A DNA stretch of 64,000 nucleotides from Chrysemys picta bellii (Eukaryota), in assembly GCF_011386835.1 (NCBI RefSeq), contig NC_088798.1:12400001-12464000 (forward strand), read 5' to 3'. This document shows positions 1-64,000 of this stretch, piece by piece; the stretch's first letter is position 1; each line of letters starts with the position of its first letter. The position numbers and the translations under genes are program-made. The notes under the pieces were generated by a model. That model saw nothing but the letters and a program-made list of their open reading frames with translations, was not told where the DNA came from and made no database searches.

Positions 1-25
1 CAAATGAGATTCCACCAAAACTTCT
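1..25 (-). CDS. LDLRAD1: LDLRAD1 putative coding exon 2, truncated by the window edge (RSFGGISF...)
   Basis: Pyrimidine-rich acceptor tttatttctcttatttgtag on the minus strand, open in phase 0 after exon 1. Too short to confirm by homology. Confidence 0.45.
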
Positions 26-437
26 CTACAAATAAGAGAAATAAAATACATAGCTTAAAAGAAGCAATGTTTACAGGTAATTTCAAATAATGTTAGTTAC
101 ATTTTTCTGGTGCTTCTGTGTCATTTTATATGTAAATACATTTTATACATCTCATTACCTTTATATAAAAAGAAAGATGAAATTATCTTAAAATGTGGAA
201 GATATTTCATTAACAAAATGGTTGCTAGATCCTCTTTGCATCTCATTCACCCATTTGTAAAGCAAAAGCTAATACAATTTCAGCATTTAAGATACATATT
301 TTTCTTTTGGTGGAATTACTTTTACGTATCAACAACTAACTATTGTACAGCAACCAGCAGGAAAGAGGCCAGACCAATTGAATGCATAGCAGCATTCTTT
401 AAAAAGTCATTACATTTTTTGAAGGGGATAAAATTAC

Positions 438-458
438 CTGAGGATGAGTTCTGTTCAT
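438..458 (-). CDS. LDLRAD1: LDLRAD1 coding exon 1 (MNRTHPQ)
   Basis: ATG AAC AGA ACT CAT CCT CAG|gtaatt, 21 nt. Resembles the human N-terminus MNKVFPQ. Position and strand downstream of TMEM59 match human synteny. Confidence 0.65.
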
Positions 459-616
459 ATTTAGGTATAGCCACAATGTTTTACTTAATAGGAGTTGAAA
501 AAGCCTTGGAATTTTTTTCCAGTACAGGGTTCAGCCATGCCATTTGCAGGCAGATCGTCTCTTTCAGATGGTTCTGTTTTAATGAGAGTCTACACCATGA
601 AGGGCACTGCCGCTGT

Positions 617-629
617 GTTACCTGGTTAC
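617..629 (-). promoter_or_regulatory. RFX X-box-like element upstream of LDLRAD1
   Basis: GTAACC-A-GGTAAC on the minus strand fits GTNRCC(N0-3)RGYAAC, about 160 nt upstream of the LDLRAD1 ATG. Confidence 0.4.
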
Positions 630-2281
630 TAAGAGAAACAGAGGTAGACAGGAAAGAGTCATTCTAATCTATAGTCATACACATATGATACAGGGCCTGA
701 TGGATGGCAGGAGAGGCAACATCAGCCTTTTCTCTGGCTCTGGGCGGAAGTGAGCGAGAGTTGGATGGTCATAGCCTGGTCCCTAGTGGACACATTAGCA
801 AACACCACACAGCTCAGCACAACTAAAGCTGCACTTGGAGCTGGGCTGGCAGGGCGGGAGGCGCTTTGGCAGAGCTGCAGGAAAGGCGGCGGTCTGTCTG
901 CAATAGCATTAGCTGGCCCCAGCCAGAACGCTGAGTGTCACTGTGTTAACAAACAGACTAGAAGTTACTGTGGCTGCAGACACACTAGGTAACTGCCACA
1001 GAGCGTTGGCATAGGCTTTCTGGAAGTGCTTGTCACCGGCCTGACTCTGCTCCTGCTGAAGTGTGTGTAGAGCTCCCACTTTGGAAAAGCCCATCCTTCT
1101 AACCTGGCCTGTCTGAGTCCATTTTTCATCTTTCTGCCTTCAGTGTCAGGGAAAGACACTCCCTTTGGTTTGTGGGAAAGTGCTAGAAAGGAAATAGACG
1201 GTAGCGCCATGATACCCAGCCCCAAGATGAAAGGGAGATCAAAGCAACCAAGGACAAATGTGTGTGTGGCAGATAGAAAAGAGACAGATCCTCTCCCCAG
1301 AACAAAGACACCATTAAGGACCCTCCTCCCTCATGGAATCCCAGAGCCCAGGCTCCAGGCCTAGCCCAAATAGCTACCGTGCAATTTTGTAGCCCTGCGA
1401 GCCTGAGGCAGCTGACCTGGGCCAGCCTGGGGTGTTCTATGGTAGTGTATGTACCCTTAGGATCCGAATTTTCAAAGGTGCTCAGCACTTCTGAGAATCC
1501 AACCCTAGCAGGCCTGATTTCCCTCTTTTACATTGGCGTAAAGTAGGAGGACCCTGCTTCGAAAAATCAACAGAGTTAGAACCAGTGTGAGGAGAATCAG
1601 GCCTGCTAAGAGTCCATGAAACAGGGATAACACTTACCTACCCTGGAGGGGCGCGCAGGCTCAGTATGGATTGGTGCCATGCTTTGAAGTAGTAAAGGGC
1701 TCTATATAACGTAGATAATACTCCAGCCCCTCTGCTATAGCTTTTGACAGGAGTACATAGCAAACCAACTGAACAGGAATTTTCTTCTCCCTTTTCTTTC
1801 TAGTTTCAGCGTGGATTTTGAAAACAAACCCAAGAACTGATGTCAGGATTAAAAGAAAGAGCCAGTTAATTTAAGCCTAATATTCAAAACTTTCAGAACC
1901 ACCACCACCGCACCTTTTTCTGTGTATCTTCCTTCCACCCCTCCTTTCCCCTCATTTTAACTCCACTGCTATTTGACTCAGGCTTTATCTTTCCCTGCTG
2001 GTGGATGTGAACCCAACAATGGGTGCAAGTAGCAAAAGGACAGATGCTGCTTTGCTGTAGTCTGCAAACCCAACTTCGCTGGCACCAGCACATCTTCAGA
2101 GACGAGTCACTGGGTCGGGCAAGAGAGCCTCTACCGCTTCCTTCCCCAACAACGTAAGAAAAAGGAATTAGTGTTTGTTTTATTCTAGTATAGGACATTG
2201 GCTTAGGTCTAAGGTCTTACATATGTCCATTATCTGACCATTTCCTCCTCTGCAGGAGGTAAAAGAATAGGAGCTGGCAAG

Positions 2282-2479
2282 CAGGGCCGGCTCCAGGTTT
2301 TCTGCCGCCCCAAGCGGCGGGGAAAAAAAATAAAACGATTTGGCGGCACTTCGGCAGCAGCTCAAAGAGGAAGAGAGGGACCCACCGCCAAATTCCCGCT
2401 AAAGACCTGGACGGAGTGCCGCTCCTTTGTATTGGCCACCCCAGGCACCTGCTTCCGTCGCTGGTGCCTGGAGCCGGCA
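2282..2479. mobile_element. GC-rich non-autonomous DNA transposon (hAT-like MITE)
   Basis: Termini CAGGGCCGGCTCCAGG ... CCTGGAGCCGGC (right TIR clipped). GC-rich island in AT-rich DNA, related to the copy at 48535. Confidence 0.6.
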
Positions 2480-4273
2480 AGGCACACATTTCCCTTCCCC
2501 GCAAATCCCATCTCTACTGTGGGAGCACATCATCATACTTCACCTGTGGGGTGAAATGTATGGGGTCTGTGTGTGATGTGGGAGGGGAAAGGGAGATTGA
2601 TCAGGAAATGGGGTGACCCAGGGATCTGCCGGAGGGCTGTGGATGAAAATAGAGCTGGAATGCTGGTGGTTGGGGAAAGAAGGTAAATAGTGCGGACAGC
2701 AGCCGCTCAGAGGAGAGGTCAGAGCTTTGTCTGGCAATGCAGGTACATCATGTGACTCCTGGGTAAACCAGTAAGCATACAGTAATAACTACAAAACAAA
2801 CAGCTCAGGGCACCGCCGTTATTCAACACTCCCACACGCTATTTTACTAGCGACTTAGCAGAACAGAGCTTACTGAGGACAACAGCCGCTGTCAGGAGCA
2901 GAATTTAATTTTCCAGACATGGTGTAATACCGGTCACCTTCTTGAAAATGTAAGGAGGATGGGTTAAATGATAAGGAGACACCTAGATAGTGAGCTAGTA
3001 CTAGGATTGTGATTTAGGGATGGGCATATACACAGCTATTGCAGTGGGAAAGTTATTGTCTGTTTTAATGTGATAGCACCCAGGGCAGAGGATGGCTATC
3101 TAAAATCGTGAAATAACAATGAATCATCCTCACAGGCACTAAAGCAAAAGTAGTTGCTGTGCCTCTAGTTCCACAAAGATTAGTAGTGAAAAGGAAACAT
3201 TCCAAACTAGAAAAGAATTGGAAAACTAAAATCTGTTTTAACCCAGAGGTAAATGCAAATAGGAGAGACACTTGAGGCACTATCCACATTAACAGGAAAG
3301 GAGAATATTACTTCCAACATAGGTCTTCAGAAGATGCTGCTTTCTTCTGTAGTGTAGATCCAGTTAGAATTAGTGTGCTTGGACAAGGGAGACGCTAAGC
3401 TGTATCTTAATCATCCAAATATTGCTAGGTCATCACTATAAGGGAACTTCAATTTTCTTTCCAGTCTTTTGCTCTCTAGCGCAAACATACCCAAAGAAGC
3501 CTTGAGACGCTGGGCACATAAGATTTATCGCTGGGCCCAAACATACAGCAAACATCTAATGAGATACGGTCACGCTTCATTTGTGATGGGACCCTAGGTG
3601 ATGCATCAGTTTCCACATATCTACTCACCTTGGGCTACCCTATACCTACCAGTTCAAATGTCCAAGCCCATAGCACATCTTAGGTCAGCCTCTGGCTCAG
3701 AATGATGCCCCCCTACTAGTTTAAGATTCCCCCTGCAGTCCCAACAAGATAGATACTGTCCAAGCATAAAGGGCTAGTTCCTGCCCAGGCAAGATTTACA
3801 GCTTAAATGACTGTTCTAGGAGAACATACTCTGGCAGGAGGGAAGCACTGAACACACAAGCAGACTGGTGCCATAGAAGTTTGTTAAAGATACTCCATGC
3901 AAGCCATTTACAGAAATATTACATTTAATAGTCAAAATATTGATCTAGCGGTTTAAGGAGCTTTGTAATATCCTCAGTTAGGGTTGCAGTTCCTCTTTGG
4001 GAAGACTACTGTGTTGAAAAAACAAAGCTACAAGTGGCTTGGCATGTGGTCTCCTTGCAGTTTTGGATATGCTAAACATTCTAAGTTTAGACCTAAAATT
4101 GTGGTGTAAATTAATGCACAAGGATTTTCAATTAGATGTTCTGGTAGCAGTGATGCTGAGTGTAATTGCTTATGACCACAATACATGCAGAATTTACAGC
4201 TGCTATCGAGGAGAGTAAGATCAGAAGCATGTGCCTCTATAAAAACAGGTCCTCCCAACTGGCTCATCATACA

Positions 4274-4276
<3 letters not shown>

Positions 4277-4307
<31 letters not shown>
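4277..4307. repeat. poly(T) tract, 31 nt
   Basis: Direct reading. Confidence 0.95.
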
Positions 4308-4311
<4 letters not shown>

Positions 4312-7300
4312 AAACAGTGTTTAAACAGGAATGACAAAAGAATTCAGTAAAATCCCCGGAGAGCTCAGGGAGGCTAGTTATCCACCATCCTCTTCTGGGA
4401 TCATTCTAAATAATTGGAATGATCCTACCCCGCATGATCACATTCGGGATCCAAAGTAGAGTTAACAAATACTCATAGCTTCATATTCTGCTCTTAAGTC
4501 TAAGAACCAGCAAGGACATTTCATCTTTTTCAGTCATTAAGAAATCAGAGACCAGCACACTCTCTGCTGTAGCCTACTAGAGAACACTTGGGTTTACGCA
4601 GGGAGATTATATATAAATCACAGCTCAATCAGGAACTGTCTTTGGCCAAAATGAGAACATTTGTACCTCAGTTTCTCCATCTACTAAAGTAATATTTGCC
4701 AGCCTTGTAGGGTGATGTGAGCCCTAACGAGATGGATGCAGAGTAATAAAATTAGTGGAACAGATAAGCATATAAATTTGTAACGTCCATTCACCTAGGC
4801 CTCTGATGGCACAATAACTAAGCTATGGCCACTGCACCATGGGGAGCAGGAATTATCAGTCTTTTGTAACTTAAATCATATATTGCTTATTGAGCAACGG
4901 AGATGCTAGGATTCCTGTTTCTAAGTTTAGATGTTTTTGAGTTCTCAAAACAAAAGAGAAAAGGGAACAAAGTACAATAATATGGGGAACAGGAAGGTGA
5001 GGAAATAGGTGGTCCTTCATCTACAATAGCTTAAAGCACTTTACTAAAGTTTTCATTTTTGGGCAGAGCCAAAACCCAAATCACTGCACACAAAATTAGT
5101 GTTTCAGAAAACAGAGCATCTGAATATAAGGAAGAGGAATAGAGATTGTTTTGCCATCTTAAAAACTGGTAAATAAGACCTAGGTCTGCTCCAATAATGG
5201 TTACAAACTACTGTATTTTCAAATACCAAGATGACTGAATTGCCGTCTGCATTTAGAGTAGGAACTGCTGGCATTAGTTTGATTCTGATAACGGACCTGG
5301 ATAAAACCTGAAATGTATAATACTGTGAAAGTCTGGTTCCTTGGACTATGGTTTTGTTTATAGAAATTAATACCTTGAGAAGTTCATTACGGGAACTCAA
5401 CTTCTGTAGGTGTCACCCATGGTAGAGTGTTACTGAGTCCTGGACTTCAGCATCTATTCATTGTATAGTAACATTTCAGGTAAGTAACAAGGCCCAAGAC
5501 TTGAACTTTTATTTATGTCTATTTGTTGATTTGTTTCTTCCTTTCGTTTCTGGTTTTCAGAAGTTTAAGCAGATATTACAGCTCAAAATAAAAACTAGAA
5601 GCTGTTGATTAACCCAAATATAATTAAAAATTTAAACATTTGAAAACATCCACCTTTAGAAATACAAGTTAAGAAAAAACAGTTTTACACTCATGAGTTA
5701 AAAATTAAAGTCATTGACATAATGAAAGCTGTACTATACATAGTGAAACAGGCAACTGGACAGTTATACTTTCAGTGAGGCTACATAAACACTATTTCCA
5801 GCATTTACACATCACAGGGAAAACAGATTCAATGCTACATATATGCTATATTCAATGCTAGTTATATGTCAAAATTTGGGATAATTAAAATGTCTTCAGA
5901 GACTGCACTGCAGACAAAGTTAGTGCAAAGAATACCAGCCATAGCCACTGGTATAAAGTCTGCATTTGCACCTAAAGATTTTAAACTGTCATTGCACAAG
6001 TTATATTTAATGCTGATGTGCTAGTATCAAACAAGGCTGTGTACCGATGTCTGAAGTACATAACTGCATAGAAATGAGAGTCTTAGGACTGATTACTACT
6101 ACAGATATAGAAAAGGCTATTTTGGGGCATCAGATTATGAAACAGTTTTTAAAGCACTGCACAACCAACCATCACATTTTTAGACCCTTGTATAACCTAG
6201 GTATTTAATAAAGACATGTTAAGAACAGCATTTCACTCCAACTTTCATGATTGTAAGTCAGATCCTCTTTCAATGCCACATCAACCAAAAGTTACTATGT
6301 AATTGGGCTTAAATTCAATGTTTGTACAATAACACACTAGACCCCTTGAAGAATTAGATCCTGAACTTCTTACACCTTCATGACAAAAAAGTAAGGTGCA
6401 CATAGTTTTGAAGAGAGCACCGATTTGTAGCAGCTCTGTGTATGCTTACCACATATAGCAAGCACCACAGTGTATGTGGTATGCACTCTAAGTATGGACC
6501 CATAATACATGATCTATAACCACAACTATATAGTTCTCAAACTTTAGAAACTTACTAAATGCATACCTTTTTCTAAACCTCACTCTCAACCAAACTTAAA
6601 ATTATTCTTCTGGTTTTAATTCATGCAACGAGTTATTCTCTGGACGTCTCAAGTATAATTTTTGCTAGAGTACAAAAGCTATGCAAAACCAGTAGATTTC
6701 TATTGCCTGCTTCTAACCTGAATGTAGACAATCGGATAAAGTTCAAAAAGTTATAAGTTATCTTATAATTTGGGCCAGTTTCTAAACATTTGCAAAGAGA
6801 CTTTGTAAGGAAAACCATCACAGTCCCTTCTTGCTTATAGATGCCTAGCAGGCACCATTAGATCATAGCTACTGTAGTAAAGAATAGAACTGTGTTGGAC
6901 AAACTAGCTATAACAATATTCTCACATAACTAATACAATTCAGTAACAGTATTTACTAATGTAGCAGAATGTGGTAAGGTTGCATATATTAGGGGGATGC
7001 TGGTAGATGAGTCTCATACTGAGTGCATCATGGTTAATTGAGAGCCATAGCAAAAGGCTACAGTCATTATTCTACTTTTCTAAATTTATTCTCAGTTTTC
7101 AGTAATCAATTTGTTTCTGACAATGAAACAACTGGACCCACTTAGGTAATCAATACAGCAAAGGGAGTGCCTTCAGAAAAAGTATGCTCTACCCTAACAA
7201 GCTATTGACGAGTTTAAGGCTAAAGTTTGTCAAAAGAATAAATAAGCATGTCTCTTTTTTGAGTGCAAAAGGATACGTCCATGAGTCATTAAAAACTTGT

Positions 7301-7749
7301 ATTTCTGACAGCCTGAGCTAAACCTGCAGTACCTCATTAATGCTCTGCATATTGATAACTGTAAAAAAATACATTTCTATTTTTGGGAAAAGGGTTATTG
7401 CAAAGATTAACGGATAATACAACATTTCTGCAAATAATGTTCTTAGTTACTCACAACTGAAAATGCCTGACCTAAGCATCTTCTGCCCACTGAGAATTTA
7501 TATCCTACTTTTACAGAGTTAATTCCGATCTTACATCATAGAACGGTTAGAAATGACTGATTGAAAGTGCCATGGTAGAAGTGTAGCGAGCATGCTTACA
7601 GTTTTTGTTAAGCAAAAAGGACACATTGCAAACTCCAGTGAAAGCAAGTACATATATTTGGAAAAAAACTGCAAGTTAAACGTGCAATTCTCTTCACTAC
7701 TAGAGGAAAACAAGGATTCCATGACAGACTGATTTGTTGATTCTGTAAC

Positions 7750-7755
7750 TTTATT
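7750..7755 (-). terminator. Candidate TMEM59 polyadenylation signal (AATAAA)
   Basis: tttatt on the plus strand, about 105 nt past the stop codon. More distal sites may also be used. Confidence 0.4.
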
Positions 7756-7859
7756 TTCATTTAAACTGACCGCTAAGCCCCGCAGCTGAAGAAACCATAA
7801 AAAAACACCAGGAGTTGATAGAAGTGCTAGAATTAGTCTATTAAATTCTTTTAAGCTAT

Positions 7860-8012
7860 TTAAATTGCTGAATGAGCCAGATTAACTTTTGTGGGTAGAG
7901 GTCCTGCTTCTTCATGTTCTTCAGTCTTGCATCGAACAACAACAAGAGCAGAAGCTGGGTATCTGGTCAGTTTTTCATTCATGTACTCCAAGTCTCCATA
8001 GATGCTCAGCTT
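7860..8012 (-). CDS. TMEM59: TMEM59 exon 8 ([50 protein letters not shown])
   Basis: Acceptor tttcag, TAA stop, matches the TMEM59 C-terminus. Confidence 0.96.
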   Translation of the reverse strand, partial: KLSIYGDLEYMNEKLTRYPASALVVVRCKTEEHEEAGPLPTKVNLAHSAI

Positions 8013-11000
8013 CTGAAATAATTAAACATTTTAAAAAGATCATATCATTACAGATTCTGAATGCAAGACTCAAGACATGCTTAGCCATAAGAACACAGAA
8101 TGGCCACAATGGGTCAGGCCAACAGTTCATCTAACCCAGTAGCCTGTTTTCCCCGGCAGTGGCCAATGCCAGGTGCTTCAGAGGGAATGAACAGAATAGG
8201 TCATCATCAAGTGATCCATCCCATCACCCATTCCCAGCTTCTGACATAACTATGATCATACATTTCTCAGTGAGGTTTTGAAGGTCCTCAAAGTAGCAAT
8301 GCTTCAACCCTTACTATGAAACACTTTGCATTTTCCATGACATCTAAAATTCATGTTCACAGTTGAGTCTGAGTCCAAGGCTAGGACTGACATGTTCCTG
8401 TCAGAATAAGTGTGGTACTTGCCAGTCTTGCATATTTTTAGAGGAAGGAGAGTGGGGGGGATGTCAGTTCAGCCAGTCCCTTCTCTCCTCCTCCAGTCAG
8501 ATTCCTGCCACTCACCCACATCATGTCCACAGGTTCCTGCCATTCTCAGCCTTTTCACAATCTTATTAAAACCCCTTTAATGGTTTAGTGAATGCACCCT
8601 GAAACCATACATCCCCTAGGTCTCACTCTGCTCTGGCAAAAAGATACTAGAAACAAATTTCCAGTTGTCAAACATGGTTACCATGGGGAAAAGGGTTCCC
8701 AGACAATGGGAGTTGCGGCGCCAGCGCTCGGGGTGAGGGCATCGCGCAGAGCCCCCAGGGCTGCCCTGTGCCTAGGAGGCAGATATGCCAGCCGCTTCCT
8801 GGAGCCGAGCCGGGCCAGGCAAGGAGCCTGCCTTAGCCCCGCTGACTGGATTTTTAGTGGCCTGGTCAGCACCAGGGTCCCTTTTCAACTGGATGTTCCA
8901 GTCAAAAGCCAGACACTGGGCAACTCAACAGCCCACAGGTAGATCTAATTGAGTATCACTGTCCTAAGCACTGGAATATGGGAGGGTTTTCTAAATCACA
9001 TCTCTATCTCTCTTGCTGAAGTTGTTCCACTGTGTGTAAACACCGTAATTAAACAATTATTGGAATAAGGACACAAACTTGGGTTTCCCACCTCCAAGGT
9101 GAGAGCCTTGATCATGACACTGTAGTCATTTCACTGTCTTTATCATTTATACAAAGTGGAACAGCTTCAACAAAATGCTTGAATAGTCATTGAGAATGAG
9201 AATAGTCATAGTGAGAATGACTGCAGCCTCGGTTATGGGCACTCACCTTGGAGATGGGAGACCCGCATTTATGTCCTTGGTCCAATGACTTTAATTTACT
9301 TTACACACAATTGAACAACTTTGAGAGATTGAGACCTGCCCCAAATGCCAACAGAGCATTCTTCTGCCACGTGGGAGACCAAAGTTCAAATCCCTGCTCC
9401 ACAGCCGGCAGAGAGGGGAACACAGGTGACCCACATCCCAGCTAAGTGCCCTATCTACTGGGCTAAAGGTTATAAAGGGAGGCACCCCCACCACCTTCTC
9501 CACCCATTTTGTGAATCTAGACCTTACAATTCTTGTCTTTACTTTTAAAACGTCCCAACAGAAAGTGCTTCATTTTGATGCAGATGAAATTTTGTTAAAC
9601 CCCAGGTCAAAATGCACTGACTTTTGATTTACCAACATTTTTAGTTTGATTCTAGCAGATTTTATTTTTTAATTTTGCAGAACAGCCAGTGAACCAAAAA
9701 ACCAGCTCTACACCTAAGACCCTATAGCATTTCAGACACTAAGTAATATGAATAACTTCAAGGTGATGTAAGCTATAGAATAATTCGCTTTACCTCAGAT
9801 GGAACATACTGCTGCACAGCTGTAGCAACAGTAGCACAACAAATCCAGAGGAGCACCAGTACGGAGAGAACAAGTGTAGTAGTTAAAATCCAACCAGAAT
9901 TTCTGAAATGTAATGAGCATCGTTAAAGTTGTTTATCCTGTTTTCTTAAACTGTTATTCCTAAAGACATACACTGGGCTTTACCAATCTGCGTTCCCATG
10001 TCTAGATCATTCAGTTGAATGCTTCACTGGAGGAGTCTGGGAAACCAGTCTCCCACCCCACCTTAGTTACCTGTCTTCAGGTACAGGGTAGGGAAGCACA
10101 ATGAATCAAGTCTAGCAGTTTCTTTACTAGGTCCCAAGCGGACTCCTACTTTAAGCTATTTTGCCAACAAATCTCTCCATTAATTGCATTTTGAATGCAT
10201 GACAGCAAAATCTCTGATCTCTCTTTCTGCCTTAAGAACCTCATTATGCCAGGGAAATAGCAGCCAAATGTTTAGTGCAATTCTAACGACCATACTCGTC
10301 AGACCAATGGTCCACCTAGCCCAGTATCCTGTCTTCTGACAATGGCCAGTGCCAGATGCTTCAGAGGGAATGAACAGAACAGTACGACTGAGTGATCCAT
10401 CCACTATCATCCAGTCCCAGCTTCTGGCAGTTGGAGGTTTAGGGGTACCAGGAGCATGGGGTTGTGTTCCTGACCATGTTGGCTAATAGCACTGATGGAC
10501 CCCTCCTCAAACTTACCTACTTCTTTTTTGAACCTAGTTAACTTTTGGCCTTCACAACATCCCAGGGCACTGAGTTCCACAGGTTGACTGTGCAGTGTGT
10601 GAAGTAGTATTTTCTTTTGTTTGTTTTAAACCAGCTGCCTATTAATTTAATCGGGTGACCCTTAGTTCTTGTGTTATGTGAAGGGGTAAACAACCACCAC
10701 AACCATTTCCCTATTCCCTATCTCAATATCATTCATGATTTTACAGACCTCTATCACATCTCCCTTTAGTCATCTCTTTTCTAAGTTGATCAGTCCCAGT
10801 CTTCTTACTCTCCCCTCATATGGAAGCTGTTCCATACTCCTAATCATTTTGTTGCCAGTTGATGTTGATAAACGCAAAGTAATGCACGCTGGAAAACCTG
10901 ATCCCAACTATTCATATAAAATGATGGGGTCTAAATTATCTGTTACCATTCAAGAAAGAACTTGGAGTCATTGTGAATAGTTCTCTGCAAACATCCACTC

Positions 11001-14000
11001 AATGTGCAGCAGCAGTCAAAAAAGCGAACAGAATGTTGGGAATCATTAAGGGATAGATAAGAAAACGACAGAAATTTATATTTATATTGCCTCTATATAA
11101 ATCCACAGTACGCCTACATCTTGAATACTGTGTGCAGATGTGGTCACCCCATCTCAAAAAAAGATATAAATGGACTTGGAAAAGGTTCAGAAAAGACAAC
11201 AAAAATGATTAGGGGTATGGAACGGCTGCCTTATGAGGAGAGATTAATAAGACTGGGACTTTTCAGCTTGGAAAAGGGACAACTAAAGGGAGATATGATA
11301 GAGGTCTATAAAATCATGACTCGTGTAGAGAAAGTAAGTAAGGAAGAGTTATTTACTCCTTCTCATAACACAAGAACTGTGAAATGAAATGAATAGGCAG
11401 CAGGTTTAAAACAAACAAAGGAAGTATTTTTTTACAACACACAGTCAATCTGTGGAACTCCTTGCCTGAGGATGTTGTGAAGGCCAAGACTATAAACAGG
11501 ATTCAAAAAAGAACTAGATAAATTCATGGAGGATAGGTCCATCAATGTCTATTAGCCAGTTGGGGCAGGAATGGTGTCCCTAGCCTCTATTTGCCAGAAG
11601 CTGGGAATGGGTGACAGCGGATGGATCACTCGATGGATTACCTGTTTTGTTCATTCCTTCTGGGGCACCTGGCATTGGCTACTGTCGAAAACAGGATACT
11701 GGGCTCGATGGACTTTTGGTCTGACCCAGTATGGCCATTCTTATGTACCTTTTCTGATTCTAAAATATTTTTTGATATGAGGTGACTAGAACTGCATGCA
11801 GTATTCAATATGTAGGTGTACCATGGATTTTCTGTTTTTGTATCTATTCCTCTCTAGTTATTAACATTGTTAGCTTTTCTGACTGCTCCTGCACATTTTG
11901 AGAGGATGTTTTCAGTATACTACTCACAATGATGCCAAGATCTTTCTTGCAACTAATTTAGACCCCATTATTTTGTATGTCTAGAAGTGTGTGAATGCAT
12001 CCTGCTGCTCAGTAGCAAAGATTAATGAAAGAAAAAGAGCAAAGTGATATTGTATCCTATCAACCTAGAAATAAAGCAAAACTGCTTATTTATACAGCAC
12101 CTTTCACACTAGACAATCCCAAAGTACTACACAAATCAATCACTTCACCCTGATATGCAGCCATATCTAGGAAACCAGTGAACTGTAGCAGCTGTTTAAC
12201 AGTTTGCAGCAAAATATCAGTAGTGTGGGACAGGAAATGACAAATATCATGGTTAGGTTAAACTGCATGGAGAGATTAGGTTGGCCAAATTGTCAACAAG
12301 TATATTGTGGCTAATATCTATTTTTGTAAGGGAGCAGTGAGCTCTTTAACACAAGTGCTCAGAACCTCCCCTTTAACACAAGTGCTCAGAACCTCCCCTT
12401 TAACATCTCCTCCAAAACATCATCTTTCTTGAATACAGTTCTGTCACTTTGAGATTGTCTGATGGAGTATATGACATGTAAAGTATATGGGGAAGGAATG
12501 TCATCCTACCATTTAAGCTTTTACAAGACAGTAGAAGATACATACATAGAAAGACATTTGAAAAAGCTATTTCTTTCCTCCTCTTCAAAAAATCCTGTGT
12601 GTGTCTGTGAACCTCCTGGCTGTAGGTCTGCTGAAAGATCACAATGACAGCTCCATTACAAGGTTACAATTAAAAACTCTAGTCTCATACAGTCCCTGTC
12701 TATACGAAGACATTGATAGTAGAAAGCTTCTTTAAAATGGTTAATTCCAGTGGGGCACCACTACCATCCAGTAGTATACCACGCTATATTTAAAATACAT
12801 TTTAAAAAGAATTTCTTACTGTGGCCTTTGTTGCCATGTACACAGGGTGAAGGTGACAGTCTGCCCATAATGACTTTTTCCTCTGTGGAAGATTTGACTT
12901 ACTCTTGCAGGTTATGAATATTTTCATTTGCACTCTAGAGAACCCAAACCAACTTACCGGATGTTTTGCTCAACAACGATTCTTTCAGATCTGTGGTGTC
13001 CTGTGGAATATATTGAACTTCTGGCTTTGACTAAAACAATAATGAAAATTGTAAGGTCTTATTTGTATTTCATAAAGCTTCAATTAACCTTAAAATTATA
13101 GTCATCCCATAAGCATCATTCACATTTGCAAAAGAAATGGGGAAAAATTTTGACACACTATCCTTTTAAGTTAATTTTGCTTTCTACATTGCAAATCCAG
13201 TGACCACTACAAAGAGAGACTGACTGCTGCCAAACATTAAGCATGCAGTTACTTGCCGAGACGGCTCTGCTATCTGTTGTGTGAGTGGAAGACACAGGAG
13301 ATCAACTGTTAACACCCAGGACACACAAAGCCTTGTAAAAGTAAAAAAGCAAGCAAGCACCTGGAATATAACTATTTTGCCATCATCTGCTTGAAGGTAG
13401 AAGGTCCATGAGGAAGTTATGAAGCTCTGTGCTGAGTCCATCATGTCACTCCAGAATGATCTCACCAGTGTCAGAGGGAAAAGGAGATGAATCCTTGGCA
13501 TCAGGGACATTAACTGTAAACACATCATTAACTGGTTTTCGATTTATTCTGTACATATTCAAGCAATTTAACACTGTCCCCAATAAGGTCTTAGTCTTTA
13601 AATAGAGAATTTCTCTCCATCTTTCTACACACATTAAATTTGGAAAAAAAAAAAAAAGTGAGACAATCTGAGCAGAAAACAAGTAGGTGGCATTTGACAA
13701 ACATGCTACATGCTTACTTGCTCTTGTCTCAGTTCAGCAAATGGCTGCTGATTCTGGCACCCAAGATGGCAAGCATATTGTTCATCAGACTGGGAATATG
13801 CTTCAGTACAGGCTGCAAAGAAGAAAAGTTGTGTAAATTGAAAAATAATTTCACATCTTAAGTCAGCAACTGAAAGCACGAGTGTAAGGTGTAGGTACAG
13901 TCTGATAAGGACTCAAGTGACCATTTTAAAGACTCCCTATCCCACCTGAGGAATAATACGAGAGCAATGTACCAATACTGGTACTGGATTCTTTGGGCTG

Positions 14001-17000
14001 ATGTAATCTAGATGATCTATCTAGAACAGGCATAAAACTGGGTTATATCTAAAAGCTGAATGCAGCAATAGCATTTGATCACAAAAATGAGGAAAAGCAA
14101 AAAACCAATCAAAATAAAGTAAGAGCAATTACTGGTATAGAAAATTCCAACATAGTGACGTAAATTAACACAGCCTCAACCCAGTAGAATAGGCAAGGAT
14201 TTTGTACCAGAGATGGCATGGATTATCAACCAGAGTTCTGAAAGACCCTCCCACAGGACTGTGGTCTTTCCTCCCACATACCATGGAAGAGTTCAAGTTT
14301 TGCTCCAGGGGATGGAAGTAAACTAACAGAGGAATCCATCAAACTGCAGAGCGCCATGGCATAACAGGGAACAAAGGAGGGTTTGCCCATCAGTGTTGCA
14401 GGAGTATAGTTAGACTTTCTATACCAATTTCAAGCTCTATCAAAAATACAAAGTCAGCTCTGCTCTTATTTCCAAAGAGCCGTATCCAATATTTAAAATA
14501 AAGGACAGACTAGCAATTACAGGAGAGAAGCCAGAAGATTTGTATTCTATTTGTGGCTTAGCCACCCACCTGCAGTATGACCTTGGGAAAAGTCTCTACA
14601 CCTGGGGAACCGGAGACAGAAGTCAAGTGGAGATAATCCTCTCTCACTAGGGTATTGGGAGGCTTAGGCCAGAAAGGCACAGAAAGAACAGGCTTGGCAA
14701 GTAAAAGTGCATCCTGAAAGTTAGGACTATCCATTTTCTCACAGGAGAGGAAAATGAACAAGCGTACAACCAGATATGGGCAGTCTATGGAAACAGGGCA
14801 GACAAAATCCTGGCAGGGAATGCACAGTAATCAGCCAAATAACTGAGTGTGCCGTTCTCAAGAGCCTGAGCAGCAGTCCTACGGTAAAACAGTTACAAAG
14901 CCAGACAACTGGCAGTCATAGAAGCACCTAGAGACAGAATTGAACATAATGGTCAGGAAGTGCATCACAAAGCACAGGACAGCCACCAAGCAACGAGCAA
15001 AATCAGTGTTATAAGGCCACGGCAAATGACCAGGCAGAAGGCAACAGTCCAGGGTGGCAATGTTGTACAGGAAAGGAGGCAACACTTCAGACTCAGCTCT
15101 ACATCTGGACTTTTGCTGCACCCCCCCTTTTTTATGATATCCCTTGACGTGTGGTTTGGCAATTGAAAAGAAATGCCTGGATCACAGCTGTGCACGGGAT
15201 ACTGCTTTTCTGCAGCTCCAGCCTATTCCCAGCTCATAGAACTCAGCTCTGTATTGCATTCACGTGCCTTTCCCCAACTCTCTCTGCTCTTGGAGCTGGC
15301 CACTGCCCCCTTCGCCTTCAGCACAAGATTGAGCCTCTTTTTAGTGCTGAGTTGGCACTTAACCACTTTTAGACTACATAGGGAGAGCTGCTCCCTCTCC
15401 TGCCTCGCTCGGTGGGCACCACGCTTTTGATCTCAGTATACGAACCTTAATGTTTATCAATTGCTTTAAGATCCTTGGCTGGAAGTACTACAGAACTGCA
15501 AAGAAATATTAGCTTGGTATATAGTTGGTAACAAGTATTTTCAGTTTTAATTATCGATATTCCTCGTCTGATCTTCAGATAATTAATCCTTTTAAACAAT
15601 TAGTTATTTATGAATGTTTGATTATTTAATGGCTTAATTCAACAAGACAAACCCAGCTCCCAAGTTGTTTAACTACATGCAAGGCAGAGAATGTAGTTAA
15701 GATTTGTTTCTCTTTCCATAGTAAAGAGATTGTAAAATTGAGTTGAATGAGGCCAGATCAGTGATGTAGTACAGTATACAGTTCACCAAGATTTGTGCTT
15801 TGTAAAGCAAACATTTCAGCTGAAGTAAATACAAAGTCATACAGTCCCAACAAATAGTCAGGGCTAGGAAAATCATCACAACTGGTGTCGTTTATTAGGT
15901 TGTCATTGCACAATGTTGCATGGAGTAAAAGGGACACCATTAGCTTAAAAATTACATTGTTAGCTAACCATTTTACACCTAATATGGTTACACTACCTAA
16001 ATTTTTCCCTTGGCCAAAAGGACCCTTATGTTTTAAAGGCTCACAAAGCAGAAACCCCTTTTAAAAATTTGAGAAATTTTAATGAGTGCTCTATCAAACT
16101 TTTTTTAAAGAGTAACATCAATTTAAAAAAAGTCAAATTGACAATATCCCTTCATATGTTTCCGCTCTTCCCTTCATTTGTCTCTTCACATTACATCTTG
16201 TGGAAAGAGCATAGAATTATCTTACCAGAGTCGCATTCCAGTTTGGTACGATTCAAGTCAATTCCATCATCCACAAACTGACAAATAGAAAACAGTCTGC
16301 AGCCTCGCTGACATGCGTACAGTTCCTCTTCCTGGGAAGTTACAAGAAAAGCAGGGTTGCTAAAGAAATTACTAATACTCCATCCAAGAATCTAGGGTAG
16401 CAACAAGCAAACATTACTACTTTTCTGAGTACTATAAAAGCTACCGTGGAAAATGTTCTAGCAAAAAAACCCAAACAAAAAGAAAACCTTAGAAGTCAGC
16501 CAAACACCAAGGTCTGTACAGTCTGGAACAAAAGCAAATTACAGTTCTTTAAAATAATTGGGCAATTTTGATATGGACTTCCTTAGTCCAAGCAGAACAC
16601 AGTTCTTTATTCAGCAAGGAGCTGGCCTTGAATAGACAGATCACTAAAGTCAGCAAGCTAAAAAATGCATTTCTGAAAAACTATAGCTTTAAAAATAAAG
16701 GTGCTAGCTGCTAAAGAATCAAAGTAGAACCTATTAACCTTCACTTCACTAATTCACACAGAAAGTTGGCAGTCCTTACCTCTCAAAGATTTAATGGCAA
16801 ATGCTACCAGTGAGGAGTCATAATAAAGATGAATAGTATATTGTCAAAACAACAATTATTTATTATAGGATAGAATTAGAAGTAAAGAGTTGTCAAAATA
16901 AGTAACCAGAGTATATTTTGTGGTGCATTATTCTTGTGTCAAGGCTACTTACTTGCCAAAATAGCTAGTCAACATACTATTTAATGGTTATGCTGAGGGA

Positions 17001-20000
17001 AAGTAAGGGAGAAGAATATTCCTTTATGTAATTACAAAACTAAGATACAGCAAGTGTATAAAAAATTTATATCAATGTTCCTATTTGATTGTCACCCTCT
17101 TTCTCACCCTTCAAATGTTACAGTCTTAGACTGTAAGCTCTTCAGGGCAGGCACTATATCGACCTCTGTGTATAATGCCCCAATCAAGATTATAGTATGG
17201 TAGCATTCAGAAGACAAAGTAAAAAACAACTTAATGCTTCTCCCAATAATTAATGAAGTTCTATAGTACTTTGTTTCACAAGAAAATACTCCCTTAGCTG
17301 TGAGAAACATACTGTTTAATTACTAGAAGTACCATGTGGCAGAGAAATGGGGTCTGTAAGGTAGACTTCATTTTGTGGGCTTGTCAACCCACAAAAGTTG
17401 TATAGCTAGAGCAGTACTGGTATAGCTAAGGCAGTACAACCCTCCTAGTGTGGTCACAGTCATACAAGCATAGTTTATTTCCTTATGGAAAGGGGAATAA
17501 GCTACACTGGTATACGGCACCTTTATATTAGTATAACTACGGCCACACTAAGTTGTATAACTAAGAGTTGTAACAGTATAACTATTTAGATAAAAAACAT
17601 GCCCCCAAGTAGAGTAGTTATACCCTACTGGTAGAAAAACTGTGTTTAAATGAGGCCTAGGCAAGTACCTACTTCCCTGGTATTTTAGAAGTTTTGCTTA
17701 TTTTTTAAAGCAAAGCAATAAAAGTAGCGAGTTATCTAGTTCCACAATGTGGAATATTTGCTATGTCAGAGACCAGATAGATAAGGTAATATCTTTTACT
17801 GCACAAATTTCTGTTGGTGGAAAGCACAAGCTTTCAAAAAGTGTCCGATTTCTTTCCACAGACCTGAAGAACTCTGTGTAGTTTGAAAGTCTGTACCTTC
17901 CTCCAACAGAAGCTGGTCAAGTAAAAGATATTAGCTCACCTACCTTGTCTCTCTCATATGTTAGGACCAACAAAACTAGTTGTTTGTAGTGTTGTTGTAA
18001 ACACTGAACATTGTTCTGCATTTGACACCATGTGAATTTATTAACAGGAAAACTCAAGACAAGTCTTTTGGCTCTGTCCTCATCCTTACGGTTGTCACCA
18101 TCTGTTTTACAGGTGGAGAGTGTGACTTGTACAGTCTATATGGATTTATAAAAACATAATAAGAAGTGAATATAATGTAACTGGAATATGCTTCATGCAA
18201 AAGGTCTCTTGTAAGGTATCATTAGAAAGCTTATAATCTACAGAGTGTGATCATCCCATTTGTATAAATGTACCACTCTTGTATCTAAAACTAGAAATAT
18301 AAAATATAACTCTGAGGGCCTACTGTAATTATGTAAAGTGTGGGCCATTAATGATGGTTTGGAATCTTGATGACTCCCATTAACAAGGACCATTGTCTGC
18401 AGATGGCTCTGTTTACCTGTTAGTCTTCCTGTATATGTGTGTGCTGGCAAGTGGGCAATGAAGTCTTGCAGTGACATGTGATCATGTCACCTGAACTGGA
18501 ATCCATCTTTAACCTGGTGGTTTTCCAGGGGGGGGGGGGGGGAGGGTGGAAACCCAGAGGGACAAAGGGTTCCCGCCTTATGCAAAAGATATATAAAGGG
18601 GTGGAAGAGAACAGAGGGAGAGAGGAGCCATCATGAAGAATCCCCTAGCTAACACCTAAGCTGGAACAAGAGCTGTACCAGGGAAAAGAATTGTGCCCAG
18701 GCCTGGAAGGTGTTCAGTCTAAGAAAAAACTTACTGAAGCATCTTTGAGGGCAAGATTATCTGTATTCAGTTTGATTAGGCATAGATTTGCGCATTTTAT
18801 TTTATTTTGCTTGGTGACTTACTTTGTTCTGTCTGTTACTACTTGGAACCACTTAAATCCTATTTTCTGTATTTAATAAAATCACTTTTTACTTATTAAT
18901 TAACTCAGAGTATGTATTAATACCTGAGGGAGCAAACAGCTGTGCATATCTCTCTATCAGTGTTATAGAGGGCGAACAATTTATGAGTTTGCCCTGCATG
19001 AGCTTTATGCAGGGTAAAACAGATTTATTTGGGTTTAGACCCCATTGGGAGTTGAGCATCTGAGTGCTATAGACAAGCACACTTCTGTGAGCTGTTTTCA
19101 GGTAAACTTGCAGCTTTGGGGCAAGTGATTCAGACCCTGGGTCTGTGTTGGAGCAGACAGGAGTGTATGGCTCAGCAAGACAGGGTTCTGGAGTCCTGAG
19201 CTGGCAGGGAAAATAGGAGCAGGGGTAATCTTGGCACATAGGGTGGCAGCTCCCAAGGGGGTTTCTGTGATCCAACCCGTCACAGAGAGAACTTTGAATT
19301 CATTATTAAAGGAACAAGGCAAACACACCACACCTTACCATATAACTAACCCATTGCAAACAAACTGATGCGATTTTCTTTCAGACACAGATGTTCTGAT
19401 ATTTTATACTGCAAAAACATAGAACTGCCAACCTGGGTCAAGATTTTTTTTATTTATTTTTTAATAAAGCCTAACAACCTTGACTGTCTCTCTAATAGAA
19501 ATATCCTGCTGCAGAAAATATGCCTCAAATGTTGACATTCATATTGAATTGGCTTTGGCAGGTATGATGCACACACAGATTCTCTTGACAAGTCTTAATG
19601 AAGTTTATCTTGAAGTTAAACCAAACAATGAATGTTTCGAAAATAAAAAGTTTCCTGCCACCTCTATTTCTATTTGGTAGCTTAGTGGTAAGTAGTGTTT
19701 AAAATCAACACAGGATAGATTGTTTAAGTCACAAAGTACTCAGTAGGAAGAGGATTGTGTGTGTCACTTTATTGGCCTCTTTATGATGTATATTATAATA
19801 ATGAGCTCAAAGTGCTTAGTTTTTTAAAACGAAGCCACCAGAAACACCAGTCGCAATTTCCTTCAAAAACTTGCCAAATTCCTGCAACAAAAAGAAGGGA
19901 ACTATGCTTCACCATAGGAGTCTGAAATTTCATCTGCGGTAGGAAAAGATTTGGGGTTGGGATTAAGGAAGAAAGTTGTTTAATCTTACAATGATTCAGT

Positions 20001-21708
20001 TCCCAAACTTTGGCCTTTTTTGCAATTGGGATCATGCTTAGACCTCTCAACATGCGGCATAAAGTCCCATATTCTAGATATATATTTCATTCCATCTACA
20101 CAAGTCTTTGTTGCTTCCACTCATTGTTGAGGTATACACATCACCGTTACTGTCTCAAAACCATGATTATGTAGTTTTATTCTACAAATATTAATTCCAC
20201 ACTTCAAACTTTCTGCTCTATTACTCGTTTCCCTCGTTTGTAGTTTGTGCACCCCACATTTTGAACTCAACCTGTTACACTGCTGCAGATAGAGAATAAA
20301 GTATATTACCAGTCAAAAATTCACACAAGACTGAAAAGAATAATCAATTTTCCAAATTCCAACAGTAACTCAGAATTCTATGGAATCCTGAACTGATGCT
20401 GAACCTCAACATGAAACAGAGCTGGGGGGGGGGGGACGGGGACGGGGGGGGGACGACAGTTTTCCAACACCTTCCTTTTATAAAGATGGATACCATGAAA
20501 GACTTCTGCCTAAGTTAACTAGAACCCAGGGGTGGAAGTTTTTTGGGGTGCTCATTTTTTAACCACTCTTCAGACTTCATCCTCTATAATTCAAATGTTT
20601 TATCAGTGTCATGATTCAGGACTTTTTACTTGTCAACACACAAAGATATTTTGTATGGTTTTAAAGCCAGAGCAGCCCACATCAAGTTGGCATTGTTTCT
20701 TTGAGGGAAGGAGGGAGAAGAAAACAGGACACATGGAAACCCCACAACAACAAAATCTGGATGCTCTGCGCTTGAATAGCTTTTGAACATATTATAGATC
20801 CTAAGAGGAAATGATATTGCCTTATCTGGTAAACAAACAACCTCTTCCCCCAAAAGGGTATATTTTACAGGAAGATTACTGACTGCTACACAGAGCTCTT
20901 CTTCAGGTCTACTTCCTTACCCAGCCCCGAAGAAGAGCTCTGCATAGCTCAAAAGCTTTTATCATCCACCAACAAAAGTTGATCCAATAAGAGATATTAT
21001 TTCATGTAGTCTATCTATATCCCATGGGGAGGGGATGCAAAAGAAACAGGCCATATCTTGGGTTTGCTGTGTAGGGGGAATCTTCCTAGCCAAGGACCCC
21101 ATACCTAGAGGCACCTGCTACCAGATAAGGAATCACCAACAACCAGTGGACCAGGGTGAACAAACCTCAAAAGCTATCGAGCGGGGGAAGCGAGCCATCC
21201 TCATCCCGATATATACCTGAGGAGTCTCTCTCATGGTCTGGCAACACTTGCCCAGCTTGTCATGCCAACAGTCTCACTGACTCGGATTAGACCAGGGATG
21301 GTCCCAGCTGGGGAGAAGCAGGGGCACCCCGGCGGAAGGCCCTGCGCCTTGGGGCCAGAGTGCAGAGGGCGGTGTCTGGCTATGGGTGCGGGGGACTGGG
21401 CGGCCTGTACCTGGAGGCAGGTGTGGGGGGCGCCTCCAAGGGAGCCCCATAGCGCAGGAGCGGGGTGGAGGGGAGACCTGCACCCTGAGAGGCTCGTCCA
21501 AGGAAGGCGGGATAAGGCCGGCGGGGTCCCGTACCTTGGGGTAGGTGTGCAGGGGGTAAGTCAGCTGACAGGCCCGGTGGCACGACGCCGTGCTGCCCAG
21601 CGCCGAGTCAAAGGCCTCGGAGGAGCCCGCGGCAGCCCAGCCCCTCCCGCAGATCAGGAGCAGCAGAAAAAGTCCCAGCCCCGACGGGCTCCCCCGCGGC
21701 GCCGCCAT
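7860..21708 (-). CDS. TMEM59: Transmembrane protein 59, complete 8-exon CDS, 315 aa
   Basis: join(21708-21535, 16331-16226, 13812-13718, 13513-13361, 13030-12958, 12630-12546, 9902-9794, 8012-7860). All introns are GT-AG, phases are consistent, and 948 nt are open. Signal peptide, Cys-rich luminal domain, TM segment and tail all match TMEM59. Confidence 0.97.
8086..8250 (-). mobile_element. CR1 LINE 3' UTR fragment
   Basis: Same 3' end as the CR1 copies at 10285 and 11570-11746. Confidence 0.8.
9794..9902 (-). CDS. TMEM59: TMEM59 exon 7, TM segment ([36 protein letters not shown])
   Basis: 109 nt, cag acceptor and GAG|gtaaag donor. Confidence 0.97.
10285..11985 (-). mobile_element. Older CR1 LINE (3' part of ORF2 plus 3' UTR), split by a nested opposite-strand CR1
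   Basis: Segments 10285-10856 and about 11745-11985 are contiguous in the CR1 ORF2 reading. Confidence 0.8.
10859..11746 (+). mobile_element. 5'-truncated CR1 LINE inserted inside the minus-strand CR1
   Basis: Degenerate ORF2 C-terminus ([11 protein letters not shown]..., [25 protein letters not shown]) and a 3' UTR ending ttcttatgt. Confidence 0.9.
12344..12406. repeat. 27-bp tandem duplication (ctttaacacaagtgctcagaacctccc x2.3)
   Basis: Direct reading. Confidence 0.9.
12546..12630 (-). CDS. TMEM59: TMEM59 exon 6 ([29 protein letters not shown])
   Basis: NAGNAG acceptor tttcagCAG and donor AT|gtatgt. Aligns to human LQMRNSQAHRNFLEDGESDGFLRCLS. Confidence 0.9.
12958..13030 (-). CDS. TMEM59: TMEM59 exon 5 ([24 protein letters not shown])
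   Basis: 73 nt, ag acceptor and G|gtaag donor. Confidence 0.93.
13361..13513 (-). CDS. TMEM59: TMEM59 exon 4 ([51 protein letters not shown])
   Basis: 153 nt, near-identical to human TMEM59. Confidence 0.98.
13718..13812 (-). CDS. TMEM59: TMEM59 exon 3 ([32 protein letters not shown])
   Basis: 95 nt, canonical splice sites. Confidence 0.98.
16226..16331 (-). CDS. TMEM59: TMEM59 exon 2 ([35 protein letters not shown])
   Basis: 106 nt, canonical splice sites. Confidence 0.98.
17375..17658. mobile_element. Decayed Harbinger-like MITE
   Basis: Degenerate ggcttgtc...gaggcc termini and internal symmetry, like the gtctacact family. Confidence 0.45.
17766..17968. mobile_element. Penelope-derived inverted (palindromic) fragment, family B, decayed
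   Basis: Arms aaggtaatatcttttactgcacaaatttctgttgg and ccaacagaagctggtcaagtaaaagatattagctcacc, with a decayed CTGAAGA...GAAAG core. Confidence 0.65.
18121..19284 (+). mobile_element. Solo LTR (Gypsy-like), 1164 bp
   Basis: TGTGAC...GTCACA termini, 5-bp TSD GAGAG on both sides, TATAAA at 18592 and AATAAA at 18875. Confidence 0.9.
20892..21005. mobile_element. Penelope family B fragment, decayed
   Basis: cagagctcttcttcaggtc ... gaagaagagctctg...aaagctt...ccaacaaaagttgatccaata. Confidence 0.6.
21535..21708 (-). CDS. TMEM59: TMEM59 exon 1 ([58 protein letters not shown])
   Basis: Kozak context aagATGG, signal peptide, donor AAG|gtacgg. The upstream ATG at 21765 in the ORF track is probably not the start. 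Confidence 0.97.
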
Positions 21709-22057
21709 CTTGCCCCTCCCTCTCTCGCGGGGTGGGGGGGGGTGTTTATCGCGTCGGGTTCCCACTTCCGGCCCTAAGGTGAAGGACGAGGCTTGAGTGA
21801 TCTCGCGAGAATTCCCTCGCCGCGGGGCCTGACGGGAGAAGCAGTTTCCCTATCGGAGCTGAGCTGGGGAGGAGACGGAGACTCGCCTTCGCCGGGAACT
21901 ACGAGGCGAGTCACTTCCGGGACGGGCCGCGCGAGTCGGTTCGGGGCACCGTGGAACTAGCCCGTGCGCCCCGAGCCCCGCTACCCCGCCGGGCAGCAGT
22001 ACCCCGGGCCCATCGCCGACCCTCCACGCCCTGCCAGACACCCAGCTCCTCCGCCCG

Positions 22058-22340
22058 CGGGCCGGGCCCCCGACTCCATCTCTCCTCCTTCTCCCCCGCC
22101 ACGGGCCCCCCCGACTCCATCCCTCCTCCCCTCCCCCACGGGCTGGGCCCCCCCGACTCCATCCCTCCTCCCCCCCCCCCCCACGGGCCCCCGACTCCAT
22201 CTCTCCTCCTTCTTCCCCCCTCACGGGCCGGGCCCCCCCGACTCCATCCCTCCTCCTCCTCCTCCTACCCCCCCCGCGGCCCCGAATCCATCCCTCCTCC
22301 TCCTCCCCCCCCCACGGGCCGGACCCCCGACTCCATCCCT
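22058..22340. repeat. GC-rich minisatellite, 7 copies of a 35-48 bp unit (ggg(c)cccgactccatc(c/t)ctcct...cac)
   Basis: Seven gactccatc/gaatccatc cores read directly. Confidence 0.9.
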
Positions 22341-22797
22341 TCCCCCAGGGCATCAGCCGGGCACCCCATGCCCGCCCCCTCAGGGCATGTTGTAACTCGT
22401 AGCATGGTGCCGCACCCCCTTTGCGTACCCTGCAGTGTCACCCCAAATCTCCAGCCACAGATCTGCGCTCCCAGCCAGCCCCAGGTGTATACGGTAGCAG
22501 CCTAAGCCCCCCACTCTCCCCAATCCTCATTTGTGCCTTGCAGCTTCATTGTATTCGGGGCTCAGTGTAACATTGCCGTCAAAAGTTCCCCCCCCCTTTC
22601 CCCCCCCCCCCCTTTTCCCCCTACCTACCTGCAGCTCAGGCTCCTAGGTTATTTTTGCTGGCATTTCTGTCAACAATCTGCCTTTAAGTTAAAGCAGTAT
22701 TACCAATACAGTTTCATAAAAGAAAATGGACAATTGTTTTCTCATTGAAACAGCTGCTGCACGTATCCAATAATTTGGAGACCTTTAAGTGTCCATC

Positions 22798-22899
22798 ATG
22801 GATAGATTTGTGATACGAAAACCCAAAGCTCAAGAAAGCCCTAGGAAAAGAGATCCAGGGGAAAAGGTTTACAAGCAAGCCACTATAGAATCTCTGAAG
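22798..22899 (+). CDS. TCEANC2: TCEANC2 first coding exon ([34 protein letters not shown])
   Basis: Donor AAG|gtaaga. Confidence 0.96.
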
Positions 22900-25800
22900 G
22901 TAAGAGCGGGGAGGGCAAAGGGAATGGATGGATAAGAGATCAGTATAGTATTTTCAGTATAGGCCTGATGGAGTTTATATGGCAACTTGTGTCCCAAAGG
23001 ATCACAGAGCACTTGAGAGAGTACATACAGCACCACTGAAATGCGTCTGAAATGGACAGCAGCCAAGAAGACAACAAACACTCAGCACAACAGCAAGGAG
23101 AATGAAAGTGTACTCCAGACACTGAAGCAAAGGCCTATTACAAAAACTGCCATGGAACATTTAATGTGCATCTAAAGCAGATAGGCCGTTGGTTTTTAAG
23201 CTCATTTAATGCATGTACACCATAAACTGAGGCAATATCAGATTTGGAGCTTGAAAGGATAATGTGTTAGATTCACCCTGCTGAGATATGAACTTACAGT
23301 TCTAGTGAGTCCAAGTCATTCATATCTCATGCTTAGATGTAGGACCCCCAATTAATAGGCCCCTGAATTTCCTTTCGGGCCATTAACACTGAAATGGGAT
23401 CACTTCCCACCCCTTTCTCTAGGGTAAAGATTTCAGCCCTAATCAGTATTTCAGAACCCAGTGTGCAATAGTCCCATTCAGTATCCTGTAAAATTGGGCA
23501 CAGTTTAGTTTAGCCCTTTCACTTGAGCATTAGGAATTCTGTAATTAGGTTGCTGCAAGAAATGGTGTTGGTCATTTAGGTGACACTTCTCTCCCTACTG
23601 AGCTAGTGCTCCACCACACCACGAGGGGGCACTGGATTGCTGGAAATACTATTTGTCAAATAAATATGTGTGGTCATTGAAGATCTTATGGCAAATGTTA
23701 GCAAGGTGTGGTGTTATTCCTGCTGTTCTGGCCAAAATTCTATCTTGGGTACTTACAGTCAGCCCGTGTCCAAGTTTACCTGTGGCCTCAATTTTAGAAG
23801 TGATTTATTTCCTCACCTGAAAACAGTCATGTAAAGTTGACACAGAATAGCTGCTGCATTCCTCCCCACATATGGCTGCCGTTCAGTGGTGTGTGCTCTG
23901 TCAGTAAACAGTACAATGGATAGGCTCGCTCCATCAGACTGAAAGGCATTCTATAAACAATGGTCAGATATTTGGTGACATGAATACAAGATTCTGCATG
24001 ATATAAGCTTTCTAAAGAAAGTTCAATAGATTTAGAATTTGTTTAGAATGTTTTATGATGAATCTCAAAAACAAAACAAAAAACCACAAACATAGGGTCA
24101 AACTTTCAGCCAGTCTTAGGTGTCCTGTAAATCTGTACATATAGATTTTGCAGCTTATACAGAGTAATTGTATATCTATCCATGTGCATATGCATTTCTA
24201 TGCTCATAATTTTGCAGATGTTAAGAAAGTATAGCTGAAACTTGAACTCATAATTAGTTGTAGAATACATAGGTAAAGGGAACAGTTACTATTTGAGATC
24301 ATTCTAAACCTATGGAAAGTCATAAATTAATGGAGATATCCCATCTCCTAGAACTGGAAGGGACCTTGAAAGGTCATTGAGTCCAGCCCCCTGCCTTCAC
24401 TAGCAGGACCAAGTACTGATTTTTCCCCAGATCCCTAAATGGCCCCCTCAAGGATTGAACTCACAACCCTGGGTTTAGCAGGCCAATGCTCAAACTACTG
24501 AGCTTCCCGCCCCGCCCATAATGCTCAAGTAGCAATACTAATGCTGGAATCATCATCCAAGAGTGCCATTAATCAGGTGCATGATTGTATTTATAAATGT
24601 TGTATTTACAGAACATAAAATGTGCATAAACTATTCAAATAGGCAGCAAGAATGCATTGTGGGACACATTTAGCATGTATAGGTGGATACAGCACCACCC
24701 TCCCTGCATGGGATTAAAGCATTTGACAAAGATTCCCTGAGCCATGTATTTTTCCTGAATCTCCACACTGAGCTGGCTTTTTAAGATTTGCAGAACTCCA
24801 TGCTTGAGGGGTAGAGGGAAAGGACACAGGCCAATTGGCCATTAATAATAATTTATTATTTATATTACCATAGCACTTTTCCTTCCCCTTTTGATCTTGC
24901 TGGAAGTGGGAATTGGGTGGTGAGTGTTCTCCCATTTGGGTCCTAATTGCAGAAGTTTAAAAAATAAATAAATTAGGAGTAACTTGCATTTCAACAGTGA
25001 GTGAAGTGATTCCTGCATAACCATTAGTCAGTCTGTATCTGAACATTTCTAACTTGCCCATCACTGTAGCATCTGGGCATGATATAGATAATTGAAAAGG
25101 ACAATCTGTGAGTAGAGGTGCATGCTTTTCACCCTCCCTTCTTGCACCACTTTCTTCAGTGACAGTTTCTTCATTGTTTTCCCCTCTGATACTTAGTTTT
25201 TTCATTGTTTTCCCCCTGCAGGTTATTTTGCAGCCAAGAGATTATTATTACACCTCTACCCCAATATAACGCTGTCCTCGGGAGCTAAAAAATCTTACCG
25301 CGTTATAGGTGAAACTGCGTTATATTGAACTTGGTTTGATCCGCCAGAGCGTGCAGCCCCGCCCCCCCAGAGCACTGCTTTACCGCGTTCTATCAGAATT
25401 CGTGTTATATCGGGTTGCGTTATATCGGGGTGGAGGTGTATTTATTGTGATAGCACTTGCGTCCCCAGTCTTGGATCAGGGCCTTATTGTGCGAGGTGCT
25501 TACAAACAGAACAGAAAATGTTGCCAAAGAGCTACAATCTAAATATAATACAGAGGAGGATACAAACAGCATATCAGCTGCAAAACCGTTGCTGAATGAT
25601 TGTAAAAGGTCTTGCACTACATCTTACGCGTAACAAGACTCGGGCTTCTTGTAATCCGTTGTCTGGGAGTGTCACAGCAAGATGCTTGGGGTGAAAGGCA
25701 CTATGTAAATGCCAGATACATTAATGACTGGCTTCTTTCAGTCCCTCTGTGGTGCTCCCTAGCTCCTTTTCTCTCTCTGCTGATACTACCAGCTTTAAGA

Positions 25801-28800
25801 TTTCCAAAGTTGAAAACAAAAGTGGGGCAGATTCAGGCGCTGCCTGGTACTAAGTTGCTACTAACAATATTATAATTAGCTGCTTCCCCCAGCCACTCCC
25901 TCTCATCCGCTCTTTATTAAGCCATTTATACAGTGGGCTTCCCAAAGTCTGAACACTTGCATAACTGTCTTCTTTGTCTAGGAGACATTTGCAGCTAAGT
26001 GCCCTGTGTTTGGCAGAATAAGATTAAGAATCTCACTTTGCCTTCTAGATATTTCTGTCCTGATTTACAACAGGGAGCTGCTCTCAAGCAATTACCTATC
26101 ATTTTGGACCATCACATATTCTGTGCTCTGGTTCATGTCATGATCAATAATTCATGTGTCGATAACAGCCCCATTAGCTGAGATGAAGGCCAACATCTTT
26201 ATTCGCAATAAGAATATTCCACTGTCCTAATGACTTTTCTCTTTCCCAGAGAGTGGTGGTTGTAGAAGACATAAAAAGATGGAAATCTGTCCTGGAGCTT
26301 CCTGGCCAGTCTAAAGAGAATTTGATCAAAGCCTTGGAGGAATTAAAGAAGAAAATACCTTCTAAGGATGTGTTACTTTCAACAAAAATAGGTGCACTTC
26401 GTATCCAATTTAGAGTGTGAAAATGAGGTGGATTTGTGTCCTTCACTTGTTGGATTTTTCTATACACAAGGGAATTGTTGACAGCATTTTTCAGTAATGG
26501 TCCTAAGCACTTTACCTTATTGTTGAATAAAATCCTGGTGGTAGGTAGCTACATAGTCTGCAAAATTCTTAGTACAGCAAAGAAAGAGTTCTCCTCGAAT
26601 TATTCACAATTATTTGGATGTTGCCTGCTTATAATCAAGGGCTGGGTCACTCCCTTCCATGGTAAAATATGTGGGAGAAGGACTAAGGGGGAGGAAATCT
26701 CCACAAAGTTCCTCCTTGATTGGTCATGGGTGGTTACTCTCCTGTGGAATGAGATGCGGGACCCATCTGCAAACCCAGAGAAGTCCTCGGGATCTGCTGG
26801 AGGCCCGAGCCATCAGCATAGAGGCCCTGCTCCTTAGTTACAGCTACCTCGGTGCTCCTTTCTCCCCCCCCTCCCCAAGGAATCCCCAATGTGGAGGGGG
26901 CTACGTGCTTATAACACCACAACAACTTGATTAATTTTCACAGGACTGGGGGAACAGGGTATGATGTGAGACCACCAGTCCCTGTCCTCTTTTTGTGCAG
27001 ATCCTGATCTTGCAGAGATCACCCCAAGATGTACTGGAGGGGGGAGAGTAGCAGTGCCAGGGCTGACAACCTCCCCCCCCCCCCCCCGCCTTTCTGTGCA
27101 AAAGCAGTAGGATCCTCATGCAGAGGGCCCTCTCTGTGTACGGACCAGGAGGAATGATCTGCTCTTCTGGTCTGAATTTTGTAATTGAATTTGCCATCTT
27201 GAGCACATTCAGCCTTCCTATATCACAGGAGTTCTCAAACTGGGAGTCGGGACCCCTCAGGGGATCGTGAGATTATTACATGGGGGGTTGCGAGCTGTCA
27301 GCCTCCACCCCAAACCCCGCTTTTCTTCCAGCATTTATAATGGTGTTAAATATATAAAAATGTGTTTTTAATTTATAAGCACTCAGAGGCTTGCTATGTG
27401 AAAGGGGTCACCAGTACAAATGTTTGAGAACCACTGCATCGGGTCTGCACCAGCGACAGATGAAGCAGTTGTGCTGTATGAAACCCAAGGAGTAACAGTG
27501 ACACCTTCTGGCCAATAGTGTTATCACTTAGAAATTAATACCAAGCAGAAGAAGAGGAACTGTGCCTTCTGCTTTGTGTTACGTCAGTGGTTTTCAACCT
27601 GTGGAATTTTTATTGGAATTGAAATTTTTTAGGGATCCGCAAATGAAAAAAAGTTGAAAACCACTGTGTTCGGTGGTATATCCCCTTTCAAAGGGCACAT
27701 TTCCTTGACGGTGCAGTAGCTCTCTGTGCATTTCCGTGGGCGTGAGAAACGTCACTGATGGTGATTGGAAAACAGAAGGAAATCATTACTTCCTCACTCA
27801 CATGTAAAAACATTGCAAATATCACTTAACATCCGCTTCCCCAAAGAATTTTTTAGCAAACATTTTTATTCTGTGTGAGCCAATCCTGAAGACTTTACAC
27901 TAGATTTACCATCTGTCTAAGTACTCGTATAGCCCTGTATTGTCTGAGCACCTCACTACACACCTCTGTGATCTAGGGAAACGCTGCTCCCATTTTACAG
28001 CTGGATAACCGAGCACCTAGGAAGTTACTCAGGCAAAACCACCATTGAATCAGTGAATAAGGACTCTGCAAGCGTTGGCCCCAGTGTTTTCATATTTGCA
28101 TTTGTGTCAAGTGCTTAGTTTTCTGCTGAAGCTGTCTGAGCCCTGGTCTACACTAGTCGGGGAAGATCAATCTAAGTTATGCAACTTCAGCTATGTGAAT
28201 GATGTAGTTGAAGTCCACGTACTTGGATCGACTTACTCGCAGCGCTGGAGTATAGCAGTCGAAAGGAGAGCGCTCGGGGGTCGATTTATCACATCTAGAC
28301 TAGACTCGATAAATCGATGCCTGCTGAATCGATCACTACCCGCGGATCTGGCGGGTAATGAAGACATACCCTGACTTACAATGCTTTGTGACTGTTTTGT
28401 CACTAATGTGCACTGACAGGTCTGGATTACACTTACCTACCCACCAAAGTTGAACGAACTCTGTTGCTGTTTCTATTTGGCAGGTCACACGGTGAATAAG
28501 ATGCGCAAACATTCAGACCATGACGTGGCCAATCTCGCAAAAGACGTTTACACTGAGTGGCGAACTTTCATCAAAGATTATTCAAACAAACCATCGATAG
28601 AAGTCAGGAGCGATCCCAAAACAGAGACTCTCAGGAAGAATGCACGGAAGCTACTTTGCGATGCTCTGGAACTAGAGGTAATATTCTTGATACTGTAGCT
28701 GCTGTATCGAGAGATCTCCGTTATTGGGCTTTTTTCAAAAGGAGTTAGTTTTCCTTTGCTCAGATTACTCTGGCTATTGAAAACAAAGGTGAAAATGACG

Positions 28801-30825
28801 CTGACACTGCTCTCATTTACAGAGTCCGCAAACAGGACACCCGTGCGTCTGTTATGCTTAAATCGTATAGGGGAAAGAGGACGTTAATATAGAAAACTAT
28901 ACATCCTACTATTTATTAGCTATAAAACCTACACAGAGACCTCTTGGTTGTTTTGTGTTTCAGGGAAATTGTATTTCGGTAATTAAGTATTTGTAAATTA
29001 AAACTTATTGCAAAAATGGACAGAGAGGGGTCAATAATATATAAAGTGGTGGTAAATACTAGATCCCTGTGGTATCTTTAAGTGAATGAACAAGACGTGC
29101 TGTAAGGCTTAATGATTAGTTTGCCTGGTGTATTAAACGCCATAATAATTATCCTTTTAATTTATTCATTAATTAGCCTTTAAATAGAAAGTCAAGTGGT
29201 AGGAAATCAGGAGTTACAAAGCAAAGTTAAAGGTAGTGTGTTCTTTAGCTGTATCTTGCCTTAGGAAAAATGAACACTCTGGCCAGTTAAGAAGTGAATG
29301 GTATGTTCTGAAAGGAGTTCTCACCTGTCCTCTTCAAATAGGGTTATGATAGGTTAAAGTGGGGATGTCTCAAGATGACTGGATGATTCAAGAGAGTGAT
29401 AAAAAAGAAAGGCTCCATAATACGCTAGGTGGCTTGTTCAAATCCTGCCCTTTGGATCTGTGTCAGTTTCTAGCACAGAGGCCTGGTGGTATGAACAGAC
29501 AGGGTTTGCAGTGGCACAAGGTGCCTGCAGCCTACCCTCTGCCAAGACAATTCATGCTGCTTCAAAAATAGGCAGTGCTGGGTAGAGACACCAGTGGCAG
29601 GGCAGAGATTAAAACTGCCCTCTCCAAACAGGACATACGTGTAAGGGTGGCAAGGAAAACATTGCCTGCTCCCCCATAGGCATGAATCTCCCCGGAATGC
29701 AGCTACCATCAGAGAGGTGTAGTTTGCTTCAGTATGAGTCAGTCAGATGTATAGACAGTCACGGGAAAAGGAGGGAGTCCAAGAATTGGGAGTACAAGGA
29801 CAATGGAGAGGGGAATCTGCAGGTGGGGACAGGGTACAAGGAGTAAGTGGGTCAGAAGGGGATGTGCAAGGACAGGGGCAACTGGGAGATGGGTAGCAGA
29901 GGGGAGATAAAATGGGGCAAGGACTTGGGGGTTGAATAATACTCTAATAATAACACACTAACATTTTGGAGTCTCCCATCTGCGAAAGTATGGGAGATTC
30001 CCCATCACTAAAGGCAAAAGTGAAATTAAAAGTGTGGTGAGCAGTTGAGGTTTCATTTCTTCCTTTATTGTTTATTTCTTACATTTCTAAGCTGTGCCAA
30101 ATTACAGATCTTGGCACATAGCTTCATAATTAACATTTAGCAAATCCCTTTCTGCATTCTTAATTACACCTCCTTCCACACACAGCCTGCATTTCCCTTT
30201 ATAGCACCAGGCAAAGCTCCCAAGTATTTGGAGTGTCTTAGAATTGCTTTTAGGATCGAGCTGAAAATAGTATCCAAGGTGCCCTGTATTAGAAAGATCA
30301 AATGTGAGATTTATGGAGACAGTGCAGTGTAGTTTGTAATTGCAGTTGAACTTGATACCCAAAGCTGGTTGCAGATTAGCGTCCTGTTGTGAGGGCAAAG
30401 CATTGCCTCCCAGCTGGAGATGCGAATGAGTTCCCTGCGACTGACCAAGTTGCCTTGTTCCTTAATTGCTCGGGTGGAATTAAATTGCTCTTCCTGTTTC
30501 ACACGTGATGGGAAGTAGATTTCCTTGAATTTGAGCTGATTAATAAGGAGACCAACTGATTGAAATTGGAGTTCGGTGGTTTTCAGAGTTTCTTCATTAA
30601 ACGTAAGGATCTAATTTTACACTTTGCTGTTTTCAGATTGATCACCCACTGGCTGAAAATATTGAGCGAGAAGCTTTTCATCTCTCTTCCCGTCTCATTA
30701 ATGCACCATATCGCAGGACAGTGCGAGCCCTAGTCTTCACGTTAAAGCACAAACCTGAAACCCGCGCACAAGTCAAAACCGGTGCACTCCCAGTCAGTGC
30801 GCTTGTACAAAACCATAAGAAGTGA
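22798..30825 (+). CDS. TCEANC2: Transcription elongation factor A N-terminal and central domain-containing protein 2, complete CDS, 208 aa
   Basis: join(22798-22899, 26250-26391, 28484-28677, 30637-30825), 627 nt open with GT-AG introns. Matches human TCEANC2 along its full length. Exon 2 starts at 22754 with 44 nt of UTR. Confidence 0.97.
24321..24508 (-). mobile_element. Tortoise-type tRNA-derived SINE with CR1-like 3' end
   Basis: The minus strand reads agctcagtagtttgagcattggcctgctaaacccagggttgtgagttcaatcc (Pol III A/B boxes), followed by a CR1-type tail. Confidence 0.85.
25251..25438. mobile_element. Tc1/mariner (Tigger-like) MITE
   Basis: 22-bp TIRs (CACCTCTACCCCAATATAACGC, 20/22 match) and TA target duplication. 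Confidence 0.85.
26250..26391 (+). CDS. TCEANC2: TCEANC2 coding exon 2 ([48 protein letters not shown])
   Basis: Acceptor ctttcccag and donor G|gtgcac. Confidence 0.96.
27226..27436. mobile_element. hAT-type MITE
   Basis: TIRs CAGGAGTTCTCAAAC / GTTTGAGAACCACTG. No recognisable TSD. Confidence 0.7.
27585..27666. mobile_element. Miniature hAT-type element, 82 bp
   Basis: Perfect 14-bp TIR CAGTGGTTTTCAAC and degenerate 8-bp TSD tgttacgt/tgttcggt. Confidence 0.75.
28140..28371. mobile_element. PIF/Harbinger-like MITE (gtctacact family)
   Basis: Termini GCCCTGGTCTACACT ... GAAGACATACCC, 3-bp TSD TGA on both sides. Confidence 0.75.
28484..28677 (+). CDS. TCEANC2: TCEANC2 coding exon 3 ([64 protein letters not shown])
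   Basis: TFIIS N-terminal-like motif, canonical splice sites. Confidence 0.97.
30637..30825 (+). CDS. TCEANC2: TCEANC2 last coding exon ([62 protein letters not shown])
   Basis: Acceptor tttcag, TGA stop. Confidence 0.97.
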   Translation: MDHPLAENIEREAFHLSSRLINAPYRRTVRALVFTLKHKPETRAQVKTGALPVSALVQNHKK

Positions 30826-31236
30826 CTCAGAGTGCCTGGTGCTGAACGTGGGATTCACGTGTCTATGCCACATATTGGGATTGTGAAGCCCTTATGTTTT
30901 AAGAGTGCAGGAGCACTGGTCATGTTAATCACTCTGCCACTGTAAGGACAGGATATATCAGGAAGGTGTCCGGGGCAAATTCAGTGGAGATGTAAGCGGT
31001 GGTGTAAATTAATCATCTGTGAGTCAGTGGACATTTGAGGGAACAGAATGGGTGGGGTTGTAGCAGGAAAAGCACATAGGCCTCCCCTACTTTGCTTTAT
31101 GCCTTCTTAATTACTTTTTTACTTGGTTAATTTTCCTGCTACAAACCCACTCTTCTGGTCCCATAGCATGTAAGTTGTATCAACTTGCACCGGCAGAACC
31201 ACATATCACTTGCACCACCATTTATATCACATCTGA

Positions 31237-31515
31237 GGGCAAGTCTACACTACAGTGCTACAACAGCGCAGCTGCACCGATGCAGCTTTGCTACTGTAGC
31301 ACATCTGGGAGAGCTCTCTCCCATCGGCGTAATTACTCCACCTCCGCGAGAGGCAGAAGCTATGTTGGCGGGAGAGCGTCTCCCATCGATGTAGCGCCGG
31401 TGTGGACAGTGCTTAGGTCGCCGTAACTTGCGTCGCTCAGGCGTGTGTGTGTGTCTTTTTCACATCCCTGAGCGATGTAAGTTACATCAACTTAAGCGGT
31501 AGTGTAGACCAGCCC
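31237..31515. mobile_element. PIF/Harbinger-like MITE in the TCEANC2 3' UTR region
   Basis: Termini GGGCAAGTCTACACT ... AGTGTAGACCAGCCC. Confidence 0.75.
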
Positions 31516-32068
31516 TCGGCGTGACTCCTGTCTGAGCCAGGAGCATAGTGGAACTATCTGAAAGGAGCAATGATGTTCAGTGCCAGTCAGAAGGGGTGGG
31601 AGTTTACAATCGGAAGTGAAGGTGATGACTAACTGACAGCTCTAGTTACCTCTAGTTCAGTCATGTTCCCTGCAGTAATACCCAGGTACTCCCAGAGCTA
31701 ACTGCTTAGCAAAGTGAGGGGGCTTCTCTTCACTGTATTCCAGAGTTGGGAACTCAGCCCACAGTCTGTGTTGGCTGGCCAGCTTTATCCCGCTGCATCC
31801 CAAAACCTCGTTTATCCCAGCATTGTGGATGTCTCCCTAGGCCTTCAGGTAAATGAGGCGGCACCTGTATTTGCTACGTGACACCTCTTTGCTGTGTATT
31901 CTACTGAGCATCTCACCTTAAACATCAACACCTCATTTCTGATGTATTTAAGTGTGGTGCTTGTTTTTTGTGTGTACGAATATGAGGAAAGCTTGTAATG
32001 AAATCTCTAAGTATAATTCAATGGGAGCGTAAATTGACCTTTCAAAAAGGCTCTTACCCCCACAAGGG

Positions 32069-32121
32069 AATAAATATTCATACTTTAGAGCGATTATGTG
32101 AACAACTTTTTAAGCAATAAA
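32069..32121 (+). terminator. Candidate TCEANC2 polyadenylation signals (AATAAA at 32069 and 32116)
   Basis: Two AATAAA hexamers about 1.25-1.3 kb past the stop codon. Confidence 0.45.
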
Positions 32122-35100
32122 CAGATTATTTTTAACCAGCACGTGTTTCCCGGTATTAATTAGTGGAAGCTTTGTCTTTTCTCCGATTGCCTCAGTGCCA
32201 CGAGTCACGTTGTTCTTGATACACATGCTGTTCTTGAGGCTGTGGCAGACACAGTCTCTCTCTGCTGTGCTATGTGTTCTGACTGTCAGTTCTTTCTCTG
32301 CTTCCACATGACTATGTGCAGGCTGGTCACAGAACATAATCAATGAGATGAAACTGTAAGAGTAGAGATGGCCGAGTACTGGGATAAGTGAAACTTGTGT
32401 ATTGTTGGCCCTGGAAATGTGATGGGGCAAGGAGTCCAACATGTCATCATAATATCAAGTTGCTTCAGGAAGTACCTCCCCTAATCACTGCTGGTCAGTA
32501 CTTGTGGTGTCTGTCTCAAAGTGCCACTAAGATGGTTGGTGCATGTGGAGCAACTGTATGTTAGGTGTTCAAAACAGTCCACATTCAGATCTCCTCCAAG
32601 ATAATGAGAGAGAACTGATTATCCACCCAGTTGTATCTGCCAGCCCCCTTTTTTCTCCACGGAAGTTAACAGCTGAAGCAGCACTCCACTCTGAAGTTCG
32701 TGGAGTCACTGCCTTTGCCCAGCACTGCATTCTCCAGACACCTTATACTACTCAATTCTTTTTATTAATTTCAAAGCAATGACTCCCTAATTTTAGAATA
32801 GTGTAATACAGACATTCATTTAAAATTAGGGATGGGTGGGCTGGAAACATGACTGAGTCAGACGTTGGAAGACGGCTATCTGCAATGCAATGAGTAACAG
32901 TTTGTTCTAGAGCATTAGGGGTGGATTTATGACTGATCGTTGGGGGAGTAATAGTTGAGTGAAGACCTAACACTTGGTCTGCTTGTTGCTACCCACAGTG
33001 CCTAAAGCACAGTCCACTTCTCACAGGTAACTGGACCCATTTGACACAAGTTAAATACTCAAAACCATGCTGACACAATAGCATGTCAACAATATGCTGG
33101 ACTGGCATGAAGGTAATTCAGGATCAACAGGCTCTGCATTAGTCCTTAGGTTTTATTCCAGAAAGGCCATGCCCTGGTTTCCAGCTCCATTTTTGATTCA
33201 AGTCAATTTTACTCACTCACTCTGTTAGATGTATGCATGCAACTTGAAATCACAAATGTTAGGAACTTCCAACGATGGAGAGAGCATTCTCCCACACAGC
33301 TCTGTTGATACTCTACTTGGACTCCAGTCCTTGGCCCAACCTGGCCAAGTTGTGTTGAACTGTGTGGCGGTTTTGCAAGATGAGCACAGATCTAATAGAA
33401 AATGCAGGGAGGCCCCAAACTCTTCTTTGCTGTGGCAGTGAAAGTGCGACTCGAGGCAGAACTGTCTCTGGGATGCCCAACTTTGTTTTTTCTTGAAAGG
33501 TTATTTTAGGCAATACAAAGTGCACTTCTACCCAGAGAACTGCCTGTGTACAAATGGCCCTTTCTCAGCCAGAAGACTTGCTCCCTGTGTATATTCAGAA
33601 TCAGCTCCACTTCTGTTTTTACTTCAAGTTACCCACTTAAGGGAAAGTGAGCTGTTTTCTTGTTGTACTGACTTCACTAGTGCTTTTAATGTAGCCGGTT
33701 GTAAAACTAGGCAAATATCTCAATGAGTTGATATACCCCCTGGAATATCTCTAACTTGGCACTTTTTATAGCACCTTTATGCATCGTGGTGATAGGAGGG
33801 AAAGGGGAAAATAACCCAGCTTGGCTAGAGTGACTTTCCAGGGCTGCGGTTAGAAAAAACTTATTTTTATCTGTAAATTGAGCACATTTGACAATATACG
33901 TGGAGCCCCATTAATGGCCTTTGGATAGCGTCGCTTTTCAGAGTAGAACCAGACTTTAAGTTCAAGTGCAACATATGCATTAAACATGCAGCTGGTGGGT
34001 CAGACTCAACCCACCTGATGTGTTCATGTGGTTTCCATAACACTTTCAGACTGGGCAGAATCTCAGCTTTCATTTAAACTAAAATAAAAAAAAATCCTCA
34101 CGGTTATGAAGGAAACCTTCCAAATGCAAACCAAGGGTAAAGTGATGTCACATTGCCCGCCTGATTCTGCAGTCAGTCTGAAAGAACGTTTCTCAGACAC
34201 ATGAACTTCTCTGCCCCCTATTAATCCAATTGGAGTGTCGACTAAAATGATGACAGTCTCATGTCAACATTAACATTGGGGATGGGAGAAAATTCCAGGG
34301 GCGGGGGGAGGGGTTGGAATTGGGAGTGGAAGGAGGGAAGGAAATGCAGAGAGAAGAATAGAGAGAAAGGAGGGTGGGGAAGGAAGAAAAAAAAACAAAG
34401 GGCAGAAATAGCAGTGGGCCCACCCAAGAGTATGCTTTTCCACTGAGTGATAGTGAATGTGGCAATGGAATACTTAAAAAAATCTAAACATTTAGTTACT
34501 TTATAAAGACCCGATTCCCTCCTTGATCTCCACTCAAATCTCCTACTGACATCAGTAGATGTTCTGCTGTGGATGGATGTGGGTATGGAGTTCCAAATTT
34601 ATGCTTCCGTTTATGGGCCATGACTAAATGTGGAATTCAAGCCACTCCACGCAATCAGTTTGACACTCCTGAAGGGAAAGCCATGCATAATCATCCCTTT
34701 TCCCGCCAAGTAAAATTACCTGGCTAATAAGATTCCCTGTTAGGAGACCCTCAGCAAGTGGCATCTGTGACACCGGGGGTTAATGCACTAGACTTACAGT
34801 GCAATTCCTGTAAATTGCTGGACATTTTCTACTTCTGGTTTTGGTTTATAGCAGTTGTGTGGAAGTGGACTAGCCAGAGTGCCAGCTAGGCACTTCCTAA
34901 AGCCAGGGACTCTCCGCAAGTCTTTGTTCTAACAAGGGAAAGTCCTGTAGATTAAAAGAACCAAGAGAACTTCACAGGTGGTGCTCTTCATGAGAATGGT
35001 TCTGGGCAAGCTGGTTTCCTTTGAAACAATTTTGTTCCCTTTTTAAAGAGGAAATTTGGAATAAATCGGGTACCAAAAATAGTCTGGAGAAGATGTTTGT

Positions 35101-35165
35101 TTCCCACTCCACCCCCGCAATTAAACCCAGCCCACCAATAGTCCTGAGCCAACACTGACCTGCAG

Positions 35166-35220
35166 GGTGAATATAGACTCATTGCAACAAGTGAACGGAG
35201 ACTGGAGACCTTCTGCTGAG
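35166..35220 (+). other. Candidate 5' non-coding exon of the novel cytokine receptor-like gene
   Basis: Strong donor GAG|GTATGT at 35221, no ATG inside, CCAAT at 35135. Splicing to 38218 gives the Kozak context GAGATGG. The 5' boundary is uncertain. Confidence 0.4.
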
Positions 35221-35679
35221 GTATGTAAGAGATTCTTTCCTGTTATTGCTTTGTTATTTGTCTTTGGAATGCACTAGGGGCCACCGAATGGCAGGTATTT
35301 ACAAGTGATTTCCCCAAGGCAGTGATGCCCAAGGAGAGCTTTATCCCTCTGCCAATTACTCAGGTCAGACAGGAAGTACAGAGTTAAGACATTCCACATT
35401 CGTTGCAATGGGGCAGTAGACAGTAGCTGAAATTTCTTTTTAAAAAGACTTCAAAAGTCTTCTCCATCAAGAGCCTGGTCCTGCAAGCTCTCCATGCCCA
35501 GAATGCTCACTGTCTGCACTGGGAATCCTGTACCTGAACAATTTGCAGGATCAGAACCACACTAGATGGTGGTGAAACATTATTAACCAGCTGTGCGCTG
35601 CATGTTTCCATAAAGCCCTATGCATTTGGATGATGCTTAAGGACATACTTGTGACTATCCATTTAGGAGGTAGGACAGG

Positions 35680-35785
35680 GATATTAGAGAGACAAGGAGG
35701 GTGTGGAAACCTCTTTTATTGGACCAGCTTCTGTTGGCGAGAGACAAGCGTTCGGGCTTACTCTGAGCTCCTCTTCAGGTCACTG
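35680..35785 (-). mobile_element. Penelope family B fragment
   Basis: gagagacaagg...tcttttattggaccagcttctgttgg...gagctcctcttcaggtc. Confidence 0.65.
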
Positions 35786-36714
35786 AAGAACAACAATGCA
35801 TAGGGAAGGGAGGATACCCAGCCCACCTGATGTATTTGTGGCCCTCCTTAGAGCCTGCAGAATCTAATTTTTTCATTTCATTCCTGGTTGGGAAGAACTG
35901 AAGGTAACTGAAGCAGGAATGTCTGCCTCAGTCTTCAGGCAGCCTAAACAGTAGCTCTCAGAAGTGTTGACTCCCCTGTCCCTCATTAGTCTTATTGGGT
36001 TGTTGACTCCGAAGCTCAATGATGACACTTCAATGTCAATATTAACTATTTCACTGCTGTTTCTTTTAGCAGATAGAATGAGCTGAGGGGCGGGAATTGG
36101 GAGTCTGTTGCAGGGAAGGAATTGCAGAGGGAAGAGAGGAGGAGAAAGACAAGGGAAAGGGAAGGAGAAACAGAAGGGAGGATGGAGGTAGAGGAGCAAC
36201 AAAGACCATGGCAGCAGTGGTCTTGCATGGGGCATATTTTTCCATCAAATGATGCTGAATGTGGTCAAGGGACTTAACAAATTACAGCTCTAAATTCAGT
36301 TCCTACTACCAGGCTGTATTCGCCCCTTGGTCTTAGTGCTAATCTCTCTCGGCCATGCATGGGGGATCTGCTGTGGATTGAGGGGAGTAGGGATCCTCCA
36401 TTTATAACCCAGCCCATGGAGCATCATTAAGGCTGGAATTTGGCCCACTGTACAGAATGAGTGCTATGTCCTGGACTCCCATCCACCCCACTAGTACTAT
36501 TCACCATTTCAGTTACACTATCATTGATTATTTATGAGCCCCACTCCTGTGAGCCCCCATGGTGCAAGCAAGATCACCAATGGCAAATCAAGCCCGGGAA
36601 GGCTCCATTGTTAAAAAGGCATGTTTAAATACAAATTTAAAAGCTGTTCTCACACTGGTGCAGATTCACTGGTTCATCTTCAAGGCCTTTGACAGACATT
36701 AACCCACGCAACAT

Positions 36715-36870
36715 CCCTATGAGGTGCATAAGCAGGTATTAGCTTCATTTGGTAAGAGGGGAAACTGAGGCAGAAAAGTGTTGCGACTTGCCCAAGGACA
36801 CAGAGAGAGTGCCAGGATTATACTAGAGGAGTTCCTGTCTTTAAATCCTATGCTGCCAGACCACTAGGCA
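36715..36870 (-). mobile_element. CORE-SINE (MIR-like) fragment
   Basis: Core ggggaaactgaggcag...acttgcccaagg. Confidence 0.6.
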
Positions 36871-38217
36871 GTGCCTATGAGCTCTGTCAATTAGACCAGA
36901 TTATGGGATAATCCTTGCCAATTAGAAATTATTATATACAAACCAATGATCTCCATACCTAGAATACGCCTTGAATGGATACACTTCTAGTTCTATGAAG
37001 CTGTAAACTTGCCAAGCAGTTTTCCCCCAGGCCAATATTTATCTTAAGATGAATTTTCACTAGTCCAAATTCTAAACCCTTGCACTGATTGGAACTGAGC
37101 AGGGAGGGAGAAGCCCTGGGAGAGGGAAGGCCAATGCCACATGATTCCAGGGTCCCTGCCACATAAATAATGTGCTGCAATAGACCCGAGGCTTTGTCCA
37201 AAGTGTGGGCTGAGCGGCACAGATGTCAGGATAAAATCCCCTAGCCAGACTTCTCTGGGAAAGCCTGCTACAACCTGCTGGCTTTCTGGACAAGGCTGTT
37301 GCTAGCACAGCTTCAGCTCTAACACTGAGAGGGCCTATGGGACACGTCCAGCCAATCTGCTCTCGTTTCCAACTCCTGTCAGAAGCCTGGTGAAATGAGC
37401 CCAACGCAGCAGCAGCTGGGTCATTGTACACATTAACCTGTGGAACTCATTGCTCACAGAGAACATATCTAGCAATTAAAGAGAGGAAAACCCAGCACAA
37501 TATTTCATCTACGGAGAGCTCCATCCCCTGTGAACTCAATCCCCCCTTACTGTGACATGGCTGAACCTTGGCACTGTTAGGAGGCCTCAATTTTCTGCTC
37601 AATAAACATAACTCACGCTCCATTATCCTATGTACAGTCAGGGAGCGCCTTTTGGCTGGGCATCTCAATGCCCTGAAAAGCAAGAATCAATGGTGCCTCC
37701 CACCACCCCAGTACAATCATTTTTGGAGAGGAGGGAGCAGAGCAATTAAGGGGCTCCCCAAGGGCATATCACAAGTCATTCTCAGAGCTGGGAGCAGACC
37801 CTAGCAGCCCTAACTCCCAGCCCCCTGCCGGCCACAGTTTAAAGGGCCAGTTGCTCAAACAAAGAGAATGCCTTTCATTACCGTAAGAGAGAGTCATCAC
37901 CACCCACCCTGGTTCTCCGCCTAAGCCCCCAACGCGTCAGGGGGACGTCTGACGTCTGACTCATCCAACGTGTCAGCTACCCGTGAGTGAGCCACCAAAG
38001 CCTAGCCGGTCCTTGAGTTTGGGCTGAGGGACATGTTTTTCTTTTCACACATCATGTACCAAATCACAGAGGGGAGGAAGAGGCGCTTGCTTCTTCCAGT
38101 GCTTGGTAGCATCAGGACGCTGAAGCCCTGGATGTTTAAAATAAGCTAGAGACAGACCTCTCAATATATCATTGCATTTTTAATTGTCCATATGCTCAAT
38201 CCATTATGTTTCCCCAG

Positions 38218-38296
38218 ATGGCAGGGATGCTTAACTACTACTTCCTCATCTGGGCTGTAATAATGAGGATCTCTGGCAGGCACCTGGCACCGAAAG
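38218..38296 (+). CDS. Novel cytokine receptor-like gene, signal peptide exon (MAGMLNYYFLIWAVIMRISGRHLAPK-G)
   Basis: tttccccag|ATG start, hydrophobic core, phase-1 donor AAG|gtaaaa. Confidence 0.82.
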
Positions 38297-41200
38297 GTAA
38301 AATACAAGATCTAGGCACTGTAAACTGAGACGCAAAAGAGGGGTGAATTCACTGCTATTACCCGTTGGAGATACTTCCTGCTGCTTGCAATTGAGATCAG
38401 TTTAATCATAGGGCTGTGATCATTCCATTATTATTTGTATTGCAGCCACGTCTAGGGAGCCCAATCATAGACCCGGCCCCATAGTGCTAGGTGCTGCACA
38501 AACACAGCCCTGCCCTGCCCCCGAAGAGCTTACAACACTGTGTCAGATGCTAAATCCGAGTGCGGGTAACATTCAGTGAAGTCTTGCTAGTGACAGAGGG
38601 CTTGATCCCGGCACAGGGCAGCTATGGGGTGTTGTGTCTATAAACAGAAGGTGAAAAGCGGTGAGCAGGCCACACAGTGTGGGGGAGTCCGATCCTGGAT
38701 GACTCAGCGCACTGTGCAGCTTCCACGTTATCTTGCCTCACAGCAGGAGCAAAGCCAGAGAGGGAAACGTGCAGTTCGGCAGCTCGTTAGCATGATGGGC
38801 CGCACACTGGGACCCAGGTCTCTGACCATAGCCTGCCCTTCCTTTACCCTGCCTGTGCATAAGTAAAGGGGCAAGCACACTAGGGGCTTGCAGCTTACTA
38901 CCAGGCAGTACACCTAGTACTCAATCTGACTTGCCCTGACACGGAGCTTCCACTTGCGCTGGAGCGCACCAACCTGCTGCATGATGGGCAAGGACTTGCA
39001 GGGTCAAAGCTACAGTCTTCAGCACAGAGAGACTTTTCTCTCCCTTTGTCTCCCCACTTCTGCCAGCTGGCTTGGAGGAGGATGCTGCTGCTGGGGCGGG
39101 GGGGGGGGGGGGAGCAGGGAGAGGAGGGGCGGGGCTTTGGGTACCCAGGAGGGCAGGTAGAAAGTGTTCTGGGCAGTGGGAGGGCAAGGCAGATGGGGCT
39201 GGGTATCCGCAGCTGTTTCTGTTACCTGAGGTTCAGCAATGGGCAAAGGGGGTCAGAGCTCCACAACGAGCTGTAAAATAGCAGTATGTGGTCGAAGGCC
39301 TTAATCCAGGTGTTCACAGTCACTGGGGGAAGAAAAACGTAGCATGCATGTGCTGAAAGCCACATTGCTAAATAAAATAGCTTTGTGGCTTTCATTGGCT
39401 TCCTCCTGCCCCAGATAGCAAAGGCTACTTTTCCATTGTATGGACCCAGGGCCTGCACAAAAGTAAATACATCGAATACATCAAATGTTGGTTTTAAGCA
39501 CAGCCGAGAAACAACCGGGGTGATACTTTTTTTGTACTCTTATCCATCAAGATAGGTAAACAGATATTTGCTTCCAGAGTTTGAACAAAACAAACCCCAT
39601 GTGGAGACTGTGCCTGCCAAGGTCCAGCCTGGAGCAAATTTTACAGCTAAATTATAAGCCCCTGAAAATAGAGTCTTAGAATTATCACTCCACGAGACGC
39701 CTAACTAGAGGCTGGAGGTGAAAACAGCCTGGCTGTGATGAAGGCTAGGCTGAGAAGATCTCCTGTTTAGGCTGTGTAAAAAGGCAATGTTTCCCCATGG
39801 GTATAGATGTATATTCGGGGGATATGCAAGATAAAGTGCAGTAAGATTATTGTAAAAAGCAACAGAGGGTCCTGTGGCACCTTTAAGACTAACAGAAGTA
39901 TTGGAGCATAAGCTTTCGTGGGTGAATGCCCCTGAACCCTCTGTTGCTTTTTACAGATTCAGACTAACCCGGCTACCCCTCTGATACTTAAGATTATTGT
40001 GGCTTTTTTGAATGTTAACTCCTCCCTACATAGAGCATGCTGAAGATTACCAGTAAGATGCTCCCTAGTTCCCGTGGCATAATGAAAATGGCCATCGATC
40101 TGTTTGATGATATATCACTCCGTTCTCCCTTTGCAATCTCTAGGAGCCTCGTCCTCCTTACACCTGCGGTGCATAGTGCTTTATCCAAAGTGCATGTCAT
40201 GCCACTGGACTCCACCGGATGGTGCTGCATCCAATACAACATTCCACCTCAGATATAAGATGAGGTAAATAAAACTGGGTGAAAACTTTATCCCAGCTAT
40301 GAAACACGATCCTTGAATTACTGCATGTTTATGGGAGACGCCACAGCATCCAGCAAGGGGATGTAACTCTCTTCTTTTGACATTATATCATTCACTGCAC
40401 GGAGTTCCCCCTCTTTCCCTTTATTCTAATGTATTGTGAGTGGTGTGGGCTGCAGTATTTTAGTCGCACAGTAGCTGCACTGTTTTGTCCGCTCAGATGT
40501 GGGGTGGGAATCAGAATAATTGTCAAAGTACCTTTCCACCGATATTGATACATTCTCCAGCATTGGCCTTCTTGGTGTTACTGCGGTGTCTGGATTATTC
40601 CTTTAGAATGCTGTGGTTAGAAACCAGTAGCACCAGCTCTTGTTAAGTGTGTATCTAAATCACACACACTAATGCGATGGCCTTTGATCTAACTACTCTT
40701 TCAGCCTCTCCTGCGGCACAGCGTACAGCATACCTCGACGAAAGGCGCTGGGGTGTTTGCAGCTGGACACACCAAGTGCACCTTTCCAGTCATCCACATG
40801 GACATAACCAGTGTTTGACAAAGCACATGCATATTCCATCAGCAGTGCGATGGCTTGAAAAATTAACTACCTAGAGATTTCCACATGCCTAAGGAGCAAA
40901 CCCAGAAAAATTGCAGCTTTAAAAAGGAGCTGCCTTTGGGAACATGCCCAAAGCGCAGGGGAGGGTGGAATGGGAGGGCATTGTATGTCTTCCTGCATAG
41001 AGACCTCTGGGTGGGATGGTCTCCTCACTCTTTGTTCACTTGGTTTAGGGGAGTAATAGAAGCCGAAGAATGCAAAGACTACATCACCAGTGGCCCCAAC
41101 TCCTGCTATTTCAGCCGCACCAACCTGTGCCTGTACTTGACCTATGAAATCTGGGTGGAAGCTGGGAACCAGATGTCAGAGAAGCTGATTGTTAACACTG

Positions 41201-44200
41201 AAGACATTGGTGTGTGGGGTGTGTGTGAGTGCGTGTCAGGGCGTGTTTGCGTGGTTGGTTCTTTGTTTCATTGTATTTATGGCAGAGAGGAAATTAGAGC
41301 AAATATTCACATTTGTGTCCTGACCCTGAGCCCACTGGAGTGGAAGGAGAGAGTCTTAATGACATTAATAGGCTTGGATCAAGCCCTTAGAGGAAGGTGT
41401 CATGCTCCAGTGGTCTTAGTCTAGGACTGGGAGCCAGAAAAAAATTGAGAGATTGATTCCCTCTGTGCCCATATACAAACCAAACGTCCTAGGTCTCAGT
41501 TTCCCCATCTATCAAGTAGGAATAATACAACCTCACCTTGGTGTCGCAAGGGATAATTATGACTCAAGCTTTCAAATGCCCTTTGTAGAGAAGTACCGTT
41601 ATTTAGGCAAGGGGCTGGCTAGTCCTGACCACCTAGGCCTTGTCTTCACTTGGAAAAAAGGTGCTTTTACCACGCGTTAGCTCAGCCATCATAATTAACA
41701 CGAGTTAAAATCTTGGGGCGGACCAGGCAGCTTTCAGTTTTCACATGTGTTAGCAGGTCAAACCTCAGCATGCTAACGTGAAAACTACCAACTGCCTTGT
41801 CCATGGTGGGGTTCTAATAGGTGCTAGCTAACACATGGTAAAACACCACCTTTTTTTTCCTACTGTGGACGCTCGCCCAATGTGAACGCAAAGCTCCCAC
41901 TAGAGCACCCGCTGCTTTTAACGTTCACAATGTGAACCAAAACCCAGGGAAGGTCAGATCCCAGTGTTGCTGCTCAGGCCCTCCTCTAATTATAAACAAA
42001 GGAGCTTCAGTCAACAGTGCAGCTCCAATAGTCTGGTGCTGAACAGGAGAGGGGGCATCGAGCCGGGGGCAAAGCCTCCGCGCATCCCTTATCTCGTGTG
42101 ATTCCATCCAGGGGCAGACCCCGTCCTTACTGGGCTTTTTACGCTCGCTTTATCTTGGCCTTCACCCGGTATCTGCTCTCTCCCCATCCCTCCAGACAGC
42201 CTGCTGGATTTAACACAGCCTCCCAATTCCTGCCTTGCTGCAGCTCCGCTTTACTTTTTTATTTTCCCTTCCCCACCACGGTTCCCACAGCACAGATACT
42301 TTGTGGAGGGGAGGGCTTGGGACAAAGGAGGATTATTGGCCCAGGAGTGCAATCTCTCTAACTCTGTCTGGGTGCCATAAAACCTGCCCTGTTCCATTCC
42401 GATGCAGCGTGGCGCTTGCAGCGAGAATGTGCTGTTTGCCACTGGCTCAGTTCTGCAGCCCCTGCATGTGAGTCGCTTCCCCTGAAGTCGATGGGGAGCT
42501 ACTCACATGCAGCAGCAGCTCGAGTCAGAGAACCAGGCCCCTCCTCCTTGTGTTTAAGGCAGAACACAGAGATAGCAGCAAGTAAACTAATCCCGGAGTG
42601 TCCTGGCAAGAAGGGCCAGGATGAGTCAGATTTCAATTGGATTAGACTCTAGAAAGTCAGCATGTCACCCCTGTGAGCTTAGAGCCTCTGAACATCTAGA
42701 GCAGGGAGATGGTCTGATAGAGGTCCCTTCTGAACAGTGTCAGGGGACCGGGATCTAACGCAGCACGCCCCAGCCACGTTGTAGATGGGTCTAAGCCAGG
42801 TCAATAACCACGTCTTTTAAGGACTGTAACATGAATCTCATACGGATTGTTCCCATCTACACAGGCGAGACCCAGCCGTAATGAAATACAGCCGGGGCAC
42901 TACTGTGTGCTAATCCAGTCCCCTGACACTGAGAAATGTGCTGCATCGACAGGCCCATGACTAGAGCTGTTTCTTCCCATATATTTTGTTTGGGCAGCAT
43001 GTAAACTCCCAAGCAGGGGGTGGGTGGCAGCCCCTGAATGTAATGGGCCTCTTTCAAAGGCAGTGGTGGTTAAAATGCCCCGACATTGGCTCCAGTTTCC
43101 CTCTCTCCCATCTCTTTGCTACCAGCTTCTCTTCACTATAAACTGCCTTTTTTTTTTTTGTTCAGCCTACAGCAGCGTGAGCTACCCATCCCCCCAGCTG
43201 CAGCGTGAAACAGCTCAGCCTTTTCCTCCGCTGGTGGCTGTTGCTTGATTCAATNNNNNNNNNNNNNNNNNNNNNNNNNNNNNNNNNNNNNNNNNNNNNN
43301 NNNNNNNNNNNNNNNNNNNNNNNNNNNNNNNNNNNNNNNNNNNNNNNNNNNNNNNNNNNNNNNNNNNNNNNNNNNNNNNNNNNNNNNNNNNNNNNNNNNN
43401 NNNNNNNNNNNNNNNNNNNNNNNNNNGAGTAGAGTCTCTCTCTCTCTCACACAGAGTGTGTGTACAATAGGAATAGAGTCCTCTCACACACACACACACA
43501 CACACACAAAGTGTGCATAGGAGTAGTGTCTCTCTCTCACACACACATACACACAAAGTGTGCGATAGTAGACACACACACATGAAGTGAGTGTGTGATA
43601 GGAGTCAAATCTCTCTCTCTCTCTAACACACACACACAGCAAGTGTGCAATAGGAGCGGAGTCTTTCTTTTTGCCACAAGCTGGGACTGGACAACAGGAT
43701 GGATCCCTCAAAAATTGCCCTGTTTTGTTCCTTCCCACTGAAGCATCTGGCACCAGCCACTGTCGGGAAGACAGGCTTCTGGGATAGCTGGACCATTGTT
43801 AGTCCAGTTCTTATATGGATGTATGGCCGTTCTTGTATTTCCATCCAGGGACTGACCTGGTTACTTCTGCACTGAGACCGGTTTGTCTCCCCCAAAGGAG
43901 GGTTCTTTCCCCCGACACACAAACCTCTCCCCTCTGATCCCTCAGCAAACAGCCTCTGCCCTTGCACGCTCCAAGAGGCAGCTCCAGAAACCAGCGACTG
44001 TAGCACACACAACAGACCGAGGAGCAGGAAAATCACCCCCAGATTGAGAAGCACATGCAGTAGTTTACTCAGTCATAATACTTCTCTGCCCTATTGTGCC
44101 TAGAAGAATTACATTAAAGACTTTCTTCACAGTGAGACTTACGCTTAGTAACATGGAGGGCTCTTTTCTATTGGCCAATGTGACTTCTCAGGATTTCCCC

Positions 44201-47200
44201 CGCTTCCTCGAAGACTTTGGCCTGATTATGAAAAGTGGCCTGATTCAGGAAAGCAGCACTTAAGCGTGTGCTTCAGTGCATTCCTGGATCAGGGTTTTGC
44301 TTGGGGGAAGTGAAGTTATAGGCCCTTGTGTAGTTATGTAACAAAGAGCACTGGGGCCAGATTCTGGGAAGAGCTCGCTGAAGTCAATGTGGTTTGTGGT
44401 GCTCATCACCACCACTTGGGTTTTTTCAGTGGTTGGGATTGGGAGGAGGGGAGTTCCTTTGGATCCCCATAAAACCTCAGGGCCAGTCTTGCGCTGGCAG
44501 GACTCCTAGGTTGAGCAGTGATGCTGGCAGATATTTTAGGAACATCTGTTTCACAAGTGCTGCCCACTAAGACAGGATAGCATAGGGCAATTTTACTGCT
44601 AGTGGCCATGGGCTCCTGGTGAGAAGCTGCTATATTGATTACTGCCAGCCAAAAGAAACTTTAGTTTGCTTTTAAACAGCAAGACTCACACTGCTGGCTT
44701 TAGCCAAAATTCACATGGGAACTGCACTCCCTGTCCGGACTGCTGAGATGGCAGTTCCTCTTCCATTGTAGATGGGGAAGATACTAATAAATCTGTTTTA
44801 GTGATTTCCTCCTCTTGTGACGAGGGGTACAATTTTCAGAAACAACTAAATGACTTAGGCGCCAAGGCCCAGATCCTCAAAGGTACTTAGGCACCTAATG
44901 CTCATTGATTTCAGTAGTGCCTAAATACCTTGGAGGATCTGGGGCCTAGTCCCATTTTCAAAATGAAGTAGGCACCAAAGTCTCATTGAAAACCTATGAG
45001 CCTTAGGCTTCTGAGTGTATAAGTCACTTGGAAATGGGACCTAGCCATCTAAATCGCTCAGGCGCTTTCAAAAATTTTACCCTAGAGCATGAACAAACCA
45101 CTGATCACACACATACACCTGGGCACATAGCCAACCCTCCGCCCATGTCCCATATACCCACAATGTGAGTTTAGCCCCTCCTTTCACCTTCTTTTTTTTA
45201 TAGCTAAAACTGAACCACCAGAGGGCCTGAAGGCCACTGGATTTGGCACCCACCTATCCGTAGAATGGGGGTACCCACCTGGCGTGGCAGCCTCCTATTT
45301 CCCACTGGTGTTTGAGCTTCAGTACCAAGAACAGGGGAGTGGCGAATGGGAGGTGAGTCACTTTTGCTTTCCTTGCCTTCCATGGGCTGGTCTGTAGTGT
45401 AACAGGCGTGGGGCTTTCCTTACCAAAGCCCTGGGGAACCAGGCCTAGTTTGCAAGGAACCTTGTGCCGCAGAAGTCTGCCCACTGCCTGGGAAACGTGA
45501 ACGTGGGCTAGGAACGTTCAGAAGATAGGGTGTTCAACAGCGGCAGACGAGCTGTCACAAGTAAAGCAAAACAATAAGCAATTGTGTCATCCCGGTTGTA
45601 GCTCCACGGACTTCACTGGTCTTACATCAGAGATGGCTCTGACCCTGCGGTCAGTATCCTAGGATATTGACTTGTCAGTTCAGTATTGATCATATGTAAC
45701 ACCGACAGACCCCAGTCATTGGTGGAGGGATCGAATCTGGGACCTCTGGAGCTAAATGCATGAGCCTTTACTGCATGAGCTAAAAGCCATGTATATGCCT
45801 CTTAGCTAAGGCTGTAGCAGACTCATTAATCTCTAAGCGGTCTCGGTGCCCTAGAGGGGGCAGAACACCACACTCAGGAGGTGTGTGGGTTACACATACA
45901 CTCTGGAGGAGCACTGAAAGTGACTGAAAAGAAAGGCCCCTTTTAGGAAACAATATAGCCGTTGGCCAGGAGGGTGGACTAACCAGCTGAACCTCTCTGA
46001 TGTCTATGATTCTTTTAGAAGAAAAGACAACCCCAGCTCAGGATCCAAACTTCATGGCCAGATTCTGTCCCGTTCCCACCCCTTTCTGCCCCTTTCCTAC
46101 CCCTTTCGGCCCCTCTGGCCGCATCAAGGGCCAGTAAGCTGCCTTAACAGGGCAGCTAAAGATTCTTCCAACATAGGCGAGTCCATGGCTGGCACAGATT
46201 CAGCATAACCAGGTCTGGGTCATGTCTTCCTAGCCCCCTCCCCCATCCAATGTATGGAGATGTCGGGGGTGTGGCCGGAGCATGCTGTGCTCCAGCAATC
46301 TCCACTGGCATAACGGCTCCTCTTGAGTTATTACAAGCCAGTGTAGTTTGGAGCAGCCCTGCTATAAACTGCGTGAGTCTTGGAGCCTGTAAGCAGGTGG
46401 AGCTCCACTGACTTATGCAGCGTTGGACAAGCTCACTCATGCTGTCCTGGGTTTTGTCCTAACTAGACTTCAACAGCTTTTCCTGCAAATGCATTAGCTG
46501 CAGACACAATCAATGTGACAGCTACGCTATAATAAAAATGGTTTCAGAAGAAGTGGTTTTTTACCCATGAAAGCTTATGCCCAAATAAATCTGTTAGTCT
46601 TTAAGATGCCACCAGACTCCTTGTTGTTTTAGAGTAGGTGTAGATTTCCAAATGCTTGCTCCATAAACCATATTAATGATATTTTACTTGCAGTATATCA
46701 TTTAGCCACTAGATGTCTCTGTGTGCTATACATTTCCAGATAGGTTGAGGTCCTTGGTAAACAAAAGAGACAAAGCTGGAACTCAGGCTGCATGGAAGTC
46801 TGTTTCCTTCTGTCTATAGATCACAGTTGTTTTATTTTATGAGTACCTCCTCTTTAAGACAGACTGTGATTCCATATACTATGGAATATTCTAAACAATG
46901 TTGTTTGAGAATAATTCAAAATTTATTTAAAAAGGAAACATATTTATTTAAACAGGTGAGTCCTTCCAGGGTGTGGTTTATTAGTCCAGGGTCCCAAGAC
47001 CTCCTGCTTTCTTCTCCTGGGGCTGACACTGATTTCTTCTATGGCCTTGAGACAGTCACTTTGCTGTGCCTCAGTTTCCTTGTTGTGTGCATAACTTAAT
47101 GTAAATGTAAAAATGCTTTGGAGATGCTGAGTGATAAGTATTATTATCTTTCTTCCTCTCAGTTATTTCTCCTAACTGAAGAATAAAGGGGCAAAGGAAT

Positions 47201-47451
47201 TACTCTTGTTCTTGGGAAGTGAAGTGAAAGTAATTTAAATAGGTTTTTCTCTTTCTCCGTATTAGCAAGAGCCTGATGTGGGTGAGCAGACCAGCTACTA
47301 TGTTTATGGTGTGAAGCCAGACACCGTGTACATCCTGGCGGTCCGCTGCAAGAACTCGGACGGGAAAGGCTTTTGGAGTGACTGGAGCACCCCGGTTCTA
47401 GTCAATTCTGGCCAAGCCACAGCAAAACCAGGACAATCTGAAGCACAGTGA
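38218..47451 (+). CDS. Secreted class I cytokine receptor-like protein (CRLF1/PRLR-related sequence, EBI3-like architecture), 231 aa
   Basis: join(38218-38296, 40144-40264, 41049-41209, 45204-45352, 47266-47451), 696 nt open, all GT-AG, intron phases 1-2-1-0. Signal peptide, CX9CXW, second Cys pair, EPP hinge and WSDWS are present, followed by a stop and poly(A) signals. Confidence 0.93.
39854..39988. mobile_element. Penelope family A inverted fragment with 12-bp direct flanks
   Basis: aaaaagcaacagagg...cctctgttgcttttt palindromic arms. taagattattgt occurs at 39842-39853 and 39989-40000. Confidence 0.8.
40144..40264 (+). CDS. Novel gene exon D1a (ASSSLHLRCIVLYPKCMSCHWTPPDGAASNTTFHLRYKM-R)
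   Basis: Acceptor ttgcaatctctag, donor GAG|gtaaat, CX9CXW motif, phase 1 in and phase 2 out. Confidence 0.92.
41049..41209 (+). CDS. Novel gene exon D1b (GVIEAEECKDYITSGPNSCYFSRTNLCLYLTYEIWVEAGNQMSEKLIVNTEDI-A)
   Basis: Acceptor tcacttggtttag, donor TTG|gtgtgt. ECKDYITSGPNSCYF is PRLR-like and YEIWVEA is CRLF1-like. Phase 2 in, phase 1 out. Confidence 0.95.
41636..41878. mobile_element. Decayed Harbinger-like MITE
   Basis: Termini ggccttgtcttcact ... actgtggacgctcgcc with internal symmetry. Confidence 0.5.
43255..43426. other. Assembly gap (172 N)
   Basis: Run of n. Confidence 1.
43427..43655. repeat. Compound (TC)n/(CA)n minisatellite, about 5 visible units ending in ...gtgtg..atag
   Basis: Direct reading. 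It abuts the gap and probably caused it. Confidence 0.9.
43674..43818 (+). mobile_element. CR1 3' UTR fragment
   Basis: Matches the 3' UTR of the CR1 at 11570-11746. Confidence 0.7.
44865..44947. repeat. Palindromic hairpin element (ggcccagatcctcaaagg ... ccttggaggatctggggcc), nested in related hairpin elements
   Basis: Self-complementary arms, same family as 61383-61480. Confidence 0.7.
45204..45352 (+). CDS. Novel gene exon D2a (KTEPPEGLKATGFGTHLSVEWGYPPGVAASYFPLVFELQYQEQGSGEWE)
   Basis: Strong acceptor cttctttttttatag, perfect donor GAG|gtgagt. EPP hinge and LSVEWxxPP FN3 strand. Phase 1 in, phase 0 out. Confidence 0.95.
45695..45894. mobile_element. 200-bp solo-LTR-like element with an internal antisense tRNA-like cassette
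   Basis: TGTAAC...GTTACA termini, 4-bp TSD CATA, minus-strand A/B-box-like sequence. Confidence 0.7.
46544..46630 (+). mobile_element. Penelope family A 3' fragment, decayed hammerhead core
   Basis: cagaagaagtgg...cccatgaaagcttatgcccaaataaatctgttagtctttaagatgccaccagactcc. Confidence 0.75.
46975..47140 (+). mobile_element. CORE-SINE (MIR-like) fragment
   Basis: cttgagacagtcactttgctgtgcctcagtttcc. Confidence 0.55.
47266..47451 (+). CDS. Novel gene terminal exon D2b (QEPDVGEQTSYYVYGVKPDTVYILAVRCKNSDGKGFWSDWSTPVLVNSGQATAKPGQSEAQ*)
   Basis: Acceptor ttttctctttctccgtattag, phase 0, WSXWS box, TGA at 47449-47451. Confidence 0.95.
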   Translation, partial: QEPDVGEQTSYYVYGVKPDTVYILAVRCKNSDGKGFWSDWSTPVLVNSGQATAKPGQSEAQ

Positions 47452-47623
47452 AACAGAAGATTCACCACACAAGGCAATGGTTCATCTAGCCCAGCATGCT
47501 GCCTCTGGAAGTGACCTACAGCCAGTGCTTTGTTAACAGCATCGCAATAGACAGGGCATGTGAATATCGGGTCCCAAGAGCAGATTTTTTTGGTGATTCA
47601 TTTTGTGAAAACTACTGCTTCTT

Positions 47624-47633
47624 ATTAAATAAA
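47624..47633 (+). terminator. Overlapping ATTAAA/AATAAA polyadenylation signals of the novel gene
   Basis: attaaataaa about 175 nt after the stop codon. Confidence 0.7.
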
Positions 47634-48534
47634 AGAAACCATAAAAGCTAAGGTACCATTTGTATTATTGTTAGCTAGCAGGAAGGCGCTAACACTCTGT
47701 CTGTGCTTGGTCTGTAAATGCTGAGGTATTTGTGTGAGCTCCAGTTCCCAGTCCCACTCCTAGCTGGGACCTCTTGACAAGCCAGAAAGCCTTACTGACA
47801 ATCACAGAGTCGCAGCTGGAGCTGGGAAAGGTATTCTTCACTTCCTGCAGCAACTCCCAGATTTCCTGTGATAAAGCGATCAGGGGCCAGGGGATGAAAC
47901 AGTTAAGGCTGATACATCAGGCAGCATCATTAAGTTTGAAAGTTAAAAACAACCTAAATGAGATTGAAGGTTGTGCTTTCAGAGCCATTGTTTTAGGCTG
48001 CCTGCAGGCTCAGGGATAATTCTCAGCAGTTACACGTGGCTCACATTTGGAAGATTATTATTATTATTATTAATTCTTCTTCTTCAGCCATGAAGGCTAG
48101 AAACTTACCACTTTTAAAAAAGAAAGCTGAGATTCTACAGAATCTAAATATACCGCGTAGGCCACATGAATATACCAAGTGGGCTCCGTGTTTGACGCCT
48201 CTGCTTAAGAGAGTGCTAAGGTATCATTCGTTTTTGTGACCGGGTTAGCTTGGAAACCTGGAATTTATAAACCATTCCTGGAGGAAGAGAGAATGTGTGA
48301 CTCATAGTTCGCAACTCTCCTGACATTGGCCTTTAAAATGTGAGGCAAACCCATCAAATACTAGGTGGAAGAACATAAAAGCATAATAAATTGCTACATT
48401 TATATAGCACCTACAAAGTAGAGACACATCCAATGCCATGCAGAGTCAGCCACCTTTGGAGCAGAGTGTGGTAGATGATGTGCACACAGAGATGGACAGT
48501 TTATTTTGGCCAAGCTAAACCTTTACTGTGCTTG

Positions 48535-48733
48535 TACTCACCCAGCAGCGGTCCAGGTCTTCGGCGGCATTTTGGCGGCGGGGGTCCCTTCAGTCATTCC
48601 GCGTCTTCGGCAGCACTAAAGGACCCGCCGCCGAAATGCCGCTGAAGACCCGGACCGCCGCCGGGCCAGGGCTGCCCCCTGCGGGGCCCAGGGCAAATTG
48701 CCCCACTTGCCCGCCCACTCTGGGCGGCCCTGC
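48535..48733. mobile_element. GC-rich hAT-like MITE, right half
   Basis: Ends gggcggccctg. Internal ggcggc/gccgcc symmetry like the element at 2282. Confidence 0.55.
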
Positions 48734-49744
48734 GTTTGGCTGCATAGAAGGGAACAATTGGCCCAACTGACAAGTTTCACTTCAGTGATGAAGAAGGCAG
48801 CAAGTGATTACTTTACCTACCAAGTGGTTCCATATTGCTAACCCTCAGATTGTCAACACACCGTCCATTCCAGTTATCCCTCTTAGCTCCAGTGCTCAGC
48901 CCAGAAAACCAAAAAAGTCACCATTACGGTGTCTCTAGAACATCTGAGAAAATGAATGAAACTGATTTGCTGTTAATTACTGGAAAATAAAATAAGAATG
49001 TCACATCTCAAACAATGAATTGAAAATTGTTGGCCAGCTACTATTAACTCAAAAATCCTTTATATCAGCAACATATCAGAGACATTACAGTTAGTGAACA
49101 GCATAAATCTGAAGATTTATTTTTCAAAAACCAACCCCCCTAGCCTTCAATAATATCCTTTAATTCTTCATTTTATATTACAGTGGAAATAAGGATACAA
49201 AGGCCTTTATTAACTCATCTCTGAAATATTCAGATCCTTTTAGTGCTGTAACACCTTTCAGAAAGTGAATCTTTCAGAAAGTCATAAGGTAGGTGAAAAC
49301 AGAGTCATAACTGAAACAGGTTTGTAACCTTAACTGTAACATTTACTACCGTGTAACTATGACAACATCATAGTGTGGTCGCATGCCAGGGAAGGAAAAC
49401 AAGAAATACCAAGAAGAGCTGCAGCGTAAGATTTTAAAAAGAAGACTCTTTCTGTATGGGGTAGAGTTAGGGCTAGCTTTTAGATAGCTTAGTTTAGACT
49501 GAAGTATTTAAGTGTCCACAACCCACAAATGAGGCCAAACTTTTGGAAATGTTCAGTTCCCATTTAGGCACCCAGGCCAGAGGTGGGTCATTAATGTGCT
49601 AGGATCATTTGAAAATGTAGCCCATACTGTATAACTAATTGCTTTAGTTTAACAAGGTGCATCATTCCCCTTTGTTATCTCCACCACTAGTATTTTTGAA
49701 ACCACGAAGGTATGTGCATGCAGTTCTGAGTTAATATTTGTATC

Positions 49745-49960
49745 GAACCAACTTCTGCTGGTGGAAGAGACAAGTTTTGGAGCTGCACAGAGCTCTTCTG
49801 CAGGTCTGGAGAAGGTAACCGGAGCGTAACAACTAAATACAAAGTGAAACACACTGCTAAGCATAAGGAGCTAAACATGTTATAAGAAATCACTTAAAAT
49901 GAAGAGGGTAGTTAACACCTCTGCAGTCACTGGACAAAAAAGGGTTAGCAGGACTGCAAA
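49745..49960 (-). mobile_element. Penelope family B remnant
   Basis: ccaacttctgctggtgg..agagacaag...cacagagctcttctgcaggtctggagaaggtaa and downstream sequence. Confidence 0.55.
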
Positions 49961-50213
49961 CAACACATATTATAGAGTCAGAAATGGTAGTACCTGCAGT
50001 CTGTACACAGAAGCCGATCCAGTTACATCCTGTCTGTTTGGTGTTCCTGGAAGAGCTCCAAGATGGCCACTGATGAGTCATCTGAGCCTCCAGGTTCTGA
50101 ATTCTCTTGTTAAAGTTACAGCGTAATCATTCATTTCCCCGAGGCGTCATGGACCAACGTCATCCCTGGAGAGTAACTCTATTGACATCAACAGTTACAT
50201 CAGGGATAAGTTA

Positions 50214-50477
50214 GGCTACGTACACATTACAGCTAACGTCCGGATAAGTTTTGTCGTTCAGGGATGTGAATGAGCCACCCCCCGGGCGACGTAAGTTACA
50301 GCAACCTAAGTGCCGGTGTGGATAGAGTCTCCCGCTGGCATAGTTATCACGACTTGTGGGGGCTGGAGTAAGTCAGTCGACGGGAGAGCTCTCCCCCATC
50401 AGTTTAGAGCATCTGTACTAGCAGCGCTACAACAGCACATCTGCGCCGCTGTAAGCTCGGTAGTATAGCCATAGCCC
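50214..50477. mobile_element. PIF/Harbinger-like MITE, same family as 31237 in opposite orientation
   Basis: ggctacgtacacatt ... agtatagccatagccc, with shared internal motifs (gggagagctctccc). Confidence 0.7.
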
Positions 50478-51099
50478 ACGTCTCCACTGGGTTGGGTACT
50501 GCTGGCTGGGCAGTAACACAAGGAAACTGCATAGTTGTAAAACTAAACTGGCTCTTTATTAAGAGAATTATTTACAGAGATGCGGCAACTGCCACTAGCA
50601 TTCGAGCTGTGTGCACGCAGTCTGACTTCCTGGGGCCTCTTCCAAACTCCTCCCTCCAAGTTCCACGCAGGGTGCGACAGTCACCACTTTTGTCCTCCCC
50701 TTCGCACCTCGGTGAAAGCACTAATCCACGACTCCAGGCCACATTGTTCAGAATTAGCCACTGATTCTGGGGACCTTCATTTTGGGGTGTCCTACATGAG
50801 AGAGCTTGAGCCACAAGTGAACAGCACCAACAGCTCCACCAGAAGCCAGGCCCAGAGACTGCAAATGGGGCAGTAAAATTCTGAGCCACCCTGTCCACCG
50901 TGCTCCTCCTGTCATCATACACCTGCAGGATATTTTTATGGCTGTATAAGCAACATCCTTACACTCACATAGTTAGAATGCATTCCCTTGCTTAGCACAA
51001 TCACATAATGTGTATTACCCCACCCAGGTCTTTCCCCATTGTCCTTGAGTAGGTTTGTAAGCAGACAGATGACAGATAGACTGCATCTAATCTAATGGA

Positions 51100-51315
51100 A
51101 GCAATAGAGAGTTGTGGCACCTTTAAGACTAACAGATGTATTGGAGCATAAGCTTTCGTGGGTGAATACCCACTTCGTCAGACTTTGTTGCGTCTGACGA
51201 AGTGGGCATTCACCCACGAAAGCTTATGCTCCAATACATCTGTTAGTCTTAAAGGTGCCACAGGACTCTCTATTGCTTTTTACAGATCCAGACTAGCACG
51301 GCTACCCCGCTGATA
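51100..51315. mobile_element. Penelope family A inverted-repeat insertion with 13-bp TSD
   Basis: Near-perfect arms of about 84 bp around tttgttgc. ctaatctaatgga occurs at 51087-51099 and 51316-51328. Confidence 0.88.
51190..51229 (+). ncRNA. Minimal type I hammerhead ribozyme motif (dimer type)
   Basis: GCGU CUGACGA A GUGGG-CAUUCA-CCCAC GAA AGCU U AUGC: core, helix II, palindromic AGCU helix III and a 4-bp helix I are all present. Confidence 0.65.
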
Positions 51316-51534
51316 CTAATCTAATGGAGAAGCCTTTACCTTCTACGTAGACGAATGAGCTCATTGGCACTAAGCAAAATGACATGATGGGAAGTGGCAT
51401 TCAGCTCAGAAGAAGACCACCATCAATAAATAAATAGTAACAGTAACAACAATAATACCATGTGTGTCCATAATGCCTTTCATTGGATAATTTGAAAGTG
51501 CTTGGCAAATATCAATGAATTGAACCTCTCTGAA

Positions 51535-51665
51535 TCCCTGTGAGGTAAATAAGTATCATTATCTCCATTTTACAGATGGGCAAACTGAGATGCAGAGAAG
51601 TGAAGTGACCTGCTCAAGTTTACAGACATACAGACAAACTCTATGCCTTAACCACTAGACCATGC
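51535..51665 (-). mobile_element. CORE-SINE (MIR-like) fragment
   Basis: ccattttacagatgggcaaactgag...gtgacctgctcaag. Confidence 0.65.
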
Positions 51666-52699
51666 TTCCTCTCTGAAAGCAAGTTTGACGAGACTCAGGC
51701 ACATTTCTCTTAGTAACCGCACAGTATCAAATGCCACATTCCAAGACTGTCTGCCACAGTCTGGCATATCAGACGACAGAGACAGAGAATTAATGTTATG
51801 GCATGGTGGGGTAATTGACACCACACTAACTGTGCACTTCCCTCCCCTCCCCCTTTTTTTTACATCCTTTTGGTAAAGACAAAAACAAAACAGTGTTAAA
51901 AAATAAGAAACACCTTTGAACTAGAAAAGATTCAAAAAACACTTTAATTTGTTAAGTTTATTTTTTTCAGTTTTTGGGTGCAATTTTCCCAGGTTGTCAG
52001 CAATTACACCAAGGAAACAGCTTGTACAGTCGTCTAGTCAATTTCTCACATGAGTGTCTATGGAGCTTCAGGACGACAATATAAGCACAGTTTCAGAGAA
52101 ATGAAGTGCAGCTCAGTGCTGATATTAGTGTGCTGAGTTTGCTACGGTTCTCTGAGCTTAGGAATACTCTTGAATACTTAATACAGCTCTGTAAACTATA
52201 TAGACATTTATTAGCCCCTTTTGGCATCCCTGAATTTCAGGTTGAGTGTAAGCTGGTGATCTTTGCTATGAATATTTTAAGGTTAACAAGGGTCTAAGGA
52301 GATTTTTTACATGATCAGCTAGGAAGACATCAACAGAGCTCTCTGTGGAACTTTCATTATTATAGTAAACTGGCTAGTTTATATGTGTACCACTGCCCTC
52401 TGCTGGATGGACTCAGAACTGCTCTACTATGTGTCATAGGCCCCATGCTGATTGCAAGTAAAGGAGATTTGCCTTTAGCTCCTGTAAATTGGATCTGTGC
52501 TTTGAGAATGGTGATCACAATTTTTATACGTGCTTCTTGTCTGAAGTTCTGAGTAGCCATGGTGTGTAGCACAGTGACAACCAGGAAGCCCTAGGCGACC
52601 ACAGTGTGGTACATTCATACCGATTGATAAATTTAGCATCTTATATCACTATATTTTCAAAGCACTGTATGAACATGCCAGTGCTAATGAAGCTTCACA

Positions 52700-52830
52700 T
52701 CACCATTGTGAGGGTGGCACGCAGTAAACTACTATTTTCAATTTACAGATGTAGGGGCTAAGCGACTTGTCCAAGGCCAGGGGCAGAGGCAGGATTAGAA
52801 TGGAGGGGTCCTGGAATCCCAGTTTTGAAT
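52700..52830 (-). mobile_element. CORE-SINE (MIR-like) fragment
   Basis: tttacagatgtaggggctaagcgacttgtccaaggcc...attagaa. Confidence 0.5.
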
Positions 52831-52877
52831 GCTGGAGACATGGGGGCTGGATTGCTTGGAGACTGGTAATGGAACAT

Positions 52878-53205
52878 AGAGTTATAAAATCATAGAAATG
52901 TAGAGCTGGAAGGTCCTCAAGAGGTCCATCCCCGGCACTGAGACAGGGCAAAGTACACCTAGACCATCCCTGACAGGTGTTTGTCCAACTTGTTCTTAGA
53001 AACCCCCATAGCCTCTCTCCTCGAAAGCCAATTCCAAAGCTTAACTATCCTTATAGTTAGACATTTTCCCCCTAATATCTAACCTAAATCACTCTTACTG
53101 TAGATTAAGCCCATTACTGCTTGTCCTACCTTCAGTGAAGGAGAACAACCGATCACCAACTTCCTTATAACAGCCCTTAACAGGTTTGAAGACTCTCATC
53201 AAGTC
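52878..53205 (-). mobile_element. CR1 LINE 3' fragment
   Basis: catagaaatgtagagctggaagg tail and ORF2 end, related to 62037-62350. Confidence 0.8.
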
Positions 53206-56200
53206 CATAGTAATGGAAAGTTGTCAGGAGTCTGGTTCAGTGCCTTTGTGAAATGGCTTAGTGCTCTCAATCCCGTTAGCTTGTGAAGTGCTTTTAGGAT
53301 AAAAGATGCTGTCTCGGGGCTTCGTCCATTGAAGTCTTTCCATTGACTTCAATGGGCGTTGAGTCAGGCTCTAGAAATATACTATTCTGAAAACACACCC
53401 TCTAAAGACAAATGTGTAAATGCACAATAACAAACAAAGGACCAAAAAAACCTACGATCCATTTCCCCAAAGTAAAGGAGATTTCATAATATCTCAATAT
53501 TTCTAGGAGTCGTTTTTTTCCTTTTCAGAACCAATGGTAGCAATTTTCCATCCTTGCTGACCTGGGCCAGAGCAGTCTAGCAGTTCAGAGCTGAGTGGAT
53601 CAATCCATGGTTATCAGTGGTTCCCACGCTGTGGCCTGTCTCCCAAGACCTAGTGCTGATGGTCCACTGAGAACTGGCTGGGCACGTGGTGCTGGCTCTC
53701 CTTTTGGTTTCCATTTGCTTCCATTAGTGTCCAGATTGCAAAGAAGAGCTGGAGTAGCTGGAAACAAGGTGGAGGAGCCAACCTAGTGGGGGAAAGTGGA
53801 TGAGGAAACAGGATTTGCCCTCAAAGGCTACAGCCAGCAGTGAGACTGCAGCTGCCAGCCAGAAACAGGAGAGGAATGTCCAGGGGAGTGGAGGAGAAAT
53901 CTGGCAACAATCAGGCAGCAGAAAAGCACAAATAGAGGGAGAGGAGGACAGAACCAATGGGAAGGAGGATGACATGCATAACCAAAGTGGGCAGTGTGAT
54001 TAATATTAAAAGTACATGAATACGAACTTTCCCAACGAAGCAATTTCTGGGAGGAGGAGTGGCCCACTCAACAGTGAATGACAGAGGAAGTGTCCATAAG
54101 ATGATCTGTCTATTAAGGTCTGAGCCAGCCTCTGATAAAGTTTGAGATCCCTGGTTCTCTGTCTTACTCCCAGTCCCCTGAGTCCAGCAATCTTGTCTCT
54201 CTGGAGAGGAAAAGGATGGAGGGAAGTAAAACTCATTATCAGTAAATCCCTGCCAAAGGTGTGCAGCATTTAATAACAGTCCACTTGGTATAGGCCATGC
54301 AATCTTGGCACGGCGATTTAATTTTCTGAGCTCTAATTTGATACCTACATTTGAAAGTAAGCTAAAGGGATGGGAGGGAAAAATCAATCCCCTGCCTGTT
54401 AGCTGAAATATCCTTGCCCTGCAGTTTCACTGGGCTCTTCCTAAGGTGGCTAAAAGCAATAATTGTCTACATGGGATTCAAACACTGAAAAACCACACTT
54501 TGGAGCTGCACTGAAATTGGAGCTCTCAGTAAGTGAGGGCTTTCCTGTTCCATTACGACAAATGAAGCTGAGCTGGGAGGGAATGCAATTCTGCTGCGCA
54601 TTAGCAGAAGATCCATTTGAGCCACTTTTACATGAGAAATGACCCCGATTTCAAAGAATTAACTGAAAATAGATCTAAACTGAAACTAGATCTTCTCTCC
54701 CTTTGTCACACTTTGCAATCCCTCTCTTCCTGGATTATCCTTTTTGATTTCAATCCAACTAGTTTGTTTAACTCAGTACAGCATTTCGGATGCTGTTTGC
54801 CATGAAAGGAACTGTGAGCATCTTGGACGGTGTTGCTGAGAGTTTTCCTAGCCCTCATTGGTGGTTAGCTTTCATTTCTCTCAGAGGTTTTGATTAGTTT
54901 CTCAAGCCCTTTTCAGAGTCCTTACTACATCTTCACTCTGCAGGCTCAAGGCTGGAAATGTTTCCTGAAGAAAAAAATGGTGCCGCTTTGCATCATGGCT
55001 CACATCCACCATCCATGTGATGGTGGTGCTGCACATAACTAATCAGTAACTGGAGTGTCTGCAGGACGGGTCCTCCTCACAGCTAGATTATTCATTCGGA
55101 TCTGGATCCGTTCCTCGAGCTGTCCCTAGGATGAAAATAGATTTTGTATTGATGTTAACTTGCAAAAAGGTACTATCTCCTCCATCTTGTTATTCTTCAT
55201 GCTTCTCTCCATCGCTTTCCATTGGCGCCCTCTAGAGCTCACAAATATGTATTGCATCTTTTCACACCTGCTCTATTGCCTTGGCAACAGCTATAACAGA
55301 CATGAAGGTCCCTTTATACCTCTCTGGCAGCATAAAATCAGGCATAATCATCCCTCTGAGAATATTCATCCCACAGAAGGCCTATCCAGAGGGAGTAGAA
55401 CTAGTGTAAGGGTGTTGCAAACTGGTACAGAGGCAGATTGGGAGCATGCCAAAGGTGTGGCCAGAGTGCACTAACTCTGTGATTCTCTGCTTCCCAGGGG
55501 TCATATTCTAAGGGGGCCATGGGAAGCACCATGAACTTTAAAGCAGCCTTGAGGCTACCCTAACTTACACTGAGGGTGGCATGGACCTGCACAGCCCCTG
55601 AGGGGTATGCAAAGATACCTTAAAGCTATTTCCCCTCACTGCTCCCTCAGTATCTGCACCAAGCCAGGAATGGGATAACTGAGGGTCAGACCCAATAGAT
55701 TTGCCAAGGCAAGATCCCGAGGATGCAGTGGGACTAGTTTACTTTTGATTAGCTACTACCGCAGCAGATATTTCCAGCTCTGTAGAGAACCCCCATCACA
55801 GCCATTGTCAGAACAGTCTGAAAGCAGGGGTTGTGATTTTTGAGAATCGTCGTTTTTGGAGGTTGTTGCTAAAGACATATGAGCTCAAAGCCTGAACTAG
55901 GTGGAAGGGTTCTCCGTGTTCTACCTGACCGGGAGGAAGGACTTGCAGCTAGTCAGGGAGTGGAGCAGGGTATTGGGGATCACCCATGCCAGGGTATCTG
56001 TAGAGCTCCTGGGATGCCATTGAGAGGCTAACTCAATTTTGTTCTGCTGTACAAGGTCTGTGAAGAAACTGAGGGATTGCAGTCTCCAGGGCTTTCAATC
56101 CAGCACCTTTCACCAGTCCTAAATCCATTCCTAAGAATAAGCCGTTTACAAATATCGCAGACAAACGGCCAGGCTTTATTGTAATTATTTGAGTTACGCA

Positions 56201-57749
56201 AACACTAACTGCAGTACAGAGTCCTGTTGAGATTGGAAAGGTCAGTTGGATACAGGAGCACTGGCCTCCACCAGTCAGACACGGTTTGCAAAGCTACAAT
56301 AAAGCCATTGTCCAGGCCTCGTTGTCAAACATCGCTCTTTGTTAAAGCCATCAGCACATGATTTATAACGTTACCTTTAGATGAGTTATTTACCCTGATC
56401 CAAGCAAGGCCTCGCTGTGTGTGTGGTAATGCAAGCTGGGGCCCTGGCCAAGCCCTGAGCCTGGTGTTGCTCTAGCTTGTGCTGGCTGTCAGCAGCGGGG
56501 GAGCAGCGGGGCATAGTGATGCCCAGACCACGTCTCCTCTCACCCAGCCATGATTCTGCCACTTGCCATAAGGAGGGGCTGGTGTAGAAGCCCTTGCACC
56601 AGCTGTGCTTCCCTGAGAGGTACCCCTACAATGGGGTGATCCTTCTGTGGCCATCTACCCTGACTTCAGGGCCTCTGAGGTTGACAGTGTGGTTCAGATC
56701 TGCCCCAGAGCAGCCCAACCGTTGGACCACTGACTCCATCCACCCCTTTATTCCATTAGACATTTGTGCCCCAAGAAGATGGCTTAGATGGCGCAAGCAT
56801 CAGGCCTGACATCCACAGGTTTTCTAGAATTACAGGTTCATACCCTGGCAGAATCACATCCACTCCTGATGTTACTAGGCAAGTGTGGATCATTTGGCAG
56901 TGCATTTAAAAATTACATGGATATTAAAGACCCCATGGCACTTATTTTTGTGAGACTAGGGGGTCTGACTTGATGCCATTGACTCAAATCACTAGTGTGC
57001 TGTGAGCCAGTTGGCTGTCACTTGCCACCCCAGGTGGTTGCATTTCAGTGAAGCAATTCCCGTCCGACGCCATCAAGCAGTGTGGTTTAGTAGGCTGGGC
57101 TCCGGAAGGAATAGCCAGTGCTGACTCTGCCACGGGCTTGCTGGGTGGCCCAAATTTTCAAACATGGCCACTCTTTTTTGGGGTTTCCCAAGTTTTGGAT
57201 GCTCAACCTGTGAGACAGATGGTGAGACCTGGTTTTCAGAGATTCTGAGCAGTGCTGATTGATCTTGGTTGGAGTTTATGGGATCTCAGCACTTCCAAAT
57301 CTTTCAGATGTCTCCATTTGGGCACTCAAACACACAGCCCCCCACATAATCAGTGTCCGCTTTTGAAAATGGCCTTAATCTCACTCGGTGACTCAGTTTC
57401 CCTATTTCTAAAATGTGGAGAACACTGGTTTACCTATCTGAGACAGGTGCCGTGAGGTAAATGTCTGTAATAGGCTAACACATGCTGTACTATCATGTGT
57501 ATAGTTATATGGCTCTCAGGGTGCCTTCATGAGAGAAGCTATATAAATGTAGGATGACATTACTACCATTAGGCTACTAATTAAGGGTGATGAGGTGAAT
57601 TACTGTCAATTAGTCTGACGACATCACAGTGGTATAAAGCTTTTTACAGGTTAGGAAATCAAGGTCCATAGTTATTAGAGAAAAGGCGGTTTAACAGAGG
57701 ACCTGAGTGAGGTGTGCAAAATGCTGAAGGACAGTGAGAAAATGGATGC

Positions 57750-64000: not shown

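Follow-up and report, generated by a model that had tools for sequence, protein, structure and literature searches.

The window analysed here is a stretch of 64,000 nucleotides from Chrysemys picta bellii that carries TMEM59 on the minus strand, followed by TCEANC2 and a cytokine receptor gene, both on the plus strand. The TMEM59 coding region (7860..21708, -) belongs to the BSMAP family and runs from a start ATG at about 21708 to a stop codon at 7860-7862. Pfam BSMAP matches four of its exons (16194-16391, 13709-13912, 13187-13543 and 9776-9922), and six-frame reading adds a signal-like N-terminal exon and a C-terminal exon. TCEANC2 (22798..30825, +) is arranged head-to-head with TMEM59 and encodes 208 amino acids in four coding exons (22798-22899, ~26250-26393, ~28486-28677 and ~30637-30825), which were located by tblastn with the turtle TCEANC2 proteins P0172/P0175 at 90-100% identity and contain Pfam matches to Med26 and TFIIS_M. 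The starts of the two genes are about 1.1 kb apart. The region between them (21200..22400) has a GC content of 66-75%, includes a 42-bp tandem repeat at 22054-22340 and is likely to be a bidirectional promoter. Farther downstream, blastn of the gharial sequence L001 against the window reveals conserved non-coding blocks (34782..35428, +; 71-77% identity) that flank the counterpart of the 5′ exon of the gharial model, and these blocks are possibly the promoter or first exon of the receptor gene itself. The first-pass annotation had proposed this gene order, and Pfam, tblastn and exon mapping bear it out, including the divergent orientation of the receptor gene (+) relative to TMEM59 (-). LDLRAD1, which it placed on the minus strand of the same locus, is not confirmed in the window: a search for exons with an LDL-receptor class A motif or rich in cysteine gave none anywhere in it, including positions 1-7860, which lie beyond the coordinates given for the annotated feature.

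The receptor gene (38218-47451, +) comprises five coding exons with an open reading frame of 696 nt encoding 231 amino acids. Exon 1 (38218..38296) supplies the ATG, directly after an AG acceptor, and the signal peptide. The first half of domain 1, with its C-x9-C-x-W motif, is encoded by exon 2 (40144..40264) and the second half, containing the second cysteine pair and YEIWVEA, by exon 3 (41049..41209). Domain 2 is divided in the same manner between exon 4 (45204..45352) and exon 5 (47266..47451), the latter ending with WSDWS, a 20-residue tail and a TGA stop codon. All four introns are GT-AG with phases typical of the family. Transcript contigs from two runs of the same organism cover exon 4 and splice it to exon 5 (45350>47264 with GT..AG ends). 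They stop about 100-150 nt past the stop codon, at 47522-47608, leaving a short 3′ UTR (47452..47608, +), and an ATTAAA sequence lies at 47624. Comparison with gharial gives a dN/dS ratio of 0.30, and comparison with eagles gives 0.18-0.30. The gene is real, intact and transcribed; the reading as a pseudogene is ruled out by the intact open reading frame, the splice evidence and the dN/dS values. Its product is 100% identical to RefSeq XP_023960685.2 (P0178) of Chrysemys picta bellii, auto-named "cytokine receptor-like factor 1".

Intron 3 (41210-45203) contains an assembly gap (N; 43255..43426), which is separated from exon 3 by 2 kb and from exon 4 by 1.8 kb and is bordered on the right side by (CT)n/(CA)n repeats. 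The reading frame is independent of the gap because the latter falls within an intron, the intron is of similar size in gharial (3.76 kb vs 3.99 kb in the turtle), and in the orthologue proteins of 10+ species exon 4 follows exon 3 without extra residues (NTEDI|AKTEPP). This direct joining also rules out an exon hidden in the gap.

In class I cytokine receptors the domain 1 signature reads C-x(9-10)-C-x-W-x(26-32)-C-x(10-15)-C (PMC1963337). Domain 1 of the receptor fits this pattern with C-x9-C-x-W-x26-C-x10-C at residues 36-86, and the WSXWS motif of domain 2 is present as WSDWS at residues 207-211. The Pfam families EpoR_lig-bind, IL6Ra-bind and fn3 match the orthologue P0152. In an AlphaFold model (mean pLDDT 74.7) the chain folds into two beta-sandwich domains, and its Foldseek matches are class I receptors only, and the protein atlas matches are likewise confined to generic class I receptor clusters. 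Sequence signature and modelled fold identify the protein as a member of the class I (haematopoietin) cytokine receptor superfamily.

The build is that of a signal peptide followed by one cytokine-binding module; both an Ig domain and a membrane anchor are lacking. A secreted product is suggested by a single hydrophobic stretch in the hydropathy profile, which is N-terminal, by a stop codon 8-22 residues past WSxWS in every lineage compared, by the ends of the transcripts, and by a search downstream of exon 5 in which no box-1-like exon was found. The receptor is predicted to be a secreted soluble subunit of the type represented by EBI3, p40 and CRLF1. The conserved stop codon and the transcript ends rule out a membrane receptor with missed downstream exons. 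A scan of 1.84 billion representative proteins with the WSxWS exon returned mostly giant multi-FN3 proteins and one useful match, the Mauremys model P0046, in which exon 5 is joined to 60725-60862. This join seems to be an artefact of gene prediction, since the Chrysemys window lacks the splice donor that it would need.

Orthologues of the receptor are found in salamanders (Ambystoma, Pleurodeles), caecilians (Geotrypetes, Rhinatrema), crocodilians (Gavialis, Crocodylus, Alligator), more than 12 turtles and eagles. The eagle contigs and the Logan bird contigs have open frames across all five exons. TCEANC2 lies directly upstream on the same strand in 4/4 loci with readable neighbours, those of gharial, the caecilian Rhinatrema and two eagles. 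In eagles a CUB/ZP-N gene (CDCP2-like) lies downstream. A recent copy restricted to turtles, the case that the first-pass annotation had set against its own reading, is ruled out by these amphibian, crocodilian and eagle orthologues and their neighbour genes. The absence from mammals that it had claimed is supported by searches of 5.8 billion proteins, which returned no mammalian orthologue while reaching amphibian orthologues at 55-59% identity. The orthologues returned are from tetrapods only, in word-indexed searches that need several shared 5-residue words and so are of little use for fishes. The matches of these searches were orthologues only, with neither CRLF1 nor PRLR among them (one query had a length window of 200-635 aa). 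A natural TCEANC2-receptor fusion model exists among the protein records and served as a query to widen the length window. A metagenome scan for the receptor gave no match.

Fixed in the interval between TCEANC2 and CDCP2, the receptor is an ancient tetrapod gene in its own right and not CRLF1 itself. A true CRLF1 has an Ig-like domain before the binding module and a length of about 400-425 aa. The Ig domain is absent from every receptor orthologue, the gene is not beside TMEM59L, and its product shares only 31% identity with CRLF1 of human and mouse. Zebrafish clf-1, by comparison, is 55-62% similar to its human counterpart (PMC1963337). RefSeq models in many turtles and crocodilians nevertheless bear the name 'cytokine receptor-like factor 1'; the NCBI names among the orthologues include CRLF1, 'prolactin receptor-like' and 'growth hormone receptor-like'. 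With the gene and true CRLF1 bearing one RefSeq name in many species, errors can enter orthology tables and corrupt studies of expression. No published description of the TCEANC2-adjacent receptor gene was found in the literature searched.

The most likely origin of the gene, with a probability of roughly 55%, is as a positional duplicate (ohnologue) of CRLF1. The early vertebrate genome duplications would have doubled an ancestral pair consisting of a receptor gene and a TMEM59-like gene, with CRLF1-TMEM59L arising from one copy and the receptor gene and TMEM59 from the other. The main support comes from position, in the form of the CRLF1-TMEM59L-SSBP4 adjacency seen in stickleback. We take human CRLF1 and TMEM59L to lie head-to-head at 19p13.11 with SSBP4 nearby, and human 1p32 presumably reads LDLRAD1-TMEM59-TCEANC2-CDCP2 with SSBP3 nearby and no known coding gene between TCEANC2 and CDCP2. 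The 1p and 19p regions form a known paralogon (JAK1/JAK3, SSBP3/SSBP4, MPL/EPOR). The stickleback adjacency of CRLF1, TMEM59L and SSBP4 is given in a gene table (PMC3276181). Several features count against this origin. TCEANC2 sits between TMEM59 and the receptor, whereas CRLF1 abuts TMEM59L directly, and CRLF1 has an Ig domain where the receptor has none. A 2R origin also predicts a fish or shark orthologue or its later loss, and none was seen in searches that are weak for fishes. No Ig-like remnant was found in intron 1 of the receptor gene, which rules out a decayed Ig exon there; that the receptor lineage lost the Ig exon, as first proposed, is pure conjecture.

Two other histories bear on the same neighbourhood. 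The receptor and CRLF1 might stem from different members of a pre-2R tandem receptor cluster near the TMEM59 ancestor, and would then have a neighbourhood in common and yet not be true duplicates of one gene. Class I receptor genes are numerous in both regions, with IL12RB1, IL27RA, EPOR and EBI3 at human 19p13 and LEPR, IL23R, IL12RB2, MPL and CSF3R on human 1p. A mosaic similarity, in which domain 1 resembles PRLR/CRLF1 and domain 2 resembles gp130/LEPR/CRLF1, would also fit an old separate lineage. Such hidden paralogy is nonetheless improbable, as a single ancestral pair is the simplest account of the adjacency to TMEM59L on one side and TMEM59 on the other, and CRLF1 is still the single best overall match. 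Alternatively, a CRLF1 or PRLR module could have been copied later, on the tetrapod stem, and landed by chance next to TCEANC2 with no genome duplication involved. The restriction of the orthologues to tetrapods agrees with such an event, and a bare module is what a partial copy could look like. It is very improbable all the same: identity to CRLF1 and PRLR is ~30%, as low as between old paralogues, and the introns occupy the usual places of the family so that the gene is not a retrocopy. A chance landing beside the paralogue of CRLF1's own neighbour is itself very unlikely.

Similarity scores place CRLF1 first over the full length of the receptor. It is the best full-length match in the PDB (106 bits with phmmer and 126.5 bits with an 11-orthologue profile) and the best Foldseek match (31% identity in Swiss-Prot, 31-33% in AFDB clusters). 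EBI3 scores 55-63 bits vs 106-126 for CRLF1. PRLR is second overall with the 11-orthologue profile (117 vs 126.5 bits) and leads on domain 1 alone (50.4 vs 46.4 bits for CRLF1). Domain 2 alone scores 52 bits with gp130 and 49.8 with CRLF1; LEPR reaches 70 bits when two stretches are summed and 41.5 with its first module alone. LEPR is also the best match of the WSxWS exon (52 bits vs 28 for CRLF1). A close relationship to LEPR is ruled out, its likeness being confined to domain 2. The scores fail to separate CRLF1 from PRLR as nearest relative. The claim that the gene is a 2R sister of CRLF1 is supported in part, with the stickleback adjacency and the top full-length match on its side and a nearly equal PRLR, better on domain 1, on the other.

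These values bear on a different, unlikely placement of the receptor in the GHR/PRLR/CRFA4 group, perhaps as the tetrapod counterpart of the fish orphan CRFA4. CRFA4 is a PRLR/GHR-like orphan with WSXWS that is known only from coelacanth, gar and teleosts and is reported missing in tetrapods (PMC6997183; PMC1963337). Loss of the membrane and cytoplasmic exons would have converted such a receptor into a soluble hormone- or cytokine-binding protein, and its place beside TMEM59 would then be uninformative on CRLF1. Besides the strength of PRLR on domain 1 and its close overall score, the receptor resembles PRLR/GHR in having no Ig domain and shares the segment ECxDYxTSGPNSCxFS with PRLR, and some orthologues have been named PRLR-like or GHR-like by NCBI. 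In contrast, neither a membrane anchor nor box 1 occurs in any lineage. Alignments of GHR/PRLR have CWW and T(S/A)xW among their conserved motifs (PMC6997183); in the receptor C-H-W replaces the former and the latter is absent. No fish cluster ranks above CRLF1 in AFDB, where the sole fish GHR-like match has 22% identity. Moreover, for GHR/PRLR (human chr 5) the 2R partner region would be expected elsewhere than on 1p.

By analogy with CRLF1, EBI3 and IL-12 p40, the receptor protein would be secreted. A four-helix cytokine may dock at the elbow where its two domains meet, a role modelled entirely on these relatives. The protein could then accompany this ligand out of the cell, the pair making up a two-chain cytokine, or retain it as a soluble binding protein. 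A bolder and rather doubtful reading combines origin and function: the receptor might be an additional, overlooked secreted 'beta-chain' of the IL-6/IL-12 world, a 2R twin of CRLF1 lost by mammals, in a two-chain cytokine of which immunology and neurobiology, as studied in mammals, have no knowledge. If true, amphibians, turtles, crocodilians and birds would have retained this chain for more than 350 million years, and its partner helical cytokine is possibly likewise absent from mammals or an orphan there. Only a few secreted receptor-like chains exist (p40, EBI3, CRLF1 and the soluble alpha receptors), and each defines whole cytokines such as IL-12, IL-23, IL-27, IL-35 and CLC/CLF. One more such chain, conserved in tetrapods other than mammals, would indicate a cytokine system hidden from mammalian work, with a bearing on immunity or neural development in reptiles, birds and amphibians and on the study of regeneration in the axolotl. 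The 1p/19p paralogon would also gain a clean example, and so would the list of losses on the mammalian stem.

Among the known systems, LEPR resembles the receptor through its CRH1, which is best for the WSxWS exon and has ...DG.G.WSDWSTP in common with it, but LEPR is a long multi-domain membrane receptor. PRLR, which also lacks an Ig domain ahead of the module, differs together with GHR in locus and in possessing a membrane anchor, box 1 and a cytoplasmic tail; where these receptors have CWW and T(S/A)xW, the receptor reads SCHWTP and LYLTYEIW. EBI3 (IL-27 beta) and IL-12/23 p40 are both secreted and serve as subunits, each in partnership with a helical cytokine. EBI3 has the same plan of a signal peptide and one binding module followed by a stop, although its sequence similarity is weak and its chromosomal place is another. 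CRLF1 (CLF-1) is the secreted partner of CLCF1. At 422 aa it has an N-terminal Ig domain and a long C-terminal tail that the receptor, at 231 aa, lacks. The receptor has a shorter F-G loop before WSxWS, has no mammalian copy among those found, and lies beside TMEM59/TCEANC2 instead of TMEM59L. Both are class I receptor-like proteins without a membrane anchor, secreted in the case of CRLF1 and predicted to be so in the case of the receptor; C-x-WTP and YEIWVEA are common to the two, and each gene lies near a member of the TMEM59 family.

Downstream of TCEANC2 the window carries an expressed and conserved gene with the architecture of a class I cytokine receptor, which belongs to a known family but is undescribed and carries the wrong name. 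Guided by orthologue proteins, five coding exons are resolved on the plus strand at 38218-38296, 40144-40264, 41049-41209, 45204-45352 and 47266-47451, giving an ORF of 696 nt (231 codons) interrupted by four introns, all of them GT-AG and in phases 1, 2, 1 and 0. The protein has a hydrophobic N-terminus, its sole hydrophobic stretch, and a single N-glycosylation site; residues 36-86 carry the class I pattern C-x9-C-x-W-x26-C-x10-C. WSDWS, which occurs only once in the window (within 47266-47448), forms residues 207-211, with the stop 20 codons further on. The product is 100% identical to the Chrysemys picta bellii model P0178 (XP_023960685.2, "cytokine receptor-like factor 1"); the gene is modelled in RefSeq already, but under CRLF1's name. 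The only N run in the window, at 43255-43426 (the remainder is vertebrate DNA), lies in intron 3, approximately 2 kb from both flanking exons and with CT/CA microsatellites on its right side. Exons 3 and 4 join without extra residues in turtle, crocodilian and amphibian orthologue proteins, gharial intron 3 is of similar length, and the run leaves the reading frame unaffected.

The stop falls 8-22 residues past WSxWS in every lineage compared, and no membrane-anchor or box 1 exon is found downstream of exon 5. Because of this conserved early stop and the lack of such an exon, the product is regarded as a soluble and presumably secreted module. The Ig domain is absent from all orthologues examined and intron 1 contains no Ig-like remnant; an Ig exon, if ever lost, would have gone before the tetrapod ancestor. 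A segment of intron 1 (38445-38567) matches the 40-residue extra exon of a Chelonia isoform X1 model, P0153. This exon is 78% conserved in the window, has no Pfam match and may be either alternatively spliced or an artefact of gene prediction. A splice from exon 5 to 60725-60862, as in the partial Mauremys mutica model P0046, has no usable donor here, transcripts end at about 47.6 kb, and the far-downstream join is probably a mis-prediction.

Transcript contigs from four small public runs, whose status as RNA is only a guess, were placed on 45100-48300. Two of the four contain the joint 45350>47264 with GT..AG ends, exactly the predicted exon 4/5 splice, and therefore contain processed transcripts; their source organism is also that of the DNA runs in which the stretch is complete. 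The contigs span exon 5 and end at 47522-47608, with an ATTAAA at 47624. Comparison with gharial gives a dN/dS ratio of 0.30, and comparison with eagles one of 0.18-0.30; the binding module is complete and under purifying selection. At the other end of the gene, one 891-nt contig runs on for 791 nt upstream from mid-exon 4, some 430 nt more than exons 1-3 can account for. Several annotation pipelines have produced TCEANC2-receptor fusion models in turtle, alligator and eagle (P0157, P0168, P0187, P0165), and the turtle model P0157 joins TCEANC2 exon 3 in frame to receptor exon 1. This suggests either that the mRNA has an extended 5′ leader or that transcription runs through from TCEANC2. The receptor ATG stands immediately 3′ of an AG acceptor (cccag/ATGGCA, 38203-38223). 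Between TCEANC2 and the receptor gene, turtle 32321-38302 and the gharial locus (L001, 4952-13045) share seven non-coding blocks of 69-81% identity; those at 34782-35097 and 35257-35428 bracket the site of the gharial model's 5′ exon, and this region may be the receptor gene's own promoter. In intron 4, a ~75-nt element at 46555-46630 (within 46491-46704) is covered by contigs to a depth of 6,000-17,000 in each of the four runs, and its flanks vary greatly; this marks a short interspersed element of high copy number and wide transcription.

The first-pass annotation had given the gene order as LDLRAD1(-), TMEM59(-), TCEANC2(+) and receptor(+). The last three hold. LDLRAD1 was not located: the entire window contains no LDL-A motif or cysteine-rich exon, and nothing recognisable as coding, LDL-A exons included, was found in 1-7860, a part that lies outside the coordinates given for the first-pass reading. 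A TMEM59-family gene is identified by six-frame reading and Pfam on the minus strand, from ~21708 to 7860. Its exon 1 opens MAAPRG... at ~21708, the Pfam BSMAP matches lie at 16194-16391, 13709-13912, 13187-13543 and 9776-9922 on the same strand, and the stop of the final exon is 7860-7862. The four coding exons of TCEANC2 (22798-30825, plus strand) match turtle TCEANC2 proteins at 90-100% identity and encode the TFIIS N-terminal and central domains. The two genes are separated by 1.1 kb of 66-75% GC. Within this spacer a C-rich 42-bp tandem repeat of ~6.5 copies (22054-22340) gives long spurious ORFs on both strands at 21850-22505. Towards the other end of the window, reverse-transcriptase fragments on both strands at 61612-63181, including a 315-aa open minus-strand stretch matching RVT_1, are CR1-type LINE remnants, which are usual in turtles.

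Orthologues were recovered by protein searches from many turtles, from the crocodilians Gavialis, Crocodylus and Alligator, from the salamanders Ambystoma and Pleurodeles, from the caecilians Geotrypetes and Rhinatrema and, as partial models only, from eagles. The orthologues of hard-shelled turtles are 92-100% identical to the window protein, those of Pelodiscus and Carettochelys 82-84%, crocodilian ones 70% and amphibian ones 53-59%. In gharial, Rhinatrema, Morphnus and Aquila alike, the same-strand gene directly upstream is TCEANC2, a 208-209-aa Med26/TFIIS_M protein, and both eagles have a CUB/ZP-N gene (CDCP2-like) downstream on the opposite strand. From this shared neighbourhood it follows that the receptor gene sat in the TCEANC2-CDCP2 interval already in the tetrapod ancestor, and a recent duplication confined to turtles, which would have spoken against the first-pass reading, is contradicted. 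The public eagle models ('growth hormone receptor-like' and 'TCEANC2 isoform X3') consist only of exons 3-4 and intron read-through. All five exons, including the signal-peptide exon, are open over 3.3 kb in the two eagle loci (L002 8422-11679, L003 8499-11745) and in a further contig presumed avian from its near-identity to them (L004 8435-11691); the eagle gene therefore seems to be intact and its models wrongly predicted, so that in birds the gene is mis-annotated rather than lost. No mammalian, squamate, frog or fish orthologue protein was returned by a search that requires several shared 5-residue words. For this reason absence from squamates, frogs and fish proves little; absence from the densely annotated mammals agrees with loss. 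Two stretches, 60222-60513 and 57713-57934, match eagle DNA (L002/L003) equally in all frames and are therefore conserved elements without coding function. Both are situated between the receptor gene and the CDCP2-like gene, in eagles ~1.1 kb past the 3′ end of the latter, and may be an enhancer or CDCP2 3′ UTR; no CDCP2 CUB exon is found before the window end.

The gene is not CRLF1 itself: it lacks the Ig domain, encodes 231 rather than ~422 aa, shares only 31% identity with human CRLF1 and does not have CRLF1's neighbours. Even so, CRLF1 ranks first over the full length in all four comparisons, by a small margin that shifts by domain. A phmmer search of PDB gives CRLF1 106 bits, PRLR 89, LEPR 82, gp130 72, GHR 64 and EBI3 55, and an 11-orthologue profile run against PDB gives 126.5, 117, 88, 81, 77 and 63 bits, respectively. 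Foldseek returns CRLF1 at 31% identity against PRLR at 25-30% and GHR at 21-26% in Swiss-Prot, and CRLF1 at 31-33% against a PRLR-containing entry at 28% in AFDB clusters. Domain 1 scores 50.4 with PRLR and 46.4 with CRLF1; domain 2 scores 52 with gp130, 49.8 with CRLF1, ~42 with PRLR and 41.5 with the first LEPR module; the last exon alone scores 52 with LEPR and 28 with CRLF1. That the gene stems from a different member of a tandem cluster predating 2R is quite unlikely. The motifs point both ways, with C-x-WTP, YEIWVEA, DV..QTS and KP.TVY common to the receptor and CRLF1, and ECxDYxTSGPNSCxFS common to the receptor and PRLR. The fish orphan receptor CRFA4 is PRLR/GHR-like, with WSXWS and a short cytoplasmic tail; it has been described in coelacanth, gar and teleosts and reported absent from tetrapods (PMC1963337; PMC6997183). 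The receptor could be its truncated tetrapod counterpart, a live rival, but it has neither CWW nor T(S/A)xW, the motifs given for the GHR/PRLR/CRFA4 group, and no fish cluster in AFDB ranks above CRLF1; membership of that group is on the whole unlikely.

What lifts CRLF1 above PRLR as a relative is the neighbourhood. Human CRLF1 and TMEM59L are head-to-head at 19p13.11. The 1p32-p31 and 19p13 regions are paralogous, sharing JAK1/JAK3-TYK2, SSBP3/SSBP4, MPL/EPOR and IL12RB2/IL12RB1. The receptor gene is transcribed away from TMEM59, with TCEANC2 between them. In a published gene table for stickleback, CRLF1 is preceded by C19orf60 and followed, in order, by TMEM59L, a novel gene and SSBP4 (PMC3276181), and chicken CRLF1 and TMEM59L lie in one GGA28 region (PMC7379350). 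Only very rarely would chance place the relative of CRLF1's neighbour near the receptor gene, and a later chance insertion is highly improbable. Because the neighbourhood match is so unlikely to be fortuitous, the best single reading is that the receptor gene is an ohnologue of CRLF1, with a probability of roughly 0.55. The first-pass annotation had proposed this origin together with loss in mammals. Its observation is largely confirmed and its interpretation partly supported: the old fixed locus, the top full-length match and the lack of a mammalian protein favour it, whereas PRLR, a robust grouping with which would speak against it, comes close.

Judging from its build, the product is most likely a secreted cytokine-binding chain, which would hold a four-helix cytokine at the elbow between its two domains. 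The pair could form a two-chain cytokine in which the receptor aids its partner's secretion; alternatively, the receptor could serve as a circulating binding protein. EBI3 has the same build, whereas CRLF1, the closest full-length match at ~422 aa, and p40 have this build with an Ig domain added.

What the first reader, a model, noticed from the sequence alone, without database searches (positions are those of the whole stretch)
38218..47451. Intact gene for a secreted two-FN3 class I cytokine receptor with no counterpart known to me at the human locus
Seen in sequence: five exons with canonical sites splice into one 696-nt frame, MAGMLNYYFLIWAVIMRISGRHLAPKGASSSLHLRCIVLYPKCMSCHWTPPDGAASNTTFHLRYKMRGVIEAEECKDYITSGPNSCYFSRTNLCLYLTYEIWVEAGNQMSEKLIVNTEDIAKTEPPEGLKATGFGTHLSVEWGYPPGVAASYFPLVFELQYQEQGSGEWEQEPDVGEQTSYYVYGVKPDTVYILAVRCKNSDGKGFWSDWSTPVLVNSGQATAKPGQSEAQ*. 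Established: CX9CXW, the second Cys pair, WSXWS and intron phases 1-2-1-0 define the cytokine receptor homology region, and signal peptide plus two FN3 domains only is the layout of EBI3, the IL-27/IL-35 beta chain. The sequence is a mosaic (from memory): ECKDYITSGPNSCYF vs PRLR ECPDYITGGPNSCHF; YEIWVEA, LSVEW..PP and QTS...G.KP.TVY..VRC vs CRLF1; DGKGFWSDWS vs gp130 DGKGYWSDWS. Inference: it is either the soluble subunit of an unrecognised heterodimeric cytokine or a secreted ligand-binding/decoy protein. It may already carry an automated LOC label, which I cannot check.
Basis: partly seen in the sequence, partly recalled or inferred. Interest (0 to 1): 0.93.

Follow-up and report, generated by a model that had tools for sequence, protein, structure and literature searches.

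The report
Orphan secreted cytokine receptor, CRLF1 paralogue
This turtle window holds a real, spliced and conserved gene for a small secreted cytokine-binding protein that birds, crocodilians, turtles and some amphibians share, that databases mislabel as CRLF1 or prolactin receptor, and whose ligand is unknown.

Summary
Five exons with AG/GT sites (38218-38296, 40144-40264, 41049-41209, 45204-45352, 47266-47451, + strand) give a 696-nt frame of 231 aa. The protein has a signal peptide and one cytokine-receptor homology module (two FN3 domains, two Cys pairs, WSDWS). It has no membrane anchor.

The N gap (43255-43426) lies in intron 3. Transcript contigs from three runs join 41209 to 45204 directly, so no exon is hidden there.

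The gene sits TMEM59(-) / TCEANC2(+) / gene(+). TCEANC2 lies upstream in sea turtles, gharial, a caecilian and an eagle. The eagle copy is intact but mis-annotated.

dN/dS between turtle and gharial is about 0.3.

It is not CRLF1: true CRLF1 exists separately and is 80-94% conserved. It is not EBI3, which ranks far lower in profile searches. It is not PRLR, because it has no TM or box 1 and falls outside that clade.

It forms its own clade (100/99). A lungfish protein carrying a CRLF1-type Ig domain is its probable sister. With the TMEM59/TMEM59L paralogy, this suggests an ancient CRLF1 ohnologue.

The likely function is a soluble cytokine-binding chain, either a chaperone/alpha subunit or a decoy. 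The ligand was not tested. No paper on it was found. It is a new member of a known kind, of moderate to high interest.

The parts
38218..38296 (+). Coding exon 1 (79 nt, ends in phase 1). It holds the ATG, the signal peptide (hydrophobic core YYFLIWAVIM) and the start of the mature chain. An AG acceptor lies immediately before the ATG.
   Evidence: AG before, GT after; the only hydrophobic stretch; helix 5-15, then low pLDDT. It is 100% identical in Chelonia and Lepidochelys.
40144..40264 (+). Coding exon 2 (121 nt): first half of FN3 domain 1, with C36..C46-x-W48 and N57-T-T.
   Evidence: IL6Ra-bind; joint 40264|41049 in runs X4 and X10.
41049..41209 (+). Coding exon 3 (161 nt): second half of domain 1, with the second disulphide (C75/C86) and the ECKDYITSGPNSCYF loop.
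   Evidence: PRLR 1e-7, CRLF1 2e-6; joints on both sides.
43255..43426 (.). Assembly gap (N run) inside intron 3, followed by (CA)n-rich sequence. It is not coding.
   Evidence: the joint 41209|45204 skips 3994 nt including the gap in runs X4, X9 and X10. Orthologues have no extra residues there.
45204..45352 (+). Coding exon 4 (149 nt, ends in phase 0): linker KTEPP and first half of FN3 domain 2, including the conserved S-Y-F-P-L-x-F-E-L-x-Y stretch.
   Evidence: Invariant columns are listed.
47266..47451 (+). Coding exon 5 (186 nt including TGA): second half of domain 2, VRCK, WSDWS, an 18-residue hydrophilic tail and the stop codon.
   Evidence: LEPR 3e-13, gp130 8e-9. In one search the loose end behind 45352 equals the start of this exon.
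47452..47650 (+). 3' UTR with overlapping ATTAAA/AATAAA signals at 47624-47633. The extent is inferred.
   Evidence: The share of words held by RNA-type runs (0.10-0.16 of 45100-47700) fits exons 4-5 plus a short UTR.
38133..38217 (+). Conserved block directly upstream of the ATG, ending in a polypyrimidine tract plus AG. It is the probable acceptor for an upstream non-coding exon or for TCEANC2 read-through.
   Evidence: turtle/eagle/gharial alignment, near-invariant over the last ~45 nt. The Gavialis model P0007 and the fusion model P0008 splice exactly onto the ATG.
36882..36957 (.). Conserved non-coding element 1.3 kb upstream (87% turtle-eagle), rich in TAAT/GGATTA-type homeodomain-like motifs. 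It is a candidate enhancer or promoter element.
38446..38565 (+). Optional in-frame 120-nt cassette exon (AG..GT, open in the window). It corresponds to the 40-aa insert of the Chelonia 'isoform X1'.
   Evidence: Its use in this species was not checked.
22798..28749 (+). Upstream neighbour TCEANC2 (first three coding exons mapped), on the same strand.
   Evidence: tblastn of P0008; Med26 domain. The same neighbour is seen in five other species.
13187..21765 (-). TMEM59 (BSMAP family) on the opposite strand, head-to-head with TCEANC2 across a CpG-rich region.
   Evidence: BSMAP 2e-20 at 13187-13528. Searches show GC 0.51-0.52 at 20-24 kb. Exon 1 of the ORF at 21274-21765 was recognised from memory.

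Best explanation
What it is. The locus is a real protein-coding gene for a ~231-aa secreted protein: a signal peptide followed by a single cytokine-receptor homology module. That module has two FN3 domains, two disulphides in domain 1 and WSDWS in domain 2. There is no transmembrane segment, no GPI-type tail and no cytoplasmic part.

Where it belongs. It represents an unnamed orthology group located between TCEANC2 and CDCP2, next to TMEM59. The group is present in turtles, crocodilians, at least accipitrid birds, salamanders and caecilians. A lungfish protein that still has a CRLF1-type Ig domain is its probable sister. The group is a deep paralogue of CRLF1. The most likely origin is an ohnologue from the early vertebrate genome duplications: TMEM59/this gene on one paralogon, TMEM59L/CRLF1 on the other. 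The tetrapod lineage then lost the Ig domain and CRLF1's C-terminal tail.

Mechanism (inferred, not shown). Like CRLF1, EBI3 and soluble GH/PRL receptors, it should clasp a four-helix-bundle cytokine at the elbow between the two FN3 domains. It keeps aromatic residues (Y96; Y152/F153) at the two positions that are the ligand hot spots W72/W139 of PRLR. I think it most likely acts as a soluble alpha-type or chaperone subunit that is co-secreted with its cytokine and presents it to signalling receptors. Simple sequestration is the close second.

Shown: gene structure, splicing, conservation, fold, phylogenetic distinctness, synteny.
Inferred: secretion, ohnology, ligand binding, mode of action.
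For: Gene model and frame.

Spliced transcripts: contigs in three runs from two studies, including the junction across the gap and into exon 5. A 915-nt Logan contig from another turtle encodes spliced exons 3-5 (P0001).

Orthologues with the same five-exon structure:
- Chelonia, Lepidochelys and Gavialis.
- An intact but mis-annotated eagle gene with exon lengths 79/121/161/149.
- Amphibian proteins at 53-58% identity.

Selection: dN/dS is 0.28-0.36 between turtle and gharial. Across the family 47 columns are invariant, including all canonical Cys/Trp residues and WSxWS.

Fold: AF2 pLDDT 87 with two beta-sandwiches. The best Foldseek hits are PRLR, CRLF1, GHR and gp130 ectodomains.

Not CRLF1: true CRLF1 (80-94% identical from shark to bird) exists separately in turtles, axolotl and lungfish, at a REX1BD-linked locus.

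Own clade: 100/99 support. Lungfish P0038 is sister at 89-94.

CRLF1 link:
- The P0038 Ig domain matches only CRLF1 Ig domains (1e-14 to 1e-11). gp130 is not hit.
- The family-profile ranking against PDB is CRLF1 1e-43, PRLR 3e-37, gp130 1e-28, GHR 1e-20, EBI3 1e-18, CNTFR 1e-14.

Synteny: TCEANC2 lies upstream in six species and a CUB/ZP gene lies downstream in the eagle. TMEM59 is identified by Pfam. CRLF1-TMEM59L-...-SSBP4 are adjacent in tilapia (PMC3276181). The human order TMEM59-TCEANC2-CDCP2-...-SSBP3 is from my own knowledge.

Hot-spot alignment to rat PRLR.
Against: - No ligand, partner or secretion was tested. The signal peptide was judged by eye, hydropathy and the model only.
- The deep branching among this family, CRLF1, PRLR/GHR and a lamprey fragment is unresolved. 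The AU test does not reject grouping with CRLF1 (p 0.44) or with PRLR (p 0.125).
- The lungfish link is not starred, and lungfish+CRLF1 is not rejected (p 0.30). Lungfish synteny could not be read.
- EBI3, CNTFR, IL6R, IL11RA, IL12B and fish CRFA4 sequences could not be put in the tree.
- TMEM59L was not within 10 kb of turtle or snake CRFL1, i.e. CRLF1, so the paralogon argument rests on a tilapia table and on memory.
- The 5' end of the transcript is undefined. Fusion models with TCEANC2 exist.
- The tissue of expression is unknown, because the runs are coded and their RNA status is a guess supported only by the spliced contigs.
Confidence: 0.7

Rival explanations
1. It is a circulating binding protein or decoy for a GH/PRL-family hormone (for example prolactin or the non-mammalian prolactin-like PRL2). 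In other words, it would be a germline-encoded soluble PRLR-like ectodomain that buffers or blocks hormone action rather than forming a composite cytokine.
For: - Exon 3 is most similar to PRLR (1e-7), with a nearly identical second-disulphide loop.
- PRLR is the second-best family by profile (3e-37) and the top Foldseek hit.
- Aromatic residues sit at both PRLR/GHR hot-spot positions.
- The AU test does not reject a clade with PRLR (p 0.125).
- From my knowledge, PRL2 is a non-mammalian hormone, which would fit loss of a dedicated binder in mammals.
Against: - CRLF1 scores higher than PRLR with both the single sequence and the family profile.
- The probable lungfish sister carries a CRLF1-type Ig domain, which the PRLR/GHR group lacks.
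- The locus is on the TMEM59 paralogon, not beside GHR/PRLR.
- No binding was tested.
Confidence: 0.2
2. It is the tetrapod/lungfish counterpart of CRFA4. CRFA4 is the orphan GHR/PRLR-like class I receptor described only in coelacanth, gar and teleosts and thought to be lost in tetrapods. On this reading the gene has been reduced to a secreted ectodomain.
For: - The taxonomic ranges are complementary. [quoted passage not shown]
- Both have a canonical WSXWS and PRLR-like features (PMC1963337).
- Both are orphans.
Against: - No fish protein other than PRLR and CRLF1 orthologues appeared among the 150 best HMMER hits. None forms a clade next to this family.
- CRFA4 has a transmembrane and intracellular part.
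- The lungfish relative has a CRLF1-type Ig domain.
- No CRFA4 sequence or locus could be obtained here, so this rival is not excluded.
Confidence: 0.08
3. It is a fast-evolving, translocated orthologue of EBI3 (IL-27/IL-35 beta chain).
For: - It has the same layout (signal peptide plus CHR only) and nearly the same length.
- Exon 4 has a weak best match to EBI3, K-x-D/E-P-P-E-G.
- There is a sub-threshold Pfam FN3_IL27B_N hit.
Against: - EBI3 ranks below CRLF1, PRLR, gp130, LEPR, IL31RA, GCSFR and GHR with the family profile (1e-18 to 1e-14 against 1e-43).
- FN3_IL27B_N scores 19.7 bits against a cut-off of 42.
- The locus is the TMEM59/TCEANC2 interval in six species from caecilian to bird, so there is no sign of recent translocation.
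Confidence: 0.02
4. It is not an independent functional gene. On this reading it is a transcribed relic, or merely 3' exons of TCEANC2 read-through transcripts.
For: - Several annotation pipelines fuse its exons to TCEANC2 (P0008, P0016, P0312).
- An acceptor site abuts the ATG.
- Transcript depth in the runs laid is low.
Against: - The open frame and exon structure are kept from caecilians to birds.
- dN/dS is about 0.3.
- The Kozak-like ATG and signal peptide are conserved.
- All canonical structural residues are invariant.
- Independent NCBI models start at this ATG.
Confidence: 0.02

Closest known systems
CRLF1 (cytokine receptor-like factor 1, CLF-1/NR6), the secreted partner of CLCF1
   Same: - It is a secreted class I receptor chain without a membrane anchor.
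- It is the best sequence match: 8d7h_A at 1.3e-29 with the single sequence and 1.2e-43 with the family profile.
- Shared motifs include YEIWVEA, QTS...KP.TVY..VRC and WSxWS.
- It is the second Foldseek hit.
- The probable lungfish sister has a CRLF1-type Ig domain.
- The loci are paralogous: TMEM59 versus TMEM59L.
   Different: - Identity is only 31-34%.
- There is no N-terminal Ig domain, no CRLF1 loop insertion before WSxWS and no basic C-terminal tail.
- It lies outside the CRLF1 clade (100/99).
- It evolves several times faster, judged by branch lengths.
- The chromosomal neighbours differ: TCEANC2 rather than REX1BD.
- True CRLF1 coexists in the same taxa.
Prolactin receptor ectodomain / GH-binding protein
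   Same: - It has a two-FN3 CHR without an Ig domain.
- The second-disulphide loop is nearly identical.
- Aromatic residues occupy the two ligand hot-spot positions.
- PRLR is the top Foldseek match.
- Soluble forms of these receptors act as hormone-binding proteins (established knowledge).
   Different: - It is encoded as a dedicated secreted protein. There is no TM or box-1 exon, and the stop codon falls 18 residues after WSDWS.
- It lies outside the PRLR/GHR clade (100/100).
- It is not at the GHR/PRLR locus.
EBI3 (IL-27B)
   Same: It has an identical domain layout and size. It is a soluble beta or alpha-like chain of composite cytokines.
   Different: - Sequence similarity is much lower.
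- The Pfam IL27B domain falls below threshold.
- It has the canonical WSDWS. EBI3's degenerate motif is quoted from memory.
- The locus is different.
Lungfish XP_043940793.1 (P0038, auto-named 'cytokine receptor-like factor 1')
   Same: - It is the closest non-tetrapod protein, with 40-44% identity in the CHR.
- Family-specific motifs are shared: CKDYVTGG.N.C.F, FPLMFEL.Y and RCK...KG.WS.WS.
- It is secreted-type, with no TM.
   Different: - It keeps a CRLF1-type Ig domain and is 310 aa long.
- Its sister position has only 89-94% support.
- Its synteny could not be read, because the gene spans 304 kb.
CRFA4 (orphan fish/coelacanth class I receptor)
   Same: - It is an orphan with no mammalian orthologue.
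- It has PRLR-like features and a canonical WSXWS.
- Its taxonomic range is complementary (PMC1963337, PMC6997183).
   Different: - It is a membrane receptor with a short intracellular domain.
- It was not detectably closer to this family than PRLR is in the HMMER search.
- It was not compared directly.

Membership tests
Class I cytokine receptor superfamily (cytokine receptor homology module) | Two tandem FN3-type beta-sandwich domains | tested here: met
   Pfam fn3, EpoR_lig-bind and IL6Ra-bind score above their cut-offs on the 95%-identical orthologue. The AF2 model has pLDDT 87 with two beta domains. Foldseek matches PRLR, CRLF1, GHR and gp130 at E about 1e-14.
Class I cytokine receptor superfamily (cytokine receptor homology module) | Two conserved disulphide pairs in domain 1 (CX9-10CXW ... 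CX10-15C) | tested here: met
   C36-x9-C46-x-W48 and C75-x10-C86 are invariant across the family.
Class I cytokine receptor superfamily (cytokine receptor homology module) | WSXWS motif near the end of domain 2 | tested here: met
   WSDWS lies at 207-211. W207, S208, W210 and S211 are invariant.
Class I cytokine receptor superfamily (cytokine receptor homology module) | Conserved exon pattern of the CHR (four exons, phases 1-2-1-0) | tested here: met
   The same exon lengths occur in gharial and eagle. That this pattern is typical of the family is established knowledge.
CRLF1 orthologues | N-terminal Ig-like C2 domain before the CHR | tested here: not met
   There is no Ig domain in the protein and no remnant in the window.
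CRLF1 orthologues | Falls inside the CRLF1 clade; very high conservation (80-94% from shark to bird) | tested here: not met
   Identity is 31-34%. It lies outside the 100/99 CRLF1 clade. True CRLF1 coexists in turtles, axolotl and lungfish.
CRLF1 orthologues | Locus REX1BD-CRLF1-TMEM59L | tested here: not met
   This gene lies downstream of TCEANC2 and TMEM59. Turtle and snake CRLF1 lie next to REX1BD. The tilapia gene order comes from PMC3276181.
EBI3 / IL-27B | Signal peptide plus CHR only, about 230 aa, no anchor | tested here: met
EBI3 / IL-27B | Sequence membership (Pfam FN3_IL27B_N; closest to EBI3 among CHRs) | tested here: not met
   FN3_IL27B_N scores 19.7 bits against a cut-off of 42. 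EBI3 ranks below seven other receptor families with the family profile.
PRLR/GHR group (incl. CRFA4) | Single-pass TM and cytoplasmic box 1 | tested here: not met
   The stop codon falls 18 residues after WSDWS in the terminal exon, there is no second hydrophobic segment, and the orthologues end the same way.
PRLR/GHR group (incl. CRFA4) | Falls inside the PRLR/GHR clade | tested here: inconclusive
   It lies outside the PRLR clade (100/100), but a sister relation is not rejected (p-AU 0.125). CRFA4 was not available for comparison.
Soluble subunits of composite cytokines (CRLF1/CLCF1, EBI3/p28, p40/p35) | Forms a stable secreted complex with a four-helix cytokine | not testable with these tools
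No complex prediction was run.

The most novel reading that the evidence does not exclude
The protein is the dedicated soluble chain of a composite (heterodimeric) cytokine that mammals do not have. It would pair with an IL-6/IL-12-type or PRL-type four-helix ligand in birds, reptiles and amphibians. It would therefore define a signalling axis lost on the mammalian line. It would also be a surviving 2R ohnologue of CRLF1.
Probability: 0.3. Interest if true: 0.8.

Novelty: new member of a known kind. Interest (0 to 1): 0.6.

Why it matters
Soluble class I receptor chains such as CRLF1, EBI3 and p40 define whole cytokines (CLCF1/CRLF1, IL-27, IL-35, IL-12/23).

An additional, anciently conserved chain that mammals apparently lack has two consequences:
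- The cytokine repertoire of birds, reptiles and amphibians is not a subset of the mammalian one.
- An orphan ligand-receptor pair is waiting to be matched.

The finding also has a practical side. Current annotations call this gene 'CRLF1', 'prolactin receptor-like' or 'GH receptor-like', or fuse it to TCEANC2. That can corrupt orthology tables and expression studies in turtles, crocodilians, birds and axolotl.

If the CRLF1-ohnologue reading holds, it adds a fourth-paralogon member to the 1p/19p cytokine-receptor paralogy.

Tried and rejected
Checks that closed off a reading:
- Hidden exon or frame break in the N gap. Rejected, because transcripts join exon 3 to exon 4 directly and the orthologues are colinear.
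- Orthology to CRLF1, including teleost crlf1a/b. Rejected, because both fish copies are 75-80% identical to bird CRLF1 and fall in the CRLF1 clade.
- Remnant Ig exon in the window. None was found.

Searches that gave nothing usable:
- TMEM59L within 10 kb upstream of turtle or snake CRLF1. Only CR1 repeat matches were found.
- CDCP2 exons in window 48-64 kb, using the eagle locus. No hits, so the downstream neighbour in this window is unconfirmed.
- Lungfish synteny. The gene spans 304 kb, and no DNA or neighbours were returned.
- Two CRLF1 isoform look-ups were not on record.
- Literature searches for TCEANC2 plus cytokine receptor, CRLF1-like names, accession numbers, 'lost in mammals' and ohnologues. 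Nothing on this gene was found. Ocampo Daza & Larhammar 2017 is not held.
- The ESM Atlas feature search gave only generic class I/II receptor clusters.
- Our own earlier findings have nothing near this place.

Limits of the searches:
- The representative HMMER search was swamped by giant multi-FN3 proteins, so only the top 150 hits could be inspected. EBI3, CNTFR, IL6R and CRFA4 did not reach that list.
- The full 231-aa window protein could not be given to remote tools by reference because it is spliced. Exon pieces, an ORF containing exon 3 with a region restriction, and the 95%-identical Lepidochelys protein P0004 were used instead.
- No complex prediction was run, for lack of a candidate partner sequence.

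Full report
**Observation**

The exons are 38218-38296, 40144-40264, 41049-41209, 45204-45352 and 47266-47451 on the + strand. Every internal boundary is AG/GT. The lengths are 79, 121, 161, 149 and 186 nt, the phases are 1-2-1-0, and the frame is 696 nt encoding 231 aa.

The protein has these features:
- C36-x9-C46-x-W48, and a second pair C75/C86.
- One N-x-T site, N57.
- WSDWS at 207-211.
- A single hydrophobic stretch, at the N-terminus.

Exon pieces hit IL6Ra-bind, EpoR_lig-bind and fn3 weakly. The full-length 95%-identical orthologue passes the Pfam cut-offs for fn3, EpoR_lig-bind and IL6Ra-bind.

**The gap**

The only N run of the window (43255-43426) lies in intron 3.

I laid Logan contigs of four runs on 40100-46099. 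The runs carry the same species label as the DNA holders, and their RNA status is a guess.
- Joint 40264|41049 appears in two runs.
- Joint 41209|45204, which skips 3994 nt including the gap, appears in three runs from two studies. Both joints have GT..AG ends.
- One 466-nt contig carries exons 2, 3 and 4, then 33 letters identical to the first letters of exon 5.
- Intronic bins have no depth except over repeats, which fits RNA.

All orthologous proteins read straight through this junction. So the gap hides no coding exon and does not affect the frame.

The exon 1-2 junction was outside what I could show directly. A contig has 297 letters upstream of exon 2. A two-record loose-end consensus differs from the end of exon 1 only in the way a tie-broken mixture containing exon 1 would (my inference).

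Two contig variants, 41083 A>G (I79V) and 45237 C>T (T132I), fall at positions that also vary between turtle species.

**Relatives**

The PDB sequence search with exon pieces confirmed the 'mosaic'. Exon 3 is best matched by PRLR (1e-7), then CRLF1 and GHR. Exon 5 is best matched by LEPR, gp130 and PRLR. Exon 4 matches EBI3 weakly.

Using an ORF that contains exon 3, with the scoring restricted to the exon, I found full-length orthologues:
- Chelonia, Lepidochelys (95% identical, also 231 aa), Pelodiscus and Carettochelys.
- Gavialis (71%).
- Axolotl, Pleurodeles and two caecilians (53-58%).
- Bird fragments.

Their automatic names are 'cytokine receptor-like factor 1', 'prolactin receptor-like' and 'growth hormone receptor-like'. 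Several models fuse the exons to TCEANC2.

A full HMMER scan of 1.8 billion representatives added two relatives:
- A 310-aa lungfish protein (Ig plus CHR, 40-44% identity).
- A lamprey fragment.

After those, the next hits are CRLF1 and PRLR orthologues.

**Not CRLF1, EBI3 or PRLR**

A search with bird CRLF1 shows that true CRLF1 is 80-94% identical from sharks to birds. It exists separately in turtles, axolotl and lungfish, and teleost crlf1a and crlf1b both belong to it.

In maximum-likelihood trees of the CHR:
- The tetrapod proteins, including my eagle model, form one clade (100/99).
- The lungfish protein is their sister (89-94/80-82, not starred).
- This lineage, CRLF1 (100/99), PRLR/GHR (100/100) and the lamprey fragment form an unresolved polytomy, separated from gp130.
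- AU tests reject neither a CRLF1 sister relation (p 0.44) nor a PRLR one (p 0.125).

A family profile ranks PDB chains as follows:

| Chain | E-value |
|---|---|
| CRLF1 | 1e-43 |
| PRLR | 3e-37 |
| gp130 | 1e-28 |
| LEPR | 1e-27 |
| GHR | 1e-20 |
| EBI3 | 1e-18 to 1e-14 |
| IL6R | 1e-16 |
| CNTFR | 1e-14 |

EBI3 is therefore not the orthologue. Its Pfam N-domain model also stays far below threshold.

**Locus and paralogy**

In the window, TMEM59 lies on the minus strand (BSMAP 2e-20). TCEANC2 exons lie on the plus strand at 22.8-28.7 kb.

TCEANC2 (Med26/TFIIS_M) sits immediately upstream on the same strand in Chelonia, Lepidochelys, Gavialis, the caecilian Rhinatrema and the eagle Morphnus. 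In the eagle a CUB/ZP gene, CDCP2-like, follows on the other strand. This matches the human order TMEM59-TCEANC2-CDCP2 (my knowledge), where no such receptor is annotated.

CRLF1 sits elsewhere. It lies next to REX1BD in turtle and snake. In tilapia the order is C19orf60-CRLF1-TMEM59L-...-SSBP4 (PMC3276181). Chicken GGA28 likewise holds TMEM59L, KLHL26, CRTC1 and KXD1 (PMC7379350).

From my knowledge, TMEM59/TMEM59L and SSBP3/SSBP4 are paralogue pairs on 1p32 and 19p13. The arrangement therefore fits an ohnologue pair, this gene and CRLF1.

Independent support comes from the lungfish relative. Its Ig domain matches only CRLF1 Ig domains (1e-14 to 1e-11), while gp130 is not hit at all. The window holds no Ig remnant, so the tetrapod lineage would have lost that exon.

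**Constraint**

- CDS reconstructed by homology from Chelonia, Lepidochelys and Gavialis are intact, with the same exon lengths.
- dN/dS is 0.28-0.36 for turtle against gharial and 0.30-0.49 against sea turtles.
- The eagle locus, annotated only as an 805-bp 'GH receptor-like' fragment, contains all five exons with lengths 79/121/161/149 and an open 261-aa frame.
- Forty-seven columns are invariant across nine family members, including all canonical Cys and Trp residues and WSxWS.

**Structure and mechanism**

AlphaFold2 on a 35-row alignment gives pLDDT 87. The model has an N-terminal helix (the signal peptide), a disordered linker and two beta-sandwich domains. Foldseek's best PDB matches are PRLR, CRLF1, GHR and gp130 ectodomains.

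In the HMMER alignment to rat PRLR, Y96 and Y152 align with the two tryptophans known, from the literature as I remember it, as the ligand hot spots of PRLR/GHR. Both positions stay aromatic in the family.

From this I infer a secreted, ligand-competent CHR. Because its closest relative and probable ohnologue CRLF1 is a co-secreted chaperone/alpha-type subunit, I rank that mode first and a binding-protein/decoy mode second. Nothing here tests either.

**5' end and regulation**

The 85 nt before the ATG are strongly conserved between turtle, gharial and eagle, and they end in a polypyrimidine tract plus AG. The Gavialis model and the TCEANC2 fusion models splice exactly onto the ATG. So coding exon 1 is probably preceded by an untranslated exon, and some read-through from TCEANC2 is likely.

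A second conserved block (36882-36957, 87% turtle-eagle) is full of TAAT/GGATTA-type motifs.

**Literature**

Eight searches found no paper on this gene.

The nearest published idea is CRFA4. It is an orphan GHR/PRLR-like receptor of coelacanth, gar and teleosts, said to be absent from tetrapods (PMC1963337, PMC6997183). The complementary range makes it a rival. However, CRFA4 is a membrane receptor, no fish clade appeared next to this family, and the lungfish Ig domain points to CRLF1. I could not obtain a CRFA4 sequence to settle it.

**Verdict**

This is a real gene of an unnamed, mis-annotated orthology group of secreted class I cytokine receptors. It is a deep paralogue, probably an ohnologue, of CRLF1, and its ligand is unknown. 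I class it as a new member of a known kind, with interest 0.6.

Noticed in passing
L006:8422-11700 (eagle Morphnus guianensis, GCA_045345515.1): The bird orthologue is intact: five exons, lengths 79/121/161/149 plus a last exon, 261 aa. It is annotated only as an 805-bp 'growth hormone receptor-like' fragment, and related bird records file its exons under 'TCEANC2 isoform X3'.
   Followed up: yes
window 36882-36957: A non-coding block is 87% identical between turtle and eagle and is also conserved in gharial. It is dense in TAAT, CAATTAG and GGGATAATC motifs and could be a homeodomain-type enhancer of this gene or of TCEANC2.
   Followed up: partly
window 38446-38565: A 120-nt AG..GT cassette is open in frame and would add 40 residues between the signal peptide and domain 1. 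It is the insert of the Chelonia 'isoform X1' (P0003). Its use in this species was not checked.
   Followed up: partly
window 46956-47099 and 44514-44617: Two alternative exons were seen. One is a terminal exon used in a TCEANC2-fusion model (P0008), which replaces the WSXWS exon with a hydrophobic tail. The other is a 104-nt intronic exon joined to exon 4 in one low-depth contig (joint 44617|45204, run X7).
   Followed up: no
window 20000-24000: A CpG-rich region (GC 0.51-0.52) lies between the first exons of TMEM59 (minus strand) and TCEANC2 (plus strand, from 22798). It looks like a bidirectional promoter and contains long Pro/Gly/Arg-rich spurious ORFs on both strands.
   Followed up: no
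window 61803-63085: CR1/LINE-type reverse-transcriptase fragments are present (RVT_1 4e-11 on the 283-aa minus-strand ORF). CR1 pieces also lie inside TMEM59 introns at about 10.4-11.9 kb, and these matched repeats in the CRLF1 locus of Mauremys.
   Followed up: partly
window 43427-43641: An imperfect (CA)n/(CT)n microsatellite array directly follows the assembly gap. It is the probable reason for the gap.
   Followed up: no
P0086 (sea lamprey, UniRef S4R6E3, 172-aa fragment): A lamprey CHR fragment shares family-like motifs (EC.DY.TSG.NSCYF, SFYPLQFQLRY). It sits in the unresolved polytomy with this family, CRLF1 and PRLR/GHR. It may represent the pre-duplication or a cyclostome member.
   Followed up: partly
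window 41083 and 45237: Transcript contigs differ from the assembly at two coding sites: A>G gives I79V and C>T gives T132I. Both alternative residues are the states found in other turtles, so they are probably polymorphisms.
   Followed up: partly
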